Source of the DNA: Pseudonocardia sp.
GTDB lineage: Bacteria > Actinomycetota > Actinomycetes > Mycobacteriales > Pseudonocardiaceae
Length of the DNA: 64,000 nucleotides
Direction: 5' to 3'
NCBI GenBank assembly: GCA_016794615.1
Contig: JAEUJO010000140.1
Span: 14,638-78,637 of the forward strand
Positions within the stretch are counted from its first letter, which is position 1; each line of letters begins with the position of its first letter. Both the position numbers and the translations under genes were made by a program. The notes under the pieces are model-generated. The model ran no database searches. It saw only the letters and a list, made by a program, of their open reading frames with translations, and was not told the origin of the DNA. Of this stretch, positions 1 through 64,000 are shown one piece after another.

Positions 1-39
1 CTCGCGGGCCCGGGTGGCACCTCGCTGCTACCGCAACCG

Positions 40-84
40 CCGGAGAAGCCGCCGATACGATCCCGGTATCGGCGGCGCCTCCGG
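40..84. terminator. Hairpin downstream of the response regulator gene, possible intrinsic terminator
   Basis: Stem GCCGCCGATAC (48-58)/GTATCGGCGGC (66-76), extended by CCGGAG/CTCCGG (40-45/79-84). No clear U-tract. Confidence 0.4.
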
Positions 85-143
85 CTTGCGATCCATCCGC
101 CTGGGGTCCCCGCGACCCACGGCAACGACGTTCACCACAGGGG

Positions 144-824
144 TCAGACGATGCCCTGACGGGTCGCGGTGTGCACGATCTCGGTGCGCCGCCGCACCTC
201 GAGCTTGTCGCGCAGGTTGCGCACATGGAACTTCACAGTGGCCTCGGAGATCAGCAGCCGCTCGCCGATCTCCCGGTTGCTCATGCCCACGGCGAGGAGC
301 TTGAGCACCTGTGTCTCGCGCTCGGTGAGCACCGGGCCACGGGGCTCGTCGGGGCGCAGCATGTCGACCACCACGGGCCCGGCGTCGAACACACCCTCAC
401 CGCGCCGGAGCGCCCGCACCGCCGCCACGACCTCGGCGGTGTCGGCGGTCTTGCGCAGGAACCCGTGCACTCCCAGCCGCATGGCCCGCATCATCAGGTC
501 GCGATCGCGCGAGCCGGTGAGCACGAGGATCCGGACGCCGCGGTGGCGCTCCAAGAGCCGGCGGGCGACGTCGAGCCCGGCGCCCTCCCGGCCGAGGTCG
601 ACGTCGAGGACGACGAGGTCGGGCGGGCAGCGCTCGGCCAGTGCGAGCGCGTCGCGCGGACCCGCGGCCTCCCCCACCACCACGAGCTCCGGGTCGGCCG
701 CGAACAGCTGGCGCAGCCCGAACCGGACGATCGCCTCGCCGTCGATGACGAGTACGCGCGCGATCCGGCGCGGGGCGGGTGGCGGGCGCAGCGTGCGCAC
801 GGGGCGCTGGTCGAGCAGGGTCAC
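144..824 (-). CDS. NarL/FixJ-family response regulator (REC + LuxR HTH)
   Basis: REC motifs VLVID, VVLDVD, VLT and LRK; C-terminal LTERETQVLKLLAVGMSNREIGERLLISEATVKFHV. Confidence 0.92.
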   Translation of the reverse strand: MTLLDQRPVRTLRPPPAPRRIARVLVIDGEAIVRFGLRQLFAADPELVVVGEAAGPRDALALAERCPPDLVVLDVDLGREGAGLDVARRLLERHRGVRILVLTGSRDRDLMMRAMRLGVHGFLRKTADTAEVVAAVRALRRGEGVFDAGPVVVDMLRPDEPRGPVLTERETQVLKLLAVGMSNREIGERLLISEATVKFHVRNLRDKLEVRRRTEIVHTATRQGIV

Positions 825-987
825 GGGAACCTCCTGGCGGCGTCGGCGGCGGCCTCGTGGGCGACGCCGGGACGGTAGCCTCGGTCACGTTGCCCCGACG
901 TTGCACGCGAACCGGCCCGGTTGCCGCGCGCGATGGAGGGCGTGATGATGAGAAGTCGGTTGTGCGGCGGCGGTGCCGGGGGTGCTC

Positions 988-2544
988 ATGACAAATGTGG
1001 GGGCCTCGCAGCGCGACGGCCACGCGCGAGGCGGGGTCGCCGTCGAGAAGCCGGACACGGGCCGGGCGATCCCGATCCTGCCGAGCGATCCGGTCGAGCG
1101 GGCCCGCGCGCTGCACGAGGTCTACGACGCCGTGCTCTCCGGCGCGTCCATCGGCTCCGTCCCTCGCTCGCTGGTCTCCGACTCGTGGCAGCGCAGCCTC
1201 GCGGCGCGCATCGACCCCGACCGGCACGACCCGCCCGTCGTCCACCGGGCCGCCGACCTCGACGGAGTCCGTGCCGCGCACCCGCTCGGGGCCGTCCTCC
1301 CGCTGCTGCGCAGCACACTGGTGAGCATCGCGGACGAGGCCGTGCACGTCGTGATCGTCACCGACGCGGACGGGACGATCCTCTGGCGCGAGGGGGCGCG
1401 CAGCCTGCTCCGCGCGGCCGACTCGGTCGGGCTGGCGCCGGGGATGCGCTGGTCGGAAGACGCGATCGGCACGAACGCCATGGGCACCGCGCTGGCGGTC
1501 GACGAACCCGTCCAGATCCACTCCGCGGAGCACCTGGTGCGCACCGTCCATTCCTGGACCTGCGCCGCCGCCCCCGTGCACGACCCCGACACCGGCACGC
1601 TGCTCGGCGCGATCGACATCAGCGGCCCGTTGCACACCGCCCACCCGGCGATGGTGCAGCTGGTCGCGGCCACGGCGCAGCTGGCGGAGAACCAGCTGCG
1701 CGTGCGGCTGGCGATCGCGGACGAGCAGTTGCGGATCCGCAACATGCCACACCTGGCGAGCCTGCGCGGCCGGCCCGGTGCGCTGGTGACACCGACGGGG
1801 CGGATCCTGGCCGGAGAGCCGTACACCGGGTGGCCGGTGCGCGTGTGGATCGAGCCGGGCGCGGACCGGGTCCGGCTCAGCGACGGGCGGGAGATGGCCG
1901 TCGAGCCGCTGGCCGAGGGCTTCCTGCTGCACGCGATGCAACGAAGTGCCGCCCCCGCCCGGCGTCCGGCGCTGTCGTTGCGGTTCCTCGGCGACCATCC
2001 GTCCGTGCTGCTCGACGGCACGCCCGTCCCGGTCACCCTCCGGCCCGCCGAGCTGCTCACCGCGCTGGCGCTGCACCCGGACGGGCTGACGGCCGAACGG
2101 CTCGCGATGCTGCTCTACGGCGACGACGGCAACCCGACCACCGCGCGCGGCGAGGTCCTGCGGCTACGCACGTTGATCGGGTCGGACGTCCTGCGCACCC
2201 GCCCCTACCGGCTCGACGCGTCGGTCGACACCGACTTCGGCACGGTGCGGCGCGCGCTCGCGGCCGGTAAGCCCGCCGAGGCACTCCGGGCGTGCGCCGG
2301 CCCCCTGCTGCCCCGCTCGGAGGCCCCCGAGATCCGCGAGGAGCGCGAGGCGCTGGTGGTCGGCCTGCGGCGGGCGGTGCTCGCACGCGACGAGACAGAC
2401 CTGCTGGCCGACTACGCCACCCACCCCCTGGGCCGCGACGACCTCGAGGTGTACGACCGGCTGCTGGACCGCATGGGCCCGCACGACCACCGCCGCCCCC
2501 ACTTCGCCGCCCACCACGACCGCCTGCTTGCCGCCGACGCCTGA
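988..2544 (+). CDS. GAF-domain transcriptional regulator (AcoR-like GAF + C-terminal winged helix)
   Basis: SWQRS, GTNAMGTAL and WTCAAAPVHDP GAF motifs; C-terminal HPDGLTAERLAMLLYG HTH. Start could be GTG 973. Confidence 0.85.
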   Translation: MTNVGASQRDGHARGGVAVEKPDTGRAIPILPSDPVERARALHEVYDAVLSGASIGSVPRSLVSDSWQRSLAARIDPDRHDPPVVHRAADLDGVRAAHPLGAVLPLLRSTLVSIADEAVHVVIVTDADGTILWREGARSLLRAADSVGLAPGMRWSEDAIGTNAMGTALAVDEPVQIHSAEHLVRTVHSWTCAAAPVHDPDTGTLLGAIDISGPLHTAHPAMVQLVAATAQLAENQLRVRLAIADEQLRIRNMPHLASLRGRPGALVTPTGRILAGEPYTGWPVRVWIEPGADRVRLSDGREMAVEPLAEGFLLHAMQRSAAPARRPALSLRFLGDHPSVLLDGTPVPVTLRPAELLTALALHPDGLTAERLAMLLYGDDGNPTTARGEVLRLRTLIGSDVLRTRPYRLDASVDTDFGTVRRALAAGKPAEALRACAGPLLPRSEAPEIREEREALVVGLRRAVLARDETDLLADYATHPLGRDDLEVYDRLLDRMGPHDHRRPHFAAHHDRLLAADA

Positions 2545-4374
<1,830 letters not shown>

Positions 4375-4404
4375 AGCGTTGTCCCTCTTCCGAGTTGAGC
4401 CGAG

Positions 4405-4692
4405 TCAGCCGTACACGAGGCGGCGCAGCTGCCGCACCGAGAGCCCCGGGGCGGGGAACAGCCGCACCGGGAGCTCCGCCGCGATCGCCGCGAAGATCCG
4501 GTCGTTCGCGAGCCCGCGCGCCGCCAGCTCGCGGTGCCGGCGCCGGACGAAGTCGGGCACCGGCTCGGCGAACCAGGCGAAGACCTCGGCCAGCACCCGG
4601 TCCGCCTCGCCCTCGGTGAGCGGGGTAGAACGAACCAGGTGAGCCACGAGGTCGGCGTGCGGCCGCGAGATCACCTGGGGAGGATGCCCCAT
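4405..4692 (-). CDS. Small hypothetical protein upstream of glmS, probably co-transcribed
   Basis: 95-aa ORF with host-like codon use, ending 30 nt before glmS. FVRRRHREL and LSVRQLRRLVYG resemble a protein I recall preceding secondary glmS copies in actinomycetes. Confidence 0.75.
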   Translation of the reverse strand: MGHPPQVISRPHADLVAHLVRSTPLTEGEADRVLAEVFAWFAEPVPDFVRRRHRELAARGLANDRIFAAIAAELPVRLFPAPGLSVRQLRRLVYG

Positions 4693-4714
4693 CGACTCCG
4701 AAAATACCAAATCA

Positions 4715-4736
4715 TCCTGCCCGATTTCGGGCAGGA
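4715..4736. promoter_or_regulatory. Perfect palindrome, candidate operator for the small ORF-glmS operon
   Basis: TCCTGCCCGA-TT-TCGGGCAGGA, 22 nt upstream of ATG 4692. A 2-nt loop suits a protein-binding site better than a terminator. Confidence 0.4.
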
Positions 4737-4737
4737 A

Positions 4738-7700
4738 TCAGGCACTTCGTGAGTCGAGGTTCACTCCGTCGAGGTCGTCGACGTCACCGTCGGTCCCGTC
4801 CGCGGTGGGTTCCAGCTCGCCGGCCCGCCACAAACGGGCGAACCGCCCCTCCCGCGCGAGCAGCTCGGCGGGCGGGCCCTGCTCGGCGATCCGGCCGCCG
4901 TGCAGCACGACCACCCGGTCCGCGCGCGCCGCCGTCGCCAGCCGGTGCGCGACGACGAACGCGGTGCGCCGACCGCCGGGACCACCCCGCGTCACCCGGT
5001 CCCCGGCCGCGAGCACCGCGGCCTCGGTCGCCGGGTCGAGCGCGGCGGTGGCCTCGTCGAACAGGAGGATGTCCGGGCCGACGAGCTCGGCCCGGGCGAG
5101 CGCGACGAGCTGGCGCTGCCCCGCCGACAGCCCCTGCCCCCGCTCGCCGACGGGCGTGCGGAAGCCCGCGGGCAGCCGCCGCACCAGGTCGAGCGCCCCG
5201 ACCGCGCGCGCCGCGGCCTCGATCTCGGGGGGCGTGGCGTCCGGGCGTCCGTAGGCGATGTTCGACGCGACGTCCCCGGTGAACAGGTGCGCCTCCTGCG
5301 GGACGACCCCGAGCCGGTGGCGGTAGGCGGCCAGCCGGTACCGACGGACGTCCACGCCGTCGACGAGCACGCTGCCACTGCCCGAGTCGTAGAACCGGGC
5401 GAGGAGCTTGACCAGCGTCGACTTGCCTGCCCCCGTCGCGCCCACCAGCGCGACCGTCTCCCCCGGCGCCACCTGCAGCGACACCCCGTCGAGCGCGGGC
5501 CGGTCCGCGCCCGCGTAGGAGAAGCCGACGTCGCGCAGCTCCACCTCGCCGCGCAGCCGGCGGGGCACGTCGAGCGTCCCCTCGTCCGGGACGGTCGTGG
5601 GGGTGCGCAGCAGATCGCCGATGCGCCGCAGCCCGACGCGGGCCTGCTGGTAGCCGTCGAAGACCTGGGAGAGCTGCTGGACGGGCGCGAAGAACAGCCC
5701 GAGGTAGAGCAGGAACGCGGTGAGCACACCGGGAGTCAGCGCGCCCGACGCGACGCGGGCGGCACCGACACCGAGCACCGCGGCCGTCGCGAGGTCGCTC
5801 AGCAGCGCGACGAACGGGAAGAAGGACGCGATGTAGCGCTGGGCGCGCAGCCGGGCCCGGCGGTACGCGAGGCTGCGGTCCCCGAACACGGCGGAGCTGT
5901 GCCGCTCGCGGGTGAACGCCTGCGCGACCCGCACGCCGGTGACGTTCTCCTGCATGTCGGCGTTGACGACCGCCACCCGCTCGCGCGCCTCCGCGTAGGC
6001 CCGTGACGACAGCACCCGGAACCGGAGCGTCGCCGCCACCAGGATCGGCAGCGGGGCGAGCGCGACCAGCGCCAGCTCGGGATCGGTGACCAGCAGCGCG
6101 ATCGCCACCCCGCCGACCGTGAGCAGGCTGACGACCGCCTGGGCCAGCCCGGTCTGCAAGAACGACGACAGCGCGTCGACGTCCGTGGTCATCCGCGTCA
6201 TGATCCGGCCCGCCAGCTCGCGCTCGTAGTAGTCGAGCCCCAGCCGTTGCAGGTGGGCGTAGCTGCGCACACGCAGCAGGTAGAGCAGGCTCTCCCCGGC
6301 GCGGGCGGTCACCGTCGTCTGGAGGGCGACGACGACCCAGCTCACCGCGACGATGCCGAGCCCCAGCAGGACCGCGATCACCAGCGGCCGGACCGCGCCC
6401 GCGCTGATCCCGGAGTCGACGGCGTAGCGGGCGACGGACGGGAACGCGAGTGTCGTCAGCGCGTCGAGGGAGACGAGCAGGATCGTCAGCGCGAGCAGGC
6501 CGCGGACCGGGCGCAGCAGGCGGGTGAGGCGGAACCCGGGATCGGGTGCGGTCGGGTCCTCGCCGGGCAGGCTGGGGACGTCGGCGGTGGGCGGCAGGGC
6601 GGCGACGGCGGCGAGCAGCTCGGGGGTGGCGGCGATGCCGCCGAGATCGTGCATGGACCCACCGGCACCGGGCCCGCCGGCGGGCGCGCGTGCGCCTGCG
6701 TCGCGGTTCGGCGTCGACGCTGCGGCCGCCCGGGCCGGCTCGGGCCACAGCTCGGAGGTGACGGCGCCCTGGCTTCCGTTGCTGTGGCGCGTGCTGTGGC
6801 GCGCGTCGCCGGGGTGGACCGTCGATGTAGCGAAAGCGGCTTTGGGTACGTTGAACGCACCGAAAGCCGCTTTCGCTACATCCTCCCCGGCCCCGCGCGC
6901 CGTGCCGAACAGCGTCCGGAACAGCGGGTTGCGGGCCAGCAGCTCGGTCTCGGTGCCCACGTCCACCACCCGGCCGTGGTCGAGCACGGCGATCCGGTCC
7001 GCCAGCGCCAGCGTCGAGCGCCGGTGCGCGACCAGCAGCGTGGTGCGGTCCGTGGTGAGGTCGCGCAGCGTCGCGTGGATGGCGGCCTCGGTCGTGTTGT
7101 CGACCGCCGAGGTCGCGTCGTCGAGCACCAGCACCCGCGGGTCGGTGAGCACCGCCCGGGCCAGCGCGACGCGCTGCCGCTGCCCGCCCGAGAGCGTCAG
7201 CCCGCGCTCACCGACCAGCGTGTCGTAGCCCTCGGGCAGGCCCTCGACGAACTCCGCCACCTGCGCCGCCTCCGCCGCGGCGACGACCTGCTCGTCGGTC
7301 GCGTCCGGGCGGCCGTAGGCGATGTTGGCGCGGATCGTGTCGGAGAAGAGGAAGGCGTCCTCGAACACCATGCCCAGGACGGCGCGCAGGTCCGCCAGGC
7401 GCAGCTCCGGCAGCGCCACCCCGCCGAGCCGGACCTGCCCGGCCCGCGGGTCGTAGAAGCGCGCGAGCAGCTGGGTGACCGTCGATTTGCCCGAACCCGG
7501 CGGGCCGATCAGCGCGACCGTCTCCCCCGGCTCGACGCGCAGCGACAGCCCGTCGAGCACGGGCGCACCGCCTGCATACCCGAAGCTCACGTCATCCAGC
7601 TCGACGGACAGCGGGCCCGACGGCACGGGCACCGGGTCCGGCGGGTCCACGACCTCCGGCTCGGCGTCGACGAGGTCGTAGACGCGCTCGACGCCGGCCC

Positions 7701-8631
7701 GGGCCAGCTGCGCGCTCACCACCAGCGCGCCCACCATCCGGGCGGGCCCGACGAGCTGGGTGACGTAGGTGGTGAAGGCGAGGAAGGTCCCGAGCGTGAC
7801 CGAGCCGGACAGTGCCATCGCCCCACCCAGGCCGATCACCCCGACCTGCCCGAGCGTGGGGAGCGCGAGCAGCGCCGGGTTCAGCCGTGCGGTCATCCGG
7901 GCGGCGCGCATCCGTTCGGCGTAGAGCCGTCGCGCCCGGCCCTCCAGGGCCGAGACCTCGCGGGCCTCCTGACCGAAGCCCTTGACCACCCGGACGCCCG
8001 TGACCGTCTCCTCGACCTGCTGCGCGACGTCCGCCGCCTGCTGCTGGGCCGACCACGTCGCCGGGAACAGCGACCGCCGGGACCGGACCGTCACGGCCGC
8101 CGCGGCCGGCAGCACGACGAGCGTGACGACGGTGAGCAGCGGCGAGAGCCACAGCATCGCCGCGAGCGAGGTGACGAGGAGCGTGGCGGTACCGAGGGTG
8201 AACGGCACCATCGACAGCAGGCCCTGCACGAGCTGCAGGTCCGTGATCGCCCGCGACGCCACCTGCCCGGTGCGCAGCGCGTCCTGCCGCTCGCCGTCGA
8301 GCCGCGCGACGGCGTCGAAGACGCGCTGCCGCAGGTCGTGCTGGACGTCGAGCGACAGGCGCCCGGCGAAGTAGCGGCGGACGAAGGAGGCGCCGTACTG
8401 GACGACAGCGAGCACGACCAGCGCGGTGACGACGGGGACGAGCACGGCGGTGGAACCGGTCACGGCGTCGTCGACGACGACCCGGGTCAGCAGCGGGCCG
8501 ACGGCCCCGAGGCCCACGCCGACCACGGATGACCCGAGCGCGGCGGCCGTGACCCGGGGATGGCGCAGACAGGCGCCCGTCAAGCGGCGGATCCACCCCC
8601 GACGCTCTTGCGGGATACGGGGGGAGTGCAC
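4738..8631 (-). CDS. Fused double ABC exporter (TMD-NBD-TMD-NBD)
   Basis: Two Walker A motifs (GPPGSGKS, GATGAGKS), signatures LSGGQRQR and LSAGQRQL, two hydrophobic TMDs. Start GTG 8631 inferred. Confidence 0.92.
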   Translation of the reverse strand: MHSPRIPQERRGWIRRLTGACLRHPRVTAAALGSSVVGVGLGAVGPLLTRVVVDDAVTGSTAVLVPVVTALVVLAVVQYGASFVRRYFAGRLSLDVQHDLRQRVFDAVARLDGERQDALRTGQVASRAITDLQLVQGLLSMVPFTLGTATLLVTSLAAMLWLSPLLTVVTLVVLPAAAAVTVRSRRSLFPATWSAQQQAADVAQQVEETVTGVRVVKGFGQEAREVSALEGRARRLYAERMRAARMTARLNPALLALPTLGQVGVIGLGGAMALSGSVTLGTFLAFTTYVTQLVGPARMVGALVVSAQLARAGVERVYDLVDAEPEVVDPPDPVPVPSGPLSVELDDVSFGYAGGAPVLDGLSLRVEPGETVALIGPPGSGKSTVTQLLARFYDPRAGQVRLGGVALPELRLADLRAVLGMVFEDAFLFSDTIRANIAYGRPDATDEQVVAAAEAAQVAEFVEGLPEGYDTLVGERGLTLSGGQRQRVALARAVLTDPRVLVLDDATSAVDNTTEAAIHATLRDLTTDRTTLLVAHRRSTLALADRIAVLDHGRVVDVGTETELLARNPLFRTLFGTARGAGEDVAKAAFGAFNVPKAAFATSTVHPGDARHSTRHSNGSQGAVTSELWPEPARAAAASTPNRDAGARAPAGGPGAGGSMHDLGGIAATPELLAAVAALPPTADVPSLPGEDPTAPDPGFRLTRLLRPVRGLLALTILLVSLDALTTLAFPSVARYAVDSGISAGAVRPLVIAVLLGLGIVAVSWVVVALQTTVTARAGESLLYLLRVRSYAHLQRLGLDYYERELAGRIMTRMTTDVDALSSFLQTGLAQAVVSLLTVGGVAIALLVTDPELALVALAPLPILVAATLRFRVLSSRAYAEARERVAVVNADMQENVTGVRVAQAFTRERHSSAVFGDRSLAYRRARLRAQRYIASFFPFVALLSDLATAAVLGVGAARVASGALTPGVLTAFLLYLGLFFAPVQQLSQVFDGYQQARVGLRRIGDLLRTPTTVPDEGTLDVPRRLRGEVELRDVGFSYAGADRPALDGVSLQVAPGETVALVGATGAGKSTLVKLLARFYDSGSGSVLVDGVDVRRYRLAAYRHRLGVVPQEAHLFTGDVASNIAYGRPDATPPEIEAAARAVGALDLVRRLPAGFRTPVGERGQGLSAGQRQLVALARAELVGPDILLFDEATAALDPATEAAVLAAGDRVTRGGPGGRRTAFVVAHRLATAARADRVVVLHGGRIAEQGPPAELLAREGRFARLWRAGELEPTADGTDGDVDDLDGVNLDSRSA
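6824..6882. repeat. REP-like 59-bp palindrome inside the ABC exporter linker
   Basis: 20-bp perfect arms GATGTAGCGAAAGCGGCTTT / AAAGCCGCTTTCGCTACATC around a 19-nt partly paired core. Confidence 0.85.
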
Positions 8632-8666
8632 CGCACCACGGTAGGCCGGTCCCGGCGCAGCCGTCG

Positions 8667-9491
8667 CTACGTGACGTCGCGGCGGTCGGCGACGGTCCAG
8701 GCGAGCACCGCCGCCAGGGCCGCCCACCCGGCCAGCACCGACAGCGCGCCCCACCACGGCGGCGGGGCGGTCACGCCCGCCAGCTGCTCGACCACCTGGT
8801 CCGCGAGGTCCGGACCGGCGAGCGCCCGCGCCGGGAAGTCGTAGATCGCGACGTCTCCCGCGTTGCCGGGCAGGTACGGGGTCAGCCGGGCCAGGGCGGC
8901 CGAGCCCGAGTTGTTCATCACCGCCGCCAGCACCAGCTCCCCGACCTGCAGGTACACCAGCAGCACGACGAGCGCGCCCACCTGGTTCGCGAGCAGGACA
9001 CCCACCGCCGCGCCGAGCACGCCCCACAGCGCGGCGACCGCCACCCCCACCACGGCCACACCCACGAGCGCACCGGTGCCGGGCACGCGCCCGGCCCCCT
9101 GCCCGAGCACCCCGGCGACGACGCCGGTGGTCACCGCGACGACCGCGTACAGCACGCCGACGCACCCGCCCGCCACGAGCTTGCCCACGAGCACCCGCCC
9201 CCGGCCGCCCGCGGTGAGGTAGGCGGTGGTGACGGTGCGGTGGCGGAACTCACCCGCGGCCGCGACCGTGCCGTACACCGCGGCGAACACCGCCGTGAGC
9301 GTCAACGTGAAGGCGATGGACGCGGGCAGCACCGGCAGGTCGCCCGCGTCCCCGAGCCCCTCGCCGAGCAGACTGCCGAAGAGGTTGACGAGCACGGCCA
9401 GCGCCACCACCGGGATCAGCAGCGCCCACCACAGCCGCGTCGAGACGACCCGCCGCCACTCCGCGCGCAGCGCCGGCCCGACCACGCTCAC
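8667..9491 (-). CDS. ABC-2 type transporter permease
   Basis: LRAEWRR start, GEFRHRT motif, multiple TM helices, RRDVT end; overlaps the ATPase stop. Confidence 0.87.
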   Translation of the reverse strand: MSVVGPALRAEWRRVVSTRLWWALLIPVVALAVLVNLFGSLLGEGLGDAGDLPVLPASIAFTLTLTAVFAAVYGTVAAAGEFRHRTVTTAYLTAGGRGRVLVGKLVAGGCVGVLYAVVAVTTGVVAGVLGQGAGRVPGTGALVGVAVVGVAVAALWGVLGAAVGVLLANQVGALVVLLVYLQVGELVLAAVMNNSGSAALARLTPYLPGNAGDVAIYDFPARALAGPDLADQVVEQLAGVTAPPPWWGALSVLAGWAALAAVLAWTVADRRDVT

Positions 9492-10396
9492 CGCCGGCCC
9501 TCCGACACCAGCTGCAGGAACATCTGCTCGAGGTCCACCCGCTCCTCCACCAGGCCGTGCACCGCCACCCCGGCCGCGAGCGCGACGTCACCGACCCGGG
9601 CGGCGTCCACGCCGGCGACCCCGAGCCGCCCGTCGTGCAGTGTGTCGATCTCGACGACCCCCGCGGCGGCGAGGGCCTGGGCCAGCCGCAGCGGGTCGGG
9701 GCACCGGACGAGCACCCGCGCCTGTCCCGTCCCCCGCAACCGCTCCAACCTGCCCTGGTAGACACACCGGCCGGCGTCGATGACGACGAGGTGGTCCACG
9801 CCCTGCTCGACCTCGGCGAGCAGGTGGCTGCTGACCAGCACCGTGCGCCCCTGCCGGGCGAACCCGCGCAGGAACTCGCGCAGCCAGGCGATCCCCTCGG
9901 GATCGAGGCCGTTCGCCGGTTCGTCGAGGACGAGCACCCGCGGGTCGCCGAGCAGCGCGGTGGCCAGGGCCAGCCGCTGCTTCATGCCCAGCGACCAGCC
10001 TCCGACCGCGCGGCCCGCGGGGTCGGCCAGCCCGACCAGGCCCAGCACCTCGTCGACGCGGCGGTCCGGCACTCCGAGCGCGGCGGCGGCCACCCGCAGG
10101 TGCGCCCGCCCGCTGCGCGCCGGGTGGAAGCCCTGCGCCTCCAGCACGGCACCGACCACCCGTCCGGGCGCGTCGAGCTCGGCGTACCGCATGCCGTTGA
10201 TCCGCGCCTCGCCGGAGGTCGGCGTGACGAGGCCGAGGATCATCCGCAGCGTCGTGGTCTTCCCGGACCCGTTCGGGCCGAGGAAGCCGGTGACGCCGCC
10301 GGGCTCGACGGTGAGGTCGAGCCCGGCGACCGCGCTCACCGATCCGAACTGCTTGGTCAGGTCGTGGACGGTGATACGTCCGCTGCCGTCGTCCAC
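9488..10396 (-). CDS. ABC transporter ATP-binding protein
   Basis: GPNGSGKTT, WSLGMKQRL, LDEPANGLDP and SSH. Start GTG 10396 inferred. Confidence 0.92.
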   Translation of the reverse strand: MDDGSGRITVHDLTKQFGSVSAVAGLDLTVEPGGVTGFLGPNGSGKTTTLRMILGLVTPTSGEARINGMRYAELDAPGRVVGAVLEAQGFHPARSGRAHLRVAAAALGVPDRRVDEVLGLVGLADPAGRAVGGWSLGMKQRLALATALLGDPRVLVLDEPANGLDPEGIAWLREFLRGFARQGRTVLVSSHLLAEVEQGVDHLVVIDAGRCVYQGRLERLRGTGQARVLVRCPDPLRLAQALAAAGVVEIDTLHDGRLGVAGVDAARVGDVALAAGVAVHGLVEERVDLEQMFLQLVSEGRR

Positions 10397-10407
10397 CGGG
10401 CGGCCGC

Positions 10408-10728
10408 CTACCCTGCCGCGGCGGCCGCCGCGTCCCGGTCGGCGACGGCGCCGCGGACGGCCGCGAGGACCGCCCCGGCCCGCCACGCGTGGCCGAGGTC
10501 GTCGGGTTGGGCGACGGCACCGCTGCGGGCGACGGCGTTCAGCGCGGCCGAGGTCCGCGTGCTCCACACCGGCCGCAGGGTGGCGATCACCGCAGCCTCC
10601 GGAAGCGCGGCGAGCAGCGCGCGCAACCGGGTCTCGACGCCGCGCGGCCTGCCCTGCACGTCCGCGGTCCCGATGCGGTACCGGACCGCCGGCACGTGCT
10701 CGGCACGCTCGTGCACGGTAACCGCCAT
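10408..10728 (-). CDS. Hypothetical protein
   Basis: ATG 10728 with a GAGGGAG SD; ends 11 nt before the ABC ATPase start. No motif recognised. Confidence 0.5.
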   Translation of the reverse strand: MAVTVHERAEHVPAVRYRIGTADVQGRPRGVETRLRALLAALPEAAVIATLRPVWSTRTSAALNAVARSGAVAQPDDLGHAWRAGAVLAAVRGAVADRDAAAAAAG

Positions 10729-11016
10729 CGTTCTCCCTCGCTGCGTCGGCTCCGGTGTGGAGCGGCCGCAGCGCCGCCGCGCCCCACGGTCGTGCTGCGT
10801 GTCCGGACCGGGCGCGCACACGGTACGCCGCACGCCCGACGTCACGCGCGGACGGGCGACCCGGTGGAGCGCCGATCAACCCACCTCACCTCGCCACGGC
10901 CGATGGCGCGGCGGGCGCGTGCACCCGCTCGGGTGAAAGGGGGCAATGCCCGAGCACCCAGCGTCACCGCTCACACTGGGAGGCAACCCTCTGCCAGCGA
11001 CCCGTGGGGAGCACTG

Positions 11017-11796
11017 TTGCTCGTGCCGGCCGTCCGGACCGCCGACCGCCCGCTGGGCCCCGACCAGTACCGCTACATCGCGACGCGCGGCTGGTGGATG
11101 GGAAGCTTCGACACGCCCACCGGCCTGCTGCTGCACCTGACCGAGCAGTGGATCCGGCAGTGGGTGCCCGCCCGCCCCGATCGCGACTGGATGCTCGACC
11201 GCGCGGTCACCGGCCGGGTGCGCTGGCTGACCGGGACGGCCGAGCAGGCCGACGACGCGGGCTTCGACCCGGCGGCGGGGGTTCCGACCGGGCGCTTCCG
11301 CGCCACGCACGGCGACTTCTACGCGGGCCTCGACAACCTGCCCGCGGGACCGCGAACGGGCACCTGGCACGCCCCGAGCACGACCTTTCTCTCCCGGCTG
11401 CCACGCGATCCGCGGGCCCTGCTCACCCGGCTGCGCGCCGACGGCCCCGAGGGACGCACCGCCTCGCAGCCCTTCGCCCGGGCCACGGGCGCGCTGCGCA
11501 GCGGGCTGGTCCCGGCCGACCTGCGCGGCGCCCTCTACGCCGCATTGACCGCGCTGCCGGCGGTCACCCTGGACGAGGACACGACGGACCACGCGGGCAA
11601 CCCGCGCCTCGCGCTCGTGCACGACGACGGGCCCACCCGCACGGAGCTGATCATCGATCCGGTGGACGGCACGTTCGCCGGTGAGCGGGACACGCTCCGG
11701 ACGGCGTCCCGGCTCGGGCTCGCCGCGGGCACCGTGGTGCTGTGCACCTCGGTGACGACCTGCGTGGTCGACACCCTCGGTGGCCTGCCCGCCTGA
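11017..11796 (+). CDS. CU044_5270-like (putative anti-sigma-associated) protein, possibly N-terminally truncated
   Basis: LPRDPRALL, LRSGLVPADLRGALYAAL and TRTELIIDP resemble this actinobacterial family. Start uncertain (TTG 11017 after GGGGAG). Confidence 0.5.
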   Translation: MLVPAVRTADRPLGPDQYRYIATRGWWMGSFDTPTGLLLHLTEQWIRQWVPARPDRDWMLDRAVTGRVRWLTGTAEQADDAGFDPAAGVPTGRFRATHGDFYAGLDNLPAGPRTGTWHAPSTTFLSRLPRDPRALLTRLRADGPEGRTASQPFARATGALRSGLVPADLRGALYAALTALPAVTLDEDTTDHAGNPRLALVHDDGPTRTELIIDPVDGTFAGERDTLRTASRLGLAAGTVVLCTSVTTCVVDTLGGLPA

Positions 11797-11965
11797 GCCG
11801 GTTCGCGGGGCCGGAACACCCGTGAAGTCCCGCACCTGCACCGATTCGGGCACATGGGCACCGTGGTGGACGGTCCGGAGGGCGGTGCCGGGCAGGGCCG
11901 GTGGGGGCTAGCCTGGAGGACGAACCTCGCAACGACTATGCGATCCGATCAAGGCGGTTCTCAGC

Positions 11966-15727
<3,762 letters not shown>

Positions 15728-15749
15728 TCGTCTCGGCGGTGTAGGACCG

Positions 15750-15926
15750 ATGTACGCGACCGACCGAGGCATCGAGGAACTTCTGGAGCGCCGGGGCGAG
15801 GAGACGGTGAGCGTGGAGTGGCTGGCGGACCGGCTGCGCACGTTCGTCGACCTCAACCCGGCGTTCGAGGACGCCGTGGATCGCGTCGCGTGCTTCCTGG
15901 CCCGCGACGACGCGGACGACGAGTAG
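15750..15926 (+). CDS. Small conserved actinobacterial protein (DUF6104-like)
   Basis: MYATDRGIEELLERRGEETVSVEWLADRLRTFVDLNP directly after kgd; family name from recall. Confidence 0.75.
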   Translation: MYATDRGIEELLERRGEETVSVEWLADRLRTFVDLNPAFEDAVDRVACFLARDDADDE

Positions 15927-15929
15927 GGC

Positions 15930-16529
15930 CTACACCGCGTTCCGGTACGCCAGCGAGTCCGACGCGATCTCCTGCGCCCGGCCCGAGGCTTCCTCGAGCT
16001 CGTGCCGCAGCGCGAGGAAGTGGTCGGCCGCCACCTCCAGCTCGACCGGATCCCGGGACCGGGGTACGCGCCTGTCGATCTCCATCGCCCGTCGGGTGCA
16101 CTCCTCCAGCTCCGTCGGCAGGGCGGCGACCCTGGCGTGCAGCCCGGCGGCCGGCGACGAGTCGTCGAGCCCGACCAACGACCGCGCGTGCCCCGTCGCG
16201 CTGTCCGCGCTGTCGATCGCGGCCCGGAGGCCGGCGGTCAGGTCGTCGAGGTGGCCCTTCGCCCGGTCGAGCATGCGGCTGGCGTCGGCGTCGGCCGCGG
16301 CCACCTGGGCCTCGTGTTTCGCGGCCACGACGGCGTTCCCGACGGCAGCGGCCAGCACGGCGCGGTCCGCGTGCCGACGCGAGGACCGGATCGCGTCGAT
16401 GGCCTGCTGCGTGCTGCCGTGCCCGTACTCCGCCGCGAAGGACAGGTCGTACAGGGTCGCGCCCACCGACCGCTCGTCGGCGCCGATCGCGTCGGCACCG
16501 TCGCGCACCGCCTGGATGTCGGCCGGCAT
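15930..16529 (-). CDS. Helical hypothetical protein, last gene of the Esx-like/FtsK module
   Basis: 199 aa, Ala-rich helical pattern, TGATG-type coupling to the upstream gene at 16529. Confidence 0.7.
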   Translation of the reverse strand: MPADIQAVRDGADAIGADERSVGATLYDLSFAAEYGHGSTQQAIDAIRSSRRHADRAVLAAAVGNAVVAAKHEAQVAAADADASRMLDRAKGHLDDLTAGLRAAIDSADSATGHARSLVGLDDSSPAAGLHARVAALPTELEECTRRAMEIDRRVPRSRDPVELEVAADHFLALRHELEEASGRAQEIASDSLAYRNAV

Positions 16530-16885
16530 CAGCGCAGGAACGGCAGACGGCGCCGGATGGCGGCGAGCACGCCGTCCGCGGCGAGGTCGAGCTCCCGATC
16601 CAGCGCGTCGAGCTGCTCGGGGTCGGCGTCAGGAGCGGGGGCCGGGCGCGGCCGCAGGGTCAGCCAGGACTCCGCCCACAGGGCTTCGAGCACCGCCTCC
16701 CAGCGCAGCTCGAGGGCCAGCCGGGACATCGCGGCCCGGTCCTCGGCGCGCACCATGGCGTTGTCCAGCTCGACCAACCGGCGCTTGAGCGCAACCGCCT
16801 GCTCCCCGTCGTGCTCGCGCAGCCGGCCCGCGATGTCGGTGAGCTCGCCGACGATGTCCTTGTAGCGGCGCACGGCATCGCTCAC
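16529..16885 (-). CDS. Helical hypothetical protein
   Basis: GTG 16885 with a GAGGAGG SD; alternative in-frame GTG at 16954 overlaps the FtsK stop. Confidence 0.7.
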   Translation of the reverse strand: MSDAVRRYKDIVGELTDIAGRLREHDGEQAVALKRRLVELDNAMVRAEDRAAMSRLALELRWEAVLEALWAESWLTLRPRPAPAPDADPEQLDALDRELDLAADGVLAAIRRRLPFLR

Positions 16886-16950
16886 GGGGCCTCCTCGCTG
16901 ACGCTCGTCAACCCCGCGCCCGGCGGTGCTGCGTCGAATCGTGATCTCGC

Positions 16951-19734
16951 TCACGGGGCCCCCTCGTTCGGCGGGGCGTCCGGGTCGGCGAGCATGATCA
17001 CCTCAGGTCGGGAGTGCCGCGCCCGGTCGAACATCAGTGCCCGGCCGGGCCGCGGTGACCAGGTGGGCGGCAGGCCCGGGATGATCGTGCCCAGCTCGGC
17101 GCCCTGGACGTCGAGCCCGACCACGCAGCCCAGGTCGTCCGGGGACGCGCCGGAGGTGAGCAGGCTCCGCAGCCGCTGCGGGCTGCGCCACCAGCCGATC
17201 GTGTGGATCCCGACCTCGGGACCGGACCGCAGCACCTTCCGCAGCGCCTCGGTGCCGGCCCGCTCGAGCACGCTGTCGGCCGTGTCCGCGGCGTAGACCA
17301 CCAGGTAGGTGGGAGTACGGGCGTCACCGGCCAGGCGGCCGCCGATCTCCTCGGTCAGCTTCTCGATGCACGTCCGGAACTGGTGGAGCCGGACCGTGCA
17401 CACCTTGTGCCCGCTGAGCTCCCGTTCGAGGTCGGCGACGGCCGGGTCGGCCTCGATCGCCAGCGGGGCCAGGAAGAACCGGACGTCGTCGCGGTGGTGG
17501 TGCTGCGCGCCCAGCGACATCACCGCCGTGCCGAGCGTCGCCACCGCCTCGTCGAGCGACGTCCCGATCACCCCGATGTTGCGGCCCGGCGACCTCGGCA
17601 GCGGGACCGCCGCCGGGCTCAGGCCGACATCGATGCACTGCCCGAGCACGGCCCGCGGTGGCTGGGCGAACGGCCGCAGCCCGGCGATCAGCACATCGGT
17701 GCGCGGCGCCCGGCTGCCGTCGAACAGGCGTGGCGGCCCGAGCTCGCCCGCCGTGGCCGCGAAGTGCGCGTAGAGCTCCCGCTGCACCATCTCGACCGAG
17801 TCCCGGCCCGTCGCGTCGGGGATGCGGGCGATCTCGTTGCCGTGCGCGATGCCCGACTCGTGGTTGATCAGGGCATGCCAGCGCGGCAGCGTGAGAGTCG
17901 CGTCGTTGACGTCGGCCATGATCCGCCGGGCGCGCGGCAGCCCGATCCGCAGCACGAACTGCTCGAAGATTGCCGGACGGCCCCAGAACGCCTCGATGCC
18001 GGACACGTCCTGGCTGGCCAGCACCAGGTGGATGCCCTGCGAGCGGCCGCGCCGAGCCACGTCCTCCAGCAGCCGGATCGACTCGCGGGTGACGGCGTCG
18101 CGCTCGGCGAACAGGAACTGGAACTCGTCGATCACCGCGACGATCCGCGGCCAGCGCCCCTCCGGGTCCGCCAGGCGGATCTCCTCCAGCTTGGTGACCT
18201 CGTGGGACTTCGCGACCTCGGCGCGGTGACGCATCTCGTCGGCCAGGTGCCGGAGCAGCGCGAGGCCGAACTCCCGGTCGGTGTTGATGTTGACCCCGAT
18301 CAGGCGCGCGTGCGGCAGCCACGTCGGGTCCCGGCGCCCGGGCGCGAACTGGGCGAACGACACGCCCTCCTTGAAGTCGAGCAGGTAGAACTCCAGCTCG
18401 TCCGGGGAGTACCGGGCGGCCATCGAGGCGATCATCGCGAGCAGCAGGTTCGTCTTGCCCGAGCCGCTCGGGCCGCCCACCAGGGCGTGCGGCGACGCGT
18501 CGCCCAGCGTCAGTTCCACCGGTATCCCCTCGGCGAACCCGACCGGAGCGATCAGCCCGGACCGCGACCTGTCCGTCCCCCACTTGTGGTCCGGGGGCAG
18601 GAGGTCGTGGAAGGTGCCGACCCGCGTGCGCAGGCGCTCGTGCTCGGCGACGATGTCGTGGCTGGCCGCCGTCAGCTCGGCCCGCGACAGTGGCGGGTCG
18701 GGGAGCACGGTGACGTGCGGTCCGGTCATCGACGTCGTGGCCACAACCCGCGCCGCGGGGGGCCGGACGCTGACCTCGGCCAGCCGGACGGTCTCGACGG
18801 GGGCCGCGATCATCAGCGGGACGTCGACCAGCACGACCGAGATCCCGCACGCCGGCCCGCCGCGCAGCACCCGCTGGAGCTGGCGCTGGTCGTCGTCGGC
18901 CAGGGCTTTGCGGTTGCCGAGCAGCACCGCGACGATCCACGGCTCCGTGCGGGTGCCGGTCTCCCGGGCGTGCTCGGCCAGCGACGGCAGGCCGCCGACC
19001 AGCACGCGGGTGTGCACCCGCCGGATCCGGTCGGACAGGTCGGTGAGCAGCCCATCGAGGTTCCCGGGATCGTGCACGGTGAGCACGCCGGTGCTGGTCA
19101 GCGGGTAGAGGCCGGGCAGCGAGCCGGTGAACTGGCCGACGTCCCAGACGTGCAGCTGGACGAGCCCGGGGCGGAAGTACCCGACCACCCGCATGAGCAG
19201 CGACTCGACCATCGCCTCGGCCGTGGCCCGCGTCTCGGGCGGCCCGGTGATCTCCAGGTGCGACCTGTCGAGCAGCGGCACGGCGACCGGGAAGCCCTCA
19301 CAGCCGCCGCCGACCTCCCCCGTGCCGATCCGCCACAGCTCGGGCGCCTGGGCGTCGATCCCGGCCGTGCCGACCCCGAGCCAGCCGTCGGCGGCGCCGG
19401 CCGAGCGCGGTGCGGCCCCGGCGACGAGGTCGACGAGGCGTGCGGGACCGGACGCCTCCCCTGCGCACCACGAGGCGAACGCGGTGTCGCGGTCGTGGGC
19501 GACCCGCTCGACCGCGCCCGCCAGCGCCGGGTTGGTCAGAACGCCGGCGAGCTGCGGGTCGACACGGGCGGCGTCGATGCCGGTCTCGCGCAGCCACAGC
19601 TCCGCCATCACCTCGGCGTGCGCCCGGGCCGCGGCGTCTCTGTGTCGTTCCACCGCTCCGAGCACAGCCCCCATCGCGGCGTGGAAGGCGTCGAAAGCCT
19701 TCCGAATCCGCTCGCGCCGGGCCCGTCGCGCCAT
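16951..19734 (-). CDS. FtsK/SpoIIIE-domain ATPase (EccC-like, no obvious TM segment)
   Basis: Walker A GGPSGSGKT, LLDFKEG, Walker B VIDEFQ, RRGRSQGIHLVLASQ, a degenerate second ATPase module at the C-terminus, and a GGGAGG SD. Confidence 0.88.
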   Translation of the reverse strand: MARRARRERIRKAFDAFHAAMGAVLGAVERHRDAAARAHAEVMAELWLRETGIDAARVDPQLAGVLTNPALAGAVERVAHDRDTAFASWCAGEASGPARLVDLVAGAAPRSAGAADGWLGVGTAGIDAQAPELWRIGTGEVGGGCEGFPVAVPLLDRSHLEITGPPETRATAEAMVESLLMRVVGYFRPGLVQLHVWDVGQFTGSLPGLYPLTSTGVLTVHDPGNLDGLLTDLSDRIRRVHTRVLVGGLPSLAEHARETGTRTEPWIVAVLLGNRKALADDDQRQLQRVLRGGPACGISVVLVDVPLMIAAPVETVRLAEVSVRPPAARVVATTSMTGPHVTVLPDPPLSRAELTAASHDIVAEHERLRTRVGTFHDLLPPDHKWGTDRSRSGLIAPVGFAEGIPVELTLGDASPHALVGGPSGSGKTNLLLAMIASMAARYSPDELEFYLLDFKEGVSFAQFAPGRRDPTWLPHARLIGVNINTDREFGLALLRHLADEMRHRAEVAKSHEVTKLEEIRLADPEGRWPRIVAVIDEFQFLFAERDAVTRESIRLLEDVARRGRSQGIHLVLASQDVSGIEAFWGRPAIFEQFVLRIGLPRARRIMADVNDATLTLPRWHALINHESGIAHGNEIARIPDATGRDSVEMVQRELYAHFAATAGELGPPRLFDGSRAPRTDVLIAGLRPFAQPPRAVLGQCIDVGLSPAAVPLPRSPGRNIGVIGTSLDEAVATLGTAVMSLGAQHHHRDDVRFFLAPLAIEADPAVADLERELSGHKVCTVRLHQFRTCIEKLTEEIGGRLAGDARTPTYLVVYAADTADSVLERAGTEALRKVLRSGPEVGIHTIGWWRSPQRLRSLLTSGASPDDLGCVVGLDVQGAELGTIIPGLPPTWSPRPGRALMFDRARHSRPEVIMLADPDAPPNEGAP

Positions 19735-19800
19735 CGTGTTGCACCTCCCTGGATGCACCGCCCCGGTCGGGTACCCACACCCGTCGTAGATCCATCCAGG

Positions 19801-20061
19801 TCAGAGGCGGTTCGCGACTCCCTCGAACTCGTCCAGCGCCGACCGCACCTGCTGGCGCGCCTCGTCGATCTTGCTGATCGCCTCGGCCATCTGGTTGTGC
19901 GCCTGCTCGGCCTCCGACTGTTGGCTGCCCTCCGTTCCCTGCCGCAGCCCGTTCTGCGCGTCCTCCAGCGACCGGTGGGCCGACTCCAGTTCGGTCAGGG
20001 CCTGATCCGCGCTGTGGTGCGCAGCCATGATCGCAGACCGGGCTTCCTCGATGTTCGGCAT
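19801..20061 (-). CDS. Small helical hairpin protein, Esx/WXG100-like
   Basis: 86 aa, two predicted helices around a central GTEG (not WXG), first gene of the FtsK operon. Confidence 0.65.
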   Translation of the reverse strand: MPNIEEARSAIMAAHHSADQALTELESAHRSLEDAQNGLRQGTEGSQQSEAEQAHNQMAEAISKIDEARQQVRSALDEFEGVANRL

Positions 20062-20090
20062 GGACGCCGATGCCCCACTTTCCTCACGTC

Positions 20091-20136
20091 GTCACCGCTG
20101 ATACTCGTCACCGCTGATACAGGTCACCGCTGATAC
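20091..20136. repeat. Three perfect 14-bp direct repeats with 16-bp period
   Basis: GTCACCGCTGATAC at 20091, 20107 and 20123. Confidence 0.9.
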
Positions 20137-20323
20137 ACGGCCGGTGCGCACCTTATTGCCAGTACACGCCACGGCAGCGAGCGCCCGCAGCGGCTGAGTG
20201 AGTGACCGCGCAATTGCACGGCGTGCCCGGAGGTCGTCCCGTTCCGGCCCGCCCGAGCACTTGCCTCCGCCCGCGCGGAGGTCCAGGGTGATCTCTTCGG
20301 TAGGAGAGTCGGGGGAGGTTGCC

Positions 20324-21172
20324 ATGCCTGGGTCGGGTGTCGTGCGAGCGGCGATCCTGCAGGCGAAGTGGACCGGCGACACAGCGTCGATGATCGAGGT
20401 CCACGAGACCTACGCGCGCGGGGCCGCGCAGCAGGGCGCGAAGATCATGGGCTTCCAGGAGGTCTTCAACTCGCCCTACTTCTGCCAGGTCCAGGAGGCC
20501 GAGCACTACCGCTGGGCCGAGCCCGTTCCGGACGGGCCGACGGTCACGCGGATGCAGTCACTGGCGCGGGAGACCGGGATGGTGCTGGTCGTCCCGGTGT
20601 TCGAGATCGAGAGCGCCGGCAACTACTACAACACCGCAGCGGTGATCGACGCCGATGGCACCGTGCTCGGCAAGTACCGCAAGCACCACATCCCGCAGGT
20701 CAAGGGGTTCTGGGAGAAGTACTACTTCAAGCCGGGCAACCTCGGCTGGCCGGTCTTCGAGACCGCGGTCGGCACCATCGGCGTCTACATCTGCTACGAC
20801 CGGCACTTCCCCGAGGGCTGGCGGGCGCTGGGGCTGGCCGGGGCGCAGGTCGTGTTCAACCCGTCCGCCACGAGCCGCGGGCTCTCGTCCTACCTGTGGA
20901 AGCTGGAACAGCCGGCCGCCGCGGTGGCGAACGAGTACTTCGTCGCGGCGATCAACCGGGTGGGCATCGAGGAGTACGGCGACGACGACTTCTACGGCAC
21001 CAGCTACTTCGTCGACCCGCGCGGCCAGTTCGTCGGGGACGTCGCGTCCTCCCACGACGAGGAGCTGGTCGTCCGCGACCTGGACCTCGACATGATCGAC
21101 GAGGTGCGCCAGACCTGGGCGTTCTACCGCGACCGGCGCCCGGACGCGTACGGATCGTTGGTGCAGTCATGA
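20324..21172 (+). CDS. Nitrilase-family carbon-nitrogen hydrolase (beta-ureidopropionase-like)
   Basis: Catalytic triad motifs FQEVF, YRKHHIP and ICYDRHFPE; clustered with hydA. Confidence 0.9.
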   Translation: MPGSGVVRAAILQAKWTGDTASMIEVHETYARGAAQQGAKIMGFQEVFNSPYFCQVQEAEHYRWAEPVPDGPTVTRMQSLARETGMVLVVPVFEIESAGNYYNTAAVIDADGTVLGKYRKHHIPQVKGFWEKYYFKPGNLGWPVFETAVGTIGVYICYDRHFPEGWRALGLAGAQVVFNPSATSRGLSSYLWKLEQPAAAVANEYFVAAINRVGIEEYGDDDFYGTSYFVDPRGQFVGDVASSHDEELVVRDLDLDMIDEVRQTWAFYRDRRPDAYGSLVQS

Positions 21173-22509
21173 GCGAGGACCTGCTCGCCCGCACCCGGGC
21201 CGCCCTGCCGAGCTGGCTCGCGATCTACTACGACGAGCCGATCGAGATCGAGCGCGGCGAAGGCCGGCACGTGTGGGACACCGACGGTCGCCCCTACCTC
21301 GACTTCTTCGGCGGCATCCTCACCACGATGACCGCGCACGCGCTCCCGGAGGTGACCGCCGCGGTCGCCGAGCAGGCCGGGAAGATCCTCCACTGCTCGA
21401 CGCTCTACCTCAACACGCCGATGGTGGAGCTGGCCGAGGAGATCGCCCGGGTCTCGGGCATCCCCGACGCCAAGGTGTTCTTCACGACGTCGGGCACCGA
21501 GGCGAACGACACGGCGCTGCTGCTGGCCAGCTCGTACCGCCGGAGCAACCAGCTCCTCGCGATGCGCAACAGCTACCACGGCCGGTCGTTCTCCACGATC
21601 GCGATCACGGGGAACCGGAACTGGTCAGCGACCTCGCTCTCGCCGTTCCAGACCTACTACGTGCACGGGGGCAACCGCTTCCGCAGCCCGTTCGCGGGCC
21701 TGGCGGACGCCGAGTTCGTCGACGCGTGCGTCGGGGACCTGCGCGAGGTCCTCGACCAGGCGGGCGGCGACGTCGCGGCGCTGATCGCCGAGCCGATCCA
21801 GGGGGTCGGCGGGTTCACCCACGGGCCCGACGGGCTGCTCGGCGCGTTCGCCAAGGAGCTGGGCGAGCACGGCATCCTGTGGATCAGCGACGAGGTGCAG
21901 ACGGGCTGGGGCCGCACCGGCGAGCACTTCTGGGGCTGGCAGGCGCACGCCCAGGGCGGCGCGACCCCGGACATCGTCACCTTCGCCAAAGGCATCGGGA
22001 ACGGCCTGTCCGTCGGCGGGGTCATCGCCCGCGCCGAGATCATGGACTGCCTCCGCAGCAACTCGATCTCGACGTTCGGTGGCTCGCCGATCACCGCGGC
22101 AGGGGCGCTGGCCAACCTGCGGTACCTGCTGGCGCACGACCTGCAGGGCAACGCCGCGAAGGTCGGCCCGATCCTGCTCGACGGGCTGGGCTCGCTCTCG
22201 AGCCCGATCGTCGGGGACGTCCGCGGCAAGGGGCTGATGATCGGTGTCGAGCTGGTCCGGCCCGACACCGGCACCCCGGGCGAGCCCGCGCCGGAACTGG
22301 CGAGCGCCGTGCTCGAGGCGGCGAAGCGGCACGGGCTGCTGATCGGCAAGGGCGGCCTGTACGCGAACGTGCTGCGTGTCACACCGCCGCTGACGTTGAC
22401 CCCGCAGGAGGCGGCCGAGGGGCTCGCGCTGCTCGTCGCGTCGATCGAGGAGGCGGCCGCCGGGCTCGCGCCCGGCGCGTCGCGCGAGGAGGAAGTGATC
22501 GCGCCATGA
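21169..22509 (+). CDS. Class III PLP aminotransferase (beta-alanine transaminase-like)
   Basis: SGTEAND, YHGRS, AEPIQG, DEVQTGWGRTG and FAKGIGNG; ATGA overlap with the nitrilase gene. Confidence 0.9.
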   Translation: MSEDLLARTRAALPSWLAIYYDEPIEIERGEGRHVWDTDGRPYLDFFGGILTTMTAHALPEVTAAVAEQAGKILHCSTLYLNTPMVELAEEIARVSGIPDAKVFFTTSGTEANDTALLLASSYRRSNQLLAMRNSYHGRSFSTIAITGNRNWSATSLSPFQTYYVHGGNRFRSPFAGLADAEFVDACVGDLREVLDQAGGDVAALIAEPIQGVGGFTHGPDGLLGAFAKELGEHGILWISDEVQTGWGRTGEHFWGWQAHAQGGATPDIVTFAKGIGNGLSVGGVIARAEIMDCLRSNSISTFGGSPITAAGALANLRYLLAHDLQGNAAKVGPILLDGLGSLSSPIVGDVRGKGLMIGVELVRPDTGTPGEPAPELASAVLEAAKRHGLLIGKGGLYANVLRVTPPLTLTPQEAAEGLALLVASIEEAAAGLAPGASREEEVIAP

Positions 22510-23930
22510 CCGGCACGGTGATCCGCGGCGGTCTGGTGATCACCGCGGCGGAGGAGACGTCCGCGGACGTGCTGATCGAGGACGGGACCGTCGTCGCGTT
22601 GGCGGCCACCGGGTCGTCCGTGGCGCAGTCGTGGAGGGCCGACACCGAGATCGATGCGGCCGGGTGCTACGTCGTTCCCGGCGGGGTCGACGGCCACACC
22701 CACATGGAGATGCCCTTCGGCGGGACGACGGCGTCGGACACGTTCGAGACCGGCACCCGCGCAGCCGCGTGGGGCGGCACGACCACGATCGTCGACTTCG
22801 CGATCCAGCAAGCCGCGGCGAGCCGCGACGACGGCAGGGCCGGCTCGCTGCGGGCGGGGCTCGACGCCTGGCACGCCAAGGCCGACGGCAACTGCGCGAT
22901 CGACTACGCGTTCCACATGATCATGGCCGATGTCAACGAGAGTTCGCTCAAGGAGATGGAGGCCCTGGTCGGCGAGGGGGTCACCAGCTTCAAGCTGTTC
23001 ATGGCCTACCCCGGCGTCTTCTACAGCGACGACGGCCAGGTCCTGCGTGCCTTCCAGAAGGGCGCCGAGACCGGCGGCCTGATCCTCATGCACGCCGAGA
23101 ACGGCATCGCCATCGACGTGCTGGTCGAGCAGGCGCTCGCCCGGGGGCAGACCGACCCGCGCTACCACGGCGTCGTCCGCCACGAGCTGCTCGAGGCCGA
23201 GGCGACGCACCGGGCGATCACGCTGGCGCAGGTCGCGAACGCGCCCGTCTACATCGTGCACCTGTCGGCCGAGAAGGCGCTGGCGGAGGTCGCGAGGGCG
23301 CGCGACGAGGGGTACAACGCGTTCGCCGAGACCTGCCCGCAGTACCTGTTCCTGTCCTACGACGACCTCGCCCGGCCCGGGTTCGAGGGCGCCAAGTACG
23401 TCTGCTCGACCCCGCTGCGGCCCCGCGAGCACCAGGCGGCGCTGTGGCGGGGGCTGCGCACGAACGACCTGTCGGTGGTCTCGACCGACCACTGCCCGTT
23501 CTGCTTCACACCCCAGAAGGAGATGGGGCTGGGCGACTTCTCCAAGATCCCGAACGGGCTGCCGGGCGTCGAGCACCGGATGGACCTGCTGCACCAGGGG
23601 GTCGTCGACGGGCACATCTCCCGCCGCCGGTGGATCGAGCTGGCCTGCGCGACCCCGGCCCGGATGTTCGGGCTCCACCCGCGCAAGGGCACGATCGCCC
23701 CGGGCGCGGACGCGGACGTCGTCGTCTACGACCCGGCCGCGACGCAGGTGCTGTCGGCGGCGACGCACCACATGAACGTCGACTACTCCTGCTACGAGGG
23801 CCGGGAGATCACCGGCCGGGTGCGGACGGTGCTCTCCCGCGGGCGGGTCGTTGTCGATGACGGGGAGTACCGGGGCGCGGCCGGGCACGGGCGGTTCCTG
23901 AAGCGCGACACGTGCCAGTACCTGACGTGA
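22506..23930 (+). CDS. hydA: Dihydropyrimidinase
   Basis: DGHTH, SFKLFMAY (carbamylated Lys), HAEN, VHLS, ETCPQYL and STDHCPF. Confidence 0.93.
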   Translation: MTGTVIRGGLVITAAEETSADVLIEDGTVVALAATGSSVAQSWRADTEIDAAGCYVVPGGVDGHTHMEMPFGGTTASDTFETGTRAAAWGGTTTIVDFAIQQAAASRDDGRAGSLRAGLDAWHAKADGNCAIDYAFHMIMADVNESSLKEMEALVGEGVTSFKLFMAYPGVFYSDDGQVLRAFQKGAETGGLILMHAENGIAIDVLVEQALARGQTDPRYHGVVRHELLEAEATHRAITLAQVANAPVYIVHLSAEKALAEVARARDEGYNAFAETCPQYLFLSYDDLARPGFEGAKYVCSTPLRPREHQAALWRGLRTNDLSVVSTDHCPFCFTPQKEMGLGDFSKIPNGLPGVEHRMDLLHQGVVDGHISRRRWIELACATPARMFGLHPRKGTIAPGADADVVVYDPAATQVLSAATHHMNVDYSCYEGREITGRVRTVLSRGRVVVDDGEYRGAAGHGRFLKRDTCQYLT

Positions 23931-24009
23931 GCGAGCTTGCGAGCGAACCAATGTCACAGTACTTGCGCGGAGCGCCGACCGAGCGCAGCGAGGGAGAGTG
24001 ATTCGCTCC

Positions 24010-25011
24010 ATGGACATCGGGCTCGTGTTGCAGACCGACCCGCCGGGTCGGGCGGTCGTCGACCTGCTGGTGCGCGCGGAGGAGCTGGGGTTCAGCCACG
24101 GCTGGACGTTCGACTCGCACGTGCTCTGGCAGGAGCCGTACGTGATCGCATCGCAGGTGCTGGCACGGACCACCCGGCTGATGGTCGGCCCGATGGTGAC
24201 CAACCCGGCGACGCGCGACTGGACCGTCATCGCGTCGCTGCACGCGACGCTCAACGAGATGCACGGCAACCGGACGGTCTGCGGGATCGGCCGGGGCGAC
24301 TCCGCGGTGCGCGTGCAGGGCCGCAAGCCGACCAGCCTGGCCCAGGTCGAGGGCGCGATCCACGCGATCCGCGAGCTGGCCGAGGGGCGGTCGGTGGACA
24401 TCGAGGGGACCGAGATCCGCATCCCCTGGGTGCCCGACGGCGCGCGGCTCCCGGTGTGGATGGCCGGCTACGGGCCGAGGGCGCTGGAGCTGACCGGCCG
24501 CTGCGCGGACGGCTTCATCCTCCAGCTCGCCGACCCGTACCTCGTCGAGTGGACGGTGAAGTCGGTGCGCGCGGCCGCGGAGGCGGCGGGCCGGGACCCC
24601 GAGTCGCTGACGATCTGCGTGGCCGCACCGGCGTACGTCGGTGCGGACCTCACGCATGCGCGGGACCAGTGCCGCTGGTTCGGCGGGATGGTCGGCAACC
24701 ACGTCGCGGACCTCGTCGCCCGCTACGGCGATCACTCCGGTGCCGTGCCGGCCGAGCTGACCGGCTACATCAAGGGCCGCCGGGGCTACGACTACAGCCA
24801 CCACGGCAAGGCCGGGAACCCGTCGACGACCTTCGTGCCCGACGAGGTCGTGGACCGGTTCTGCCTGCTCGGCCCGCCGTCGGCGCAGCTGGAGCGGCTG
24901 GCGGAGCTGCGCGGGCTGGGGGTGGACCAGTTCGCGATCTACGCGATGCACGACGCCAAGGAGGCGACGATCGAGGCGTACGGGAGGTCGGTGCTCCCGG
25001 CGCTGCCCTGA
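24010..25011 (+). CDS. LLM-class F420-dependent oxidoreductase (TIGR03842-like)
   Basis: MDIGLVLQTDPP, WTFDSHVLWQEP, VTNPATRD and GIGRGDSA, in a pyrimidine-catabolism context. Confidence 0.85.
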   Translation: MDIGLVLQTDPPGRAVVDLLVRAEELGFSHGWTFDSHVLWQEPYVIASQVLARTTRLMVGPMVTNPATRDWTVIASLHATLNEMHGNRTVCGIGRGDSAVRVQGRKPTSLAQVEGAIHAIRELAEGRSVDIEGTEIRIPWVPDGARLPVWMAGYGPRALELTGRCADGFILQLADPYLVEWTVKSVRAAAEAAGRDPESLTICVAAPAYVGADLTHARDQCRWFGGMVGNHVADLVARYGDHSGAVPAELTGYIKGRRGYDYSHHGKAGNPSTTFVPDEVVDRFCLLGPPSAQLERLAELRGLGVDQFAIYAMHDAKEATIEAYGRSVLPALP

Positions 25012-25128
25012 TCCGACCAACCCGCGGCCGGGTCCGCCGCTCCGACGCACCCGCGCGTCGGGTGCCCCCGACCGAGCACCCCGGACGCGCGTGTGGCGGT
25101 CTCCGGCAGCCGGCGCGTACGAACGCCG

Positions 25129-26064
25129 TCAGGCCAGCCCGTTCTGCGACAGCCAGTTCTTCGCCACCGTCTCCGGGCTCGGCTTCGCGTCGCCGTCGGC
25201 CTCGGCGTTGAGCGCCGTGAGGCCCTCGGTCGTCAGCTTCGCCGCGATCGCGTTCAGCGTCGCCTTCACCTCGTCGGTCGCCTTCGCCTTGTTGATCAGC
25301 GGCAGCACGTTCTGGGCCGCGAAGTTGTTCTTCGGGTCCTCCAGCACGACGAAGTCGTTCGCCGCGATCGTGGACTGCGTGGTGAACAGGTTCGCCGCCT
25401 GGATGTCACCGTTCTTCAGCGCCGCGACGGTCAGCGGGCCGCCGGCGTCCAGCGAACGGAACTCCTTGAAGGTGCAGTTGTAGACCGCCTTGATACCCGG
25501 GATGCCGTCGGGGCGGGTCTGGAACTCGGGTGCCCCGCCGAAGACGAGGTTCGGGCAGTGCGGCGCGAGGTCGGCGATCGACTTCACGTTCAGCTGTGTC
25601 GCGGTGTCCCGGGTGACCACCACGGCGTCCTTGTCCTCGGCCGCAGACTTGTCGAGCACGATCAGGTTGTCCGGCAACGCCTCCTGCAACGCGGTGTACA
25701 CGGCGTCGGGCTCGGTCGCGTTCGCGGTCTTGTCGAAGTACTGCAGCAGCACGCCGCTGTACTCGGGGATGAGGTCGATCGACCCGTCCTGCAGCCCGGG
25801 GATGTAGGCCTCCCGGCTGCCGATGTTGAGCCGCTTCTCGACCGCGACGCCCTTGGCCGCCAGCGCCTGCGCGTAGATCTCGGCAAGGATCTGACTCTCG
25901 GTGAAGTTCGCCGAGCCCACGACGATCGTGTCACTCGGCGCGGCGGCCCCCGATGTCTGACCCGAGCCGCTGGACAGCGGGTCGCTCCCACCTCCGCAGG
26001 CCGTCAGGGCGAGGGCGAAACCCGCCAGCATCGCGACGCCACGGGCGATCAGGGAAGTGCGCAT
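25129..26064 (-). CDS. Osmoprotectant (OpuC/OsmF-like) ABC substrate-binding lipoprotein
   Basis: Lipobox LTAC, GSANFTES, PEYSG, LDAGGPLT and LEDPK. Confidence 0.9.
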   Translation of the reverse strand: MRTSLIARGVAMLAGFALALTACGGGSDPLSSGSGQTSGAAAPSDTIVVGSANFTESQILAEIYAQALAAKGVAVEKRLNIGSREAYIPGLQDGSIDLIPEYSGVLLQYFDKTANATEPDAVYTALQEALPDNLIVLDKSAAEDKDAVVVTRDTATQLNVKSIADLAPHCPNLVFGGAPEFQTRPDGIPGIKAVYNCTFKEFRSLDAGGPLTVAALKNGDIQAANLFTTQSTIAANDFVVLEDPKNNFAAQNVLPLINKAKATDEVKATLNAIAAKLTTEGLTALNAEADGDAKPSPETVAKNWLSQNGLA

Positions 26065-26086
26065 CGGGGACGTTCCTCCTGTCCGG

Positions 26087-26800
26087 TCACGCCGCGTGTG
26101 CGGCGTCGGGGGTCTTCGAGGGGACAACACGCAGCCGTCGCCCGCCGGATGCGGCACGCAGGCCCGGTGACACGACCAGCTTCTGCAGGCCGGCGAGCAG
26201 CAGGTCCGCGGCGACGGCCAGCATCGCGACGAGCAGCGAGCCGGCGATCATCTGCGGAAAGTCGCGAACGGCGAGCCCGTCGATGATGAAGCGGCCCAGG
26301 CCGCCGAGCGCGACGTAGGCGGCGATGGTCGCGGTGGAGATCACCTGCAGCACCGAGCTGCGGATGCCGCTGATGATCAGCGGAAGGGCGTTGGGCAGCT
26401 CGACGCCGAGCAGCACCTCGCGCCCGCGCATCCCCATGCCGCGGGCGGCGTCGACGACCGCGGGGTCGACGTTGCGCAGCCCCGCGTACGTACCGGCGAG
26501 GATCGGCGGGACGGCGAGGATCACCAGCGCCGTGATCGGCCCCAGCAGGCCGAGCCCGGTGGCGCCCACGATGAGGACGAGCAGGCCCAGGGTGGGCAGG
26601 GCGCGCAACCCGTTCGCCAGGCCGACGACGAGGAAGCCGCCCCGGCCTGTGTGCCCGATCCACGCGCCGATCGGCACCGCGATCACGAGCGCGATGACCA
26701 CCGCGAGCAGTGTGTAGCCGATGTGCTCGACGAGCCGGACCGGGATGCCCTGCGGCCCCGTCCAGTGCGCCGGGTCGAGCAGGTAGGAGAAGACGTTCAC
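26087..26800 (-). CDS. Osmoprotectant ABC permease
   Basis: RALPTLGLL and DAARGMGM EAA loop. Confidence 0.9.
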   Translation of the reverse strand: MNVFSYLLDPAHWTGPQGIPVRLVEHIGYTLLAVVIALVIAVPIGAWIGHTGRGGFLVVGLANGLRALPTLGLLVLIVGATGLGLLGPITALVILAVPPILAGTYAGLRNVDPAVVDAARGMGMRGREVLLGVELPNALPLIISGIRSSVLQVISTATIAAYVALGGLGRFIIDGLAVRDFPQMIAGSLLVAMLAVAADLLLAGLQKLVVSPGLRAASGGRRLRVVPSKTPDAAHAA

Positions 26801-27453
26801 GCGGGCCTCCCCGCGCTGCGGCCGACCCGATCCCACGGGGTGAGCAACCGGCCGACCAGCAGGAGCAGCCCGTCGACGACCAGCGCGAGCAGGAGCACCA
26901 GCACGATGCCGGTGACGATCTCCGCCGGGATCCCCCGCTGGAACCCGTCGGTGAACATCTGGCCCAGGCCGCCGAACCCGATCACCGCGCCGACGGTGAC
27001 GAGGCTGATGCTCGACACGGCCGCCACCCGCAGCCCGGCCACCACGACCGGGACCGAGAGCGGCAGCTCGACGGCGACGAACCGGCGCAGCGGGCCGTAT
27101 CCCATCGCGGTCGCCGAGTTCACGACGAGCTGGGGGACGGCACTCAACGCGTCCGCGACCGTGCGGACGAGCAGCGCGACAGTGTAGACGGTGAGCGCGA
27201 TGATCACATTGACCGGGTCCAGGATGCGCGTGCCCAGAAGGGGCGGAAGCAGCACGAACAGCGCGAGCGACGGGATCGTGTAGAGCAGGCCGGCGACGTT
27301 GATCGTGATCGTGCGGCCGACGCGGGTCCGGTTGGCCAGCCACCCGATCGGGATCGCGAGCACGAGCCCGATCACGATCGGCGGAAGCGCGAAGTACAGG
27401 TGCTGCAGCGTGAGGTTGCCGATCAGCGGGAGGTTCCCCGACACCCAGCCCAT
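26797..27453 (-). CDS. Osmoprotectant ABC permease
   Basis: YTIPSLALF, SATAMGY EAA loop and VELPLSVP. Confidence 0.9.
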   Translation of the reverse strand: MGWVSGNLPLIGNLTLQHLYFALPPIVIGLVLAIPIGWLANRTRVGRTITINVAGLLYTIPSLALFVLLPPLLGTRILDPVNVIIALTVYTVALLVRTVADALSAVPQLVVNSATAMGYGPLRRFVAVELPLSVPVVVAGLRVAAVSSISLVTVGAVIGFGGLGQMFTDGFQRGIPAEIVTGIVLVLLLALVVDGLLLLVGRLLTPWDRVGRSAGRPA

Positions 27454-27460
27454 GCGCGCC

Positions 27461-28543
27461 TCAGGCCGCCTCGGCGCGCCGGTGGGCGGCCAGCGCCTCC
27501 AGCACGTCGTCCGCAGCGACGGCGCCGACCGCGCGCCCGTCGCCGTCGACCGCGACCCCCTGCCCCGACGGCGACGACAGGGCCGCGTCCAGCGCGCTGC
27601 GCAGCGAGCCGGCACGGGCGTCGTAGAGCGACCCGCCGGGAACGAGGTCTCCGCCGTCCGCGGTGCCGCCGCCTGCGCGGTCGTGGTGCCAGCCCAGCGG
27701 GCGCCCGTCGGCGTCGAGGAACAGGCTCCAGCCCCGCTCCGTGCGTTCACCGGAGCGCACGGTGCACAGCTCGTGCAGCGGCAGTTGCTCCGAGGAGCGG
27801 AACGACAGGCCGCGGTAGCCGCGGTCGCGACCGACGAAGGAGTCGACGAAGTCGTCGGCCGGCCGGGCGAGCAGCACCCCCGGCTCGTCGTACTGGGCCA
27901 GCCTGCCGCCGACCCGGAACACCGCGACCCGGTCGCCGAGCTTGACGGCCTCGTCGATGTCGTGGGTCACGAACAGGATCGTCTTGCCCAGGTCGGCCTG
28001 CAGCTTGAGCAGCTCGTCCTGCAGGCTCTCGCGGACGATCGGGTCGACCGCGCTGAACGGCTCGTCCATCAGCAGCACCGGCGGGTCCGCCGCGAGCGCC
28101 CGGGCCACGCCGACACGCTGCTGCTGGCCGCCGGAGAGCTGCCCCGGGTAGCGGCGCGCCATCTCGGGGGTGAGCCCGACGGTCTCCATCAACTCCATCG
28201 CACGGTCTCGGGCCCTCTTCTTGCTCCAGCCCAGGAGCAGCGGCACCGTGGCGACGTTGTCGACGATCGTGCGGTGCGGGAACAGGCCGGCCTGCTGGAT
28301 GACGTAGCCGATCCCCCGCCGCAGCTGCGCGGCGTCGGTCTTCATCACATCCGTGTCGTTGACCATGATCGTGCCCGACGACGGGTCGATCATCCGGTTG
28401 ACCATCCGCAGCGACGTCGTCTTGCCGCAGCCGGACGGCCCGACGAACACGGTGATCCCGCCGTCGCGTACCTGCAGCTCCAGGTTGTCGACCGCGACCG
28501 TGCCGTCGGGGAAGCGCTTGGTCACGCCCCGGAACTCGATCAC
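27461..28543 (-). CDS. Osmoprotectant ABC ATP-binding protein
   Basis: GPSGCGKTT, LSGGQQQRVG, MDEPFSAVDP and VTHD. Start GTG 28543 or 28564. Confidence 0.92.
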   Translation of the reverse strand: MIEFRGVTKRFPDGTVAVDNLELQVRDGGITVFVGPSGCGKTTSLRMVNRMIDPSSGTIMVNDTDVMKTDAAQLRRGIGYVIQQAGLFPHRTIVDNVATVPLLLGWSKKRARDRAMELMETVGLTPEMARRYPGQLSGGQQQRVGVARALAADPPVLLMDEPFSAVDPIVRESLQDELLKLQADLGKTILFVTHDIDEAVKLGDRVAVFRVGGRLAQYDEPGVLLARPADDFVDSFVGRDRGYRGLSFRSSEQLPLHELCTVRSGERTERGWSLFLDADGRPLGWHHDRAGGGTADGGDLVPGGSLYDARAGSLRSALDAALSSPSGQGVAVDGDGRAVGAVAADDVLEALAAHRRAEAA

Positions 28544-28680
28544 CGGGCGACCTCCCGTGCTCACCGACGACGCCTCGCCGGCCGTCAGGAATCGGCTGAG
28601 GCTAACCCGAACGGCAGCTCACGGCACACCGATGGCCGTGTCGTTACCCCACCGCTACCCCGCGTGGGCCCGCTGCTCGC

Positions 28681-28808
28681 GGGTTTGCAGCTCCGGGGGG
28701 TTGCAGCTCCGGGGGTTGCAGCTCCGGGGGGGTTGCAGCTCCGGGGGGTTGCAGCAAGGTGGCCCTGCACCAATCGGATTGGAGTAGGGCCACCTTGCTG
28801 CAAACCCC
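28681..28808. repeat. REP-like palindrome preceded by four tandem TTGCAGCTCC-G(5-7) units
   Basis: 18-bp arms TTGCAGCAAGGTGGCCCT (28749-28766)/AGGGCCACCTTGCTGCAA (28786-28803); units start at 28685, 28701, 28716 and 28733. Confidence 0.88.
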
Positions 28809-28905
28809 AACGCCCGCCACGGTCCGGAACCACCCGCAGCGTCCGGCTTCGACACGCCGAGCGTTCCGTCCGATCGGACGCACCGGCCGGACCTCACGGG
28901 CCCCG

Positions 28906-30081
28906 TCAGGGTGTGCGGGTGGCTGCCGCCGCGACCGCCGCGGCCACCGCGGGGGCCACTCGAGGATCGAACGGGCTCGGCACGATGCGGTGCGGGGCGA
29001 GGTCGTCGGCGACCACCGAGAAGATCGCGTCGGCCGCTGCGAGCTTCATCGTCTCGGTGATCCGCCGCGCACCCGCGTCCAGCGCCCCGCGGAACACGCC
29101 GGGGAACGCCAGCACGTTGTTGATCTGGTTCGGGAAGTCGCTCCGGCCCGTCGCGACGATCGCGGCGTGGCGGGCGGCGACCTCCGGGTGCACCTCGGGG
29201 TCCGGGTTGGACAGTGCGAAGACGAACCCCTCGGGCGCCATCAGTGCGAGGACCTCCTCGGGCAGCCGCGCGCACGACAGGCCCACGAAGACGTCCGCGT
29301 CCGCCAGCGCCTCGGCCACCCCGCCGGTGATCCGCCGCGGGTTGGTGACGGCCGCGAGCGCCGCCTTCTCCCCCGCCACGCCGGGTCGGCCCGGGACCAG
29401 CACGCCGCGGGAGTCGAGCACGACGACGTCCGTGGCCCCGGCGGCCAGCAGGATGCGCGCACAGGCCACCCCGGCCGCACCGGCGCCGGAGATCACGATC
29501 CGCAGCCGCGCCAGGTCGCGGCCCGCGACCGCGCACGCCCCGCGCAGCGCAGCGAGCAGGACGATCGCCGTGCCGTGCTGGTCGTCGTGCATGACCGGGC
29601 AGTCCAGAGCCTCGATCAGCCGCCGCTCGAGCTCGAAGCACCGCGGCGCTGACACGTCCTCGAGGTTCACTGCACCGAAGCTGGGACGCAGCCGCACGAG
29701 GGTCTCGACGATCTCGTCGACGTCCGTCGTGTCGAGCACCAGGGGGATCGAGTCGAGACCGCCGAAGGTCTTGAACAGAGCCGACTTGCCCTCCATCACC
29801 GGTAGCGCGGCGCGCGGGCCGATGTCGCCGAGACCGAGCACGGCGGTGCCGTCGCTGACCACGGCGACGAGGCGCTGCGCCCACGTGTAGCGGGCGGCGA
29901 GCCCGCTGTCGGCCGCGATGGCCCGGCTGACCTCCGCCACGCCGGGCGTGTAGGAGATGGCCAGGTCGCGGTCGTCACGCAGGGGCGCAGTCAGGCCGGT
30001 CGAGAGCTTGCCCCCGACGTGCGCGGCCATGATCTCGTCGGTGGTCGGGGCCGGGGCAGGCAGGGTGGCGTCGATCGTCAT
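28906..30081 (-). CDS. NAD(P)-dependent malic enzyme
   Basis: YTPGVA, VMEGK, NLEDVSAPRCF, HDDQHGTA, GAGAAG and TGRSDFPNQINNVLAFPG. Confidence 0.94.
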   Translation of the reverse strand: MTIDATLPAPAPTTDEIMAAHVGGKLSTGLTAPLRDDRDLAISYTPGVAEVSRAIAADSGLAARYTWAQRLVAVVSDGTAVLGLGDIGPRAALPVMEGKSALFKTFGGLDSIPLVLDTTDVDEIVETLVRLRPSFGAVNLEDVSAPRCFELERRLIEALDCPVMHDDQHGTAIVLLAALRGACAVAGRDLARLRIVISGAGAAGVACARILLAAGATDVVVLDSRGVLVPGRPGVAGEKAALAAVTNPRRITGGVAEALADADVFVGLSCARLPEEVLALMAPEGFVFALSNPDPEVHPEVAARHAAIVATGRSDFPNQINNVLAFPGVFRGALDAGARRITETMKLAAADAIFSVVADDLAPHRIVPSPFDPRVAPAVAAAVAAAATRTP

Positions 30082-30283
30082 CGGTCGGCATTCCTTCGAT
30101 GCAGGTGGTCGCGGCCGCGCTCGCGCGCACCGCTCGCCGGTGCACCGGGGGCTCGCGGGTGAAGCCGGACGCGGTGCCGGACGGCCCCTCCGGGCGTGCC
30201 GCAGGATGTCGCGGCCCGGCGGAGGTGGGGCTGTCGGGTACGTCGGAGATCCTACCTGGACCCGTCGCGACCGTCGCACAACG

Positions 30284-30589
30284 TCAGCGTCCGGCGCGGA
30301 TCCGGCCCGGCCGCGGCCACAGCCGGAGGCGGACGACGGCCACCACCCGCGCCGGTCCGAGGTGGCGGGAGTCGGTCGAGCCGAACGGGTTGTCCCCGTG
30401 GACCCACCACCCGTCGTCGACCGCCCGCACGGCTCGCTTCACCGACAGCTGCCCGGGGCGGGCCGCCCACCGCACCAGGACCACGTCGCCCGCCTGCGCC
30501 GACGCCCCGAACCGGACCAGCACGACGTCGCCGTCGTGCAGTGCGGGCGACATCGACGGCCCGCGCACCGCGACCCGTCGCCAGCGCAC
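30284..30589 (-). CDS. sodX: Nickel-SOD maturation peptidase (S26 family)
   Basis: VRGPSMSPAL, VKR and GDNPFGSTDSR; divergent from sodN. Start GTG 30589 inferred. Confidence 0.88.
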   Translation of the reverse strand: MRWRRVAVRGPSMSPALHDGDVVLVRFGASAQAGDVVLVRWAARPGQLSVKRAVRAVDDGWWVHGDNPFGSTDSRHLGPARVVAVVRLRLWPRPGRIRAGR

Positions 30590-30687
30590 GTGTGACCTCC
30601 CGCCGAGGATGTTCGGGCTCCGTGCCGTGGGGTACGTGAAGAGTACTGTCAGACCCGCCAGGACGATCATCGAACGAGGGAGCACCC

Positions 30688-31104
30688 ATGCGGCTGCTGT
30701 CGCACATCCTCCGCCCGCGCCTGGAGGCCACCGCCCACTGCGACCTTCCGTGCGGCGTGTACGACCCGGCCCAGGCCCGCATCGAGGCCGAGTCGGTGAA
30801 GGCCATCCAGGAGAAGTACCAGGCCAACGACGACCCCGAATTCCGCGAGCGCGCGCTGCAGATCAAGGAGCAGCGCGCGGACCTGGTCAAGCACCACCTG
30901 TGGGTGCTGTGGACCGACTACTTCAAGCCGCCGCACTTCGAGAAGTACCCCGAGCTGCACGAGCTGTTCAACAAGGCGACGAAGAAGGCGGGCGGCGGCC
31001 CCGGCGGCGCCAAGTCGTCGACGGACCCGGCAACGGGCCAGGAGCTGCTCGAGTACATCGCGCAGATTGACAAGATCTTCTGGGAGACGAAGGCCGCCGC
31101 CTGA
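30688..31104 (+). CDS. sodN: Nickel superoxide dismutase precursor
   Basis: Leader followed by the nickel hook HCDLPCGVYDPA; KHHLWVLWTDYFK and IFWETK. Confidence 0.97.
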   Translation: MRLLSHILRPRLEATAHCDLPCGVYDPAQARIEAESVKAIQEKYQANDDPEFRERALQIKEQRADLVKHHLWVLWTDYFKPPHFEKYPELHELFNKATKKAGGGPGGAKSSTDPATGQELLEYIAQIDKIFWETKAAA

Positions 31105-31117
31105 CCAGAGGCTCGGA

Positions 31118-31168
31118 AGCGGCGCCGACCAGCGGAAACGTCATCCGTCGGTCGGCGCCGTTCTCTTT
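31118..31168 (+). terminator. Intrinsic terminator after sodN
   Basis: CGGCGCCGACC (31120-31130)/GGTCGGCGCCG (31150-31160) followed by TTCTCTTT. Confidence 0.65.
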
Positions 31169-31311
31169 GGCGGCGATCGCGGCCTCGCCGCCGTGACGTC
31201 GCGCGGTGTCCGCGGCCTCGCTCGCGTCGGAACCCGTGCCAGGCCCGACGTACCGCGCGGAGTCGGGCGAAAGAGCGGCCCGGACGCCGATCACGCGTTA
31301 AGGTCCGGCGT

Positions 31312-31929
31312 GTGGCCTCCCACGACCCCGCGTCCGACCCCGGCCGCATCGTGCTGCTGCGGCACGGCGAGACCGAGTGGTCGGCGAGCGGCCAGCACAC
31401 CAGCCGCACCGACATCCCGCTCACCGACCGAGGCCGCACGCTGGCCCGGGGGAATGCCGAGCTGGGCAGAAGCCTGCTGCGCGGGCGGGCCCCCGCGCTC
31501 GTCCTGACGAGCCCCCGCAGGCGCGCCCGCACCACGGCCGAGCTCGTCGGGCTGCACCCGGACCGCGTGGACGACCGCCTCGTCGAGTGGGATTACGGCG
31601 AGTTCGAGGGCCGGACCACGACCGAGATCCGCATCGAGCGGCCCGGGTGGTCGATCTGGGATCACGGCGCACCCGGCGGCGAGACGCCCGAGCAGGTGAG
31701 CAGGCGCGCGGACGACCTGATCGCCGACATCGCACCGACCCTGGCCGACGGCGACGTGGTGTTCGTCGGGCACGGGCACTTCAGCCGGGCGCTGATGGCC
31801 CGCTGGATCGGTCTGCCCGTGTGCGAGGGCTCCCGCCTGATGATGGACGCGCCGGCCTGGTCGGTGCTCGGGCACTACCACACCGAGCTCCGCTGCCTCG
31901 ACTACGTCAACCTGCGCGCGCTGGGGTGA
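31312..31929 (+). CDS. Histidine phosphatase family protein (Rv3214/Gpm2-like)
   Basis: LLRHGETEWS, SPRRRARTT, EWDYGEFEG and VGHGHFSR. Confidence 0.9.
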   Translation: MASHDPASDPGRIVLLRHGETEWSASGQHTSRTDIPLTDRGRTLARGNAELGRSLLRGRAPALVLTSPRRRARTTAELVGLHPDRVDDRLVEWDYGEFEGRTTTEIRIERPGWSIWDHGAPGGETPEQVSRRADDLIADIAPTLADGDVVFVGHGHFSRALMARWIGLPVCEGSRLMMDAPAWSVLGHYHTELRCLDYVNLRALG

Positions 31930-32180
31930 CGGCCGGCATCCGGGCGGTCGAGGAACGCGACGTCGACGCCGTCGTCGGGCTCGTGCACGAGCTGGCCGAG
32001 TACGAACGCGCGGCCGAGCACTGCCTGCTCCGGGCAGAGCAGCTCCGCTCGGCGCTGTTCGGGCCGGTGCCCGCGCTGTTCGGGCACATCGCGGAGCTCG
32101 ACGGCCGGGTCGTCGGCTGCGCGCTCTGGTTCCTGAACTTCTCGACCTGGCGCGGGGTGCACGGGCTCTATGTAAACTAG
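31926..32180 (+). pseudogene. 5' part of a GNAT acetyltransferase (SSAT/Rv3216-like) interrupted by the prophage
   Basis: GTGA overlap with the phosphatase gene. IRAVEERDV..ELAEYE..LWFLNFSTWRGVHGLY is followed by prophage-derived VN-stop. Confidence 0.92.
32153..32171. other. attL core
   Basis: CGGGGTGCACGGGCTCTAT; 15 bp (32157-32171) identical to 61821-61835, 18/19 identical overall. Confidence 0.92.
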
Positions 32181-32185
32181 CAGAC

Positions 32186-32488
32186 GTGCTCGCTGCCATC
32201 TACCAAGTGACCGTGCCCGTCTCCGCCGAGTACGTGCTCGCCTCCGCGGTCGACGTCGTTCCGCTCGCCGAAGACGAGGCCCGACGTCGGATCGCGGACG
32301 CCGCCGGCGAGCGGAACGCGGGCGCGGCCACGATGGCATGGGAGGTCGAAGTCTGGACCGGCGAGCCCGGCGAGCGGAAGCGCATCCCCTGGCAGACGTG
32401 GCAGCGCGGGGGGCTTGCACCGCCGGGCGCATGGATGTTCATCCTCACTGCCCGGACGTCGATCGTGACGAGCGCGGAGCCGGCGTGA
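32186..32488 (+). CDS. Hypothetical protein coupled to the integrase
   Basis: GTG start 5 nt after the GNAT-fragment stop; its TGA overlaps the integrase GTG (GTGA). Confidence 0.55.
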   Translation: MLAAIYQVTVPVSAEYVLASAVDVVPLAEDEARRRIADAAGERNAGAATMAWEVEVWTGEPGERKRIPWQTWQRGGLAPPGAWMFILTARTSIVTSAEPA

Positions 32489-33891
32489 ACGCGGCTATCT
32501 ACCTGCGGATCAGTCAGGACCGCAGCGGCGAGGAGCTTGGCGTCACCCGGCAACGGGCGGACTGCGAGGCGCTCGTCGCCCGCCGCGGCTGGACGGTCCA
32601 CGACGTCTACATCGACAACGACGTCAGCGCGACGAAGGCCAAGCGGCGGCCCGAGTGGGAACGCATGATGGCCGACATCGAGGCCGGCCGCGCGCAGGTC
32701 GTCGTCGGCTGGACGATCGACCGCACACTCCGGTCGGGTCGCGACCGGCTGCGGATGCTCGAGGTTGGTAAGGAGCACGGCATCACGATCTCGCTCGTCC
32801 GCGGCAGCGACATGGACCTGAGCACGCCGGCCGGCCGGCTCGCCGCGGACATCCTCGGCGCCGTCGCGCTCAATGAGGTGGAGACCAAGGCCGACCGACA
32901 GAGGGCGATGCACGCTCAGGCCGCCCGGATGGGCAAGCGCGTGGGCGGCCGCCGGCCGTTCGGGTTCGAGCAGGACGGCGTGACGGTGCGCGCGCCCGAG
33001 GCGGCCGCGCTCACCGCGGCCTACCACGACTACCTCGCCGGAACCCCGCTGCTCGCAATCGCCCGACGCTGGAATGAGGCGGGCCTGCTGTCCGGCGTAC
33101 CCCGCGCGGACGGCGAGGGCATGGCCGAGTGGAACCACTCGGGCGTGCGGTCCGTGTTGCAGAACCCGCGATACATGGGGATGCGGCGTCACCGACCCGA
33201 GGGCGGGGAGGCCACGCTGCACCCGGCGGGCTGGCCCGCGCTCGTACCGGAGCACACCTGGCGCGCCGCGAACGCCCTGCTGGACTCGGCGGCGTCGGAG
33301 TTCAAGCCGCGCGGCGGCCGGCGCCTGCTGACCGGGGTGGCCCGGTGCGGCGTGTGCGGCACCCCGCTGAACGCCGCGAGGAACAAGGCCGGGCCGGGCG
33401 CCGTGGCGGCGTACCGCTGCCCCAACGGCGCGCACGTCGTCCGCCGCGCCGAGCTGCTGGACGAACAGATCACGCGGCTGGTCCTCGCGCGGCTGGCGCA
33501 GCCGGACGTGGTCGCGTTTCTCGCGGCCGCCGAGGACGACGGCGAACACGCGCGGCTGGCCGCCGAGGCCGCATCGCTGCGAGAACAGATGGACGAGATC
33601 GCCCACGCCGTCGCCAGCGGCGGGCTCACCGTCCGCCAGGCGCAGATTGCGAACGCCGGCCTGGCGAGTCGACTCACTGCCGCGGAGTCGGCAATGGCCC
33701 GGGCCGGCCGCGGGTCGGTGCTGTACGACCTGACGTCCAGTCAGATGACCCGGGAGCGATGGGACGCGCTCGGCGTGGATCAGCAGCGGGTCGTGATCGG
33801 CGCCCTGCTGACTGTCCGGGTGCATCCCGCCGGGCGCGGTGTGCGGCGGCCCGCACCGGAGACGGTTGAGGTGGCGTGGAGGGCGGCCTAA
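32485..33891 (+). CDS. Large serine recombinase (integrase)
   Basis: AAIYLRIS with catalytic Ser, YIDNDVSA, RPEWERMM, GRRPFGF recombinase domain, zinc ribbon CGVCG..YRC and coiled coil; adjacent to attL. Confidence 0.95.
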   Translation: MNAAIYLRISQDRSGEELGVTRQRADCEALVARRGWTVHDVYIDNDVSATKAKRRPEWERMMADIEAGRAQVVVGWTIDRTLRSGRDRLRMLEVGKEHGITISLVRGSDMDLSTPAGRLAADILGAVALNEVETKADRQRAMHAQAARMGKRVGGRRPFGFEQDGVTVRAPEAAALTAAYHDYLAGTPLLAIARRWNEAGLLSGVPRADGEGMAEWNHSGVRSVLQNPRYMGMRRHRPEGGEATLHPAGWPALVPEHTWRAANALLDSAASEFKPRGGRRLLTGVARCGVCGTPLNAARNKAGPGAVAAYRCPNGAHVVRRAELLDEQITRLVLARLAQPDVVAFLAAAEDDGEHARLAAEAASLREQMDEIAHAVASGGLTVRQAQIANAGLASRLTAAESAMARAGRGSVLYDLTSSQMTRERWDALGVDQQRVVIGALLTVRVHPAGRGVRRPAPETVEVAWRAA

Positions 33892-33903
33892 CCGGAGCCC
33901 GGA

Positions 33904-33941
33904 TTCTGGCCCACGATAAGGTCCATTAGCGAAACCCAGGA
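33904..33941. promoter_or_regulatory. Candidate lox/res-like crossover site for the tyrosine recombinase
   Basis: TTCTGGCCCACGATAA-GGTCCA-TTAGCGAAACCCAGGA: imperfect 16-bp arms (10/16) around a 6-bp asymmetric spacer, directly before the ATG. Confidence 0.5.
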
Positions 33942-35023
33942 TGGCCCTCGACCAGGGGAGGCAGGCCGTGCAGATCGGCGCCGAACTGACCACCATCGAG
34001 TCCGGCGAGCTGGTGCCCGCCGGCCCGCTGCGGCCCTCGGCGGACCTCACGCTGTCCCCGGCGGCCGCGCAGCGCATCCGCGACTCGGTGGCGGTGAACA
34101 CCGGCCGGGCCTACGCGCGCGTGTGGGATGGCCGCCCGCGGCCGGACGCCGAGCCGCCGAGCCCGCCCGGTGGGTTCCTCGGCTGGTGCCTCACCCACAG
34201 CCGCACCCCGATGCCGGCCACGCCCGAGACGCTGGCCGAGTACGTGAGCCACCTCTGCGATGAGGGCAAGAGCCCGGCGACCATCGAGCAGGCCCTGGCC
34301 GCCATCCGCACCGTGCACCACGCCGCCGGGTGCGAGCGGCCCGAGGCCGATCAGGCGCTGCGCGTCCTGCGCACCCACCGGCGCGAGCGCGCAGACGCCG
34401 GACTGTCGGCCCAGCGGCAGGCCGTCCCGGTCGTGGTGGAGAACCTGCGCAAGATGGTGGACACGCTGGACCGCAGCAAGCCCATCGGCCTGCGGGACCA
34501 CGCGCTACTCCTGCTCGGCATCGTGTCGTTCGGCCGCCGGTCCGAGGTGGTGAGCTACACCTGGGAGGACGTCAGCAAGGTGCCCGAGGGCCTGGTGCTG
34601 CGGCTGCGCAAGTCCAAGACCGACCAGGACGCCCGCGGCGCCACCATCCCGGTGCTGTATGGCGCCTTCCCTGGCACGGACCCGGTGCGCGTGCTCGCCC
34701 GGTGGCGCGAGCTGTGCGAGCGGCGCGGCATCACCTCGGGGCCCATCCTGCGCTCGGTGGACCGCCACGGGCGCATCGGCGGCAGCCTGTCTCCGCAGGC
34801 CGTCAACGTCGCCGTGCAGCGCATCGCCGAGCGCGCCGGGTTGGGCTCGGGCTACACCGCCCACAGCCTGCGCGCCGGCGCGGCCACCATCGCCTACAAG
34901 AACGGCGCGCCGATCTCGAAGATATGCGAGCTGGGCCGGTGGAAGCAGGGCAGCCCGGTGGTGCTGCGGTACATCCGCGCCGTGGATCAGTGGACCGATC
35001 ACCCGTTCCAGGGCGTGCTCTAG
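33941..35023 (+). CDS. Cre-like tyrosine recombinase (probable resolvase)
   Basis: N-terminal SAM-like domain (PATPETLAEYVSHL); catalytic R (FGRRSE), K (RKSKTDQ), HSLR, W (LGRW) and Y (LRY). Confidence 0.92.
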   Translation: MALDQGRQAVQIGAELTTIESGELVPAGPLRPSADLTLSPAAAQRIRDSVAVNTGRAYARVWDGRPRPDAEPPSPPGGFLGWCLTHSRTPMPATPETLAEYVSHLCDEGKSPATIEQALAAIRTVHHAAGCERPEADQALRVLRTHRRERADAGLSAQRQAVPVVVENLRKMVDTLDRSKPIGLRDHALLLLGIVSFGRRSEVVSYTWEDVSKVPEGLVLRLRKSKTDQDARGATIPVLYGAFPGTDPVRVLARWRELCERRGITSGPILRSVDRHGRIGGSLSPQAVNVAVQRIAERAGLGSGYTAHSLRAGAATIAYKNGAPISKICELGRWKQGSPVVLRYIRAVDQWTDHPFQGVL

Positions 35024-35042
35024 ATCACTACAGTTAGGGGTA

Positions 35043-35075
35043 TAGCCATCGGTAGCTAGAGGCTACTATTGGCTA
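35043..35075. promoter_or_regulatory. AT-rich nested palindrome overlapping the promoter of the Arc-like gene
   Basis: TAGCCA..GTAGC-TAGAG-GCTAC..TGGCTA, both pairs centred on 35059. The -10-like TACTAT at 35064-35069 lies 7 nt before the ATG. Confidence 0.55.
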
Positions 35076-35076
35076 C

Positions 35077-35271
35077 ATGAACGACACCACCAAGCGCGAC
35101 GGGCGGGTGATCCACCCGCGCCTCCCCGATGAGCTGCACGCGCGGCTGGCCGCCTTCGCCTCGCGCACCCACCGCAGCCTGAACGGCGCCACCGTCGCCC
35201 TGCTGGAGCGCGCCCTGACCAGCGCCGAGCAGCCCGGCCGCCCGGGCGAGCCTGACCTGCACCTCCGCTGA
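35077..35271 (+). CDS. Arc-family ribbon-helix-helix DNA-binding protein
   Basis: IHPRLPDELHARLAAFASRTHRSLNGATVALLERAL fits the Arc pattern. Confidence 0.8.
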   Translation: MNDTTKRDGRVIHPRLPDELHARLAAFASRTHRSLNGATVALLERALTSAEQPGRPGEPDLHLR

Positions 35272-35285
35272 AGGGACCACCCGCC

Positions 35286-35543
35286 ATGACGTTCATCAAC
35301 CGAGTCCGCGCCCTGCTCCGCGACGACGCCGAGCTGCGCCAGCTCCGCGGCGACCTCGCCGAGATCGGCGCCCGGCTGGCCCGGCTGGAGGCCGACGCCG
35401 AGCGCGCGGCCCTGCTGCGTGAGGCCACCGAGCGCGCCGGGCTCACCGAGGACCAGCGCCGGTCCGCGGTCCGCGACGCCGAGCAGGTGGCCGAGGCCGA
35501 GCGGGCCGCACTCCTCCGCGGCGAGGACATCGGCCACCCCTGA
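35286..35543 (+). CDS. Small coiled-coil hypothetical protein
   Basis: 85 aa with an AAGGG SD and heptad pattern. Confidence 0.65.
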   Translation: MTFINRVRALLRDDAELRQLRGDLAEIGARLARLEADAERAALLREATERAGLTEDQRRSAVRDAEQVAEAERAALLRGEDIGHP

Positions 35544-35554
35544 CCCGCACTCCT

Positions 35555-35586
35555 CCGCGCGGGGCTGCACCACCAGCCCCGCGCGG
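35555..35586. terminator. 13-bp stem hairpin between accessory genes
   Basis: CCGCGCGGGGCTG-CACCAC-CAGCCCCGCGCGG; no U-tract. Confidence 0.4.
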
Positions 35587-35625
35587 GGCCCGACCCGACA
35601 CCAACCCCACTAGGAGGGGCCCGTC

Positions 35626-35769
35626 ATGCACCGCGCACCATCCACCCTGACCCGGCTGCGCAGCCGAGCAGCCGACGTCATCGGGACCGAGGGATTCCTG
35701 GCCGTCGCGCTCTGCGGCGTCATCCTCGCCATCGGCGCCGCCTCGGTCCACGCCTGGGGCCTGCTGTGA
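35626..35769 (+). CDS. 47-aa membrane peptide (absent from the ORF track)
   Basis: AGGAGG SD; MHRAPSTLTRLRSRAADVIGTEGFLAVALCGVILAIGAASVHAWGLL; GTGA overlap with the next gene. Confidence 0.65.
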   Translation: MHRAPSTLTRLRSRAADVIGTEGFLAVALCGVILAIGAASVHAWGLL

Positions 35770-35954
35770 GCGCCGGCCGCCACCGGCCCCGCCGAGGGCG
35801 CCCGGTCCTGCGGGACCTGCTCCTGGGCCTGGTCGTCGTCGTAGTCGCGGCCGCCGTGGCCGCCGTGGTCCTCGGCCTGCTGTTCCCCTCCCGCCCGCTC
35901 GCCACCATCGGCTCACTCCAGCCGGTGGTCATCACCGAAAGGTCCGCCCGATGA
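35766..35954 (+). CDS. Small single-TM membrane protein
   Basis: Basic N-terminus plus a long hydrophobic stretch; overlaps neighbours at both ends. Confidence 0.65.
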   Translation: MSAGRHRPRRGRPVLRDLLLGLVVVVVAAAVAAVVLGLLFPSRPLATIGSLQPVVITERSAR

Positions 35955-36187
35955 CCGAGCCCGTCCCCACTGAACTGGCCGCCGAGGTCGATGAGGCCCT
36001 GGCCGGCGTCGTCACGCCGTCCGAGGACGACTACGCCACCGCGGCGTTCCTGCTGGCCGCGCTCGCCGAGGGCCAGGGCGAGTGCGCCGAGCAGGCCACG
36101 GGGCGGCACCCGACGCCGGCGGGGCTGGCGCTCGCCGTGGCGCTCGTCGCGGCCGTCGAGCTGCGAGCCGCGGGAGTGACGCTGTGA
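35951..36187 (+). CDS. Hypothetical protein
   Basis: ATGA coupling, acidic N-terminal half and hydrophobic C-terminus. Confidence 0.6.
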   Translation: MTEPVPTELAAEVDEALAGVVTPSEDDYATAAFLLAALAEGQGECAEQATGRHPTPAGLALAVALVAAVELRAAGVTL

Positions 36188-36209
36188 AGTAGCGCGGCCC
36201 CACCGACCG

Positions 36210-36244
36210 GAAACCCGCCACCCGATCATCGGGTGGCGGGTTTC
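36210..36244. terminator. Bidirectional terminator between convergent accessory and tail operons
   Basis: 17-bp perfect arms GAAACCCGCCACCCGAT / ATCGGGTGGCGGGTTTC. Confidence 0.75.
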
Positions 36245-36249
36245 TGTTG

Positions 36250-36585
36250 CTACCGGGCCGGTTCGGGGGGTGCCGGTCTATCCACCACCGGCGATGAGGC
36301 CGGCAGCGGCGATCCTGGGCCGCTCTGAGCTGGCCGCTGCCGCCCCTGCACCGGGCGGGCGGGTATCGGGCGGGCGTTCCGCACCGCGGCCGGTGGCCGG
36401 CGCACGGTCTCCACGATCTCGGCGGCCACCACCGTGTAGGCGCGGCCCTCGGTGGTGGCGAGGCCGGCCAGCAGGGCGTCCACTGCCTCATCGGCGTCCA
36501 GGCCCTCCACCTCCAGCCGCACCGAGCCGGTGAGCGTGGTCCGCCCATCGAGCCACGTCAGCCGGACCTCGGCCGCTGCGCTCAT
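36250..36585 (-). CDS. Hypothetical protein, last gene of the tail operon
   Basis: ATGA overlap with 36582..37169. Confidence 0.55.
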   Translation of the reverse strand: MSAAAEVRLTWLDGRTTLTGSVRLEVEGLDADEAVDALLAGLATTEGRAYTVVAAEIVETVRRPPAAVRNARPIPARPVQGRQRPAQSGPGSPLPASSPVVDRPAPPEPAR

Positions 36586-37169
36586 GAGTGAATCCAGGCG
36601 ATGTGGAGCCGGGTCTGCCCGTTGCTGCCCTCGATGTTGATAGAGCCGCCGGTGGACTGCCAGAGGTTGCAGGTGAGCACCGCGCCCGCGCTGAAGTGCC
36701 GCACCAGCGCCACGTTGAGCTGGGCAAAGCCGTTGCCGGTGTAGCTGTTGGCCGCCACCTCACCCACCGCGTCGTTGATGGAGCCGTGGCGCTCCCCGTT
36801 CGCCGAGCTGGTGCGCAGCGACAGCGTGACCGACCACAGCCCTGAGCGGTTCAGGGTGAACTTGTGCCCGGCGCCGTCGGCGGCCCGGGTGACCAGCGGC
36901 GTGGAGGTGGACTCGTTGCCGAACGCCACCCGCGTGCCGCTGGCGTTGGCCGCGGACTGCGTGCCGGACTGGTTGTACTCGCCGTGAGTGCTGACCGCGC
37001 CGGTGGGCGCCAGGTAGCGCCACGCCGAGCCCGAGTAGATGGCCGTCATGCCAGTGTCGGACTCCACGATCAGCAGGCCCTCATGCGGGCCGGCCGGCCG
37101 GGTGGTCGATGTGCACGGCACCGGGCCGAGCTGCGACGCCCGCAGCTTCTGACCTGCGGTGTATCCCAC
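36582..37169 (-). CDS. Minor tail / tail-fibre-like protein
   Basis: MGYTAGQKLRASQL N-terminus typical of actinophage minor tail genes; beta-rich C1q-like C-terminus; position after the large tail protein. Confidence 0.7.
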   Translation of the reverse strand: MGYTAGQKLRASQLGPVPCTSTTRPAGPHEGLLIVESDTGMTAIYSGSAWRYLAPTGAVSTHGEYNQSGTQSAANASGTRVAFGNESTSTPLVTRAADGAGHKFTLNRSGLWSVTLSLRTSSANGERHGSINDAVGEVAANSYTGNGFAQLNVALVRHFSAGAVLTCNLWQSTGGSINIEGSNGQTRLHIAWIHS

Positions 37170-37179
37170 GGTCTCCTCC

Positions 37180-40100
37180 TCAGAGTCCGAGCATGGCGGG
37201 ACGCCACACCTTGACGGCGGCGCCTGCGGCGAACGCCCGCGGCAGGGCGGCGCAGGTGAACGTCTGCGGCGAGCTGGCCCCGCTGACCGCGGACACCTCC
37301 ACCGGCACGCCGCCCAGCTCGATGGTCAGCGGCATGTCCGCGGCGGCGGTCGTCCACAGCGGGCCGCTCGGGGTCGCCACCGACAGCGACGTGGCGCCAG
37401 CCGAGACGCCGCTGGCCAGCTCGGCCCCATCGGTGTCCAGGATGATGGGGAACTCGCCGGCCACCTGCGGATCGGCGTCGTCGGCCTCCAGCTTGCCCAC
37501 GGCCCACCGCTCGAACGGGCTGGCGTTGACCGTGAGCAGCCAGCGGTGCGAGTCCAACTGCATGGTGTAGCCCTCGACAGCCAACCGGATGTCCGCCGCC
37601 GGCACATCCGAGCGGATGGCGTGCAGCCCCGTGATGTCCACCCGGTGGGTGGGCCGCAGAGCCAGCACGTCCGCGGCCCGGTCGGCCACCTTGGCCACGT
37701 CCACGGTGAGCTGCGGATAGCGGTACCCGGCCACCGTGCCCTGCGCGACGGCCCACGCGGCGAAGTGGGGCAGCACCTCGTCCAGGTGGGCGTTGTAGGT
37801 CCCGGTGTCGTCGTACCGGCCGATGGCCTCGGTGCCCATCGGCCCGTCGGTGTCGGTGTGCGTCCAGCCGCCGCCGCCCGAGCGGGACGCGGTGAACTCA
37901 TTGCAGGTGGCCTGGTCGTCGTCGACCGGGGCGAACGGCGGCGCCAGCTCGGCGGCGTCCACGGTGAGCCGTGCTGGGCGGGACTCCCGGAACCGCTTGG
38001 TCAGGTAGGTCAGGCCCGGACCGTGCCCGTCGTAGAGCAGGCCGTGGTCCAGCGTCTCAACCTCACGCAGCAGGGCGACCAGGTTGGCCCGGGGCTGCGG
38101 CCCCATCCGGTCGGTCCAGGCCACCAGGGTGCCGTCACCGAACATGGCCAGCGGGATGGCGTTCTCCTCGCACAGCCGCCACAGCCGGCCCTCGCCCTCG
38201 GCGGCGTCCCAATCGCCCCGGAACGCCATCAGCTCGTCCTCGTTGGACCAGATGGATACCGCGGCGTTGTAGAGCGCCACGTGGCCCATCACCACGTCCT
38301 CGTTGCCGCCGTCGGTGTTGAGCTGCACCCGGGTGACCTTGCCGAAGGTGTAGCCGGCCACGGTGCTGGCGTAGAACTCGCTGATGCCGTCGCGGTCGTC
38401 GCCGAGGAAGTCCACGCGCCAGTCGATGTCGCTGCCGTCCTGGCTGAGCTGGAGCCCGAGCTGGCCGCGGCGGCCGTCCACCTCATAGTTGATCGTCTGG
38501 TCCACGATCATGGAGCCGCGGGACCACCCGCGGATGTTGAGGTCACCGCCGGTCTTGTAGCGGACCTCCCACAGCTCGCTGCGCCCGGTGGTGGCCAGGC
38601 CCATGAGCACGGTCTCATTCGTCGCGCCGCCGTCGGGGAACTCCACCAGGGCCCGCACCTGTACGGCGCCGGTGTCGGTGTAGTCGCCCACGTGGCCGTA
38701 CAGCTCGGCGCCGGCCAGCTTCAGCAGCGGGTCCGAGCATAGGAACGCATCGGACGCGCCCAGCTCGGGCGGCACCACGGCCGCGCCGGCGTTCCCGCCC
38801 GGGTGCTCGGCGCTGTAGAACGTCATCGGGTAGGGCCCGATCTCGGCGGCGATGTTCTGCGCGTTCGGGCCGTCCTCGCACGGCCAGTAGGCCACCACGT
38901 TGGTCGACGTGCCGATGGACCGGCGCATCGGCGACATCACCGGGGCGTCGCCCTGGGCCAGCCGGCGCAGCACGCCCGACGCGGACAGGGTCACCGTGGC
39001 GTCCACGGCGTCGGTGGACCAGCCGGGCGACCATCCGTCGGCGTTGCCCTGGAACAGGGTCTGGAAGCCGTCGCCGTCGCCGAGGTCCACCGAGGCCCGC
39101 ACCGGCGTGCCGCGGCGGACGTGCGGCCAGTTGCTCGACATCCCGCCGAGCGAGTAGGCGCCGGTGGTGTTGTCCAGGGTCAGCGCGCAGCTCGCGGGCT
39201 GGCTGGTGGACGCCTCGTCGCCCTTGCCGATGCGGATGGTGATGCCGCCGGCCACCCGCACGTCGGTGGTGATGTCCGACCAGGCCCAGCCCGAGCCGCT
39301 GGCGTCGGTGAGGTCCGCGGCCCACGCCACCTCCACGGCCAGCCGGGCGTCCGCGCCCAGCGCCTCGGTCAGCCACGGCACCCCGTCCGGCGCGTACGCC
39401 TCGATGACCTCCACGGCCACGTCGTCCGTGCCGGTGCCGATGCTGTTGGTGGCCGAGTAGCGCAGCACGTAGCTGCCCGGGGTGGCCGGCGTCCAGCTCA
39501 GCGCGGCGGCGGTGCCGATCGTGGTGCCCACGCCGGCCGGGCCGCTGACGATCGTCCAGGACCGGGAGGTGATGGCCTGACCGCCGTCGCTGGGCTCGGT
39601 GGCCGTGCGGGTCAGCGCGGTGTCCTCGGTGTGCGCGGGGACGTCGGCGCCGGCGGACACGGTGGGCGCCACGGCCGGGCGCAGCTCGATGCGCGAGATG
39701 TTCCAGGCCGCCGAGCTGGTCCCGAACGCATCCAGCGCGTACGACTGCGAGCCGACCGCGCCCCACAGCTTGTAGCCGACCGAGCCCGAGATGCCGCCGC
39801 CCGACGGCTGGTCGAAGTTGCGGACCACATCGAAACCGGTGGCCGTGACCGGCACGCCGCGCTTCTGCCACTCGCTGGCCGCCACGATGGACAGCGAGTT
39901 TGCGACCGTGCTGGTGGGGCTGAAGCTCGGCGCGTTGGTCGCTGAGCCTGAGGCGCCGCTGGAGGCAACGGGGTTGCCCAGGTCGGCGCCGGTCACCACG
40001 AACACATCCACCGAGGGCTCGCGGTTCAGCGAGTCCGAGCCGGCCGTGGTGACCGTGACCGTGACGCCCGTGGCCGCGCTCGGGTAGGCCGCGGTGTAGA

Positions 40101-40335
40101 TCGTCGAGAGGCCGTTGAACGTGGTGGCCACTCGGTCGGCGAGGACCCGCTGCGTGAGGGTCTTGCCGTCCGAGGTGGACACGGTCAGCGTGGTGGTGCC
40201 GCCGGTGGTGGTGTTCGCCGTGACGCACACGGCCAGCAGCGCGCCGGCCGGCACGTTGAACGACGCCGTGGTGACGGTGCTGGCGTTGGCCGCGCTGTCC
40301 GCGTGCGCCGGGCTGGTCGTTACCGCGAGTGCCAC
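37180..40335 (-). CDS. Large minor tail protein (beta-rich/PKD-like N-terminus + Dit-like + LamG-like + baseplate region)
   Basis: Directly after the TMP; WSDITTDVR, ALTLDNTTGAYS, VAYWPCEDG and VGHVALY motifs. Confidence 0.8.
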   Translation of the reverse strand: MALAVTTSPAHADSAANASTVTTASFNVPAGALLAVCVTANTTTGGTTTLTVSTSDGKTLTQRVLADRVATTFNGLSTIYTAAYPSAATGVTVTVTTAGSDSLNREPSVDVFVVTGADLGNPVASSGASGSATNAPSFSPTSTVANSLSIVAASEWQKRGVPVTATGFDVVRNFDQPSGGGISGSVGYKLWGAVGSQSYALDAFGTSSAAWNISRIELRPAVAPTVSAGADVPAHTEDTALTRTATEPSDGGQAITSRSWTIVSGPAGVGTTIGTAAALSWTPATPGSYVLRYSATNSIGTGTDDVAVEVIEAYAPDGVPWLTEALGADARLAVEVAWAADLTDASGSGWAWSDITTDVRVAGGITIRIGKGDEASTSQPASCALTLDNTTGAYSLGGMSSNWPHVRRGTPVRASVDLGDGDGFQTLFQGNADGWSPGWSTDAVDATVTLSASGVLRRLAQGDAPVMSPMRRSIGTSTNVVAYWPCEDGPNAQNIAAEIGPYPMTFYSAEHPGGNAGAAVVPPELGASDAFLCSDPLLKLAGAELYGHVGDYTDTGAVQVRALVEFPDGGATNETVLMGLATTGRSELWEVRYKTGGDLNIRGWSRGSMIVDQTINYEVDGRRGQLGLQLSQDGSDIDWRVDFLGDDRDGISEFYASTVAGYTFGKVTRVQLNTDGGNEDVVMGHVALYNAAVSIWSNEDELMAFRGDWDAAEGEGRLWRLCEENAIPLAMFGDGTLVAWTDRMGPQPRANLVALLREVETLDHGLLYDGHGPGLTYLTKRFRESRPARLTVDAAELAPPFAPVDDDQATCNEFTASRSGGGGWTHTDTDGPMGTEAIGRYDDTGTYNAHLDEVLPHFAAWAVAQGTVAGYRYPQLTVDVAKVADRAADVLALRPTHRVDITGLHAIRSDVPAADIRLAVEGYTMQLDSHRWLLTVNASPFERWAVGKLEADDADPQVAGEFPIILDTDGAELASGVSAGATSLSVATPSGPLWTTAAADMPLTIELGGVPVEVSAVSGASSPQTFTCAALPRAFAAGAAVKVWRPAMLGL

Positions 40336-40339
40336 CAGA

Positions 40340-42730
40340 TCACGCCCTCATCAGTTGCAGCTCGCCACGTCGGACCATGCCGTGGAGCAGTGCGGCCAGC
40401 GCGCTGTCCGCGCCAGGAGCCACGCGCAGCTCCAGGGCGCCCGAACCCCCGGCCGCCCCGCCCGTCACCGACCCGCTGATGCCCGCAGCGCCGGCCATGG
40501 CAGCGCCGGCCATGTCCCCGGCCGAGGTGACCACCTTCGGGCTGATGCCCTCCATGCCGACGATGAGGCCCTGCCCGAGGTACTCGCCGAACTGGGCGAA
40601 CACTCGCGACGGGGAGCGGATGCCCACCGCGGCCTTGAATCCGTCGGCGATACGGCGGCCCAGCCCGGCGATCCAGTCGAGCACCGCCTGGGCCATGCCC
40701 TTCAAGCCGTTCCACAGGCCGGTGACGATCGACCGACCGGCGTTGACCAGCCACGACCCGGCGCCGCGGAAGAATCCCATGATCCGGCCCGGCAGCGTGC
40801 CGATCCATGACGCGGTCGCGTTCGCCATCGAGACCGTGGTGTTGCGGAACCCGGTCCACGCGGCCACGGCGGCCGACAGGAGAATCCCCGGCAGGCGCGC
40901 CATGAACGCACCGATGCGGCCCGGCAGCGCGCTGACCCACGTGATGGCTGCGGTGATGCCGCTGGACGTGCTGCTGGTGAAGCCAGCCCAGGCGCGGGTC
41001 GCGATGCCCATCACCGTGGACGCCAGCGAGGACAGCGCGCCCAGGACGCGGCCCGGCAGGCCCATCAGCCAGGTGATGGCCTGGCCGATGACCCCGGGCA
41101 GGGTGTCGGTAAGGAAGCTCCATGCCTTCAGCGCGCCGACGTACACCAGCCCGGCCAGGTAGCCGAGGGCGAACGCGACCTGACCAGGCAGCGCCAGGAA
41201 GAACTCCAGGATGCGGCCGGGCAGCTCGGACAGCCACGTGGTGAGCGCGGTGAACGCCGCCACGGCGGTGTCCTTCATGCCGCCGAACCACGTGGCGGCC
41301 CGGCCGGGCAGCTCGGCGAACCAATTCAGCAGGCCCTTGACCCACTCGACGCCGGTCGTGAATGCGCTCTTGATGCCCTCCCACACGGCGGTCACGACGT
41401 TGCGGAAGGTCTCGCAATTCTTCCAGGCGTAGACGATCCCGGCGACCAGGGCGACGACCGCGATGCCGATCAGGACCAGCGGGTTCATGGCCACGACCGT
41501 GTTGAGCAGCCCCTGAGCGATGGCCCACCCCTTGGTGGCGGCGCTGATCGCGTACACCGCGGCGACGACCGGGCCCCACACGGGCAGGGTGTCCACCAGG
41601 AAGTCGGCGACGAACCGGAGCGCCGGGGCGGCGGCCTGGAGCGCCGGCACCAGGATGCTCTCCAGTGCGCGGGCGAAATCGGTCACCACCGGGGCGACGA
41701 TCGCCAGCACTGGGGCGACCGCCTTCAGCGCCTCGATGAACACGGACCGGACCAGGCTGCCGGCCGCCGCCAGTGCCTCACCGATGGCCGCGAACGCAGT
41801 CTGCGCGTCCGAGCTGGCGGCGAACTCGGCCAGGGCCCCGGTGACGTCTCGCAGCGCCTCCAGCGGGGACGCGGTGTTGACGCCCAGCCCGCTGAACACC
41901 GAGCCGATGGTGGACCCGACGTTGACGATGATGCCACCGAGGGCACGGAACCCGGCCAGGGCATCGTCGATGATGTCGGTGATCCAGCCGGACTCCACGC
42001 CCTGGTCGACCCACGCCTTGAACTTGGCCGCCACCGAGTCGATGCCTGCGCCGAGGCCGGGCAGGTAGGTGGCGCCGACCGCGCCGAGCCCGAGGAACCC
42101 GGACGCCACGTTCCCCAGGCTGTCGGTCATCCGGGCGAGCATCAGGTGGGTGGCCCGGAACACCTCGTTGACGTCGTTCACGGCGGACGGCTTGATCAGC
42201 GCCTGCACGGCCGAGCGGCCCATGGCGTTCATGGCCATGGCCACGTTGCCCATCTGCATACGCAGGGCGGGCAGGTAGGTGGCGCCCAGCTTGCGGACGT
42301 CGTCGCCGAACCCGCGGAAGAAGTCTTGCTGCACGCCGTTCTGCACCGCCGACCAGGCGGGAGCCAGCGAGTGGATGGCCTTGGCGGTGTCCCGGGCAGC
42401 CGGCTGGAGATCGTTCAGGGCGTCGGTGTCACCGGCGACGGCATCCGCGAACCCGGCGGTAGCGGCCTTGAAGGTGGCCACCGCGGCGCCACCGGCGAGC
42501 ATGGCGCCCGGCAGCAGCAGCGCCGCCCCGGACAGCTGTGCCAGCGCGCCAGCGGCACCGGCGACGACCTGGAGACTGCTGGCGGCGGTGCCCAGGCCGG
42601 CCATGCCCTTGCTGGCGACCGACAGGCTGCGCCCGAGCCGTGACGTCTGGCCCTGGACGCTCTTTAGGGTCCGCTGGAGCTTGGTGGCGTCCCCGGCAAA
42701 GGTGAGGACGACCTTGTTCTTGCCGGCCAT
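40340..42730 (-). CDS. Tape measure protein
   Basis: 796 aa, Ala/Gly-rich helical repeats, TFRNVVTAVWEGIK and GIRSPSRVF; canonical position. Confidence 0.92.
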   Translation of the reverse strand: MAGKNKVVLTFAGDATKLQRTLKSVQGQTSRLGRSLSVASKGMAGLGTAASSLQVVAGAAGALAQLSGAALLLPGAMLAGGAAVATFKAATAGFADAVAGDTDALNDLQPAARDTAKAIHSLAPAWSAVQNGVQQDFFRGFGDDVRKLGATYLPALRMQMGNVAMAMNAMGRSAVQALIKPSAVNDVNEVFRATHLMLARMTDSLGNVASGFLGLGAVGATYLPGLGAGIDSVAAKFKAWVDQGVESGWITDIIDDALAGFRALGGIIVNVGSTIGSVFSGLGVNTASPLEALRDVTGALAEFAASSDAQTAFAAIGEALAAAGSLVRSVFIEALKAVAPVLAIVAPVVTDFARALESILVPALQAAAPALRFVADFLVDTLPVWGPVVAAVYAISAATKGWAIAQGLLNTVVAMNPLVLIGIAVVALVAGIVYAWKNCETFRNVVTAVWEGIKSAFTTGVEWVKGLLNWFAELPGRAATWFGGMKDTAVAAFTALTTWLSELPGRILEFFLALPGQVAFALGYLAGLVYVGALKAWSFLTDTLPGVIGQAITWLMGLPGRVLGALSSLASTVMGIATRAWAGFTSSTSSGITAAITWVSALPGRIGAFMARLPGILLSAAVAAWTGFRNTTVSMANATASWIGTLPGRIMGFFRGAGSWLVNAGRSIVTGLWNGLKGMAQAVLDWIAGLGRRIADGFKAAVGIRSPSRVFAQFGEYLGQGLIVGMEGISPKVVTSAGDMAGAAMAGAAGISGSVTGGAAGGSGALELRVAPGADSALAALLHGMVRRGELQLMRA

Positions 42731-42733
42731 CGG

Positions 42734-43042
42734 TCAGCGCCTCCACCAGCGGCGATGGTCGGTCCGGTCTTCGAGCACCCGCAGGCGCTGGGAGTGCTCG
42801 ATGTCGCGGACCTCGGCGGCCTTCTGGCGCTCGGCCAGGTCGGCCACCGTGGTCTCAATCCGGTTCACCGCGTCGCGCATTGAGGCGCCACTGTTGGGCT
42901 TCACCTCATGCTCGATGGCCTCGATCTGCGCGCCCCTGGCCTTCTGTGTGACCCGCAGTCGCCACGTGCTGGCCAGCGTGCCGAGCACGCCGAGCAGGGT
43001 GGCCAGGTCGGCCAGGTTGAGCTCAAAACCGCCGACGTTCAC
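42734..43042 (-). CDS. Single-TM protein, DUF2746-like (possible holin or lysis accessory)
   Basis: N-terminal TM, then HEVKPNSGASMRDAVNRIE and a coiled coil. Confidence 0.65.
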   Translation of the reverse strand: MNVGGFELNLADLATLLGVLGTLASTWRLRVTQKARGAQIEAIEHEVKPNSGASMRDAVNRIETTVADLAERQKAAEVRDIEHSQRLRVLEDRTDHRRWWRR

Positions 43043-43461
43043 GACACGCCCAATCCGGCCGACTCGGCCGCTGCCACCAGCTCCTCGCGGAGCGTCTCCT
43101 GCACGTCCTCGCGCCGGTCACCGAACGCCGCCCAGATGTAGCGGCCACGCTTGCGGAACGGCCGCACCGGCAGCCGCGGGTACTTTTTCTTGCTCCCGAA
43201 GTCGAGCCAGCCGTAATACGGGAACTTGTTTCCACCGGCGGAGACGCGCGCCGCGGTCCGGGTGCTGGCCGCCTTCAGCGACGACCGGGCGTGGCCGCCC
43301 TTCCCGGGGCCGAGCGGCACGCGCGGCTTGGCTTCCTTGACGACGATGCCGGCGGCGACGTTGCCGGCCAGGCGCAGCGCCTTGGGCGCGTTCCGGTCGA
43401 GTCGCCGCAGGCTGCGATTGAACTCGGCCAGGCCCTCAACCTTGATTACGCCCGTCGCCAC
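43039..43461 (-). CDS. HK97 gp10-like tail completion/neck protein
   Basis: IKVEGLAEFNRSLRRL and PYYGWLDFG; GTG 43461 with an AAGAGG SD. Confidence 0.8.
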   Translation of the reverse strand: MATGVIKVEGLAEFNRSLRRLDRNAPKALRLAGNVAAGIVVKEAKPRVPLGPGKGGHARSSLKAASTRTAARVSAGGNKFPYYGWLDFGSKKKYPRLPVRPFRKRGRYIWAAFGDRREDVQETLREELVAAAESAGLGVS

Positions 43462-43465
43462 CGTG

Positions 43466-43630
43466 TTACCTCTTTCGGTTCGCCAGCTCGCGCTTCTGCG
43501 CAAGCCGGCCGTGGTACGTCGCCCAGCGCCGGAACTCGCCCTGCGGCATCTCCTGCCGCAGTCGGGTCACGGTCATGTGCAGCTCACCGGCCAGGAAGAA
43601 CTCGAACTCCAGCGTTGGGTCATTCTCGAA
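43466..43630 (-). CDS. Frameshift-accessed C-terminal extension of the tail assembly chaperone (gpGT-like)
   Basis: The +1 frame reads FENDPTLEFEFFLAGELHMTVTRLRQEMPQGEFRRWATYHGRLAQKRELANRKR-stop and has no SD-led start of its own. Confidence 0.8.
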   Translation of the reverse strand, partial: FENDPTLEFEFFLAGELHMTVTRLRQEMPQGEFRRWATYHGRLAQKRELANRKR

Positions 43631-43946
43631 AGTCGGCGTACGCCTGCTTGCCGGCGTTCTGGTCCATGCCCGAGATCCGGGTGATTGCCTCGACCACCGC
43701 CTGGATCTGCCCGGCCGGCGACACCTCCTGCCACTTGGCCACCTGCGCCTCGGTCAGCTTCGGCTCGACCAGCGCCGCGGCCACCAGGCGCTGCTCCATC
43801 ACGTCGGCGGCGTCGCTGGCCTCAACCTTCAGCGCCTCCGCCCGGGACAGCGGCCGGACCTTGACCAGGCCGCCGCCCGGAAGCGGGACATCCTCGACGC
43901 CGAACGCCTGGCCCAGCAGGTCATCGACGGTGCTCACGGTGCTCAT
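43620..43946 (-). CDS. Tail assembly chaperone
   Basis: Immediately after the major tail protein; VKVRPLSRAE..LVEPKLT..ISGM; ends GAC TTT CGA GAA TGA. Confidence 0.85.
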   Translation of the reverse strand: MSTVSTVDDLLGQAFGVEDVPLPGGGLVKVRPLSRAEALKVEASDAADVMEQRLVAAALVEPKLTEAQVAKWQEVSPAGQIQAVVEAITRISGMDQNAGKQAYADFRE

Positions 43947-43982
43947 GACAGGTGCTCCCCTTGTTCGTTGCGGGTGGTTGGG

Positions 43983-44390
43983 TCAGGCGCCCTGCGACGT
44001 CGTGGCGACGTCGTCAGAGAGCTGAAGATCGGCCGTCCAAGAGACCATGTCGTCGACCGGGGCCGATTCCTTGTAGCCGGTCACCAGGACGTCCACGGTG
44101 TGCGTGGGCTTGCCCGAGCCGATGCCCTCGGGCTGGTAGATCAGCTCCACGACGGTGCCCAGCAGCGGGCGGATCGCGGCGGCCGGGCCGGTGCTCGCGG
44201 TGTTGTCGTAGACGCCCTCGATGGTCGCCGTGCCGTCCTTCAGACCGCCGGCGTAAACCTTGCTGTTCTTGCCGAAGGTCGTCACGTCGTGCGAGTCGGC
44301 CTCCTGCTCGAAATCGACCTTCTTGGCGTAGATGCTCAGGTCGTCGCCGTCGAGCGACACCTTCACGTTCTTGCCGTGCACGTTCGCCAC
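43983..44390 (-). CDS. Major tail (tube) protein
   Basis: HGKNVKVSLDG, DVTTFG, GLKDGTATIEG and VSWTADLQLS; canonical position. Confidence 0.85.
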   Translation of the reverse strand: MANVHGKNVKVSLDGDDLSIYAKKVDFEQEADSHDVTTFGKNSKVYAGGLKDGTATIEGVYDNTASTGPAAAIRPLLGTVVELIYQPEGIGSGKPTHTVDVLVTGYKESAPVDDMVSWTADLQLSDDVATTSQGA

Positions 44391-44391
44391 G

Positions 44392-44799
44392 TCAGGCTCC
44401 TGTCCCTGTGATTGCCACTGCGAACTCCGCGCCGAGGTATTCAGTCCCGGCCACGGTCACCACCGAGAACTCGACCGACTGCACGACCGCTTCGTCGTAG
44501 ACGCCGGCCGGGTCGTGGGCCTCGATGACTGCCTTTACCGAGCGGTCGCCGCTGCCGTTGCAGTAGGCGCCCAGCTCAGCCGCCGCCGACTCGGCGTCGT
44601 TCTTGCTCACCAGGACCAGGACGGGGAACGTCGCGGAGTCGGAACCGCGGCCCATCGTCAAGTCGTAGTCGTGGGGGTCCGGCCAGCCGACGACCACGGC
44701 CGGCGCGGTGACCCGGTCGGCGTAGAACGAATGGACGTTGACGCCCTCGATTGCGCCCACGGCCTCGGCCAGCTCCAGCCGGACATCGTTGAGGTTCAC
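44392..44799 (-). CDS. Tail terminator protein
   Basis: 135 aa between the adaptor and MTP; GTG 44799 overlaps the upstream stop. Confidence 0.75.
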   Translation of the reverse strand: MNLNDVRLELAEAVGAIEGVNVHSFYADRVTAPAVVVGWPDPHDYDLTMGRGSDSATFPVLVLVSKNDAESAAAELGAYCNGSGDRSVKAVIEAHDPAGVYDEAVVQSVEFSVVTVAGTEYLGAEFAVAITGTGA

Positions 44800-45416
44800 G
44801 CGAACACCACCTTGCGCCGGCGCCGATACGGGGCCAGGACCACCGCCACGTCCGGGTCCAGCCGTTCCAGCAGGCGGATCTCGGTGCCCGCCTCGGGGCT
44901 GCCGGCCACCCCGTACGGGGAGTCCCGGCGGACCAGCAGCCGGGACGCCTGGAGCAACGTGGCCTGCTTGACCGCGTCCGGCACCGCCGACCAACCCCAC
45001 ACCGCCGTGACTCGCACGGCATCGGGGGCGTCGGTCGGCTGGACGTCCGAGGTGGACAGGATCGCCAGCTCAGTCCACGGGCGGCCCTCGGCGGCGGCGT
45101 TGCGGTTGCGCAGGGTGTGCGCCGTGATGGTGTCGGCGTACGTCTCGTCCCCGTCGCTGTCGAACGCCACCGCGAGGTCCGTGGTGGTCATGAGGTCGTC
45201 GATCGCGACCGTCCAGCGGGACGTCAGGGCGTCCCACCGGGCGGTGTAGTAGCGGGCCTCGGCGGCTGCCACGGCGCCGAACTGGCGCCGGGCGGCCTTG
45301 TCGACCGCGCGGGAGGCCGCAGCGATGGCCAGGGCCAGCCGCGCATCGGTCGCGTCGCCGTGCCGCACGAATGCGGCCAGCTCCTCGGCCGTGCAGTAGT
45401 CAGGTGCCCATGCCAT
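44796..45416 (-). CDS. Head-to-tail adaptor
   Basis: DYCTAEELAAF, AASRAVD, WGWSAVPDAVKQATLLQASRLLVRRDSPYG. Confidence 0.85.
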   Translation of the reverse strand: MAWAPDYCTAEELAAFVRHGDATDARLALAIAAASRAVDKAARRQFGAVAAAEARYYTARWDALTSRWTVAIDDLMTTTDLAVAFDSDGDETYADTITAHTLRNRNAAAEGRPWTELAILSTSDVQPTDAPDAVRVTAVWGWSAVPDAVKQATLLQASRLLVRRDSPYGVAGSPEAGTEIRLLERLDPDVAVVLAPYRRRRKVVFA

Positions 45417-45431
45417 CGCTGCGGCCGCCGA

Positions 45432-46751
45432 TCAGGCCGCGGCCGTGATGGCGATGCGCTTCACGCTCTTGCCGCTGTGCTTGACGTAGCACGCGGTGTA
45501 GGCCCACACGCCCAGGCGGATGACCTCGGGGCCGTCCGGCTCGTCGTAGCGGAACCGCAACACCGGCGACTCGAACAGGATGGTGTCCGCGGCGCGGGCC
45601 ACCAGGATGCTCTCGGGGTACTGCGTGACCCCGTCGCTGGCGAGGATGCCGAGGCCGTTCACGCGGCCGTCCACGGCCACGGTGCCGGTGCCGATGACGT
45701 TCATCGGGCCGCCCGAGTCCGGCGGGACGATCGGCCGGCCGGTGCTGTCCTTGATCTTCAGCAGCTGGCCGTAGCGGCTGACCGACGCCACCAGGACGTC
45801 CGCCGGCAGCTTGCGCGCGTTGCGCACGGCCACCGCGGTGTCCAGGATCGCGTCACCGATGTAGGTGGCCTCGGCGGGGTCCAGCGCCGTGGTGACGGCG
45901 GCCTCGGTGGCGTAGGTGACGACGGCCGAGCCGGCCGCCGTGACCATGGCGGCGACCACCTTGGCCTCCACCGCCTCGTTGTACTCACCGATCAGGTCCG
46001 ACCAGATGAGCGCGTCCACGGCGGGGTTGCTGGAGTCCAGCATCTGCCGCGAGACCTTCTGGCCGCCGCTGGTCGCCTTGGGGCTGACCGTGTCCACGGC
46101 CGAGTCCCATGCGTCGGTGAACGACGTGGCGTCGTTCTCGTTGGTCTGCTCGGCCACCGCGGCGCTCGCGGACTGGCGCGGCATCGAGATCGGCGCAGCC
46201 GAGGACAGCGGGATGTTGCGGACGGCCGCGGCCACCCGGCGCTGCTGGCGGGCCAGCTCGGCGAACTCGCCGGCCATCCAGACCGGCGGGATGACACCCG
46301 GGCCCTCGGTCGCCATGTCCAGCGCCCGGTTGTGCTCCACAAGCCGGCGCTGAGCGTCGGCGTCCTGGAGGCTGCGGGCGGCGAACAGGTCACCGAAGAA
46401 CGACCGGCCACCCTCGCGCCGGTAGTGGCCCGGGTCGCGGTCGCGGGTCGCGGCGTTGCCGGTCAGGCGCTCGCCGCTGCGGTTCTGCTCGGCCGGCGCG
46501 TTGGCGGGCCGGGTGTCGGCCTCCACCTGCGCGCCGAGCGAGGCGACCGCCGCGTGGCGGGTCTCGATCTCGGTCAGCGAGGTGATCTGGTCGGCCAGCG
46601 CGCGGGCCTGCTCGCCCTGCGCGGTGACGCTGGCCAGCTCATCGGCCGACAGGTCACGATTCTCGGTCGCGGCGCGGGTCTGAAGACCCTCGATGCCGCT
46701 GCGGAGACCCTCGTACTGCTCACGCAGCCGGGTCAGGTACGGGTTCGGCAC
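45432..46751 (-). CDS. Major capsid protein, HK97 fold with N-terminal delta (scaffold) domain
   Basis: Coiled-coil N-terminus, then IPPVW, VSRQMLDSS and D/G-rich C-terminal motifs; follows the protease. Confidence 0.92.
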   Translation of the reverse strand: MPNPYLTRLREQYEGLRSGIEGLQTRAATENRDLSADELASVTAQGEQARALADQITSLTEIETRHAAVASLGAQVEADTRPANAPAEQNRSGERLTGNAATRDRDPGHYRREGGRSFFGDLFAARSLQDADAQRRLVEHNRALDMATEGPGVIPPVWMAGEFAELARQQRRVAAAVRNIPLSSAAPISMPRQSASAAVAEQTNENDATSFTDAWDSAVDTVSPKATSGGQKVSRQMLDSSNPAVDALIWSDLIGEYNEAVEAKVVAAMVTAAGSAVVTYATEAAVTTALDPAEATYIGDAILDTAVAVRNARKLPADVLVASVSRYGQLLKIKDSTGRPIVPPDSGGPMNVIGTGTVAVDGRVNGLGILASDGVTQYPESILVARAADTILFESPVLRFRYDEPDGPEVIRLGVWAYTACYVKHSGKSVKRIAITAAA

Positions 46752-46799
46752 GGGTGACTCCCGGTGTCGGACGGACTGGTGGGTCCGCGTCCGAGCGGC

Positions 46800-46879
46800 C
46801 GGGGTGCCGTGGGCCGGAAAGTCCCGGGGTGCCGACGTCAGCGAGAGGTCGGGGTGCCGGGGCCGGCGCCGGGGTGTCG
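46800..46879. repeat. 10-bp direct repeats in the capsid-gene leader
   Basis: CGGGGTGCCG at 46800, 46825 and 46850 (25-bp period), with a 9/10 copy at 46870. Confidence 0.8.
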
Positions 46880-46904
46880 GCGTCGAGCGGTGTTGCTGGT
46901 GACG

Positions 46905-46944
46905 ATCTTACCTGGTGGGATCAGCGTCCCACCAGGTGGGATCA
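46905..46944 (-). promoter_or_regulatory. Candidate capsid promoter with overlapping hairpin/operator
   Basis: Minus-strand TCCC-N6-TAAGAT; 11-bp stem ACCTGGTGGGA/TCCCACCAGGT (46910-46937); GGTGGGATCA repeated at 46914 and 46935. Confidence 0.55.
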
Positions 46945-46945
46945 A

Positions 46946-47545
46946 TCAGGCTGCCGCGGGGAGGATCGGCAGGCCGGCCAGGATCTGCGCGGCCTGCGCC
47001 GCCCGGGACGCCGCGCCGCACGTGCACGCCGCGGCCACCGCCTCGGGGTCGCCGAACATCTGGCGGACCGCCGACACAGTGGCGCCGCGGCCGTAGGCGC
47101 CCTGGAGCACCACGGACACCTCCACCAGGTCGGCCTTGGTGCGCTCGATCGTCCCGTCAGGAAGCCGGCGCTGCTGGCGCTCGCGGAAGCCCACGCTCAG
47201 CTCGTCCAGGACGCCGTCCCGCAGCAGCTCCAGGGTCTCGTCCCCCACCGCCGTGGCCGAGACGCGCCAGGCGCCCCACAGCCCCGCGGCGTCGTCGCGC
47301 AGCTCGATGGCCTTGCCGATGACCGCGCCGCCGTACGCCATGTGCTCGCGGGTGAAGCGGACCCGGTTGGGCGCGCCGAGCTGGTGGCTGAACGCGCCCC
47401 GGGCGAACTGCTCGGTGAGGTCCGCCGTGATGCGCTGCCGGCGGCCGTAGGGCACCGCGATGCCTTCCACCGTGCGCCCGTCGCCACCCTTGGCGGCGCT
47501 GCGAATCTCCAGCTCGGGCGTGAACGCGCGGATGATCTCGGTCAT
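46946..47545 (-). CDS. HK97-family prohead protease
   Basis: RTVEGIAVPYG, EQFARGAF, REH, ELSVGF and LVEVSVV. Confidence 0.92.
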   Translation of the reverse strand: MTEIIRAFTPELEIRSAAKGGDGRTVEGIAVPYGRRQRITADLTEQFARGAFSHQLGAPNRVRFTREHMAYGGAVIGKAIELRDDAAGLWGAWRVSATAVGDETLELLRDGVLDELSVGFRERQQRRLPDGTIERTKADLVEVSVVLQGAYGRGATVSAVRQMFGDPEAVAAACTCGAASRAAQAAQILAGLPILPAAA

Positions 47546-47784
47546 CGGCTCACCTTGGGGTCGGCGGCATCGGCGAGGCCGCGGTGGGTCTGGCGGTGGG
47601 CGGGGCACAGCCCGCGCCACTCGGGCTGGTGGCGGCACCGCGGCACGTTGCACAGCACCGGGCGGACCTCCACGTCCACCACGGGCTCGGGCAGGGCCGG
47701 CGCGTCCTCGGCGGCCACGGGGGCCGGCACGCCCTCGACGTCGTCGGCGGCCGCGTGGCGGGGGCTGGGGCTGGGCTTGCTCAT
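47542..47784 (-). CDS. Small protein with a C-x4-C..GLC-x2-H zinc-finger-like motif
   Basis: LCNVPRCRHQPEWRGLCPAH; ATGA overlaps at both ends. Confidence 0.65.
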   Translation of the reverse strand: MSKPSPSPRHAAADDVEGVPAPVAAEDAPALPEPVVDVEVRPVLCNVPRCRHQPEWRGLCPAHRQTHRGLADAADPKVSR

Positions 47785-49001
47785 GCGGCGTCGTCCTCCG
47801 TGTCGGTGCCGTCGTGGGTGCCAGCGGCGGCAGGGGGAGCGAGCTGCCGCCGCTGGCGGTCGGTGAGTGGCGGCCGGTTCTCCAGCTCGCGCACCTCGTC
47901 GGGGGTGAGGAACCCGGCGCGGATGCCCACCTCATGGGCCTGGTACCGGGTGAGCGTGTCGCCGCGCAGGATGGCGTCCAGCCGGGCCTCGGCCCACGTC
48001 CCGCGCGGCATGTGCAGGCTCAGGGTCTGCTCGAACCGGGCCAGGTGGCCGGCCAGGCTGAACTTCACCAGGTCGGTGGACTTCTGCTCGATGTTGGCGT
48101 ACGTCATTGAGTCGCCCGAGACGCCCAGCCAGCTCGGGTCCAGCCCGAAGACCAGCGCCACCTCGTGCAGGCTGAACTTCCGCGACTCCAGTAGCTGCGC
48201 GTCCGTCGGATTCCACGCCAGCGCCTCGAACGACGTCCGGCCGTTGAGCACCGCGACCTTGCGGGTGGACTGCGCCCGCATCCACGTGGCCTGGATCTCG
48301 TCGGCCTCGCCCTGCTCCAGCGGGTCGTCCGGGGTGTCCTCCACCTTTAGGACGCCGGTCGGCACGCCGCTGCCGGTGGACGCCTTGGCCTGCCGGGACT
48401 GCTCGCTGGCCAGGCCCAGGGTGGTGTTCAGGTGGTTCTCCAGCACGCCCATGCCACGCAGCGCGCCGGGCTTGCACGGGCCCTTGACGTGCACCACGTC
48501 CTGCGCCGGGTACCAGCGGCTGCCCACGCCGTAGGCGATGGTGCCGACCGGCAGCGAGATGCCGTCCCACTCCTCCACGCGCTTCACGTGGACGTCCTCG
48601 GCGGACACCGGCAGGTAGCTGGTGGGCCACCCCTCGCGGTTGCGGGTGGCGATGAGGGTGATGGCGTTGCCGTGCCAGATGAGGTCCAGCGCCAGTGAGC
48701 TGATCGTGGTCACCCGGGCGTCCGGCGGCGCCGGCTGGTCCAGGAACGACGGGGTGGGCTCCAGCCGCTCAGCCGGTCGGCCAGCGCGCTGCCGGTAGGC
48801 GTGCCACGGCACCGAGCCCAGCAGGTCCGACAGCAGCAGCGCGCACCGCCAGGCACCGGGGACGGCCATGCCGCCCTGGTAGGCACCCGAGTCCCACGAC
48901 GGGGTGAGTCCGTCAACGACGGTCCACGTCTGCGACTGGCCGGTCCCGGTGTCGGTCGCGGTGTACTGGACATCCCTGGTGAATAACTCAGCGAGTCCCA
49001 C
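47781..49001 (-). CDS. Portal protein (HK97 family)
   Basis: LDLIWHGNA, DVVHVK, DAQLLESRKFSLHEVA and FLTPDEVRELENRPPL; GTG 49001 with an AAGGGAG SD. Confidence 0.93.
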   Translation of the reverse strand: MGLAELFTRDVQYTATDTGTGQSQTWTVVDGLTPSWDSGAYQGGMAVPGAWRCALLLSDLLGSVPWHAYRQRAGRPAERLEPTPSFLDQPAPPDARVTTISSLALDLIWHGNAITLIATRNREGWPTSYLPVSAEDVHVKRVEEWDGISLPVGTIAYGVGSRWYPAQDVVHVKGPCKPGALRGMGVLENHLNTTLGLASEQSRQAKASTGSGVPTGVLKVEDTPDDPLEQGEADEIQATWMRAQSTRKVAVLNGRTSFEALAWNPTDAQLLESRKFSLHEVALVFGLDPSWLGVSGDSMTYANIEQKSTDLVKFSLAGHLARFEQTLSLHMPRGTWAEARLDAILRGDTLTRYQAHEVGIRAGFLTPDEVRELENRPPLTDRQRRQLAPPAAAGTHDGTDTEDDAA

Positions 49002-49515
49002 AGTGGTCTCCCTTGCGAAGCGGGGCATCGAGATGCCGGTGGCAGGAGGCGCACAGCGGGCGGTAACGGGTGATGTCGCGGCTGTAGGCGCAGCCGCTCC
49101 CGGGGTCCACCAGCTCGTCCGGGTCTGCGTTGTCGTAGGCCCACTCGCGGGCAGGGGCGCCGCACGCGCAGGTGTGCCCCGAGGCTGCCCCCCGAGCGCG
49201 CCGGATCGCGAGGTGAGTGGCCGCGTACCCGCCCGGGCGGTCGTGCCAGGGCTTCAGGACCACCTCGACATCGCCGTGGCTGCGGTGCCGCTTGTAGTGG
49301 GTGTTGCAGTAGCCGCCTGCAAGGTGGGGCTCTGCGCAGTCGGTGACCCCGCAGAGGGTCTGCCGGGGAACCGAAGGGCGCCGCTGCGGGCCGATCGCAG
49401 CCGGGCCCGGGTCGCCGGTGCGCATCCACCGCTTGTAGTGAGGCTTGCAGTAGCCCCGGATGATCGTCTGACTGGACGACGTGCAGGCGGGCACAGAGCA
49501 GCGGGTAGCCTTCAT
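48988..49515 (-). CDS. Putative free-standing His-Me finger/HNH-like endonuclease with tandem zinc fingers
   Basis: Two C-x4-C..GYC-x2-HY repeats; C-terminal CACG..WAYD..Y..LCASCH; own SD; overlaps the portal start. Confidence 0.7.
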   Translation of the reverse strand: MKATRCSVPACTSSSQTIIRGYCKPHYKRWMRTGDPGPAAIGPQRRPSVPRQTLCGVTDCAEPHLAGGYCNTHYKRHRSHGDVEVVLKPWHDRPGGYAATHLAIRRARGAASGHTCACGAPAREWAYDNADPDELVDPGSGCAYSRDITRYRPLCASCHRHLDAPLRKGDHCGTR

Positions 49516-49637
49516 GGCTAGCCCCCTCTCGCTTGGATCGAGTAGGCGGGTCAGGCCCCGGATGAGCGTTGGCGCGCTCTCCGGGGTCGTCTCATTCTCG
49601 CACGGCGTGATCACGGCTAGGCCCATCGGGGCACCCA

Positions 49638-49844
49638 TCACTCCACCCCCGCGGTGCCAACGCCGCTACGGCGATCTGAGGGCGCGCCAGGACGCTTCCT
49701 GACGATCGCCTCGGCGGCCGTGGCCGCCGTAAGGGCCAGTGCGCCATCGACGACCAGCGCGCCACCTGGCGGCAGCAGCAGTGCCACGCCGACCAGGACG
49801 GCGAGCACGCCGAGCGCCTGGAGCGCGGTCAGGACATGAGTCAT
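49638..49844 (-). CDS. Small two-TM membrane protein
   Basis: Hydrophobic, TGATG-coupled to the terminase large subunit gene. Confidence 0.7.
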   Translation of the reverse strand: MTHVLTALQALGVLAVLVGVALLLPPGGALVVDGALALTAATAAEAIVRKRPGAPSDRRSGVGTAGVE

Positions 49845-51337
49845 CAGGGGGCCTCTCGGCAGAAGACGCGGGCGCGCTGGCGCTTGACGGGAGCGGGGAA
49901 CGTGCGGGCGATGCGGACAGCGCCGGCCATCGCATAGGTGCCGTCGACATGGCCGGCGCCCTTGCGGCTGAACCGCCAGCCGTCGCCGGACTGGAGTCGC
50001 GCGGACGCCGCCACGTGGGCATTAAGTAGGGGGTCGTTCGGGTGCGCGATCCGGCGGGACTGGACCAGGTCGGCGAACTCCTGGCACAGCTCGATGACCT
50101 CGGACCCCTTCAGCTCGACGGCGTCCAGGCCGCGCAGGTCCGCACCGAGCGCAGCACCCGGGCCAGACGGGAACCACCCGAACGCCCGAGGGCGAACGCG
50201 GGCCACGATCCCCGGCAACGCCCGGCGGGCCTCATCGACCGTGCGCCAGTTCGCGAACGCCTCCACCCGCAGCTGGCCGTCATCGAGCACGCCGGCGCCG
50301 GCGAGGGTCACGTGGGCACCGTCCGGGGCGACGTCCAGGCACAGCGCGACGCGGTCACGCACCGCGGCCAGCGAGCCCGTGGGGTCTGCGCTGGCCTTCC
50401 ACGCCTCCAGGTCCAGCGCCGCATCCAGCGCATCCACCCGCATGCACAGGTTCTCGGTGCGGAACACGGCCGGCGGGTCGGTGGACAGAAACGACCGGAG
50501 CGCATCGACCGTCAGCGTGTAGCCCAGCGCCGGGTTGGCCTGCGCCCAAGCGTCCAGGTCGTCCAGCTCGCAACCGTCCGGGGCGGACCACTCGAACAGG
50601 CCCACCGAGTCGTCAGTCTCGGCCAGCGCCACCGAGCGCAGGCTGTTGAGCACGACGGACTGATCATCCCCGGCGTTGGAGATACCGAAGGTCAGCGCGT
50701 TGGCCCGGGCCGTGGTGGTCTTGGTCAGGGCGCCGTACGCCAGCCAGTCCCGGTGCTCGCGCAGCTCATCGAGCAGGAGGGCGTCCACCGACAGGCCACG
50801 GCCGGCGCCCCGGGTGGCAGCGCTGACCTTGTACCGCGAGCCGTTGACCAGGCCCAGGCACTGCTCGCCGTTGACCCGGCGTACCACGTCGACCTCGGCC
50901 GCCAGGTCCGGGACGTCCTCGGCCAGCTCGACGGCGCCGGCCCACGACTCCATCGCAATCGCGAGCGACTGCGCGGCGCCCAGCACGGTGACCTTCTCGC
51001 GCTGGCCTCGGACGTACAGGAAGTACAACGCCACCAGGCGGCAAATCCAGCTCTTGCCGTTCTGCCGCGAGATCAGGATCAGCAGGGTGCGGAACCGGAA
51101 CCGGCCCGGCGCGCGCAGCTCCAGGGCGTGAATCAGGAGCCACCGCTGGTAGGGCAGCAGCTTGACGCCCAGGATGTCCTCGGCGAACCGGACCGCGCGG
51201 AACCCCTCGGACGTCTCCGGTGTCAGCGCGCAGGAGCACCCGCACGGGCCGGGCTTCCCGGTGACCAGCGGCCGCGTGAACAGGCGCGGCGTCGTCGAGC
51301 CCCGCACCTCCACCGGGCGGTCCAGGACGGCCGTCAC
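49844..51337 (-). CDS. Terminase large subunit
   Basis: LLPYQRWLL, Walker A ISRQNGKS, Walker B LLLDELRE, ISNAG, ANPALG, nuclease LDVA and DGTYA. Confidence 0.95.
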   Translation of the reverse strand: MTAVLDRPVEVRGSTTPRLFTRPLVTGKPGPCGCSCALTPETSEGFRAVRFAEDILGVKLLPYQRWLLIHALELRAPGRFRFRTLLILISRQNGKSWICRLVALYFLYVRGQREKVTVLGAAQSLAIAMESWAGAVELAEDVPDLAAEVDVVRRVNGEQCLGLVNGSRYKVSAATRGAGRGLSVDALLLDELREHRDWLAYGALTKTTTARANALTFGISNAGDDQSVVLNSLRSVALAETDDSVGLFEWSAPDGCELDDLDAWAQANPALGYTLTVDALRSFLSTDPPAVFRTENLCMRVDALDAALDLEAWKASADPTGSLAAVRDRVALCLDVAPDGAHVTLAGAGVLDDGQLRVEAFANWRTVDEARRALPGIVARVRPRAFGWFPSGPGAALGADLRGLDAVELKGSEVIELCQEFADLVQSRRIAHPNDPLLNAHVAASARLQSGDGWRFSRKGAGHVDGTYAMAGAVRIARTFPAPVKRQRARVFCREAP

Positions 51338-51543
51338 GGGTGGTCCAGCTCGACGCCGGGGTCATCGGTCAGCTTCACGCCCGTGGGTGGCGTGGTGGCC
51401 TGTCGGACCGCGGAACCTACGGGCTCGCCACCGAACTTGGGCACCGGGACCGCCGGCGGGAACAGCAGGAACGCCAGCCCGGCCGCCAGGAACGTCCCGA
51501 ACGTCACCCACGCGACCAGCGCGGCGAACTCCCGGCCGCTCAC
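51334..51543 (-). CDS. Small single-TM protein
   Basis: Hydrophobic N-terminus; GTGA overlaps at both ends. Confidence 0.65.
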   Translation of the reverse strand: MSGREFAALVAWVTFGTFLAAGLAFLLFPPAVPVPKFGGEPVGSAVRQATTPPTGVKLTDDPGVELDHP

Positions 51544-51935
51544 GCGCCGGCCTCATCGCGGAGCAGGGCCAGCGCGGACTTTCCGCTAGCCGGGGGCGGC
51601 TTGCCGACTACCGCGCGAGCCTTGGGCGTGGCGCCCAGCGCATCGAGCGCGGCCTGGAGCTTGGGGCCGACGTCGACCGCGACCGTGTGCGCGTCCACCT
51701 TCAGCTTCAGCCGGGCCACCAGTGTCGCAGTGTCCGGGTCATAGGGCAGCGCGGCGGCCTCATCCGCCAGCTTGCGCGCATCGTCGATCGTCCGGCCGTA
51801 CCGCAGCGCCAACGCCCGGATTCCGGCGTCTTCCGGCTGGAGCTGGAGCTTGCTCAGCGTGTCCGCCACGGCCTGCTCGATCTCGCCGGGCTTGTGCGCC
51901 GGAACGGCGGCAAGGGCGCGCTTCCTCGGTGGCAA
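51540..51935 (-). CDS. Terminase small subunit
   Basis: TTG start with a GGGAGGG SD; LALRYGRTID and GPKLQAALDALGATPKAR, typical of actinophage TerS. Confidence 0.85.
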   Translation of the reverse strand: MPPRKRALAAVPAHKPGEIEQAVADTLSKLQLQPEDAGIRALALRYGRTIDDARKLADEAAALPYDPDTATLVARLKLKVDAHTVAVDVGPKLQAALDALGATPKARAVVGKPPPASGKSALALLRDEAGA

Positions 51936-52136
51936 CCGACGACCCTCCCACTTGTCGAGACGTTTATCTCAGCATACGGGATGGATCATCGTCAGCCCAG
52001 GTCAGGGCATGCCGCCCGGATTCTCGTCAGAACGGGGGGAAAAAACCTTGACGGCAGCGGGTCAACCGGTGGCCCTCTGTCACCAAAAATCCCGCGGCCC
52101 GGTGCTGACCTGCGACGATGCACGCGGGGAGGAGAC
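51936..52136. other. Non-coding interval between HNH and terS, probable cos/packaging region
   Basis: Canonical position for cos phages; A/T tracts (GGGGGGAAAAAA, CAAAAATCCCGCGGCCCGG) in a GC-rich background. The exact cut site cannot be determined. Confidence 0.55.
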
Positions 52137-52430
52137 TCACCACCACGTGCCAGGCGTGCATGGTGGGTCGATGGGCCTGCGTGCCTGTGCCGCGCCGGCC
52201 TTGCGGTTGCAGCTCGCGTGCTCGGGCCCGCTGTACTCCCGCTTGCCCGAGCCGTCCACGTGCCCAAGGTCCCACGGCTGGCCGGGCTGGATCAGCTCCC
52301 CGCATGTGTCGCGGTGACAGCGCACCCCGCCCGTGGCCACCACTGGCGCCCACCGTGCACGCAACCGCTGGTGGTAGCTGCCATACCCGCGGCGGGTGGT
52401 AGCGCCAGCGCTGCGGCGGTGGTCACCCAC
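52137..52430 (-). CDS. HNH endonuclease, gp74-like packaging cofactor
   Basis: RGYGSYHQRLR, C..CG, WDLGH, GPEHASCNRKAG; immediately upstream of terS. Confidence 0.88.
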   Translation of the reverse strand: MGDHRRSAGATTRRGYGSYHQRLRARWAPVVATGGVRCHRDTCGELIQPGQPWDLGHVDGSGKREYSGPEHASCNRKAGAAQARRPIDPPCTPGTWW

Positions 52431-52435
52431 GGCGG

Positions 52436-53200
52436 TCAGGCAGCCAGGCGTTGGGCCAGCAGGTCAGCCACCTTGGCGGCCAGGGCGTCCAGGTCCACCC
52501 CGCCTGCGCTCAGCCCGTCGATGCGCTGGGCCAGGTCACCCACGGACTCGGACACCAGCGCGAGCCCACGCTGGACGTCGGCCACCCGGTGCTCGGTGCC
52601 CACCAGGATCTGCGCGGCCTGCACGGTGTCGCCGAATGCGTTGCGGATCGGGGCAGTCCACACCTCGGCTGCGGTCACGTCGTCCTCCACGTTGCTCAGT
52701 GCCGCGCGGAACGCAGCAAGGTCCAGGTTGGGGTCGACCTTGCGGCCGGCCGGCGCGGCGACCTCCCGGTGGCCGAGCACGCGCGAGTAGGGCACGCCGT
52801 AGTAGTCGGCCAGGGCGCGGGCGCCGGCCACGTAACTGGCGTACTGCGCCGGCGGCCAGGCATCCACGCCGGTGGCCTCGGCCTCGATGCCGATGGCGTG
52901 CGCGTTGCCCTGCCACGGCTCGAACACCACGCCGGCGTGGTAGCTCAGGCCGGCGGCGACCACGTACCAGGTGCCCGAGCGCCCGAGCACCAGCTGCGCG
53001 AGCGGGCCGGCGAGTCCGGGCCGGCCGGTGGTGACGGTCGCCAGCGAGGGCGCCTCTCCGGTCGCAGGGCCGGCGGTGTGGTGCAGCACGACGCACGACA
53101 CGGACGACATGGGCCCGTGGCCGCGGGTCTGCCAGCCGGCCACCTCCTGCGCCGGGAGGCCGGCGCGGCGCAGGACGTCGGCCAGCTCGGTGAGCATCAT
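52436..53200 (-). CDS. Endolysin, N-acetylmuramoyl-L-alanine amidase (Amidase_2)
   Basis: VVLHHTA, YHAG, IGIEAE, GHREVA and KVDP; coiled-coil C-terminal tail. Confidence 0.9.
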   Translation of the reverse strand: MMLTELADVLRRAGLPAQEVAGWQTRGHGPMSSVSCVVLHHTAGPATGEAPSLATVTTGRPGLAGPLAQLVLGRSGTWYVVAAGLSYHAGVVFEPWQGNAHAIGIEAEATGVDAWPPAQYASYVAGARALADYYGVPYSRVLGHREVAAPAGRKVDPNLDLAAFRAALSNVEDDVTAAEVWTAPIRNAFGDTVQAAQILVGTEHRVADVQRGLALVSESVGDLAQRIDGLSAGGVDLDALAAKVADLLAQRLAA

Positions 53201-53334
53201 CGGTCGTCGCCCTCGCCGTCGAGCTGGTCCGCCAGCGCCTGCTCCAGTTCCTCGGCCCGGGTGGGGCGGCGGCCGTGCGGCCCGGCGGCGCTGCTGCGGC
53301 GGCGTTCCTGCACCGCGCGGGTCCGGCCGTCCAT
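53197..53334 (-). CDS. 45-aa basic peptide upstream of the lysin (absent from the ORF track)
   Basis: MDGRTRAVQERRRSSAAGPHGRRPTRAEELEQALADQLDGEGDDR; its TGA overlaps the lysin ATG. Confidence 0.55.
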   Translation of the reverse strand: MDGRTRAVQERRRSSAAGPHGRRPTRAEELEQALADQLDGEGDDR

Positions 53335-53398
53335 GGACCCATGATCTCAGATGGTGGGACGGCGCCACCCCCCAGCCACGGCGACGGGCGGCGGCGAG

Positions 53399-53563
53399 GT
53401 CCTGACCAGCTGTGTTACGGGTGTTACGGGGTCTCCAGTTCCTCTGGTGAACTATGCGCACGCGCAGGCATGTGGCCGAGCGCGCGTAGTAGCTACTTGC
53501 AACAGAGGTATACACACGGGGAACGGGGAACCCCGTAACACCCGTAACACAGCTGGTCAGGAC
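53399..53563. repeat. 33-bp perfect inverted repeat with internal iterons, candidate replication origin
   Basis: GTCCTGACCAGCTGTGTTACGGGTGTTACGGGG (53399-53431) and its exact reverse complement (53531-53563), just downstream of the helicase gene. Confidence 0.8.
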
Positions 53564-53620
53564 GTCGAAGGGCCCCGCAGCCGAGGTTGGCTACGGGGCC
53601 CTCCAGAGCCGGTGCTGCGG

Positions 53621-55471
53621 TTAGAACGAGCTGGCGTCCCCGGCTACCACCCGCAGGTGCCGGTCCTCCTGCTCGCCGCCGTTCTGCTCGGCCTCGGACA
53701 GGAAGCGGATGCCGCGCCACACCCGCGCCGTCTTGCCGGGCATCACGTACGGGGTGGCCCGCTCATCCGCGTGCGGGTCGCGCTGCGCGTCGCCCCACTT
53801 GTTCGGCACTGGCGCGGGCGGCAGCTCGCGGCGGGACTCCACGTCGCCGGCCTTGCACCGGAACACCTTGGACTCGGACTCCACGCCGAACGCAGCTTTG
53901 AGCGACGCCGGAAACCGCTGGTTGATCAGCTTCTGCGACCACTCGCGCTTGCCCTGGCCGGTCAGGAAGTCGTCGAACGCCCGCCGCAGCATGTCCCCGG
54001 TGATGAAGGTGGAGGCATCGGCCGGGGCCAGCCGCTCGGTGGCGAACTGGAAGGCCACATCGCTGTCCGAGCGCCACTCTCGGGTTGCCTGGGTCACCGG
54101 CGCCGGGTCGTCCACGGGGTTGTCCCGCTGCGCGTACCAGGCCATGGCGCCCTTGACTACCCACGCCAGCGCGGCGGCTGGGACGGTGGCCCCGTGCTGC
54201 ATGTACGGCCGCAGGGTCTTGTCACCCGGCAGCTCATGCGCGGCGAGCACCTGGCCCGGCTGGGCCTTCACGAACGTGAACGGCCACGGCATTTTCTTCA
54301 ACCGCCGCCAGGTGGCGTGGTCGGTGGCGTCCACCTGCGGCTGGTGGTTGGTGTTGATGAACAGCGAGTGCGTGGGCTTGAACTCCACCGTGTCCTGCCG
54401 CATGTGCCGCGCCTTGATCTTGGGCGTGCCCACGATGGTCTTCAGCCGGTGGGTGTCCAGGTGGCCCTCCTCGGCGGTCTCCTCCATGAGGGCGAGCCGG
54501 GCGCCGCGCAGGTCCATCAGCTCGGTGGGGTGCTGCCCCGGCTGCGCGAGCAGTACCCGGTCAGACACCAGCGTGTAGTACGTGCCGGCGGCCCGGGTCA
54601 TGGCCTCCATCACCGTGCTCTTGCCGTTCTCGCCGCCGCCGGTGGACAGCACCAGGCTGTCATCGTCGGGCGTGTGGCCGGTCATGGCCTGACCCATGCG
54701 CATCTGGAACCACTCGCGGCAGTCCGCCCCCACGGCGTTCAGGGCCTGCTCGAACCGCTCGCACCGCGCCGCCGGGTCGTAGTCCCCGCCGGCCAGGTGG
54801 GTGATCAGCAGCTCGGGGTCGTGCGGCCGCAGCTCGCCGGTGCGCAGGTCCACCACGCCGTTGTGGCAGTTGAGCAGGTCGTGGTGGGTGTCCAGCTCGG
54901 CTGCGTCGGTCAGCACGCCGTCCAGCCGCCGGCACAGCTTGGTCACGTTGCCGATCTTGGACTCTTGCAGCAGGTTCAGCCAGATGTCCGCCTGCACGCG
55001 GGCCTCCCGCAGCTCGCGGCTCAGCTCGGCGTGCCGCTCGGCCTCCTCCTCGGTGGCGTAGGTGGCCAGCAGCTTGGCCAGGGCCTTGTCTGGCCGGTCG
55101 TCGGTCCGCGCGGCCTCCACCTCGGCGGCCGGTGCGCGGCCCAGGATCTCGCCTTCCAGGTCGTCCACGGCCTGCTGAAGCTTGACGATCTCGGCGCGCA
55201 GGTCCTTCTCGGTGCGGTCGAGGAACAGCCGCACGGCCTCCCGGGCGCGTTCCTCGCACGCCGGGCCAGTCAGCCAGCGGGTGCCGTCCCATGCCAGCCA
55301 GCCGAGCCCGGGGGCGTACCGGAACTTGCCGAGGATGACGCGCGGGGCCACCTCGTCGGCGGCGCGGGACTCGGCGCCGTGGGTCTTGGCCAGCTTGGTG
55401 AGCGTGCCGGGCGCCGGGTCGGTGCCCTCCTGCGCGGCCTTCAGCAGGTCATCGAACAGGGATTCGGACAT
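53621..55471 (-). CDS. P4-family primase-associated SF3 helicase (D5-like)
   Basis: WLAWDGTRW, LLNCHNGVVDLRTG, Walker A GGGENGKST, LMDLRGARL, INTNHQP and TWRRL. Confidence 0.92.
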   Translation of the reverse strand: MSESLFDDLLKAAQEGTDPAPGTLTKLAKTHGAESRAADEVAPRVILGKFRYAPGLGWLAWDGTRWLTGPACEERAREAVRLFLDRTEKDLRAEIVKLQQAVDDLEGEILGRAPAAEVEAARTDDRPDKALAKLLATYATEEEAERHAELSRELREARVQADIWLNLLQESKIGNVTKLCRRLDGVLTDAAELDTHHDLLNCHNGVVDLRTGELRPHDPELLITHLAGGDYDPAARCERFEQALNAVGADCREWFQMRMGQAMTGHTPDDDSLVLSTGGGENGKSTVMEAMTRAAGTYYTLVSDRVLLAQPGQHPTELMDLRGARLALMEETAEEGHLDTHRLKTIVGTPKIKARHMRQDTVEFKPTHSLFINTNHQPQVDATDHATWRRLKKMPWPFTFVKAQPGQVLAAHELPGDKTLRPYMQHGATVPAAALAWVVKGAMAWYAQRDNPVDDPAPVTQATREWRSDSDVAFQFATERLAPADASTFITGDMLRRAFDDFLTGQGKREWSQKLINQRFPASLKAAFGVESESKVFRCKAGDVESRRELPPAPVPNKWGDAQRDPHADERATPYVMPGKTARVWRGIRFLSEAEQNGGEQEDRHLRVVAGDASSF

Positions 55472-56784
55472 CAGGCGGCGCTCGCATTCGCGTTCAGGAT
55501 GGCGCCCAGCGCCAGCTTCAGGGTGGTCTTGGGGGAGCTGGCGTCCATGACGCCGTGGTGGCGGTGGCCGTCGATGAGGGCGCGCACGGCGGCCTCGGCC
55601 GGGTAGTGGCCGGCGATGGACTCGCTGATCAGGTGCCAGGCGTGGTGGTGGAGCAGGTCCGCGGGGTCGGCCTTCATCCAGGTCACGCGCCGCCCGAGCC
55701 GGGCGGGGTCGGTGTAGCGGGTGAACGTGGCCAGGTACGTCTCCACGTCCGCGTCGTCGGCGGGCGGCACCTGCGGCATCGGCTGCGCCGTGGCGCCCTG
55801 CGGGCCCCGGTAGCTGCCGCCCTGGAAGAACCCGCGGGGCTCGGCGGGCTTGACCGGCTTCTGCTGCGCGATGGTGGCGCAGGCCCGCAGCAGGCTGGTG
55901 GCCTCACCAGCCGGACGCCCGGCGGTGGCCAGGTAGCCGGTGAAGCGGTCCCACAGCAGATCGAGCAGCACGCGGACGCCGGTGTGGCCCTCGCGCCCGA
56001 GCATGAGCGCGTGCACGGCGGCGTCCTTGAACTCGTCGTGGCCGACGTGCTGAGCGGGTGCCGCCCACCGGTTCATAACGTGGCGGACCAGGCCGTCCGG
56101 CTCGCCCTCGGGGAAGCTGGCGACCAGGGCGCGCAGGTCCACCGTGTCCACGCTCTTGTCCACGTTGCCCGCCGTGCCGCGCAGCGCGGCGAACCACTCG
56201 GCGGGCAGCTCGGGGAACACCTCGGCGCGCGGGTAGCGGGTGGTGCGCTCGCCCCACGTGGGCGGCACGCCGGGCTCGCCCGGGAGGTACCAGGCGTACT
56301 CGGCGCCGGTGTCGGGGTGCACCGAGGGTGCGCACACCGTGTAGCGGTGGTGCCAGCAGCACAGCTCCACCGACTTGCACGGCTTGGTCTTCAGCCGCAC
56401 GTCCTCGGGGATGCGGTAGACGTACTGCCGCGACGGGCTGTCGTCGCCCCGCGCCGTGCTGGACCAGGTGGCGGGCAGCGGCGGCAGGCCGCGCTCGGCG
56501 GCGAACGCGGCGAGCTGGGCCACCCCGTCCTTGTCGCCGTAGCCGTGGTCCACGTCGATGGCGAGCGTGAGCTGGTGGCGCAGCCCGATGTTGTCCATGC
56601 GGTGCCCGCGCCCTGCCTTGGCGCGCTTCACCGGGTCCGAGTCCAGCCAGGCTGCCACCTTGGCCGGCGTCACGGTGCCGTCGTAGCCGGTCGCGCCGCC
56701 GACGGGCCGGCTCTTGCCCTCCACGGGGATCGGCCACAGGTGGCCCATCTCGTAGATTTCGGCGGCGTCGTCGTAGGCGCCCAT
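55471..56784 (-). CDS. Bifunctional DNA primase/polymerase (Prim-Pol)
   Basis: WPIPVEGKSRP, NIGLR, AIDVD, LPATWSST and YTVCAPSVHP; TGATG-coupled to the helicase gene. Confidence 0.85.
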   Translation of the reverse strand: MGAYDDAAEIYEMGHLWPIPVEGKSRPVGGATGYDGTVTPAKVAAWLDSDPVKRAKAGRGHRMDNIGLRHQLTLAIDVDHGYGDKDGVAQLAAFAAERGLPPLPATWSSTARGDDSPSRQYVYRIPEDVRLKTKPCKSVELCCWHHRYTVCAPSVHPDTGAEYAWYLPGEPGVPPTWGERTTRYPRAEVFPELPAEWFAALRGTAGNVDKSVDTVDLRALVASFPEGEPDGLVRHVMNRWAAPAQHVGHDEFKDAAVHALMLGREGHTGVRVLLDLLWDRFTGYLATAGRPAGEATSLLRACATIAQQKPVKPAEPRGFFQGGSYRGPQGATAQPMPQVPPADDADVETYLATFTRYTDPARLGRRVTWMKADPADLLHHHAWHLISESIAGHYPAEAAVRALIDGHRHHGVMDASSPKTTLKLALGAILNANASAA

Positions 56785-57125
56785 CACGCGGCCCACCGGA
56801 GGAGGTCCCGGTCCCAGCCCAGCGTCATCGCGGCGTAGACGGGCTCGCCGTCGATGTGGTGGCCGAGTGCGGCCGCGGCCTCGGCGAACGCCGTGGCGTA
56901 CTGCCAGCCGATGAACCACTGCCGGCCCAGGCTCCACCACTCGCGGCGGTCCGCCGGGACGATGGCCTTCAGCAGCTTGGTCAGCTCCCAGTCGTAGGGG
57001 AAGCTGACGGCCACGTGGCCGTCGGGCCGGCGGCGCAGGGTCACGGTCTTGCAGCCGCGGGGGTGGCCTGCGGCGTTGCCGCGGGTAGACTGGTGTGCAG
57101 TCACAGGGGTCTCTCCTGTGGTCAC
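56784..57125 (-). CDS. Hypothetical protein (HARP-like small domain)
   Basis: VAVSFPYDWELTKLLKAIVP..REW..RQW; coupled to Prim-Pol. Start uncertain. Confidence 0.65.
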   Translation of the reverse strand: MTTGETPVTAHQSTRGNAAGHPRGCKTVTLRRRPDGHVAVSFPYDWELTKLLKAIVPADRREWWSLGRQWFIGWQYATAFAEAAAALGHHIDGEPVYAAMTLGWDRDLLRWAA

Positions 57126-57207
57126 GGCGGGTCCGGGCGTTCGCGGCGCCAGGGCCCGCCTTTTGCTTGCCGGCCTGTGGGGAGTCAGGCGGCGGTCGTG
57201 CGGCCGC

Positions 57208-57381
57208 TCAGGCGGCGTCCGTGAGCGCGCTGCCTGCTGCGCTGGCGGGGTCGTGCGGGGTGCGGGTCTGTCCGTAGGTGCGGCGGATGAGGCCGAGCTG
57301 GGCGACGGACAGCGGCCAGGGCTCGGCCATCTGCTCGGCCACCCACTGGTCGATGGCCTCGGCGTCCTGCTGCGTGATCAC
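57208..57381 (-). CDS. Small hypothetical protein
   Basis: VITQQDAEAIDQWVAEQMAEPWPLSVAQLGLIRR; GTGA overlap with the upstream HTH gene. Confidence 0.6.
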   Translation of the reverse strand: MITQQDAEAIDQWVAEQMAEPWPLSVAQLGLIRRTYGQTRTPHDPASAAGSALTDAA

Positions 57382-57593
57382 GCCGCGGCTGCCTTGGCGT
57401 CGATCCACGCGCGGACGTCGCTGAGCCGGTACCGCACGTACTTGCCCAGCCGGATGGCGCGCGGCCCGGTGCCCTCGGCGGTCCACTTGCGCACGCTGCG
57501 GGCGGGGATGCCGCCGAGCAGGGCGCACAGCTCGGACTGCGTCAGGAGCCGGTCCTGGTCCTCGCCGGGTGCGATCGGGGCGATCGTCTCCAT
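57378..57593 (-). CDS. AlpA/excisionase-like HTH protein (Cro/Xis/RDF candidate)
   Basis: LLTQSELCALLGGIPARSVRKW..GTGPRAIRLGKYVRYRLSDVRAWI; divergent from the repressor; GGAGGA SD. Confidence 0.88.
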   Translation of the reverse strand: METIAPIAPGEDQDRLLTQSELCALLGGIPARSVRKWTAEGTGPRAIRLGKYVRYRLSDVRAWIDAKAAAA

Positions 57594-57683
57594 CGGGTCC
57601 TCCTGTCGGGTGTCATCGGCCGTTAGCGGCCAACGCGGACGACAGTAGCACGATCATCCGCTAGCAGACTCCATTAGAGCACG

Positions 57684-57760
57684 ACACTTAGTGTGTTCTA
57701 GAACACGGCAGTTCCCAGGCAACCCGGCGGGTCTTGTGGCTGTTGTCGGCCACTAGTGGC
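57684..57760. promoter_or_regulatory. Palindromic operators in the divergent repressor/Cro switch
   Basis: ACAC-TTA-GTGT (57684-57694), perfect GTGTTCTAGAACAC (57693-57706) and perfect GCCACTAGTGGC (57749-57760). Confidence 0.65.
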
Positions 57761-57772
57761 ACCATTCGCGCC

Positions 57773-58267
57773 ATGAGCGAGGGGACCGGCCCAACGGCCG
57801 ACGACTGGAAGCGCCTGGGTAAGGCCATCGAGGACCGACGGTTTGAGCGCGGCCTGTCGCAGGAACAGCTCGTGAAGCGTGGCGGCCCGAGCCACCAGAC
57901 CGTCCGCAACATCGAGCGCGGCCTGGTGGCCGACTACCGGCCCACCACGTTCCGCAAGCTGGACCGCGCGCTGGACTGGCTGGACGGCACCAGCGAGAAA
58001 ATCCTGCGCGGCACCGCCACCGAGGACGACATTGCCGGCGTGTGGGTGCGGGCCGGCTCGGGCGATGAGCGCGTACAGATCACCCCCGACGGCCGGCCGC
58101 TGGGGCGCGTGGTCGATGCCGGCCCGATCCCTGGCGCCGAACTTGCAGACGACGTGCGCGCGCTCATGCAACGGCTGGCGACCGAGCCATGGGTGCCGGG
58201 CACCAGCGAGGCTGTCATTGCGCTGGTCCGGCTGCTCGGCGAGCTGGAGGGCAGCGAGCGCGGATAG
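57773..58267 (+). CDS. XRE-family repressor (immunity repressor candidate)
   Basis: LGKAIEDRRFERGLSQEQLVKRGGPSHQTVRNIERG..TFRKLDRALDW; no SD, probably leaderless. Confidence 0.88.
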   Translation: MSEGTGPTADDWKRLGKAIEDRRFERGLSQEQLVKRGGPSHQTVRNIERGLVADYRPTTFRKLDRALDWLDGTSEKILRGTATEDDIAGVWVRAGSGDERVQITPDGRPLGRVVDAGPIPGAELADDVRALMQRLATEPWVPGTSEAVIALVRLLGELEGSERG

Positions 58268-58291
58268 GTGAGCTGCCCTGACCGACCAGTC

Positions 58292-58478
58292 AGGGAGGCA
58301 GACGGGGAGGCTCCCCGGCGCGCGAAAACGGGGCCCGCAGAGGTGATCTGCGGGCCCCGCATTTTGCCTCCCCAGCCTCCCCGCCGCAGGTCAGCGTGTG
58401 GAGGGAGGCTGGGGAGGCGCTGGGGAACCCTCCCCAGCCGGGGGCCTGCCTCCCCGGCTGCCTCCCCGCTGCCTCCCC
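58292..58478. repeat. Cluster of GGGGAGGC/GCCTCCCC 8-mers, clt-like locus
   Basis: Seven perfect copies (58304, 58366, 58375, 58411, 58448, 58460, 58471) and three 7/8 copies (58292, 58402, 58428), ending 4 nt from the traB stop. Confidence 0.85.
58325..58365. terminator. Bidirectional intrinsic terminator between repressor and traB
   Basis: AAAA-CGGGGCCCGCAGA-GGTGA-TCTGCGGGCCCCG-CA-TTTT. Confidence 0.8.
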
Positions 58479-58482
58479 AAGG

Positions 58483-60762
58483 TCAGGCGGCCGTGTCGCG
58501 CCGCCGGAACGCCGCGTCCACGTCCTCGGCGAGCACGTACATCCGACCGCCGGACAGCTTGCGCGGCTCCACGCCCTCGGCCCGCAGCCGGGCGCTGAGC
58601 GCCTTGGCGTCGAACGTCGCGGCGCCGTACTCGGCCGGGCTCTCCTGCGCGAGCAGCTTCAGCAGCGTGGTGGTGGTGACCCGGTCCTCGCCGTCCATCA
58701 CCTCGGCGACGTCGGCCAGGAAGTCCACCACCGTGGCGTCCTCGGCCGCCGCGCCGCCGCCGTTCGGGTCCACCGGGCCGCCGCGCAGCTCGATGGCCCG
58801 CCGCGCCACGTCGGTGGCCGCGTCCCCGTCGATGTAGTGCGTGCGGACGATGACCGACGACTGGCCCGGCTCCAGCTCGAAACCCTCGCCATTGAGCACC
58901 AGCACGCCCTTGTCGATGCCCGGCCGCAGCTTGTGCGGCGCGCCGCCACCGTCCACGGCCTTGGCGCCGATGGCCATCCGCGCCTGCTCCTCGGTGCCGA
59001 TGGGCAGGCAACCGCGGATGTGCGCGGCCTCGCGGATCAGCTTGGGCAGGTTCTCGTTCGTCGGGTCCTGCGTGCCCAGCCACAGCGTGACGTTGACCGC
59101 GCGACCCTGGTTGAGAATCTTGCGGGCGGCGTTGAAGAACCGGCTGGTGGCCTTGGTGCCGCCATACGGGCGCTTGTCCAGGCCGATGACCGGGCACATG
59201 AACGCCACCTGCGCCTCGTCCACGATGGCGGCCAGCGGGTGGAACCCGCTGCCCTTGCGTCGGGCCAGGTCGCGCGTCACGCCGTTGGGGAACTCCTCCT
59301 TGTCCAGGGCGCCCAGCCGGCGCTCCATCTCGGCCACCACGCCCTCCAGCATCTCGGTGGCCGCCACCACGTGCTCGTCCGCCGGGCCCTCGATCAGCAC
59401 CGTGGTCAGGCCGCCGAACATGTGCCAGTCGCCGATGCCCTTCAGGTCGGCCACGCGCAGCTCGGTGACCTTGTCCAGCGCCCACCACAGCGCGAGCGCG
59501 CGCAGCGCGGCGGTCTTGCCCTGGTTGGACAGGCCGGTGAGCAGGATGTGCCGCTGGTGCAGGCTGAGCGCGCCGAGGTCGCCGCGCATCGTCTGGCCCC
59601 ACGGCACCCGGCCGCCGTAGGTGTCGGCCTTCAGCGTCTCGTCCAGGACCAGGGGCGACGGCGGCAGCGGCTTGTCCAGCTCGCCCGGGTCGGCGGCCCA
59701 GAACCGGATGGTCCGAGGCGCCGGGACGGACATGAACAGCTCGTGCTCGTGGCGCTCCACGTTCTCGGCGGCCTTCCGGCGCCGCTTCATGATCTCCTCG
59801 GTGGACACGCCCGACGGCAGCCGCGCGTCCCACTCGGTCCCGCACCCGGCCACGCGGATCGGCGAGAGCATCCCGCCGGCCGTGTCGGTGGCCATCATGA
59901 CCTCGATGGCCTTCCGCAGCGGCGCAATGCCCAGGTCGCGCAGCATCAGCACGGCCTTGTGGGGGGTGATGTCGGCGCCGAGCGCGGCGGCCTGTGCCTT
60001 GGTCAGCAGGAACTTGGGCGCGTTCACGGCCCGGTCGCCCTCGCGCCACGACCAGATCAGCAGGATCGGCAGCGCGGCCCAGGCGCCGAGGATGGCGGCC
60101 CACTGCACGGCCCAGGCGATGCACTGGATCACGTCGTTGACGAACGCCCACCAGGACAGGAAGTCCCAGTCCGGACACGTCGCCCGGACTGCCGGGTCGG
60201 GGTCGCCGCACTCGGGCGAGGTATTCGGGGTGAGCTGCGCGGCGAGCGAGATCAGCAGATTCACGATCAGGAGCACGGCGACGATCAGGCCGAGCACGGC
60301 GCCGGCCATCAGCACCTGCTTGGGCAACGAGAGCAGGTGTGCCCGCCGGTCCGCCTTGGCCTTGGTCAGCGAGTCCAGCGCCCGGGTGGCGGCGTCGTGC
60401 TGCCCGGTCTGGTGCAGCGCGGCGATCGTGGTCTTGTGGGTCTTGTAGGTGAGCGCGCCCATGAAGCGGACCGCCCACGACTTCCACCCGGCGCCGATGG
60501 TCCACAGGACCCGGGCGAGCGCGCGGCCCCAGTCGTCCAGCGCGTGGCCGGTCTTGGCCATCGGCGCGGAGTGCACGACTGTGCCGACGATGTGGGCGGC
60601 CTGCTGCGTGCGCGTGCGCCGCGGCTCGATGTCGGCCCGGTCGGTCGGACGGACGACTACGGCGCGGGTGCGCGCCGGCGCGCGGGTGCCGAGCTTGCGC
60701 CGGATGATGCCCGGCCCGTGCTCGGCGTCCAGCTTTTCGGTGTCGCGGATCAGGTCGTCCAT
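58483..60762 (-). CDS. traB: TraB-type FtsK/SpoIIIE conjugative DNA translocase
   Basis: N-terminal TM pair, Walker A TGLSNQGKT, DLKG, Walker B IVDEAQ, LGTQDP and C-terminal winged helix (FLADVAEVMDGEDRVTTTTLL); next to an spd-like gene and 8-mer repeats. Confidence 0.88.
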   Translation of the reverse strand: MDDLIRDTEKLDAEHGPGIIRRKLGTRAPARTRAVVVRPTDRADIEPRRTRTQQAAHIVGTVVHSAPMAKTGHALDDWGRALARVLWTIGAGWKSWAVRFMGALTYKTHKTTIAALHQTGQHDAATRALDSLTKAKADRRAHLLSLPKQVLMAGAVLGLIVAVLLIVNLLISLAAQLTPNTSPECGDPDPAVRATCPDWDFLSWWAFVNDVIQCIAWAVQWAAILGAWAALPILLIWSWREGDRAVNAPKFLLTKAQAAALGADITPHKAVLMLRDLGIAPLRKAIEVMMATDTAGGMLSPIRVAGCGTEWDARLPSGVSTEEIMKRRRKAAENVERHEHELFMSVPAPRTIRFWAADPGELDKPLPPSPLVLDETLKADTYGGRVPWGQTMRGDLGALSLHQRHILLTGLSNQGKTAALRALALWWALDKVTELRVADLKGIGDWHMFGGLTTVLIEGPADEHVVAATEMLEGVVAEMERRLGALDKEEFPNGVTRDLARRKGSGFHPLAAIVDEAQVAFMCPVIGLDKRPYGGTKATSRFFNAARKILNQGRAVNVTLWLGTQDPTNENLPKLIREAAHIRGCLPIGTEEQARMAIGAKAVDGGGAPHKLRPGIDKGVLVLNGEGFELEPGQSSVIVRTHYIDGDAATDVARRAIELRGGPVDPNGGGAAAEDATVVDFLADVAEVMDGEDRVTTTTLLKLLAQESPAEYGAATFDAKALSARLRAEGVEPRKLSGGRMYVLAEDVDAAFRRRDTAA

Positions 60763-60764
60763 GG

Positions 60765-61448
60765 TCACGCCTCCTGCGGGGTGGTGGCGGTGTGGCGGTG
60801 GGTGGCGATGAGCTGCTTTGCGCGGTGCTCGGTCAGCCCGAGCTTCACGAGTGACCGGCGGCCGGCGCCCTCGTGGATGGCGGCGATGGCGCGCGTCTCC
60901 ACGTCTCCCACCTCGGCATCCACGGGTGGTGTGGCGACGGCGCGGAGTGGCGTGGCGGCCGGGGTGGCGGCCTCCACCACGGCCTCCACGGCCGGGGTGG
61001 CGGGGTGTGGCGACGTGCGGACCAGCAGCACCACCAGGTGCACCGTCGCGCCCACCACGGCGGGCGGGATGGCGCCGACCGCCACGGCCACCCACCACGG
61101 CGGGGTGACCTCGTGGGCGTGCATCCCGAGCTGCCCGGCGTTGCCGACCACGGTCACGGCGAGCAGCGCCCACGTCATCCGTCCGGCGAACCGGGCGGCG
61201 TCGGGGGTGGTTCGTCCGCCGAGCCAGGTGGCGCAGGAGACGGCGGCGCCGGCGTCGACTGCGACGGGGAGGAGCCAGGCGAACCGGGCGGGGATGCTGA
61301 CCGCGAGGGCCAGGGCGCGGAGCGCGTCGAACGAGAGGACCGCCGCGGCGGCCAGGACCACGGCAAGGCCGAGCCAGACGACCCACGGCGGGCGTGGTGC
61401 CGACCCCGGCGGAACAGGCTGCGAAGCCATGGGATCACCGAGGCTCAC
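60765..61448 (-). CDS. DUF2637/SpdA-like membrane protein
   Basis: Four TM helices, LSFDAL..AWLLPVAVDAG..VVGNA..AVGAIPP, C-terminal HTH-like tail. Start 61448 or 61430. Confidence 0.82.
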   Translation of the reverse strand: MSLGDPMASQPVPPGSAPRPPWVVWLGLAVVLAAAAVLSFDALRALALAVSIPARFAWLLPVAVDAGAAVSCATWLGGRTTPDAARFAGRMTWALLAVTVVGNAGQLGMHAHEVTPPWWVAVAVGAIPPAVVGATVHLVVLLVRTSPHPATPAVEAVVEAATPAATPLRAVATPPVDAEVGDVETRAIAAIHEGAGRRSLVKLGLTEHRAKQLIATHRHTATTPQEA

Positions 61449-61696
61449 CGCAGCACGTCCCAGTCGTCACCGTGGACGACCTGGATCAGCGCGCCCGGGT
61501 AGCGGGCCTGCCAGTCCGCCCACACCTCGGCGGCTGCGGTCATCTGGTCCTTGCCGGCGTAGTCCACCACCTTGACGGTGAGAACCGGGATGGCGCTGGA
61601 GCCGGGCACGACGTTGCGCCCGGTGCCCACGATGAACTCGGCGCGCGGCGGGCGCCGGTCTACGGCCGCGCGGGTGGGTGGGGCATGATCCGACAC
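61445..61696 (-). CDS. Hypothetical protein, first gene of the transfer operon
   Basis: AGGAGG SD; TGA overlaps the spd-like GTG. Confidence 0.65.
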   Translation of the reverse strand: MSDHAPPTRAAVDRRPPRAEFIVGTGRNVVPGSSAIPVLTVKVVDYAGKDQMTAAAEVWADWQARYPGALIQVVHGDDWDVLR

Positions 61697-61816
61697 GGGC
61701 CGGACCTCCTGTCCTAGTCAGGGGTGCGGTCAAGGGCCGGCGTGGAAGTGGTGTTCCGCGTCCGGCCCGCCTTCAGTTGTGGGCCAGCCCCTGCTCGACA
61801 TCTACGAGTTGGCTAA

Positions 61817-61835
61817 CGGCGTGCACGGGCTCTAT
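61817..61835. other. attR core
   Basis: CGGCGTGCACGGGCTCTAT; 15 bp identical to attL. Confidence 0.92.
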
Positions 61836-62072
61836 CTCGAGGACCTCTACGTCCAGCCGACGCATCGCGGCCGCGGTATCGGCCGGGCGCTGCTCGCGCG
61901 GCTCGCCGCCGTGTGCGTCGAGCGGGGGCTCGCGCGGCTGGAGTGGGCGGTGCTGGACTGGAACACCCCGTCGATCGGCTTCTATCGCACGCTGGGCGCA
62001 GTGCCGATGGACGAGTGGACGGTGTTCCGACTCGACGGCGCGGCGCTGGAGAAGCTGGGCAGGGAGAGCTGA
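61836..62072 (+). pseudogene. 3' part of the interrupted GNAT acetyltransferase
   Basis: LEDLYVQPTHRGRGIGRALL (acetyl-CoA motif A), LEWAVLDWNTPSIGFY; in frame with 31926-32171. Confidence 0.92.
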
Positions 62073-62129
62073 TCGACTCGGTCGTCGCGTCAGGGCTGCG
62101 GGGACGACCGTGGCCCGACTCTCGCGGGG

Positions 62130-62564
62130 CTACCGGGCGTCCTCGTCGCCCATCGACCATGCGCGCGACCGCTCGCTGATCAGCAGCAGGAACGCCGCGA
62201 CCACGACGGCACCGGCGACCAGCCCGATCAGCAGCTGGTGCGACGGCCCGAGGAGCGAGTAGACCACCGGCAGCAGCAGGAGCTGCGTGACGATCGCGGG
62301 CGTGCGCGCCCAGCGCCTGCCGGTCCACAGACCCGCCGCGACGGCCCCGAGCGCGACCGCCACGAGCAGGAAGAACCCGGCCTCTGCGAGCACCGCGCCG
62401 ACTCCGAGCTCCGCCGCACCCGACTGCACGGCGAGCACGGCGAGCACGGCCGTGAACACCGCGGCCGCGAGCGCCTCCAGCCCGACCAGCGCTCCGGCCG
62501 CGCGCACGGGCGTGGGCGGCACCTCCCGGGTCCGGGGCGGTGCGGGCCGGTCGTCGCGAGCCAC
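62130..62564 (-). CDS. Conserved integral membrane protein (Rv3217c-like)
   Basis: Four TM helices, GRRWARTPAIVTQLLLLP; synteny inferred. Confidence 0.78.
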   Translation of the reverse strand: MARDDRPAPPRTREVPPTPVRAAGALVGLEALAAAVFTAVLAVLAVQSGAAELGVGAVLAEAGFFLLVAVALGAVAAGLWTGRRWARTPAIVTQLLLLPVVYSLLGPSHQLLIGLVAGAVVVAAFLLLISERSRAWSMGDEDAR

Positions 62565-62647
62565 GGGGCCGAGGATAGGCGGGGCGGAACTCCATCGCCG
62601 TGCTGCGCTGCGGCGTTGACCTACGGGACAGGCCTTAGGCTGCCGGG

Positions 62648-63598
62648 GTGCGCGCGCTGCTGGTGGTCAACCCCAACGCGACGACGACGACCGCCGCCGG
62701 CCGGGACGTCCTCGCGCACGCACTCGCCAGCGAGCTCAAGCTGGACGTCCTGGTCACCCGCTACCGCGGCCACGCCGCCGAGGCGACCGCGCAGGCAGTG
62801 CGTGACGGCGTCGAGCTGCTGGTCGCACACGGCGGCGACGGGACGGTCAACGAGGTCGTCAACGGGATGCTGCAGGGCACCGGCGGCCCCGTCGTCCGGC
62901 CCCCCGGCGTGCGCGCACCGGGCGGCCCCGCGCTCGCCGTCGTGCCCGGCGGTTCGGCCAACGTCTTCGCCCGCGCCCTGGGTACGCCACGCGACCCCGT
63001 GGAGGCGACCGCCCGGCTCCTGCATGCTCTCAGCGCGGGCCGCAGCCGGCTCGTCGGGCTCGGCCGTGCCGACGACCGGTGGTTCACGTTCAACGCGGGG
63101 ATGGGCTGGGACGCCGACGTCGTCGCCGAGGTCGAGCAGATGCGGTTCCGCGGGCTGGCGGCGACTCCGTTGCGGTACGCCATGACCGGGGTGCGGCAGT
63201 ACTACCGGCAGTGGCGCGACCCCAAGCCGATGACCGTCGAGGTGCCGGGGCTGCTGGCACCGACGGAGGTCAGGGTGACGTTCGTCAGCAACACGTCGAC
63301 CTGGACCTATCTGGGATCGCGAGCCGTGCACACCAACCCCGGTGCGTCGTTCGCCACCGGCCTGGGGCTGTTCGCGATGCGCAGCATCGACATCGGCACG
63401 ATCAGCCACGTGCTGTGGGAGATCCTGCGCGCGGGCGGCGACCCGAAGGGCCGCCACGTGCTGCGCCACGACGCGGTTCCGCTGGTCAGGGTGTCGTCAC
63501 AGACCCCCGTGGCGCTGCAGCTCGACGGTGACCACCTCGGCGAGCGCAGCGAGGTGGAGTTCCTCTCCGTACCGGAGGCGCTACGCGTTGTGGTATGA
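62648..63598 (+). CDS. Diacylglycerol-kinase-family lipid kinase (Rv3218-like)
   Basis: LVVNPNAT, HGGDGTVNEVVNG, VPGGSANVFARALG, NAGMGWDA and QLDGD. Confidence 0.92.
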   Translation: MRALLVVNPNATTTTAAGRDVLAHALASELKLDVLVTRYRGHAAEATAQAVRDGVELLVAHGGDGTVNEVVNGMLQGTGGPVVRPPGVRAPGGPALAVVPGGSANVFARALGTPRDPVEATARLLHALSAGRSRLVGLGRADDRWFTFNAGMGWDADVVAEVEQMRFRGLAATPLRYAMTGVRQYYRQWRDPKPMTVEVPGLLAPTEVRVTFVSNTSTWTYLGSRAVHTNPGASFATGLGLFAMRSIDIGTISHVLWEILRAGGDPKGRHVLRHDAVPLVRVSSQTPVALQLDGDHLGERSEVEFLSVPEALRVVV

Positions 63599-63901
63599 CG
63601 ATGACATGTCGTCGCCCCAGGAGTGCTGTTCGTCGCAGGCGGGGTGAAGGGAAGCTGAGAATCCCCGGAAAGCCCGGTCCGTTCGCCGATCGCGGCGTAC
63701 CGTCGAACTGCTAAGGGCTCGCACCAGGGGAAACGATGCCCCAAGGTGGTGCCCGGAGACACAAGGAGCGACGGCGGGGAACTTTCCCGCCAGGTCCAAC
63801 GTCGATCGGGTAACCGGTCGCGGTGGGCAGGGGTCGGATCGCTCATTGCAGCTCGGGCACGACACCGTAACCGTTGGTGTCACGGCCCGTTGCAATGGGA
63901 G

Positions 63902-63968
63902 GGTGAGGGTGCTCACCTGCCGCAACCGAATCCCTTGAAGAACGTCTGCGCTCGTGAAACGATTCACA
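63902..63968. promoter_or_regulatory. Two CRP/GlxR-type sites
   Basis: GGTGA-N6-TCACC (63902-63917) and CGTGA-N6-TCACA (63953-63968), matching TGTGA-N6-TCACA. Confidence 0.6.
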
Positions 63969-64000
63969 AGCGCGGAACACCGTGTTACCGATCGGCGCGA

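What the first reader, a model, noticed from the sequence alone, without database searches (positions are those of the whole stretch)
31926..62072. Integration splits a core GNAT acetyltransferase gene, and excision would restore it exactly
Seen: 31926-32171 (82 codons) joined to 61836-62072 gives a 160-aa GNAT reading STWRGVHGLY|LEDLYVQPTHRGRGIG. The prophage supplies a stop two codons after attL and no replacement 3' end. Flanking genes match my recollection of the conserved Rv3214-Rv3216-Rv3217c-Rv3218-whiB1 block, so the target looks like a core gene. Established: serine-integrase elements can act as excision-controlled gene switches (skin/sigK, Listeria comK). Inference: lysogens are GNAT-null (polyamine or other acetylation) unless the element excises, which could be a regulatory switch or a simple cost.
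Basis: partly seen in the sequence, partly recalled or inferred. Interest (0 to 1): 0.7.

Follow-up and report, generated by a model that had tools for sequence, protein, structure and literature searches.

The report
Prophage splits a conserved acetyltransferase gene
A complete 29.7-kb phage has inserted itself, using a serine integrase, into the middle of a widely conserved but dispensable-looking acetyltransferase gene of a Pseudonocardia-like bacterium. Related phages use the same spot in other hosts, so this is an ordinary gene-splitting lysogeny with a newly described landing site, and nothing shows it acts as a gene switch.

Summary
Joining 31926-32171 to 61836-62072 gives a gap-free 160-aa GNAT of the diamine/thialysine acetyltransferase family. 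A 15-bp repeat, GTGCACGGGCTCTAT, flanks a 29,664-bp insert. The closest relative has the uninterrupted site, identical over about 50 bp.

The insert is a complete-looking siphovirus-type prophage. Its large serine integrase starts beside attL.

New here:
- Integrases 58-62% identical sit at the same GNAT codon in three other metagenome contigs. One of these is a decayed remnant.
- Seven contigs in the excised (attP) arrangement carry a (G)CGTG-CA-C centre. Dyad arms are centred on that CA (up to 24 of 26 positions). This fixes the crossover at 32160-61 and 61824-25 and makes the serine integrase the integrase used, not the neighbouring tyrosine recombinase.
- attB lies in one of the two most conserved stretches of the gene.
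- The gene is in 347 of 401 family genomes. This genome has no close paralogue.
- The recalled Rv3214-whiB1 synteny holds.

Nothing points to a switch. Frameshifted or lost copies in other genomes suggest the gene is expendable. Verdict: new member of a known kind, modest interest.

The parts
31312..31929 (+). Host histidine-phosphatase gene (Rv3214/gpm2-like). Its TGA stop overlaps the GNAT GTG start (GTGA at 31926-31929), so the two genes form one operon.
   Evidence: Pfam His_Phos_1 E 3e-42; sequence read.
31926..32180 (+). 5' part of the split GNAT gene: 82 host codons, then phage-encoded Val-Asn-stop (TAG at 32178-32180).
32157..32171 (.). attL core, GTGCACGGGCTCTAT. The inferred crossover dinucleotide CA is at 32160-32161.
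32186..32488 (+). 100-aa ORF with no homologues. It starts at the relic of the ancestral integrase start (VLAAIY...), 5 nt after the GNAT' stop. Its TGA stop overlaps the present integrase start (GTGA).
   Evidence: Coding-like codon bias, GC1/2/3 = 0.71/0.57/0.87. Compared with the int starts of relatives. No Pfam hit. No hit in related loci or elsewhere in the genome.
32485..33891 (+). Large serine integrase, 468 aa, N-terminus VNAAIYLRISQD with the catalytic-serine motif.
   Evidence: Pfam Resolvase E 3e-28, Recombinase E 4e-12, Zn_ribbon_recom E 1.5e-4. 40% identical to annotated mycobacteriophage and Streptomyces phage serine integrases. Gene call P0001.
33941..35023 (+). Tyrosine recombinase. 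It is an accessory and not the enzyme that made this insertion.
   Evidence: Pfam Phage_integrase E 3e-11; PHROG integrase. Absent beside the integrase in the lysogens L126 and L130, and not detectably homologous to the ones in L119, L121 and L123. No tRNA in the region.
37180..45416 (-). Tail and connector module: 1051-aa tail protein, tape measure (40340-42730), minor tail, tail completion, major tail (43983-44390), head-tail adaptor (44796-45416).
   Evidence: PHROGs.
45432..51935 (-). Head and packaging module: major capsid, protease, portal, HNH, large terminase, small terminase.
   Evidence: Pfam Phage_capsid, Phage_portal E 2e-54, TerL, Terminase_6; PHROGs.
52436..56940 (-). Lysin (N-acetylmuramoyl-L-alanine amidase), D5-type primase-helicase, and primase/polymerase.
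57378..57593 (-). 71-aa HTH_17 Xis-like protein. Candidate recombination directionality factor (inference only).
   Evidence: Pfam HTH_17 E 3.5e-9; PHROG 'excisionase and transcriptional regulator'. Small HTH_17 genes also accompany the integrases in L122 and L127.
57734..58267 (+). HTH_3 repressor-like regulator.
58483..61696 (-). Leftward operon next to attR: FtsK/SpoIIIE-like ATPase, DUF2637 protein (60765-61448), and an 83-aa ORF. In relatives the DUF2637 gene lies directly upstream of int, which is the attP configuration.
61821..61835 (.). attR core, GTGCACGGGCTCTAT. Crossover CA at 61824-61825.
61836..62072 (+). 3' part of the split GNAT gene: 78 codons plus stop. It holds the acetyl-CoA-binding motif RGRGIG. 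An in-frame GTG at 61779 in the phage arm could give a 97-aa N-truncated product; expression is unknown.
62130..63598 (.). Host flank: 144-aa membrane protein on the minus strand (62130-62564) and a DAGK-like lipid kinase on the plus strand (62648-63598). A whiB1-like gene follows just beyond the window.

Best explanation
A temperate siphovirus-type phage of 29,664 bp integrated into the chromosome of a Pseudonocardia-like actinobacterium. Its large serine integrase recombined a roughly 50-bp attP, which lies immediately upstream of its own gene, with an attB inside a diamine/thialysine-type GNAT acetyltransferase gene. Strand exchange was at the CA of GTG-CA-C, the Val-His codons of the conserved GVHG(L/I)Y motif at the start of strand beta-4.

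The insertion separates the substrate-binding N-terminal half from the acetyl-CoA-binding C-terminal half. Lysogens therefore lack this enzyme, and this genome holds no close paralogue. The site is the regular landing pad of a whole integrase clade (about 58% identity or more). It was probably favoured because it is one of the two most conserved stretches of a widespread but expendable gene.

After integration the host operon reads straight on: His_Phos, GNAT', orf100, int, and the tyrosine recombinase. Excision would need the integrase plus a phage directionality factor, possibly the 71-aa HTH_17 protein. It would rebuild attB and the ORF without a scar, as a by-product of prophage induction.

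Shown: the anatomy, the empty site in a relative, the crossover position, the recurrent target, and the absence of a paralogue. Inferred: loss of enzyme activity, read-through into int, the identity of the directionality factor, and that excision happens only on induction.
For: The joined ORF and its gap-free alignment to intact orthologues. The uninterrupted site in G016 at 92% nucleotide identity. An exact 15-bp repeat found only at the two ends.

Serine integrase domains and the YLRISQD N-terminus. Full phage modules.

Independent lysogens at the same codon: L126 (integrase 60% identical, GNAT' 67% identical...WRGVHPL*) and L130 (58%; His_Phos_1, then GNAT', then int), plus the remnant L120 (62%).

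Seven contigs in attP configuration share the CGTG-CA-C centre. Dyad symmetry about CA is 12-24 of 26 positions, against about 6.5 expected by chance. L128 has perfect 19-bp arms.

The attB window has mean conservation 0.845 against a gene mean of 0.72, rank 19 of 434 windows. The GNAT family assignment rests on PDB 12jc at E 3e-41 and 2fe7 at E 4.5e-41. There is no close paralogue. Background: clades of large serine recombinases usually target one conserved gene and disrupt it (PMC10083194); attB reconstruction and occupied sites for phiJoe (PMC5311408).
Against: The integrase region carries a 299-bp insertion, which could affect expression. No directionality factor has been identified. Loss of enzyme activity is inferred from GNAT architecture, not measured. 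attB itself shows little dyad symmetry (8 of 26), which is usual for attB but adds nothing. The genome is a 96%-complete MAG, so a paralogue could lie in the missing 4%.
Confidence: 0.82

Rival explanations
1. Phage regulatory switch (active lysogeny). The prophage excises without lysis under a particular host condition to turn the GNAT on, and re-integrates or is lost afterwards, as with Listeria phi10403S in comK or Bacillus SPbeta in spsM.
For: Scar-free restoration is possible. The gene has no close paralogue. After integration int lies in line with the host His_Phos-GNAT' operon, with the GNAT' stop 5 nt before the next start in both the window and L130. Host transcription could therefore supply integrase. 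The target is conserved across a phage clade.
Against: None of these features is specific to a switch. All large-serine-integrase prophages sitting in ORFs restore the ORF on excision, and clade-wide target conservation is the norm (PMC10083194). No host-regulated directionality factor is evident. The gene is absent from about 13% of family genomes and frameshifted in G016, G261 and G315. In L120 the element has decayed with the GNAT left broken. This fits a tolerated loss. Only 1 of 401 family genomes carries the insertion.
Confidence: 0.07
2. The prophage is defective or locked in, so the GNAT is permanently inactivated.
For: A 299-bp insertion lies between the ancestral integrase start and the present start. 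No directionality factor has been proven. A related element (L120) has decayed in place next to an IS.
Against: All structural, packaging, lysis, replication and regulatory genes are present as long intact ORFs. The integrase keeps a complete catalytic domain and a plausible coupled start. Both att cores are identical.
Confidence: 0.1
3. The neighbouring tyrosine recombinase (33941-35023), helped by the Xis-like protein, made the insertion. The 15-bp repeat would then be a tyrosine-type core.
For: A 15-bp identical core is long for a serine integrase. A tyrosine recombinase and an HTH_17 Xis-like gene are both present.
Against: The att centre lies directly upstream of the serine integrase gene in every relative. 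Lysogens L126 and L130 and phage L122 have no tyrosine recombinase beside int. The tyrosine recombinases of L119, L121 and L123 are not detectably homologous to this one. In L126 and L130 host-phage identity ends right after CA, and the attP arms are symmetric about CA. No tRNA or arm-type repeats were found.
Confidence: 0.02
4. Assembly artefact: phage and host contigs were joined through a shared 15-mer in a metagenome-assembled genome.
For: The genome is a 367-contig MAG.
Against: Both junctions sit inside one 99.7-kb contig with host genes on both sides in conserved synteny. A 15-mer is too short to cause an assembler join. The same junction type recurs in independent samples.
Confidence: 0.01

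Closest known systems
Actinophage large serine integrases with intragenic attB sites (phiC31, phiBT1, R4, TG1, phiJoe, Bxb1 in groEL1)
   Same: Resolvase, Recombinase and zinc-ribbon architecture. attP lies next to int. Sites are short with a central dinucleotide and imperfect inverted arms. Integration is inside a conserved host ORF. Relatives share the same attB, as for phiJoe and the SCO2603 element (PMC5311408).
   Different: At most 40% identical to any deposited phage integrase. The target gene, an SSAT/thialysine-type GNAT, turned up in none of my literature searches. The int start codon lies only 14 nt from the core. The phage itself is novel: its portal is 29% identical to the nearest deposited phage.
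Phage regulatory switches: Listeria phi10403S/comK, B. subtilis SPbeta/spsM (SprA-SprB) and skin/sigK, cyanobacterial fdxN element (XisF)
   Same: An element with a serine recombinase splits a host ORF, and precise excision rebuilds it.
   Different: Those systems have demonstrated host-programmed excision, for example sprB under sporulation control (PMC5499854). Here no regulation, no condition and no excision product is known, and the target looks dispensable.
phiRv1 of M. tuberculosis (serine integrase Rv1586c with the small Xis-like directionality factor Rv1584c)
   Same: An actinobacterial large serine integrase accompanied by a small Xis-type protein of about 70 aa that could act as directionality factor. 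The phiRv1 details are from my own recollection; Rv1584c is listed among known directionality factors in PMC5311408.
   Different: phiRv1 targets a repetitive element (REP13E12), not a single-copy gene. The role of the HTH_17 protein here is untested.
Diamine / thialysine N-acetyltransferases (SSAT2-like GNATs; PDB 12jc, 2fe7, 8yv7, 2bei); Rv3216 / MMAR_1341
   Same: Full-length similarity at E 3e-41 to 2e-25, with the GNAT motif-A loop RGRGIG. The gene neighbourhood matches the Rv3214-Rv3220c block.
   Different: The substrate is unknown: Rv3216 is listed with unknown substrate in PMC10407107. Orthology to Rv3216 rests on synteny and on Rhodococcus and Nocardia relatives, not on a direct sequence comparison.

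Membership tests
Large serine integrase (LSR) integration system | N-terminal resolvase catalytic domain with the serine nucleophile | tested here: met
   Pfam Resolvase E 2.8e-28 covering profile positions 1-144 of 145. N-terminus AAIYLRISQD.
Large serine integrase (LSR) integration system | Recombinase domain plus zinc-ribbon/coiled-coil domain in a protein of 450-700 aa | tested here: met
   Recombinase E 4e-12. Zn_ribbon_recom E 1.5e-4, 22.5 bits, just below the 25.3-bit cut-off. Protein length 468 aa.
Large serine integrase (LSR) integration system | An attP of about 50 bp with imperfect inverted arms around a central crossover dinucleotide, next to int | tested here: met
   Symmetry about CA: window attP 15/26, L121 19/26, L128 24/26, L129 19/26, L119 14/26, L122 15/26, L123 12/26. 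In L126 and L130 host-phage identity ends immediately after CA.
Large serine integrase (LSR) integration system | attP x attB recombination by integrase alone; excision needs a directionality factor | not testable with these tools
   Needs in vitro or in vivo recombination assays. Candidate factor: the 71-aa HTH_17 protein at 57378-57593.
Intact temperate tailed phage (prophage) | Capsid, portal, terminase, tail, lysis, replication and repressor genes present and uninterrupted between the att sites | tested here: met
   Single copy in the genome.
Phage regulatory switch / active lysogeny | The element interrupts a host ORF and precise excision restores it | tested here: met
Phage regulatory switch / active lysogeny | Excision is triggered by a host signal and happens without lytic production, turning the gene on when it is needed | not testable with these tools
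No attB or attP contigs in the assembly.
SSAT / thialysine-type GNAT acetyltransferase | Full-length similarity to solved members, with the acetyl-CoA-binding motif A | tested here: met
   PDB 12jc E 2.9e-41 and 2fe7 E 4.5e-41 over residues 2-157. Acetyltransf_1 E 9e-21. RGRGIG at residues 93-98.
SSAT / thialysine-type GNAT acetyltransferase | Acetylation of diamines, polyamines or thialysine | not testable with these tools
   Needs an enzyme assay on the reconstituted protein.
Orthologue of M. tuberculosis Rv3216 | Conserved neighbourhood Rv3214 (His_Phos), Rv3216, Rv3217c (membrane), Rv3218 (DAGK-like), whiB1, Rv3220c (kinase) | tested here: met
   Domain content and gene sizes in the window. 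whiB1-like and PdtaS-like genes just downstream. His_Phos-GNAT-DAGK synteny in Rhodococcus and Nocardia loci. The Rv gene order itself comes from recollection.
Orthologue of M. tuberculosis Rv3216 | Reciprocal best sequence match to Rv3216 | not tested
   No M. tuberculosis sequence was fetched.

The most novel reading that the evidence does not exclude
Integration puts the phage integrase under the control of the operon it has broken. The attP centre lies 14 nt before the int start codon. In lysogens the sequence therefore runs His_Phos, GNAT' stop, 5 nt, start, and then int. In this reading, conditions that induce the GNAT operon raise integrase levels and, with a directionality factor, trigger non-lytic excision that restores the acetyltransferase. 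That would be a self-sensing gene switch in a non-sporulating actinobacterium.
Probability: 0.06. Interest if true: 0.65.

Novelty: new member of a known kind. Interest (0 to 1): 0.3.

Why it matters
It adds a defined serine integrase with its attP, attB and crossover dinucleotide, together with a small clade of relatives. Its natural landing site lies in a gene present in about 87% of sampled Pseudonocardiaceae genomes and in many other actinomycetes, including Streptomyces, Nocardia, Rhodococcus, Blastococcus and Arthrobacter. Such pairs are useful as orthogonal integration vectors for actinomycetes that are hard to manipulate genetically.

Biologically, it is a clear example of a phage lineage following one conserved coding motif across host genera, with attP tracking the host sequence. 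It also marks the Rv3216-type GNAT as expendable in nature. It does not open a new mechanism.

Tried and rejected
- Scans of genome contigs and viral contigs with the integrase found no close relative. The deep protein search did find relatives.
- 300 family genomes searched with the integrase gave a best hit of 48% identity, and none lay next to a GNAT.
- 401 family genomes were searched for split GNATs. Only this genome is split by an insert. G261 and G315, which looked split, are frameshifts with adjacent pieces.
- Dyad analysis of the window's own attP alone was weak (12/22 at the CA centre). It became convincing only with the relatives.
- I tested whether the tyrosine recombinase is a conserved partner of the integrase. 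Its position recurs, but the sequences are not detectably homologous, and it is absent from several relatives.
- I looked for a second att-like site inside the insert using the motif GCAGACGTG. Three copies were found against 1.9 expected, which is not significant.
- Literature searches for a GNAT attB, or for active lysogeny in actinomycetes, found nothing specific.
- A 50%-identical integrase in Pseudonocardia sp. WMMC193 uses a different gene (DUF885), so the GNAT target is limited to the closer clade.

Full report
**1. The observation**

The window is 73% G+C actinobacterial DNA and corresponds to contig C230, positions 14638-78637, of a 4.36-Mb, 367-contig, 96%-complete genome. Named relatives of the target gene and of the integrase point to Pseudonocardia or Pseudonocardiaceae.

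It is a GNAT (Acetyltransf_1, E 9e-21). It aligns without any gap across the junction to eleven intact orthologues from the same genus at 67-76% identity.

The interrupted copy runs two codons into the insert and stops, reading GLYVN* with the TAG at 32178-32180. The 15-mer GTGCACGGGCTCTAT occurs only at 32157-32171 and 61821-61835, against 0 expected by chance.

The closest relative, G016, has the uninterrupted locus. The joined flanks align to it at 92% identity over 1.1 kb and are identical around the junction apart from one synonymous base.

**2. What the insert is**

The 29,664 bp between the cores carry the following genes:

- a large serine integrase
- a tyrosine recombinase
- tail proteins, a tape measure and a major tail protein
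- head-tail adaptors, capsid, protease and portal
- HNH nuclease, and large and small terminase
- an amidase lysin
- a D5 primase-helicase and a primase-polymerase
- a 71-aa HTH_17 Xis-like protein and an HTH repressor
- an FtsK-like ATPase and a DUF2637 protein

All are long, open ORFs. The element is single-copy in the genome. It is distant from deposited phages: the integrase is at most 40% identical and the portal 29%.

**3. Which recombinase, and where the crossover is**

A deep protein search found integrases 58-65% identical in metagenome contigs.

Seven of those contigs are in the excised arrangement, with the DUF2637 gene pointing left and int pointing right. These are L119, L121, L122, L123 (with L124 and L125 as copies), L128 and L129. 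Just upstream of int, every one carries a centre of the form (G)CGTG-CA-C. Inverted arms are centred on that CA. L128 has perfect 19-bp arms (24 of 26 positions paired). L121 and L129 score 19 of 26, the window's reconstructed attP 15 of 26, and chance is about 6.5.

Three other contigs are lysogens at the same place:

- L126 reads ...LWFLNFSTWRGVHPL*, with int 13 nt further on.
- L130 has His_Phos_1, then a 96-aa GNAT' ending WRGVHPLCVS*, then 5 nt and the int start.
- L120 is a remnant with only GNAT residues 39-84, the integrase, and an IS element beside it.

In L126 and L130 the host-like sequence ends right after CA. The crossover is therefore the CA at 32160-61 and 61824-25. The extra ten identical bases in this window reflect an attP arm that mimics the host sequence. 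An earlier first-reader note (e1-5224649) proposed the same centre from this window alone. The relatives confirm it independently.

The tyrosine recombinase is not responsible. It is absent beside int in L122, L126 and L130. Where a tyrosine recombinase does follow int (L119, L121, L123), it is not detectably homologous to this one. There is no tRNA in the region. An integrase at 50% identity, from Pseudonocardia sp. WMMC193, sits in a DUF885 gene, so the GNAT specificity belongs to the closer clade.

**4. The target gene**

The protein is a close relative of solved thialysine and diamine acetyltransferases (12jc at E 3e-41, 2fe7 at E 4.5e-41, SSAT2 2bei at E 2e-25).

The break falls between GVHGLY and LEDLYV..RGRGIG. 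From established GNAT architecture, this separates the N-terminal substrate half from strand beta-4 and the acetyl-CoA loop, so neither fragment should be active. This is an inference.

An in-frame GTG at 61779 could give a 97-aa C-terminal fragment. Its expression is unknown.

The gene is present in 347 of 401 sampled family genomes and in 50 of 60 genera, and widely across Actinomycetota. The 50 nt centred on CA are one of the two most conserved nucleotide stretches in the gene, at 0.845 against a gene mean of 0.72 (rank 19 of 434 windows). This genome has no close paralogue; the next best hit scores E 1.5e-5.

The gene is nevertheless not indispensable:

- It is missing from about 13% of family genomes.
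- It is frameshifted in G016, G261 and G315, although assembly error cannot be excluded.
- It is left broken in L120.
- The M. marinum gene paired with Rv3216 is listed in a table of that study's genes, whose assays used strains lacking predicted N-acetyltransferase genes (PMC12305045).

**5. Synteny**

The recalled gene block is supported. His_Phos_1 has a stop that overlaps the GNAT start. After the GNAT come a 144-aa membrane protein on the opposite strand and a DAGK-like kinase. Just beyond the window lie a whiB1-like gene and a PdtaS-like kinase. Rhodococcus and Nocardia loci share the His_Phos-GNAT-DAGK order.

**6. How it works**

The most likely reading is ordinary lysogeny by a large serine integrase. 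Integration needs only the integrase. The prophage is stable until a directionality factor is made on induction, and the HTH_17 protein is a candidate for that factor. Excision then rebuilds attB.

Because attP lies 14 nt before the int start, integration places int in line with the host operon. In this window a 100-aa ORF of unknown function has been inserted at the old int start and is coupled by overlapping stop and start codons to the present int start. Read-through from the host promoter is plausible but untested.

**7. Switch or cost**

Nothing found is specific to a regulated switch. Clade-wide use of one conserved gene, and disruption of that gene, are the norm for large serine recombinases (PMC10083194). 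Reconstructed and occupied attB sites are familiar from phiJoe (PMC5311408).

The decisive data would be reads or PCR for attB and attP. These were out of reach. I put the switch at about 7%.

**8. Verdict**

The regulatory idea is unsupported. This is a new member of a known kind, with modest practical value as a new integrase and att pair whose attB is widespread in actinomycetes.

Noticed in passing
window 32186-32488: A 299-bp insertion lies between the ancestral integrase start (GTG at 32186, VLAAIY) and the present start (GTG at 32485, VNAAIYLRISQD). It is flanked by diverged copies of GTGnnnGCnGCnATCTACC. It forms a 100-aa ORF with coding-like codon bias and no detectable homologues. 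Its stop overlaps the int start (GTGA).
   Followed up: partly
window 33941-35023; L119 2077-3144; L121 3725-4810; L123 6454-7458: A tyrosine recombinase gene directly follows the serine integrase in several related phages. These tyrosine recombinases share no tblastn-detectable similarity with the one in the window. The position is conserved while the sequence is not; the role is unknown.
   Followed up: partly
L006 about 1500-1510 (G016); G261:C1:3380531-3381031; G315:C62:7113-7570: The GNAT orthologue appears frameshifted in three relatives. In G016 an extra G in ACGGGCCGAC shifts the frame at about codon 36. These are either pseudogenes or assembly errors.
   Followed up: partly
L120 5900-8760: A 62%-identical integrase lies beside only a fragment of the GNAT (residues 39-84), with an rve-family IS immediately downstream and no phage genes. 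It looks like a decayed remnant of the same kind of integration.
   Followed up: partly
L127 2880-4390 (Pseudonocardia sp. WMMC193, JAKKDO010000003.1): A 50%-identical serine integrase with a similar phage-side arm (GTACCATAGCAGATGTG) abuts a DUF885 gene. Target specificity has therefore shifted within the wider clade.
   Followed up: no
window 58483-61696: An FtsK/SpoIIIE-like ATPase plus a DUF2637 protein form a module typical of actinomycete integrative conjugative elements. Here it sits at the right end of a complete phage and is conserved in the relatives L121-L123. The long ORF 58483-61386 overlaps the DUF2637 ORF 60765-61448 in another frame, so its true start is probably near 60768.
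   Followed up: no
L131 672-923 and 1142-2650 (contig C230, about 78671-80650, just past the window end): A whiB1-like gene (MDWRHRAICRDEDPELFFPVG...) and a 502-aa PdtaS-like histidine kinase follow the DAGK-like gene.
   Followed up: partly
window 61733-61767; L119 about 310-345; L121 about 2165-2200: A conserved G+C-rich hairpin lies just upstream of attP in this phage and its relatives. It may be a terminator or a regulatory element between the leftward operon and int.
   Followed up: no

What the first reader, a model, noticed from the sequence alone, without database searches (positions are those of the whole stretch)
32157..61835. Integrated siphophage that also carries a Streptomyces-type conjugation system (phage/AICE hybrid)
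Seen in the sequence: one att-bounded 29.7-kb unit holds an apparently uninterrupted head, tail, packaging and lysis set, plus an spd-like gene, traB, clt-like repeats, Prim-Pol/helicase, a serine integrase and a Cre-like recombinase. Established: TraB + Spd + Prim-Pol + integrase is the gene set of actinomycete integrative conjugative elements, which move circular dsDNA between hyphae and normally lack virion genes. Inference: the element may alternate among integrated prophage, conjugative circle and lytic virion states. The nearest precedent I recall is the much larger Streptomyces plasmid-phage pZL12, described as a free plasmid; I know of no described compact integrative version in Pseudonocardiaceae, but cannot search.
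Basis: partly seen in the sequence, partly recalled or inferred. Interest (0 to 1): 0.92.

Follow-up and report, generated by a model that had tools for sequence, protein, structure and literature searches.

The report
Integrated phage carrying conjugation DNA pump
A 29.7-kb virus genome integrated in a soil-type actinomycete chromosome also carries the DNA pump, its docking site and a membrane partner that actinomycete plasmids use to move between hyphae, so it may spread both as virus particles and by mating; such hybrids are known as free plasmids, but not as integrated prophages.

Summary
An exact 15-bp direct repeat (32157-32171, 61821-61835) splits a GNAT gene. A same-genus genome has the two flanks contiguous with one core copy, so the 29.65 kb is a single insertion. 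Inside are a serine integrase, a Cre-like recombinase, an apparently intact HK97-type siphophage set, an endolysin, a Prim-Pol plus D5-type helicase, and a divergent HTH switch. At the right end lies a DUF2637 - traB - clt cassette.

TraB is 52% identical to the TraB of a classic 13.5-kb Streptomyces AICE. It has an FtsK/TcpA-type motor fold, N-terminal membrane helices and a C-terminal winged helix. Seven GGGGAGGC repeats follow its stop codon, and related 8-mers sit in that place in most of 94 homologous loci.

The phage-plus-TraB combination recurs in circular replicons with related or unrelated virion modules. It is absent from three other head-module relatives.

This is a genuine hybrid: an integrative relative of the Streptomyces plasmid-phages pZL12 and pFP4. 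Excision, virion production and transfer are inferred only. No holin was identified. I rate it a new variant of a known kind, of moderate to high interest.

The parts
32157..32171 (.). attL core (15-bp direct repeat GTGCACGGGCTCTAT)
   Evidence: Exact repeat with only two copies in the window. It is present as a single copy at the empty site of relative G023.
61821..61835 (.). attR core
   Evidence: The inferred attP has imperfect inverted arms (10 of 13 bases) around the core, read.
31926..32171 (+). N-terminal half of the split host GNAT acetyltransferase gene (attB target)
   Evidence: Translating the joined flanks gives an intact GNAT, co-linear with the uninterrupted G023 gene.
61836..62072 (+). 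C-terminal half of the split GNAT gene
   Evidence: Pfam Acetyltransf_1 profile positions 56-115 only. Joined ORF.
32338..33891 (+). Large serine integrase (longest ORF; the true start is probably later, near 32480)
   Evidence: Resolvase + Recombinase + Zn_ribbon_recom. phrog_95 integrase, E 2.7e-90. It lies about 170 bp from attL.
33941..35023 (+). Cre-like tyrosine recombinase (probable monomeriser or cycliser of the circular form)
   Evidence: PF00589. All 17 PDB sequence hits are Cre or Tre, over residues 79-352, E about 1e-15.
35077..36187 (+). Small plus-strand genes: a ribbon-helix-helix protein (35077-35271, conserved next to ParA in relative G001), a coiled-coil protein, two small membrane proteins and one acidic protein
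   Evidence: GC3 gene calling. Weak FitA-like RHH and partition-family PHROG hits. G001 homologue at 56% identity.
36210..36244 (.). 17-bp perfect palindrome between the convergent gene blocks (probable bidirectional terminator)
36250..40335 (-). Distal tail genes: 111-aa, 195-aa (putative receptor-binding) and 1051-aa minor tail protein
   Evidence: phrog_5313, E 3e-115, and a weak PKD domain. Homologues in G001, G007, L028 and L032.
40340..42730 (-). Tape measure protein (796 aa)
   Evidence: phrog_305 and phrog_58 tape measure, E 7e-81.
42734..45416 (-). Minor tail protein, Neck1/tail completion, chaperone-like protein, major tail protein (43983-44390), tail terminator (44392-44802) and head-tail adaptor (44796-45416)
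   Evidence: PHROGs. G001 homologues at 45-64% identity.
45432..49028 (-). Head module: HK97-type major capsid (45432-46751), S78 prohead protease (46946-47545), 80-aa ORF, portal (47781-49028)
   Evidence: Pfam. TIGR01554. phrog_2263.
48988..51935 (-). Packaging module: Cys-rich HNH-like protein, large terminase (49844-51337), 69-aa membrane ORF, small terminase (51540-51935)
   Evidence: phrog_9 TerL, E 2e-72. Terminase_6. HNH PHROGs. TerL is 40% identical to Arthrobacter phage TerL.
52137..53203 (-). Small HNH endonuclease-like ORF (52137-52430) and N-acetylmuramoyl-L-alanine amidase endolysin (52436-53203)
   Evidence: Amidase_2, E 1e-19. phrog_880 endolysin. The HNH call rests on reading the motif in the translation.
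53399..53563 (.). Inverted pairs of the 9-bp repeat GTGTTACGG between the replication and late genes (candidate origin or late-operon control site)
   Evidence: Function not tested.
53621..56787 (-). Replication module: D5_N/DUF5906 P4-type primase-helicase (53621-55471) and Prim-Pol (55471-56787)
   Evidence: Pfam. TIGR01613. phrog_1156 covers both ORFs. The same split pair occurs in G001.
57378..58267 (.). Divergent switch: HTH_17 (Xis/Cro-like, minus strand, 57378-57593) and HTH_3 repressor-like (plus strand, 57734-58267)
   Evidence: Pfam. PHROGs excisionase/regulator and repressor families.
58292..58478 (.). clt-like site: 7 exact GGGGAGGC plus degenerate copies, direct and inverted, around a 13-bp-stem bidirectional terminator (58329-58359)
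   Evidence: Related 8-mers (xGGGAGGC) occur 4-7 times at the same place in most of 94 TraB loci.
58483..60762 (-). traB: membrane-anchored FtsK/SpoIIIE-type dsDNA translocase (759 aa)
   Evidence: 52% identical to the TraB of an AICE plasmid. phrog_1358. FtsK and TcpA motor folds, E about 1e-12 to 1e-13. C-terminal winged helix. It keeps all invariant residues of 19 homologues.
60765..61448 (-). DUF2637 membrane protein (Spd-like by position)
   Evidence: PF10935. A DUF2637 ORF lies directly upstream of the TraB-like gene in G007, G001, G073 and pPaSha2 and in 32 of 94 TraB loci.
61445..61696 (-). First gene of the transfer operon (83 aa, no family)
   Evidence: GC3 calling. No PHROG or PADLOC hit.

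Best explanation
This is one mobile element. It is a temperate HK97-type siphophage that inserted, most likely through its large serine integrase, into a GNAT gene at a 15-bp core. Its lysogeny and early region is built like an actinomycete integrative conjugative element (AICE).

Shown:
- The element is a single insertion.
- All virion, replication and transfer genes are full-length.
- TraB belongs to the AICE/plasmid TraB clade and keeps its motor motifs, membrane anchor and C-terminal winged helix.
- A cluster of the clade's 8-bp recognition-type repeats lies in cis, immediately after traB.
- The DUF2637 - traB - clt cassette forms its own operon at the right end, ending at a terminator shared with the convergent repressor gene.

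Inferred mechanism:
1. The integrase, possibly helped by the HTH_17 protein, excises a 29.65-kb circle.
2. Prim-Pol and the D5-type helicase replicate the circle, and the Cre-like recombinase keeps it monomeric.
3. From there the circle has two exits. If the repressor is lost, the late operon packages it (HNH/terminase) into siphovirus particles and the amidase lyses the cell. Alternatively, TraB hexamers bind the GGGGAGGC repeats and pump the double-stranded circle through hyphal contacts and septa, helped by the DUF2637 protein, and the integrase re-inserts it at attB.

The element is an integrative, compact counterpart of the Streptomyces plasmid-phages pZL12 and pFP4.
For: - Single insertion: two att copies only. 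An empty site is present in same-genus genome G023, and the joined GNAT gene is intact.
- Gene content.
- TraB identity: 52% to the TraB of a 13.5-kb plasmid with the layout int-xis-DUF3631-PrimPol-TraB-spdB-GntR. FtsK and TcpA motor folds, E about 1e-12 to 1e-13. Winged-helix C-terminus. All invariant columns retained.
- clt: seven GGGGAGGC in 175 bp after the traB stop. The same or a one-base-variant 8-mer occurs 4-7 times at that place in about 70 of 94 homologous loci.
- Recurrence of phage + DUF2637 + TraB on single replicons:
  - G001: a 27.4-kb circularly permuted contig with MCP 72% and TerL 69% identical, plus ParA.
  - G073: a prophage with a related head module and a serine integrase.
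  - G007: a 49.8-kb contig with direct terminal repeats and a full virion set.
  - pPaSha2 of Pseudonocardia alni.
  - IMG/VR proviruses with traB 2-3 kb upstream of TerL.
- Phylogeny: phage-linked TraBs cluster on the TraB tree, with 4 label changes against 8.7 for shuffled labels.
Against: - Nothing functional was tested.
- No holin was identified.
- Pfam FtsK_SpoIIIE does not hit the window's TraB directly (AAA_22 only, below cut-off). The TraB also sits on a long branch, which could mean relaxed or altered function.
- The DUF2637 protein is not detectably related to an annotated SpdB.
- Three relatives of the head module (G120, G285, G210) have no TraB-like gene within 20 kb, so the cassette is exchangeable and not essential to this phage type.
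- No GntR/Kor-type transfer repressor is present.
- No deposited, cultured phage has a TraB homologue at E <= 1e-5.
Confidence: 0.6

Rival explanations
1. The hybrid is real, but one machinery is dead. Either the element is a defective prophage that now lives as an AICE, or it is a working phage whose tra cassette is a vestige.
For: - No holin was found.
- The window's TraB has a long branch and misses the Pfam FtsK model.
- The cassette is dispensable in relatives G120, G285 and G210.
- No cultured phage carries such a TraB.
Against: - No frameshift or stop interrupts any of about 30 genes, and strong GC3 coding signal runs throughout.
- Structural proteins align end to end with those of the circular relative G001.
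- TraB keeps every invariant residue of 19 homologues, and its clt repeats are intact.
Confidence: 0.2
2. TraB, DUF2637 and clt serve the phage inside one mycelium rather than mating. They move replicating phage genomes, or the excised prophage, across septal cross-walls into neighbouring compartments before lysis or lysogeny, and there is no transfer to other individuals.
For: - In Streptomyces plasmids the same proteins also drive intramycelial spread (established knowledge; TraB/Spd literature cited in PMC3583192).
- The cassette is a separate operon at the prophage end (gene map).
- Having clt in cis shows only that the element's own DNA is the substrate.
Against: In characterised systems, TraB plus clt suffices for inter-mycelial transfer (established knowledge). 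pZL12 and pFP4 do conjugate. Nothing in the sequence separates the two uses.
Confidence: 0.12
3. The FtsK-like ATPase and the DUF2637 protein are a prophage-expressed exclusion or defence module that acts on incoming DNA. They are not a transfer system.
For: - The position at the prophage end, outside the lytic operon, is typical of morons, and phrog_1358 is filed under 'moron/host takeover'.
- There is a weak PADLOC hit to mad8 (E 1e-5, P-loop region only).
- HerA/FtsK-type ATPases occur in defence systems (fold list).
Against: - The protein is 52% identical to the TraB of a textbook AICE.
- It has the clade's conserved recognition repeats in cis.
- The best fold matches are FtsK and a conjugative coupling protein, not HerA defence ATPases.
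- The PADLOC hit is marginal.
Confidence: 0.05
4. Two independent elements, an AICE and a prophage, sit side by side or nested by chance.
For: Most (86 of 94) loci with TraB of this clade show no detectable virion genes within 10 kb, so the cassette normally lives in plain AICEs.
Against: - There are only two att copies and no internal junction.
- The relative's empty site shows one 29.65-kb insertion.
- Both recombinases are at the end opposite traB.
- There is only one replication module.
- The same combination occurs on circular replicons G001, G007 and pPaSha2.
Confidence: 0.03

Closest known systems
Streptomyces plasmid-phages pZL12/phiZL12 (Zhong et al. 2010, J Bacteriol 192:3747) and pFP4 (Chen et al. 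2012, Plasmid 68:170)
   Same: One replicon carries tailed-phage virion genes together with a Streptomyces-type tra (FtsK-like) transfer function. These elements are reported to conjugate as episomes and also to give infective particles (as cited in PMC4170104 and PMC3583192).
   Different: - pZL12 and pFP4 are free plasmids. From memory, pZL12 is about 90 kb.
- This element is 29.7 kb and is chromosomally integrated by a serine integrase inside a protein-coding gene.
- It has no ParA and has an AICE-type Prim-Pol replication module.
- Its host is probably not a Streptomyces.
- Sequence relatedness to pZL12 and pFP4 was not tested. No close TraB match appeared outside the nine plasmid records.
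AICEs (pSAM2, SLP1 and pMEA300 type; operational definition of Ghinet et al. 2011, PMC3218068)
   Same: It is att-bounded, with a recombinase next to att, a Prim-Pol replication protein, a single FtsK/SpoIIIE-type Tra protein, a clt and an upstream membrane protein. TraB is 52% identical to that of a 13.5-kb AICE-type plasmid.
   Different: - It carries a full head, tail, packaging and endolysin set, and is larger than the AICEs named in the 2008 review (10.9-17.3 kb, abstract).
- It has no GntR/Kor regulator and no Nudix/Pif.
- It integrates in a GNAT gene rather than a tRNA gene.
TraB/clt of pSVH1 and related Streptomyces plasmids
   Same: The architecture matches: membrane anchor, FtsK-like motor and C-terminal winged helix, with a cluster of 8-bp repeats at the 3' end of traB.
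   Different: The repeat unit here is GGGGAGGC. From memory, the pSVH1 unit is GACCCGGA. Binding and pore formation were not tested.
Phage-plasmids such as P1
   Same: The Cre-like recombinase, and the closest relative G001 being a circular replicon with ParA, point to a phage-plasmid ancestry.
   Different: P1-type phage-plasmids have no conjugation function. [quoted passage not shown] The window's element is integrated.
Pseudonocardia alni plasmid pPaSha2 (CP052773, 41.9 kb)
   Same: It is a circular replicon annotated with capsid, protease, portal, terminase and holin genes, plus an adjacent DUF2637 - FtsK pair.
   Different: The TraB-like protein is only 29% identical, and the virion proteins 27-36%. 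It is a plasmid, not integrated. No paper describing it was found.

Membership tests
AICE (Ghinet et al. 2011 criteria) | Site-specific recombinase adjacent to one of two att sites | tested here: met
   A serine integrase lies about 170 bp from attL. The 15-bp att pair is exact, and a relative has the empty site.
AICE (Ghinet et al. 2011 criteria) | Replication protein of RepSA, RepAM or Prim-Pol type | tested here: met
   PF09250 Prim-Pol, E 3.9e-15, followed by a D5/P4-type helicase.
AICE (Ghinet et al. 2011 criteria) | Single FtsK/SpoIIIE-domain Tra protein | tested here: met
   PF01580 itself is not hit by the window protein. However, the protein is 52% identical to an AICE TraB that does hit PF01580. 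A profile of 20 homologues hits E. coli FtsK. Fold matches to FtsK and TcpA have E about 1e-12 to 1e-13.
AICE (Ghinet et al. 2011 criteria) | No virion genes; size about that of the named AICEs (10.9-17.3 kb in the 2008 review abstract) | tested here: not met
   The element is 29.65 kb and has TerS, TerL, portal, protease, major capsid, tail and endolysin genes.
AICE (Ghinet et al. 2011 criteria) | Excision and conjugative transfer | not testable with these tools
Streptomyces-type TraB/clt transfer system | N-terminal membrane anchor plus FtsK-like motor with Walker A and B | tested here: met
   Long hydrophobic helices at 122-177 and 201-245 in the model. GLSNQGKT and VDEAQ are invariant in the alignment. 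Motor fold.
Streptomyces-type TraB/clt transfer system | C-terminal winged-helix DNA-recognition domain | tested here: met
   A model of the last 93 residues has pLDDT 86.6. The top fold matches are mostly winged-helix DNA-binding proteins, but with weak E-values of 0.02-0.1.
Streptomyces-type TraB/clt transfer system | Cluster of 8-bp repeats (clt) at or after the 3' end of traB | tested here: met
   Seven GGGGAGGC in 175 bp, against about 0.02 expected from the window-wide density. The motif family is conserved at the same place in most of 94 homologous loci.
Streptomyces-type TraB/clt transfer system | Spd spreading protein(s) homologous to SpdB | tested here: not met
   BLASTP of the DUF2637 protein against an annotated SpdB gives E 0.04. 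DUF2637 is nevertheless a regular upstream neighbour of traB, in 32 of 94 loci.
Streptomyces-type TraB/clt transfer system | TraB binds clt and translocates dsDNA | not testable with these tools
   This needs EMSA and mating assays.
Temperate tailed phage (HK97-fold siphovirus) | Terminase, portal, protease and HK97-fold capsid | tested here: met
   Identity to circular relative G001 is 69-80%.
Temperate tailed phage (HK97-fold siphovirus) | Non-contractile tail set (major tail protein, tape measure, terminator, adaptor, distal tail protein) | tested here: met
   PHROGs. No sheath or baseplate wedge families were found.
Temperate tailed phage (HK97-fold siphovirus) | Lysis cassette (endolysin plus holin) | tested here: inconclusive
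   The endolysin is clear. No holin family was hit; only small membrane ORFs at 51334-51543 and 35626-35954 are candidates.
Temperate tailed phage (HK97-fold siphovirus) | Production of infective particles | not testable with these tools
   This needs induction and electron microscopy.
Plasmid-phage (pZL12/pFP4 kind) | Virion genes and a tra function on one replicon | tested here: met
   The unit is a single insertion carrying both gene sets.
Plasmid-phage (pZL12/pFP4 kind) | Maintained as a free plasmid with partition functions | tested here: not met
   The element is integrated in the chromosome and has no ParA. Relative G001 is circular and has ParA.
Plasmid-phage (pZL12/pFP4 kind) | Sequence homology to pZL12 or pFP4 genes | not tested
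   I did not retrieve these sequences. The pZL12 paper is not held.

The most novel reading that the evidence does not exclude
The element is a truly bimodal, chromosomally integrated prophage. The same 29.65-kb circle leaves the cell either in siphovirus particles or as double-stranded DNA pumped by its own TraB through its own clt into neighbouring hyphae. It would then represent a scattered but recurrent class of 'conjugative prophages' in mycelial actinomycetes. That would contradict the current general statement that no integrated prophage is conjugative (PMC12282955).
Probability: 0.4. Interest if true: 0.85.

Novelty: new variant of a known kind. Interest (0 to 1): 0.62.

Why it matters
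Phages and conjugative elements are usually treated as exclusive strategies. [quoted passage not shown] The Streptomyces plasmid-phages pZL12 and pFP4 show that the combination can work, but they are large free plasmids and are little known outside that field.

This element offers a compact, integrated case with clean ends. Every component needed for the minimal TraB system (pump, clt and membrane partner) sits beside a complete-looking virion module. The comparative data show the same cassette moving between AICEs and several unrelated phage lineages.

This makes several questions directly testable:
- whether a virus of a mycelial host uses cell-to-cell DNA pumping as a second, non-lytic route;
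- how the capsid size limit and conjugation constrain each other;
- how phage-plasmids, prophages and AICEs interconvert. Here ParA in relative G001 corresponds to a serine integrase in this element, with a Cre-like recombinase retained.

Tried and rejected
- **Exact look-up.** The portal protein is not on record, so this gave neither the host name nor identical copies.
- **Deposited phages.** tblastn of TraB and DUF2637 against 50,697 deposited phages found no match at E <= 1e-5. The cassette is therefore not a feature of cultured actinophages in that collection.
- **PADLOC.** Only marginal hits appeared (mad8 at 1e-5, capH at 5e-4), so a defence role is not supported.
- **Nonomuraea gerenzanensis.** I asked whether the TraB-like hit there lies in the published integrative plasmid-phage PhiNon1. 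It lies beside a tRNA-Ile gene and a tyrosine integrase with no detectable virion genes, so it is a plain AICE.
- **pZL12 paper.** PMC2897331 is not held, so its content is cited second-hand.
- **Third att copy.** The search found none. The only 3-mismatch hit is within chance expectation.
- **Virion genes in the 94 TraB loci.** Iterated HMM searches for TerL, portal, MCP, TMP and tail proteins found only 8 positive loci. This is a lower bound, because unrelated virion families would be missed.
- **Holin.** GC3 and frame analysis around the endolysin found no convincing candidate.
- **Host identity.** It is consistent with the best TraB hits (Lentzea, Amycolatopsis) and with pPaSha2.

Full report
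**Gene map.** The window is about 72% G+C, so raw ORF lists are useless. I called genes by third-position GC and annotated them with Pfam, PHROGs and NCBIfam.

Between 32157 and 61835 the plus strand carries:
- a large serine integrase (Resolvase + Recombinase + Zn ribbon; phrog_95, E 3e-90);
- a tyrosine recombinase whose only PDB relatives are Cre and Tre (E 1e-15 over residues 79-352);
- five small ORFs, the first a ribbon-helix-helix protein.

The remaining genes are on the minus strand, apart from the HTH_3 repressor-like gene (plus strand). Read in the direction of transcription, from 61696 down to 36250, the order is:
- an 83-aa ORF, a DUF2637 membrane protein and a 759-aa FtsK-like protein (traB);
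- the convergent HTH_3 repressor-like gene, then a divergent HTH_17 gene;
- a 113-aa ORF, Prim-Pol and a D5_N/DUF5906 P4-type primase-helicase;
- an amidase endolysin and a small HNH-like ORF;
- TerS, a 69-aa membrane ORF, TerL and a Cys-rich HNH-like protein;
- portal, an 80-aa ORF, S78 protease and HK97-type capsid;
- head-tail adaptor, tail terminator, major tail protein, a chaperone-like ORF, Neck1/tail completion and a minor tail protein;
- a 796-aa tape measure, a 1051-aa distal tail protein and two further tail-end ORFs.

No gene is interrupted. No tRNA gene is present in the window.

**The ends, and whether this is one element.** The only other hit, with three mismatches, is within chance expectation. 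The left copy closes the N-terminal half of a GNAT acetyltransferase gene, and the right copy opens its C-terminal half.

I searched 40 related genomes with the right flank and fetched the best match, a same-genus genome (G023). There the left flank (window 31292-32171, 92% identity) and the right flank (61817-64000, 95%) abut, with a single core copy and an uninterrupted GNAT ORF. The 29.65 kb is therefore a single insertion relative to a close relative. No trace of an internal junction exists.

The inferred attP has imperfect inverted arms around the core, as expected for a serine-integrase site (read). The tandem or nested two-element alternative is very unlikely.

**Whether traB is really a conjugation gene.** Pfam gives only a sub-threshold AAA_22 hit, so I tested this in several other ways.
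- tblastn against plasmids gives 52% identity over 68% of the protein to the FtsK/SpoIIIE protein of a 13.5-kb Streptomyces plasmid. That plasmid's annotation is the textbook AICE layout: integrase, HTH, DUF3631, Prim-Pol, TraB, spdB, GntR.
- Scans of public collections gave 94 loci encoding proteins 43-58% identical. These are mostly Streptomyces, Kitasatospora, Lentzea and Amycolatopsis chromosomes.
- In a 20-sequence alignment the window's protein keeps all 130-odd invariant residues, including GLSNQGKT (Walker A) and VDEAQ (Walker B).
- A profile of that alignment hits E. coli FtsK.
- An AlphaFold model (pLDDT 72.7) has two long N-terminal hydrophobic helices. Its best PDB fold matches are the pCW3 coupling protein TcpA and FtsK motor domains (E 5e-13 to 1e-10).
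- The last 93 residues, modelled separately (pLDDT 86.6), match winged-helix DNA-binding proteins, though with weak E-values.

**The clt site.** Directly after the traB stop codon, 58292-58478 holds seven exact GGGGAGGC copies plus degenerate ones. They are arranged as three tandem copies, a 16-bp perfect inverted pair and further copies, around a 13-bp-stem bidirectional terminator shared with the convergent repressor gene. The other 63.8 kb of the window has six copies.

The decisive control is comparative. In the 500 bp around the traB stop of the 94 homologous loci, the most frequent 8-mer is CAGGGAGG, AGGGAGGC, GGGGAGGC or their complement. It is present 4-7 times in roughly 70 loci. A recognition-type repeat that is conserved, with small variation, across a whole TraB clade at a fixed position is what a TraB recognition site should look like.

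**The DUF2637 gene.** The DUF2637 protein shows no significant similarity to the annotated SpdB of the AICE plasmid. 'Spd-like' is therefore true only by position and membrane character. A DUF2637 ORF does lie just upstream of traB in 32 of the 94 loci and in every phage-type relative described below. It is a regular member of this cassette.

**Whether the phage-TraB linkage is an accident.** No deposited phage has a TraB or DUF2637 homologue. Most TraB-clade loci (86 of 94) have no detectable virion gene within 10 kb. The cassette's usual home is therefore the plain AICE. The exceptions are informative.

- *G001, the closest relative of the virion module.* This IMG/VR contig of 27,393 bp has MCP 72%, protease 80% and TerL 69% identical. 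It is circularly permuted, because its portal gene is split across the contig ends. Its early region has the same split Prim-Pol/D5 pair and an HTH pair. It also has a ParA, a tyrosine recombinase, and a DUF2637 gene followed by a 746-aa FtsK_SpoIIIE protein (PF01580, E 2e-15). That protein is only 28% identical to the window's TraB.
- *G073, a family relative with a 51-55% identical capsid.* It has a serine integrase at one end and DUF2637 plus a TraB-like gene at the other.
- *G007, a 49.8-kb metagenomic viral contig.* It has 141-bp direct terminal repeats and carries TerL, portal, protease, adaptor, tail, tape measure, endolysin, integrase and RecT. It also carries TraB (51% identical) and DUF2637.
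- *Pseudonocardia alni plasmid pPaSha2.* It is annotated with capsid, protease, portal, terminase and holin genes, next to a DUF2637-FtsK pair.
- *Four IMG/VR contigs, three of them classed as proviruses.* They have traB 2-3 kb upstream of TerL on the same strand. Two Streptomyces loci have it beside tail genes.

On a TraB tree the phage-linked proteins fall into at least three groups and are more clustered than chance (4 label changes against 8.7 for shuffled labels, 0 of 500 shuffles as low).

Against this, three other head-module relatives (G120, G285, G210) have no TraB-like gene within 20 kb.

Taken together, the cassette is a mobile module that tailed temperate phages of high-GC actinomycetes have captured several times and sometimes kept. 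It is neither universal nor accidental.

**How the element most likely works.** Shown so far: one insertion, intact gene sets, an AICE-clade TraB with clt in cis, and a separate transfer operon that ends at a shared terminator next to a cI/Cro-like divergent switch.

The rest is inferred. Serine-integrase excision gives a 29.65-kb circle. Prim-Pol and the D5-type helicase replicate it, perhaps from the GTGTTACGG inverted iterons at 53399-53563. The Cre-like enzyme resolves multimers. The circle then either enters the late pathway (HNH/terminase packaging, siphovirus assembly, amidase lysis) or is pumped as double-stranded DNA by TraB, bound to the GGGGAGGC repeats, into a neighbouring hypha or compartment. 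It would then re-integrate at the GNAT attB.

Compared with G001, this element has a serine integrase where the relative has ParA. It retains the Cre-like recombinase and the RHH gene. This reads as a switch from plasmid-prophage to integrated prophage within one lineage.

**Comparison with what is known.** The gene set meets the operational AICE definition of Ghinet et al. (Int + Prim-Pol + FtsK/SpoIIIE Tra; PMC3218068), except that it carries virion genes and is larger than the classical AICEs. Neither that survey nor the 2008 AICE review mentions virion genes in AICEs.

The true precedent is the Streptomyces plasmid-phage. [quoted passage not shown] These are free plasmids.

[quoted passage not shown] An integrated, compact version outside Streptomyces is therefore a new variant of a known kind. 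It would interest the wider mobile-element field if function were shown.

Earlier notes of this scan describe the same pattern in at least seven other genomes. I treated them as leads only. They fit the recurrence I measured independently.

**Limits.**
- No holin was identified.
- The count of virion-linked TraB loci is a lower bound.
- The window's TraB has a long branch.
- The pZL12 and pFP4 sequences were not compared.

**Verdict.** The dual life cycle is plausible but unproven.

Noticed in passing
window 15930-20061: A second FtsK_SpoIIIE-family protein (935 aa, 16951-19758, minus strand; PF01580, E 2.5e-22) lies in the host flank. It is preceded by an 86-aa ORF and followed by two small ORFs, between 2-oxoglutarate dehydrogenase and a CN-hydrolase gene. 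It is unrelated to the element's TraB (not found at E 1e-5). It may be an SffA/SmeA-like or minimal EccC-like unit.
   Followed up: partly
window 53399-53563: Four copies of the 9-bp unit GTGTTACGG form two tandem pairs in inverted orientation, in the gap between the helicase gene and the endolysin/late genes. This is a candidate replication origin or late-operon control site.
   Followed up: partly
window 31173-31292 versus G023 locus L121 3939-9331: The same-genus relative has about 5.4 kb between blocks that are only about 120 bp apart in the window. This is a second indel about 1 kb to the left of attL, and its content was not examined.
   Followed up: no
window 61779-62072: At attR, element-borne sequence supplies a GTG start and 14 new codons in frame with the C-terminal GNAT half. 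A 97-aa truncated GNAT that retains the acetyl-CoA motif could be expressed in the lysogen. Excision would restore the full gene.
   Followed up: partly
window 51334-51543: A 69-aa single-pass membrane ORF is wedged between TerS and TerL. It has no counterpart in the close relative G001, where the gap is about 107 bp. It may be a moron or a displaced holin candidate.
   Followed up: no
window 43466-43946: The chaperone-like ORF (43620-43946) is followed by a gap, and then an ORF that PHROGs calls Neck1/tail completion (43039-43503). Another first-reader note proposes a +1 frameshift here. I did not test it.
   Followed up: no
G001 (loci L109 + L110), 27,393 bp: This IMG/VR contig is classed 'linear' but is circularly permuted: portal residues 10-112 and 114-394 lie at opposite ends. 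It encodes ParA, a tyrosine recombinase, DUF2637 and an FtsK-like protein beside a full virion set. It is a probable conjugation-equipped phage-plasmid in an isolate genome.
   Followed up: yes
G120:C328 (loci L122 + L131), 28,573 bp: This whole contig is about the size of the element. It carries a head module 53-67% identical to the window's, but no TraB-like gene. Whether it is circular was not checked.
   Followed up: partly
window 55471: The Prim-Pol and D5-helicase genes abut at 55471, and the same split occurs in G001. PHROG 1156 covers both as one 855-position family, so this lineage has a conserved split of a usually fused primase-helicase.
   Followed up: partly

What the first reader, a model, noticed from the sequence alone, without database searches (positions are those of the whole stretch)
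58292..58478. clt-like 8-mer cluster whose unit is nearly the FtsK KOPS motif
Seen: seven perfect GGGGAGGC and three 7/8 copies in 187 bp, arranged as alternating direct and inverted groups around a bidirectional terminator. Three tandem copies (11-12 bp apart) start 4 nt after the traB stop, and the copy at 58428-58435 reads GGGGAGGG on the minus strand. Established: TraB proteins bind 8-bp repeats in a cis-acting clt locus through their winged helix (pSVH1: GACCCGGA), and FtsK reads KOPS (GGGNAGGG). Inference: this is the transfer locus, which implies the module is maintained. A KOPS-like unit could mean retained ancestral specificity or cross-talk with host FtsK and chromosome mobilisation.
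Basis: partly seen in the sequence, partly recalled or inferred. Interest (0 to 1): 0.75.

Follow-up and report, generated by a model that had tools for sequence, protein, structure and literature searches.

The report
TraB docking-repeat array (clt) in prophage
The GGGGAGGC cluster is real and is most likely the docking site (clt) that the neighbouring conjugation-type DNA pump TraB uses to seize its own element, here a ~30-kb prophage; its likeness to the E. coli KOPS word gets no support from host strand skew or from the fold of the pump's DNA-binding tail.

Summary
Observation confirmed. There are seven perfect GGGGAGGC and three to four 7/8 copies in 58292-58478. This is the only such cluster in the 4.36-Mb host assembly (Poisson P about 2e-18).

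The array fills the 215-bp gap between the stop of an intact, membrane-anchored FtsK/SpoIIIE-type traB-like gene (58483-60762, minus) and a converging HTH gene.

Among 91 relatives (45-76% identical TraB), 81% have at least 5 copies of one 7-mer in the ~325 nt spanning the traB stop. The layout is conserved:
- direct copies, then inverted copies;
- a TGAYCWGC box;
- a tandem pair, then a last inverted copy or pair.

The word itself changes with the tip of the wing of TraB's C-terminal winged helix. Asp goes with A-GGGAG (60 loci, no exception). All 13 loci with G-GGGAG lack Asp. Several independent Asp-to-His switches in Streptomyces each changed all ~9 copies.

I therefore read the array as the TraB recognition array (clt), a new member of a known kind. 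It sits in a serine-integrase prophage whose right end resembles an actinomycete integrative conjugative element (AICE) backbone.

The KOPS idea is not supported:
- the C-terminal domain is a generic winged helix, with no FtsK-gamma match;
- GGGGAGGC and GGGNAGGG are not strand-polar in the host;
- the polar word there is GGGGGAG.

Binding and transfer remain untested.

The parts
58483..60762 (-). traB-like gene: 759-aa membrane-anchored FtsK/SpoIIIE-type dsDNA translocase with a C-terminal winged helix
   Evidence: Homologues carry PF01580. It matches phrog_1358, FtsK/SpoIIIE-like. Walker A GLSNQGKT and Walker B IVDEAQ are among the invariant columns. Two hydrophobic segments are visible in the sequence. 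The C-terminal 110 aa fold as a winged helix-turn-helix, with pLDDT above 90 over the domain.
58448..58478 (-). three tandem GGGGAGGC copies (58471-78, 58460-67, 58448-55) starting 4 nt after the traB stop
   Evidence: They correspond to the first direct group seen in relatives.
58428..58435 (-). GGGGAGGG copy (7/8); fourth member of the first direct group
58402..58418 (+). AGGGAGGC-T-GGGGAGGC pair at 9-nt pitch, inverted relative to traB
58386..58393 (-). TGACCTGC box, a second conserved element that does not vary with the repeat word
   Evidence: TGAYCWGC is present within 250 nt after the stop in 64 of 92 loci, mostly at +60 to +80. It is also present in ~30%-identical same-genus homologues that use unrelated repeat words.
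58366..58382 (-). tandem pair GGGGAGGC-T-GGGGAGGC at 9-nt pitch
   Evidence: It lies at +101/+110 from the stop, against +97/+105 in relatives.
58329..58359 (.). G+C-rich hairpin flanked by A4 and T4: terminator-like element for both converging genes
   Evidence: It is part of a compound fold of the whole spacer with z = -9.1 and -8.2 on the two strands.
58292..58316 (+). distal copies AGGGAGGC (58292) and GGGGAGGC (58304), the latter overlapping GGGGAGCC on the minus strand
   Evidence: They lie at +172/+184 from the stop, against +174 in relatives.
57734..58267 (+). converging HTH_3 regulator gene; not part of the conserved module
   Evidence: Pfam HTH_3. No homologue was found near traB in any of the 96 related loci.
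60765..61448 (-). DUF2637 membrane protein gene directly upstream of traB
   Evidence: It is also next to traB in L016.
32157..61835 (.). the carrying element: a ~29.7-kb integrated prophage-like element
   Evidence: A 15-bp direct repeat GTGCACGGGCTCTAT lies at 32157 and 61821. Genes found: serine integrase 32338-33891; tyrosine recombinase 33920-35023; portal, capsid, TerL, TerS and amidase; D5-type helicase and Prim-Pol.

Best explanation
[quoted passage not shown] It is an array of ten TraB recognition sequences (unit GGGGAGGC) arranged as direct and inverted groups around a TGACCTGC box and a hairpin.

Proposed mechanism:
1. After excision of the element as a circle, the membrane-anchored FtsK/SpoIIIE-type TraB binds the repeats through its C-terminal winged helix. 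The recognition helix would read the core and the wing tip the first base.
2. TraB assembles on the array.
3. TraB pumps the double-stranded element into a neighbouring cell or hyphal compartment.

Shown here: the array is real and unique in the genome. Its position and layout are conserved across the family. The repeat word co-varies with the wing. TraB is intact.

Inferred: binding, assembly and transfer. The hairpin probably also ends both converging transcripts.
For: 1. Uniqueness: this is the only cluster in 4.36 Mb, P about 2e-18.

2. Position: in 91 related loci the commonest 7-mer in the 325 nt around the traB stop has a median of 7 copies, against 0.05 expected from the rest of the locus. 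81% of loci have at least 5 copies, against 5.9% of 3436 control windows.

3. Architecture: the modal layout '>>><<<>><' lies at 0, 23, 31 | 41, 53, 66 | 97, 105 | 174 nt from the stop. The window has '>>>><<>><<' at 5, 16, 28, 48 | 65, 74 | 101, 110 | 172, 184. The TGAYCWGC box precedes the tandem pair in 64 of 92 loci.

4. Specificity:
- Wing-tip Asp goes with A before GG/TGAG or GGGAA in 60 of 60 loci, and all 13 G-type loci lack Asp (Fisher 5e-10).
- On a tree built from the motor domain alone, the Asp-to-His lineages in Streptomyces (L090, L041/L089, L056) have G in place of A in all or all but one of their 8-9 copies.
- The same holds for the pairs L023/L019, L003/L013 and L001/L063.

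5. The same word, GGGGAGGC, with the same layout follows the 52%-identical TraB of a 13.5-kb circular AICE-like Streptomyces plasmid, NZ_CP108827.1.

6. The spacer lies between two converging genes, so no promoter or operator role is expected, and none was found.

7. Literature:
- TraB of pSVH1 reads repeated 8-bp motifs through its C-terminal winged helix.
- The pWTY27 clt spans the tra 3' end plus 159 bp and contains direct and inverted repeats (PMC3583192; PMC4447253).
Against: - No binding or transfer data exist for this family.
- The tree-aware test has few contrasts: 5 supported pairs, of which 3.6 on average go the same way and 0 the other way, sign-test p 0.125.
- Eight loci without Asp still have the A-type word, so the wing tip is not the only determinant.
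- The inverted groups also make a very stable fold, so part of the concerted change of copies could reflect pairing constraints.
- In the two nearest relatives (L015, L016) the cassette is inverted relative to traB, so orientation relative to the gene is not fixed.
Confidence: 0.8

Rival explanations
1. The repeats are only the arms of a compound hairpin that terminates or stabilises the two converging transcripts. They are not a protein site.
For: The whole spacer folds far better than shuffles on both strands (z = -9.1 and -8.2). A classical terminator-like hairpin lies in the middle.
Against: - RNA pairing does not explain why the first base of every copy tracks one residue of TraB.
- It does not explain why tandem direct copies at 8-12-nt pitch and an unpaired TGAYCWGC box are conserved.
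- Relatives keep the array where the next gene is co-directional with traB, for example L007, L008 and L009.
Confidence: 0.07
2. The repeats are iterons or a replication origin, or the operator of another protein of the element (Prim-Pol/helicase replicon, the HTH_3 regulator, or DUF2637).
For: - The array lies between the transfer and replication modules, both here and in plasmid NZ_CP108827.1.
- RepAM of pMEA300 binds 8-bp repeats (PMC2440964).
Against: - The array always abuts the traB stop, whatever lies downstream.
- HTH_3 has no homologue in the 96 related loci. The helicase (D5prim query) has a homologue in only 5. The Prim-Pol ORF (orf489 query) has none.
- In L003, L004, L010 and L012 terminase and portal genes follow instead.
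- The repeat word co-varies with TraB's own wing.
- Co-variation with DUF2637 was not tested.
Confidence: 0.08
3. The unit is a KOPS-type word. It reflects retained FtsK-gamma specificity and allows cross-talk with host FtsK or mobilisation of the chromosome.
For: - GGGGAGGC matches GGGNAGGG at 7 of 8 positions, and one copy matches fully.
- The host's most polar word, GGGGGAG, differs from the unit only by the length of the G run.
- The nearest relatives fuse a true FtsK gamma domain to the N-terminus of TraB.
Against: - HGGGGAGGC (H = not G) is 66:59 in the host and 13:8 in a 400-kb Streptomyces sample.
- GGGNAGGG is 54:55 in that sample. In the host, GGG[ACT]AGGG, which leaves out GGGGAGGG, is 254:273.
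- The C-terminal domain has no PF09397 match, and FtsK gamma is not among the top 50 fold matches.
- The family's common word is CAGGGAGGC, and other clades use unrelated words.
- There are no other clusters in the host assembly.
- The window's TraB lacks the N-terminal gamma domain.
Confidence: 0.03
4. The G runs act as a G-quadruplex element.
For: The minus strand has four GGGG tracts within about 50 nt.
Against: The same architecture is kept in relatives whose words cannot form G4: GTAGACC, CTAGCG, GTTAGGT and CAGTGAG.
Confidence: 0.02

Closest known systems
clt with TraB recognition sequences of Streptomyces venezuelae plasmid pSVH1
   Same: An FtsK/SpoIIIE-like membrane translocase with a C-terminal winged helix reads repeated 8-bp motifs on its own replicon (PMC3583192; PMC4447253).
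   Different: - The word differs.
- The TraB here is only distantly related. It did not surface among the nine plasmid tblastn hits, but I did not check whether pSVH1 is in that collection.
- Here the array is mirror-symmetric, has a conserved TGAYCWGC box, and sits in a prophage.
- Binding was shown for pSVH1, not here.
clt of Streptomyces plasmid pWTY27 (TraA)
   Same: The clt lies at the tra 3' end plus the adjacent ~160 bp. It combines direct and inverted repeats and is footprinted by the Tra protein.
   Different: - The repeat words are unrelated (TGACACC, CCCGCCC).
- The carrier is a theta plasmid, not an integrated phage-like element.
clt of pJV1 and pIJ101
   Same: Short direct repeats plus imperfect inverted repeats are needed in cis for Tra-dependent transfer.
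   Different: - The words and locations differ (pIJ101 clt lies near korB).
- No conserved 9-10-site layout has been reported.
FtsK gamma with KOPS (GGGNAGGG)
   Same: - An 8-bp G-rich word is read by a winged helix on a hexameric dsDNA pump.
- The unit here matches KOPS at 7 of 8 positions.
   Different: - KOPS are dispersed, strand-polar chromosomal words that orient a moving motor. This is one local, mirror-symmetric cluster with no chromosomal polarity.
- No gamma-domain signature is present in the reading domain.
Streptomyces plasmid-phage pZL12
   Same: An element with both phage-particle genes and a tra-dependent conjugal transfer function (PMC4487206; PMC3583192).
   Different: - pZL12 is a ~90-kb free plasmid-prophage. 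That size is from my memory; the paper is not held.
- The element here is a ~30-kb integrated prophage with a serine integrase.
- I could not read any description of a clt for pZL12.

Membership tests
TraB/clt transfer module of actinomycete plasmids and AICEs | The adjacent gene encodes an FtsK/SpoIIIE-family translocase with an N-terminal membrane anchor, Walker A/B motifs and a C-terminal winged helix. | tested here: met
TraB/clt transfer module of actinomycete plasmids and AICEs | Several copies of a short (7-9 bp) word lie in a non-coding stretch on the same element, at or near the tra 3' end. | tested here: met
TraB/clt transfer module of actinomycete plasmids and AICEs | The word is specific for the cognate TraB, so specificity changes with its DNA-binding domain. 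| tested here: met
   This is comparative evidence only. The wing-tip residue and the first base co-vary (60/0/13/8). Whole-word changes go with wing changes.
TraB/clt transfer module of actinomycete plasmids and AICEs | TraB binds the repeats in vitro. | not testable with these tools
   Needs EMSA or footprinting.
TraB/clt transfer module of actinomycete plasmids and AICEs | The locus is required in cis for transfer. | not testable with these tools
   Needs a mobilisation assay.
KOPS / FtsK-orienting polar sequences | The word is strongly strand-polar along the replichores. | tested here: not met
   HGGGGAGGC is 66:59 in the host and 13:8 in the Streptomyces sample, whereas GGGGGAG is 104:20 there. 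Power is limited by the fragmented host assembly.
KOPS / FtsK-orienting polar sequences | The word is read by an FtsK gamma domain (PF09397). | tested here: not met
   The C-terminal domain has no PF09397 match at E up to 10. The Foldseek top 50 are generic winged helices. The window's TraB lacks the N-terminal gamma domain of its nearest relatives.
KOPS / FtsK-orienting polar sequences | Consensus GGGNAGGG. | tested here: inconclusive
   One copy matches fully. The unit has C at position 8.
Intrinsic terminator | G+C-rich stem-loop followed by a T run. | tested here: met
   Met for 58329-58359 only, which is one part of the spacer.
AICE (actinomycete integrative and conjugative element) | Integrase, replication (Prim-Pol or RepSA) and Tra modules between att repeats. 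| tested here: met
   The element also carries terminase, portal, capsid, tail and lysis genes, so it is a phage-AICE mosaic rather than a plain AICE.

The most novel reading that the evidence does not exclude
The prophage has two routes of spread: virions, and capsid-independent transfer of its excised double-stranded genome by TraB acting on this clt, either by conjugation or by spreading between hyphal compartments. TraB-clt cassettes recur in tailed prophages of actinomycetes: portal genes are found in 9 of 14 related viral records.
Probability: 0.35. Interest if true: 0.75.

Novelty: new member of a known kind. Interest (0 to 1): 0.5.

Why it matters
clt sites have been defined experimentally for only a few Streptomyces plasmids. 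A 2022 survey notes that no clt motif has been described for the archetypal integrated element pSAM2 (PMC9513070).

This case adds three things:
- A family-wide, position-fixed layout of the array.
- A simple rule linking a protein residue to a DNA base (wing-tip Asp with A; His and most other non-Asp wing tips with G, 8 loci excepted). The rule makes TraB specificity directly testable and lets clt sites be predicted from sequence.
- A conjugation cassette embedded in a tailed prophage, which bears on how phage genomes may move without capsids.

It also shows that likeness to the E. coli KOPS word is not evidence of FtsK cross-talk in these hosts, where the polar word is GGGGGAG.

Tried and rejected
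- KOPS reading: rejected after the skew tests, the Pfam scan and the fold search.
- The place list of the genome search with the pattern GGGGAGGC looked like a run of about 85 plus-strand hits. Fetching 400 kb and counting myself gave 8 plus and 26 minus. That list is therefore not a fair sample, and I did not use it.
- A profile search of the PDB with the TraB alignment gave only a marginal FtsK hit (2ius, E 0.13).
- NCBIfam gave nothing for TraB. Pfam on the window's TraB gave only a weak AAA_22 match.
- tblastn of TraB against isolated phage genomes: no match. blastn of the spacer against plasmids: no match.
- The generic direct-repeat search for att sites was noisy. A targeted exact-match script found the 15-bp repeat.
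- PF04860 portals in 16 actinomycete genomes with a family member: in the three complete chromosomes that had a portal hit, it lies megabases from traB, and 8 genomes had no hit at all. Most family members therefore appear to sit in plain AICE-like elements, not phages.
- Vogelmann 2011 and Zhong 2010 are not held.

Full report
**1. The observation**

The stretch 58292-58478 holds seven perfect GGGGAGGC. They lie at 58304+, 58366-, 58375-, 58411+, 58448-, 58460- and 58471-, out of 13 in the 64-kb window. The 7/8 copies are at 58292+ and 58402+ (both AGGGAGGC) and 58428- (GGGGAGGG). A fourth, 58309- (GGGGAGCC), overlaps another copy.

The traB-like ORF ends with TGA at 58483-58485 on the minus strand.

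A hairpin of 13 pairs at 58329-58359, flanked by A4 and T4, is terminator-like.

The host assembly (4.36 Mb, 367 contigs) has 244 copies of the octamer. About 0.01 are expected in 175 bp, so P(>=7) is about 1.7e-18. This is the only cluster in the assembly.

**2. The neighbouring gene**

The likely product is 759 aa, from the ATG at 60762. It has two hydrophobic segments, Walker A (GLSNQGKT) and Walker B (IVDEAQ).

Pfam gives only a weak AAA_22 hit on the protein itself. However, 1430 homologues were found, most annotated FtsK/SpoIIIE with PF01580. PHROGs gives phrog_1358, FtsK/SpoIIIE-like. The window protein keeps all of the more than 130 invariant columns of a 22-sequence alignment.

The last 110 aa were modelled with a 38-sequence alignment (mean pLDDT 84, above 90 over the domain). 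The fold is H1-b1-H2-H3-b-hairpin, a winged helix-turn-helix.

**3. The carrying element**

A 15-bp direct repeat lies at 32157 and 61821. It brackets:
- a serine integrase (32338-33891);
- a tyrosine recombinase (33920-35023);
- tail, capsid, portal, TerL, TerS and amidase genes;
- a D5-type helicase and a Prim-Pol;
- an HTH_17 protein and an HTH_3 regulator;
- traB, a DUF2637 protein and a small ORF.

Host-like genes lie outside (SodN and a histidine phosphatase on the left; a diacylglycerol kinase on the right).

The right 8 kb resembles the backbone of a plain AICE. One example is the 13.5-kb circular Streptomyces plasmid NZ_CP108827.1, which carries GntR, SpdB, TraB, Prim-Pol, DUF3631, HTH and integrase genes. 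The element is therefore a phage-AICE mosaic.

**4. Relatives**

I collected 14 viral-contig loci, two Logan contigs with the closest homologues at 71-74% identity, and 80 loci from actinomycete genomes. Sequenced phage isolates gave no hit.

In 91 loci with enough downstream DNA, the commonest 7-mer in the 325 nt around the traB stop occurs 3-9 times (median 7). The rest of the locus predicts 0.05. 81% of loci have at least 5 copies, against 5.9% of 3436 control windows.

The layout is strikingly fixed. The modal pattern '>>><<<>><' lies at 0, 23, 31 | 41, 53, 66 | 97, 105 | 174 nt from the stop. The window has '>>>><<>><<' at 5, 16, 28, 48 | 65, 74 | 101, 110 | 172, 184.

A second element, TGAYCWGC, precedes the tandem pair in 64 of 92 loci (window 58386-58393). 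It persists in ~30%-identical homologues from the host's own genus whose repeat words are unrelated (GTAGACC, CTAGCG).

In L015 and L016 the whole cassette is inverted relative to traB.

**5. Who reads the repeats**

The word differs between clades:

| Repeat word | Where |
|---|---|
| CAGGGAGGC | most loci |
| GGGGAGGC | the window, L015, L016, NZ_CP108827.1 |
| C-GGGGAG | several clades |
| GGGAAG | some clades |
| CAGTGAG | some clades |
| GGTGAGGC | some clades |
| GGTTAGGT | L005 |

These changes track the tip and second strand of the wing.

For the first base, wing-tip Asp goes with A in 60 of 60 loci. All 13 G-type loci lack Asp, having His, Gly, Ser, Asn, Val or Gln instead. Eight non-Asp loci keep A (Fisher 5e-10).

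I built a tree from the motor domain alone, leaving the winged helix out. On it, the G-type Asp-to-His loci L090, L041/L089 and L056 lie in separate parts of the Streptomyces clade, next to Asp/A-type loci. They have G in place of A in all or all but one of their 8-9 copies (L056 keeps one A-type copy). Further contrasts are:
- L023 (KSDG, A) against L019 (KTSG, G);
- L003 (YDGYPVV, AGTGAG) against L013 (YQGYPVI, GGTGAG);
- L001 (SDGQSVV, AGGGAA) against L063 (SVGQSVV, GGGGAA).

The formal independent-pairs test has only 5 well-supported contrasts. On average 3.6 go the same way and none goes the other way, sign-test p 0.125. The direction is therefore consistent, but the test is underpowered.

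The converging HTH_3 gene has no homologue in any related locus. The helicase (D5prim query) has a homologue in only 5 loci, and the Prim-Pol ORF (orf489 query) in none. This argues against those proteins as the readers.

**6. Mechanism**

By analogy with pSVH1 and pWTY27, TraB would bind the array through its winged helices, assemble on the excised circular element, and pump double-stranded DNA across the membranes.

The 8-12-nt pitch puts successive copies roughly on one face of the helix. The direct and inverted groups give mirror symmetry and allow a very stable fold (z about -9). Whether that symmetry loads two rings or only bends the DNA is speculation on my part. The central hairpin probably also terminates both converging transcripts.

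**7. The KOPS idea**

The unit matches GGGNAGGG at 7 of 8 positions, but four tests go against a functional link.

(a) The reading domain has no PF09397 match even at E up to 10. Its model finds only generic winged helices (F93, TubR, MarR, Fur and others), and FtsK gamma is not in the top 50.

(b) Strand polarity in the host:

| Word | Count (same strand : opposite strand) |
|---|---|
| CGGGGGAG | most over-dispersed octamer per contig (X 2.93) |
| GGGGAGGC, not preceded by G | 66:59, contigs oriented by GGGGGAG |
| GGG[ACT]AGGG (the KOPS consensus without its GGGGAGGG variant) | 254:273 |

(c) In a 400-kb stretch of the Streptomyces boninensis chromosome, whose TraB also uses the G-type word:

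| Word | Count |
|---|---|
| GGGGGAG | 104:20 |
| HGGGGAGGC | 13:8 |
| GGGNAGGG | 54:55 |

(d) No other cluster exists in the host assembly.

The likeness may be chance or very old ancestry. It does not indicate cross-talk with host FtsK.

One related oddity remains. The nearest relatives (P0004, P0005, P0008, P0019) carry a genuine FtsK gamma domain at the N-terminus of TraB (E 2e-19 to 4e-9). The P0004 domain is 56% identical to the host's own FtsK gamma (43-56% for the four). The window's protein lacks that domain.

**8. Novelty**

TraB/clt with 8-bp repeats is established for plasmids. The plasmid-phage pZL12 shows that phage and tra functions can share one replicon.

This array is therefore a new member of a known kind. 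Three things add something beyond that:
- the fixed 9-10-site layout with a constant box;
- the residue-to-base rule;
- the prophage setting, where 9 of 14 related viral records have a portal gene.

Most genomic family members, however, are not next to a PF04860 portal.

Earlier notes of this scan report similar TraB-repeat cassettes in other phages. These are unchecked notes and do not count as independent support.

**9. Limits**

- There are no binding or transfer data.
- The host assembly is fragmented, so the polarity tests have limited power.
- Three key papers are not held. The pSVH1 word GACCCGGA is therefore cited from memory only.

Noticed in passing
P0004, P0005, P0008, P0019 (L016:2027-4621; L015:9473-12106): The nearest TraB relatives carry a genuine FtsK gamma domain (PF09397, E 2e-19 to 4e-9) at their N-terminus, residues ~13-72. 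The P0004 domain is 56% identical to the host's own FtsK gamma (43-56% for the four). The window's TraB starts after that domain. A KOPS-reading domain fused to a conjugation pump has, to my knowledge, not been described.
   Followed up: partly
host genome contigs; L097-L116 (S. boninensis 2.0-2.4 Mb): GGGGGAG (CGGGGGAG) is the most strand-polar word. It is 84% on one strand in the Streptomyces sample and is the top over-dispersed octamer in the host. It is a candidate actinomycete FtsK-orienting word. The E. coli consensus GGGNAGGG shows no polarity.
   Followed up: partly
window 58386-58393; +60 to +80 after the traB stop in 64 of 92 loci: A constant TGAYCWGC box precedes the tandem repeat pair, even in homologues with unrelated repeat words. 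It may be a site for a second factor or the entry point of the pump.
   Followed up: partly
L015:12106-12260 and L016:4621-4750: In the two closest relatives the whole repeat cassette is inverted relative to traB compared with the window and all other loci.
   Followed up: no
P0008 residues 730-803: One close TraB homologue (1205 aa) contains Hom_end and LAGLIDADG domains. This looks like an intein inserted in the motor domain.
   Followed up: no
L015:12627-16014: The phage-like contig with the 71%-identical TraB carries CRISPR-associated genes (Csf3, CRISPR_assoc) just downstream, and a resolvase plus an IS605 OrfB/TnpB-like gene just upstream.
   Followed up: no
window 33205, 33955, 35120: Three further perfect GGGGAGGC lie within 1.9 kb at the integrase end of the prophage (0.11 expected, P about 2e-4). 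After circularisation they would lie roughly 4.5-6.5 kb from the array.
   Followed up: no
L123 (NZ_CP108827.1) 7600-7725: A 13.5-kb circular AICE-like Streptomyces plasmid, typed 'non-mobilizable' by MOB-suite, has the same GGGGAGGC word, the same layout and a CTGATCTGC box after its TraB gene.
   Followed up: yes
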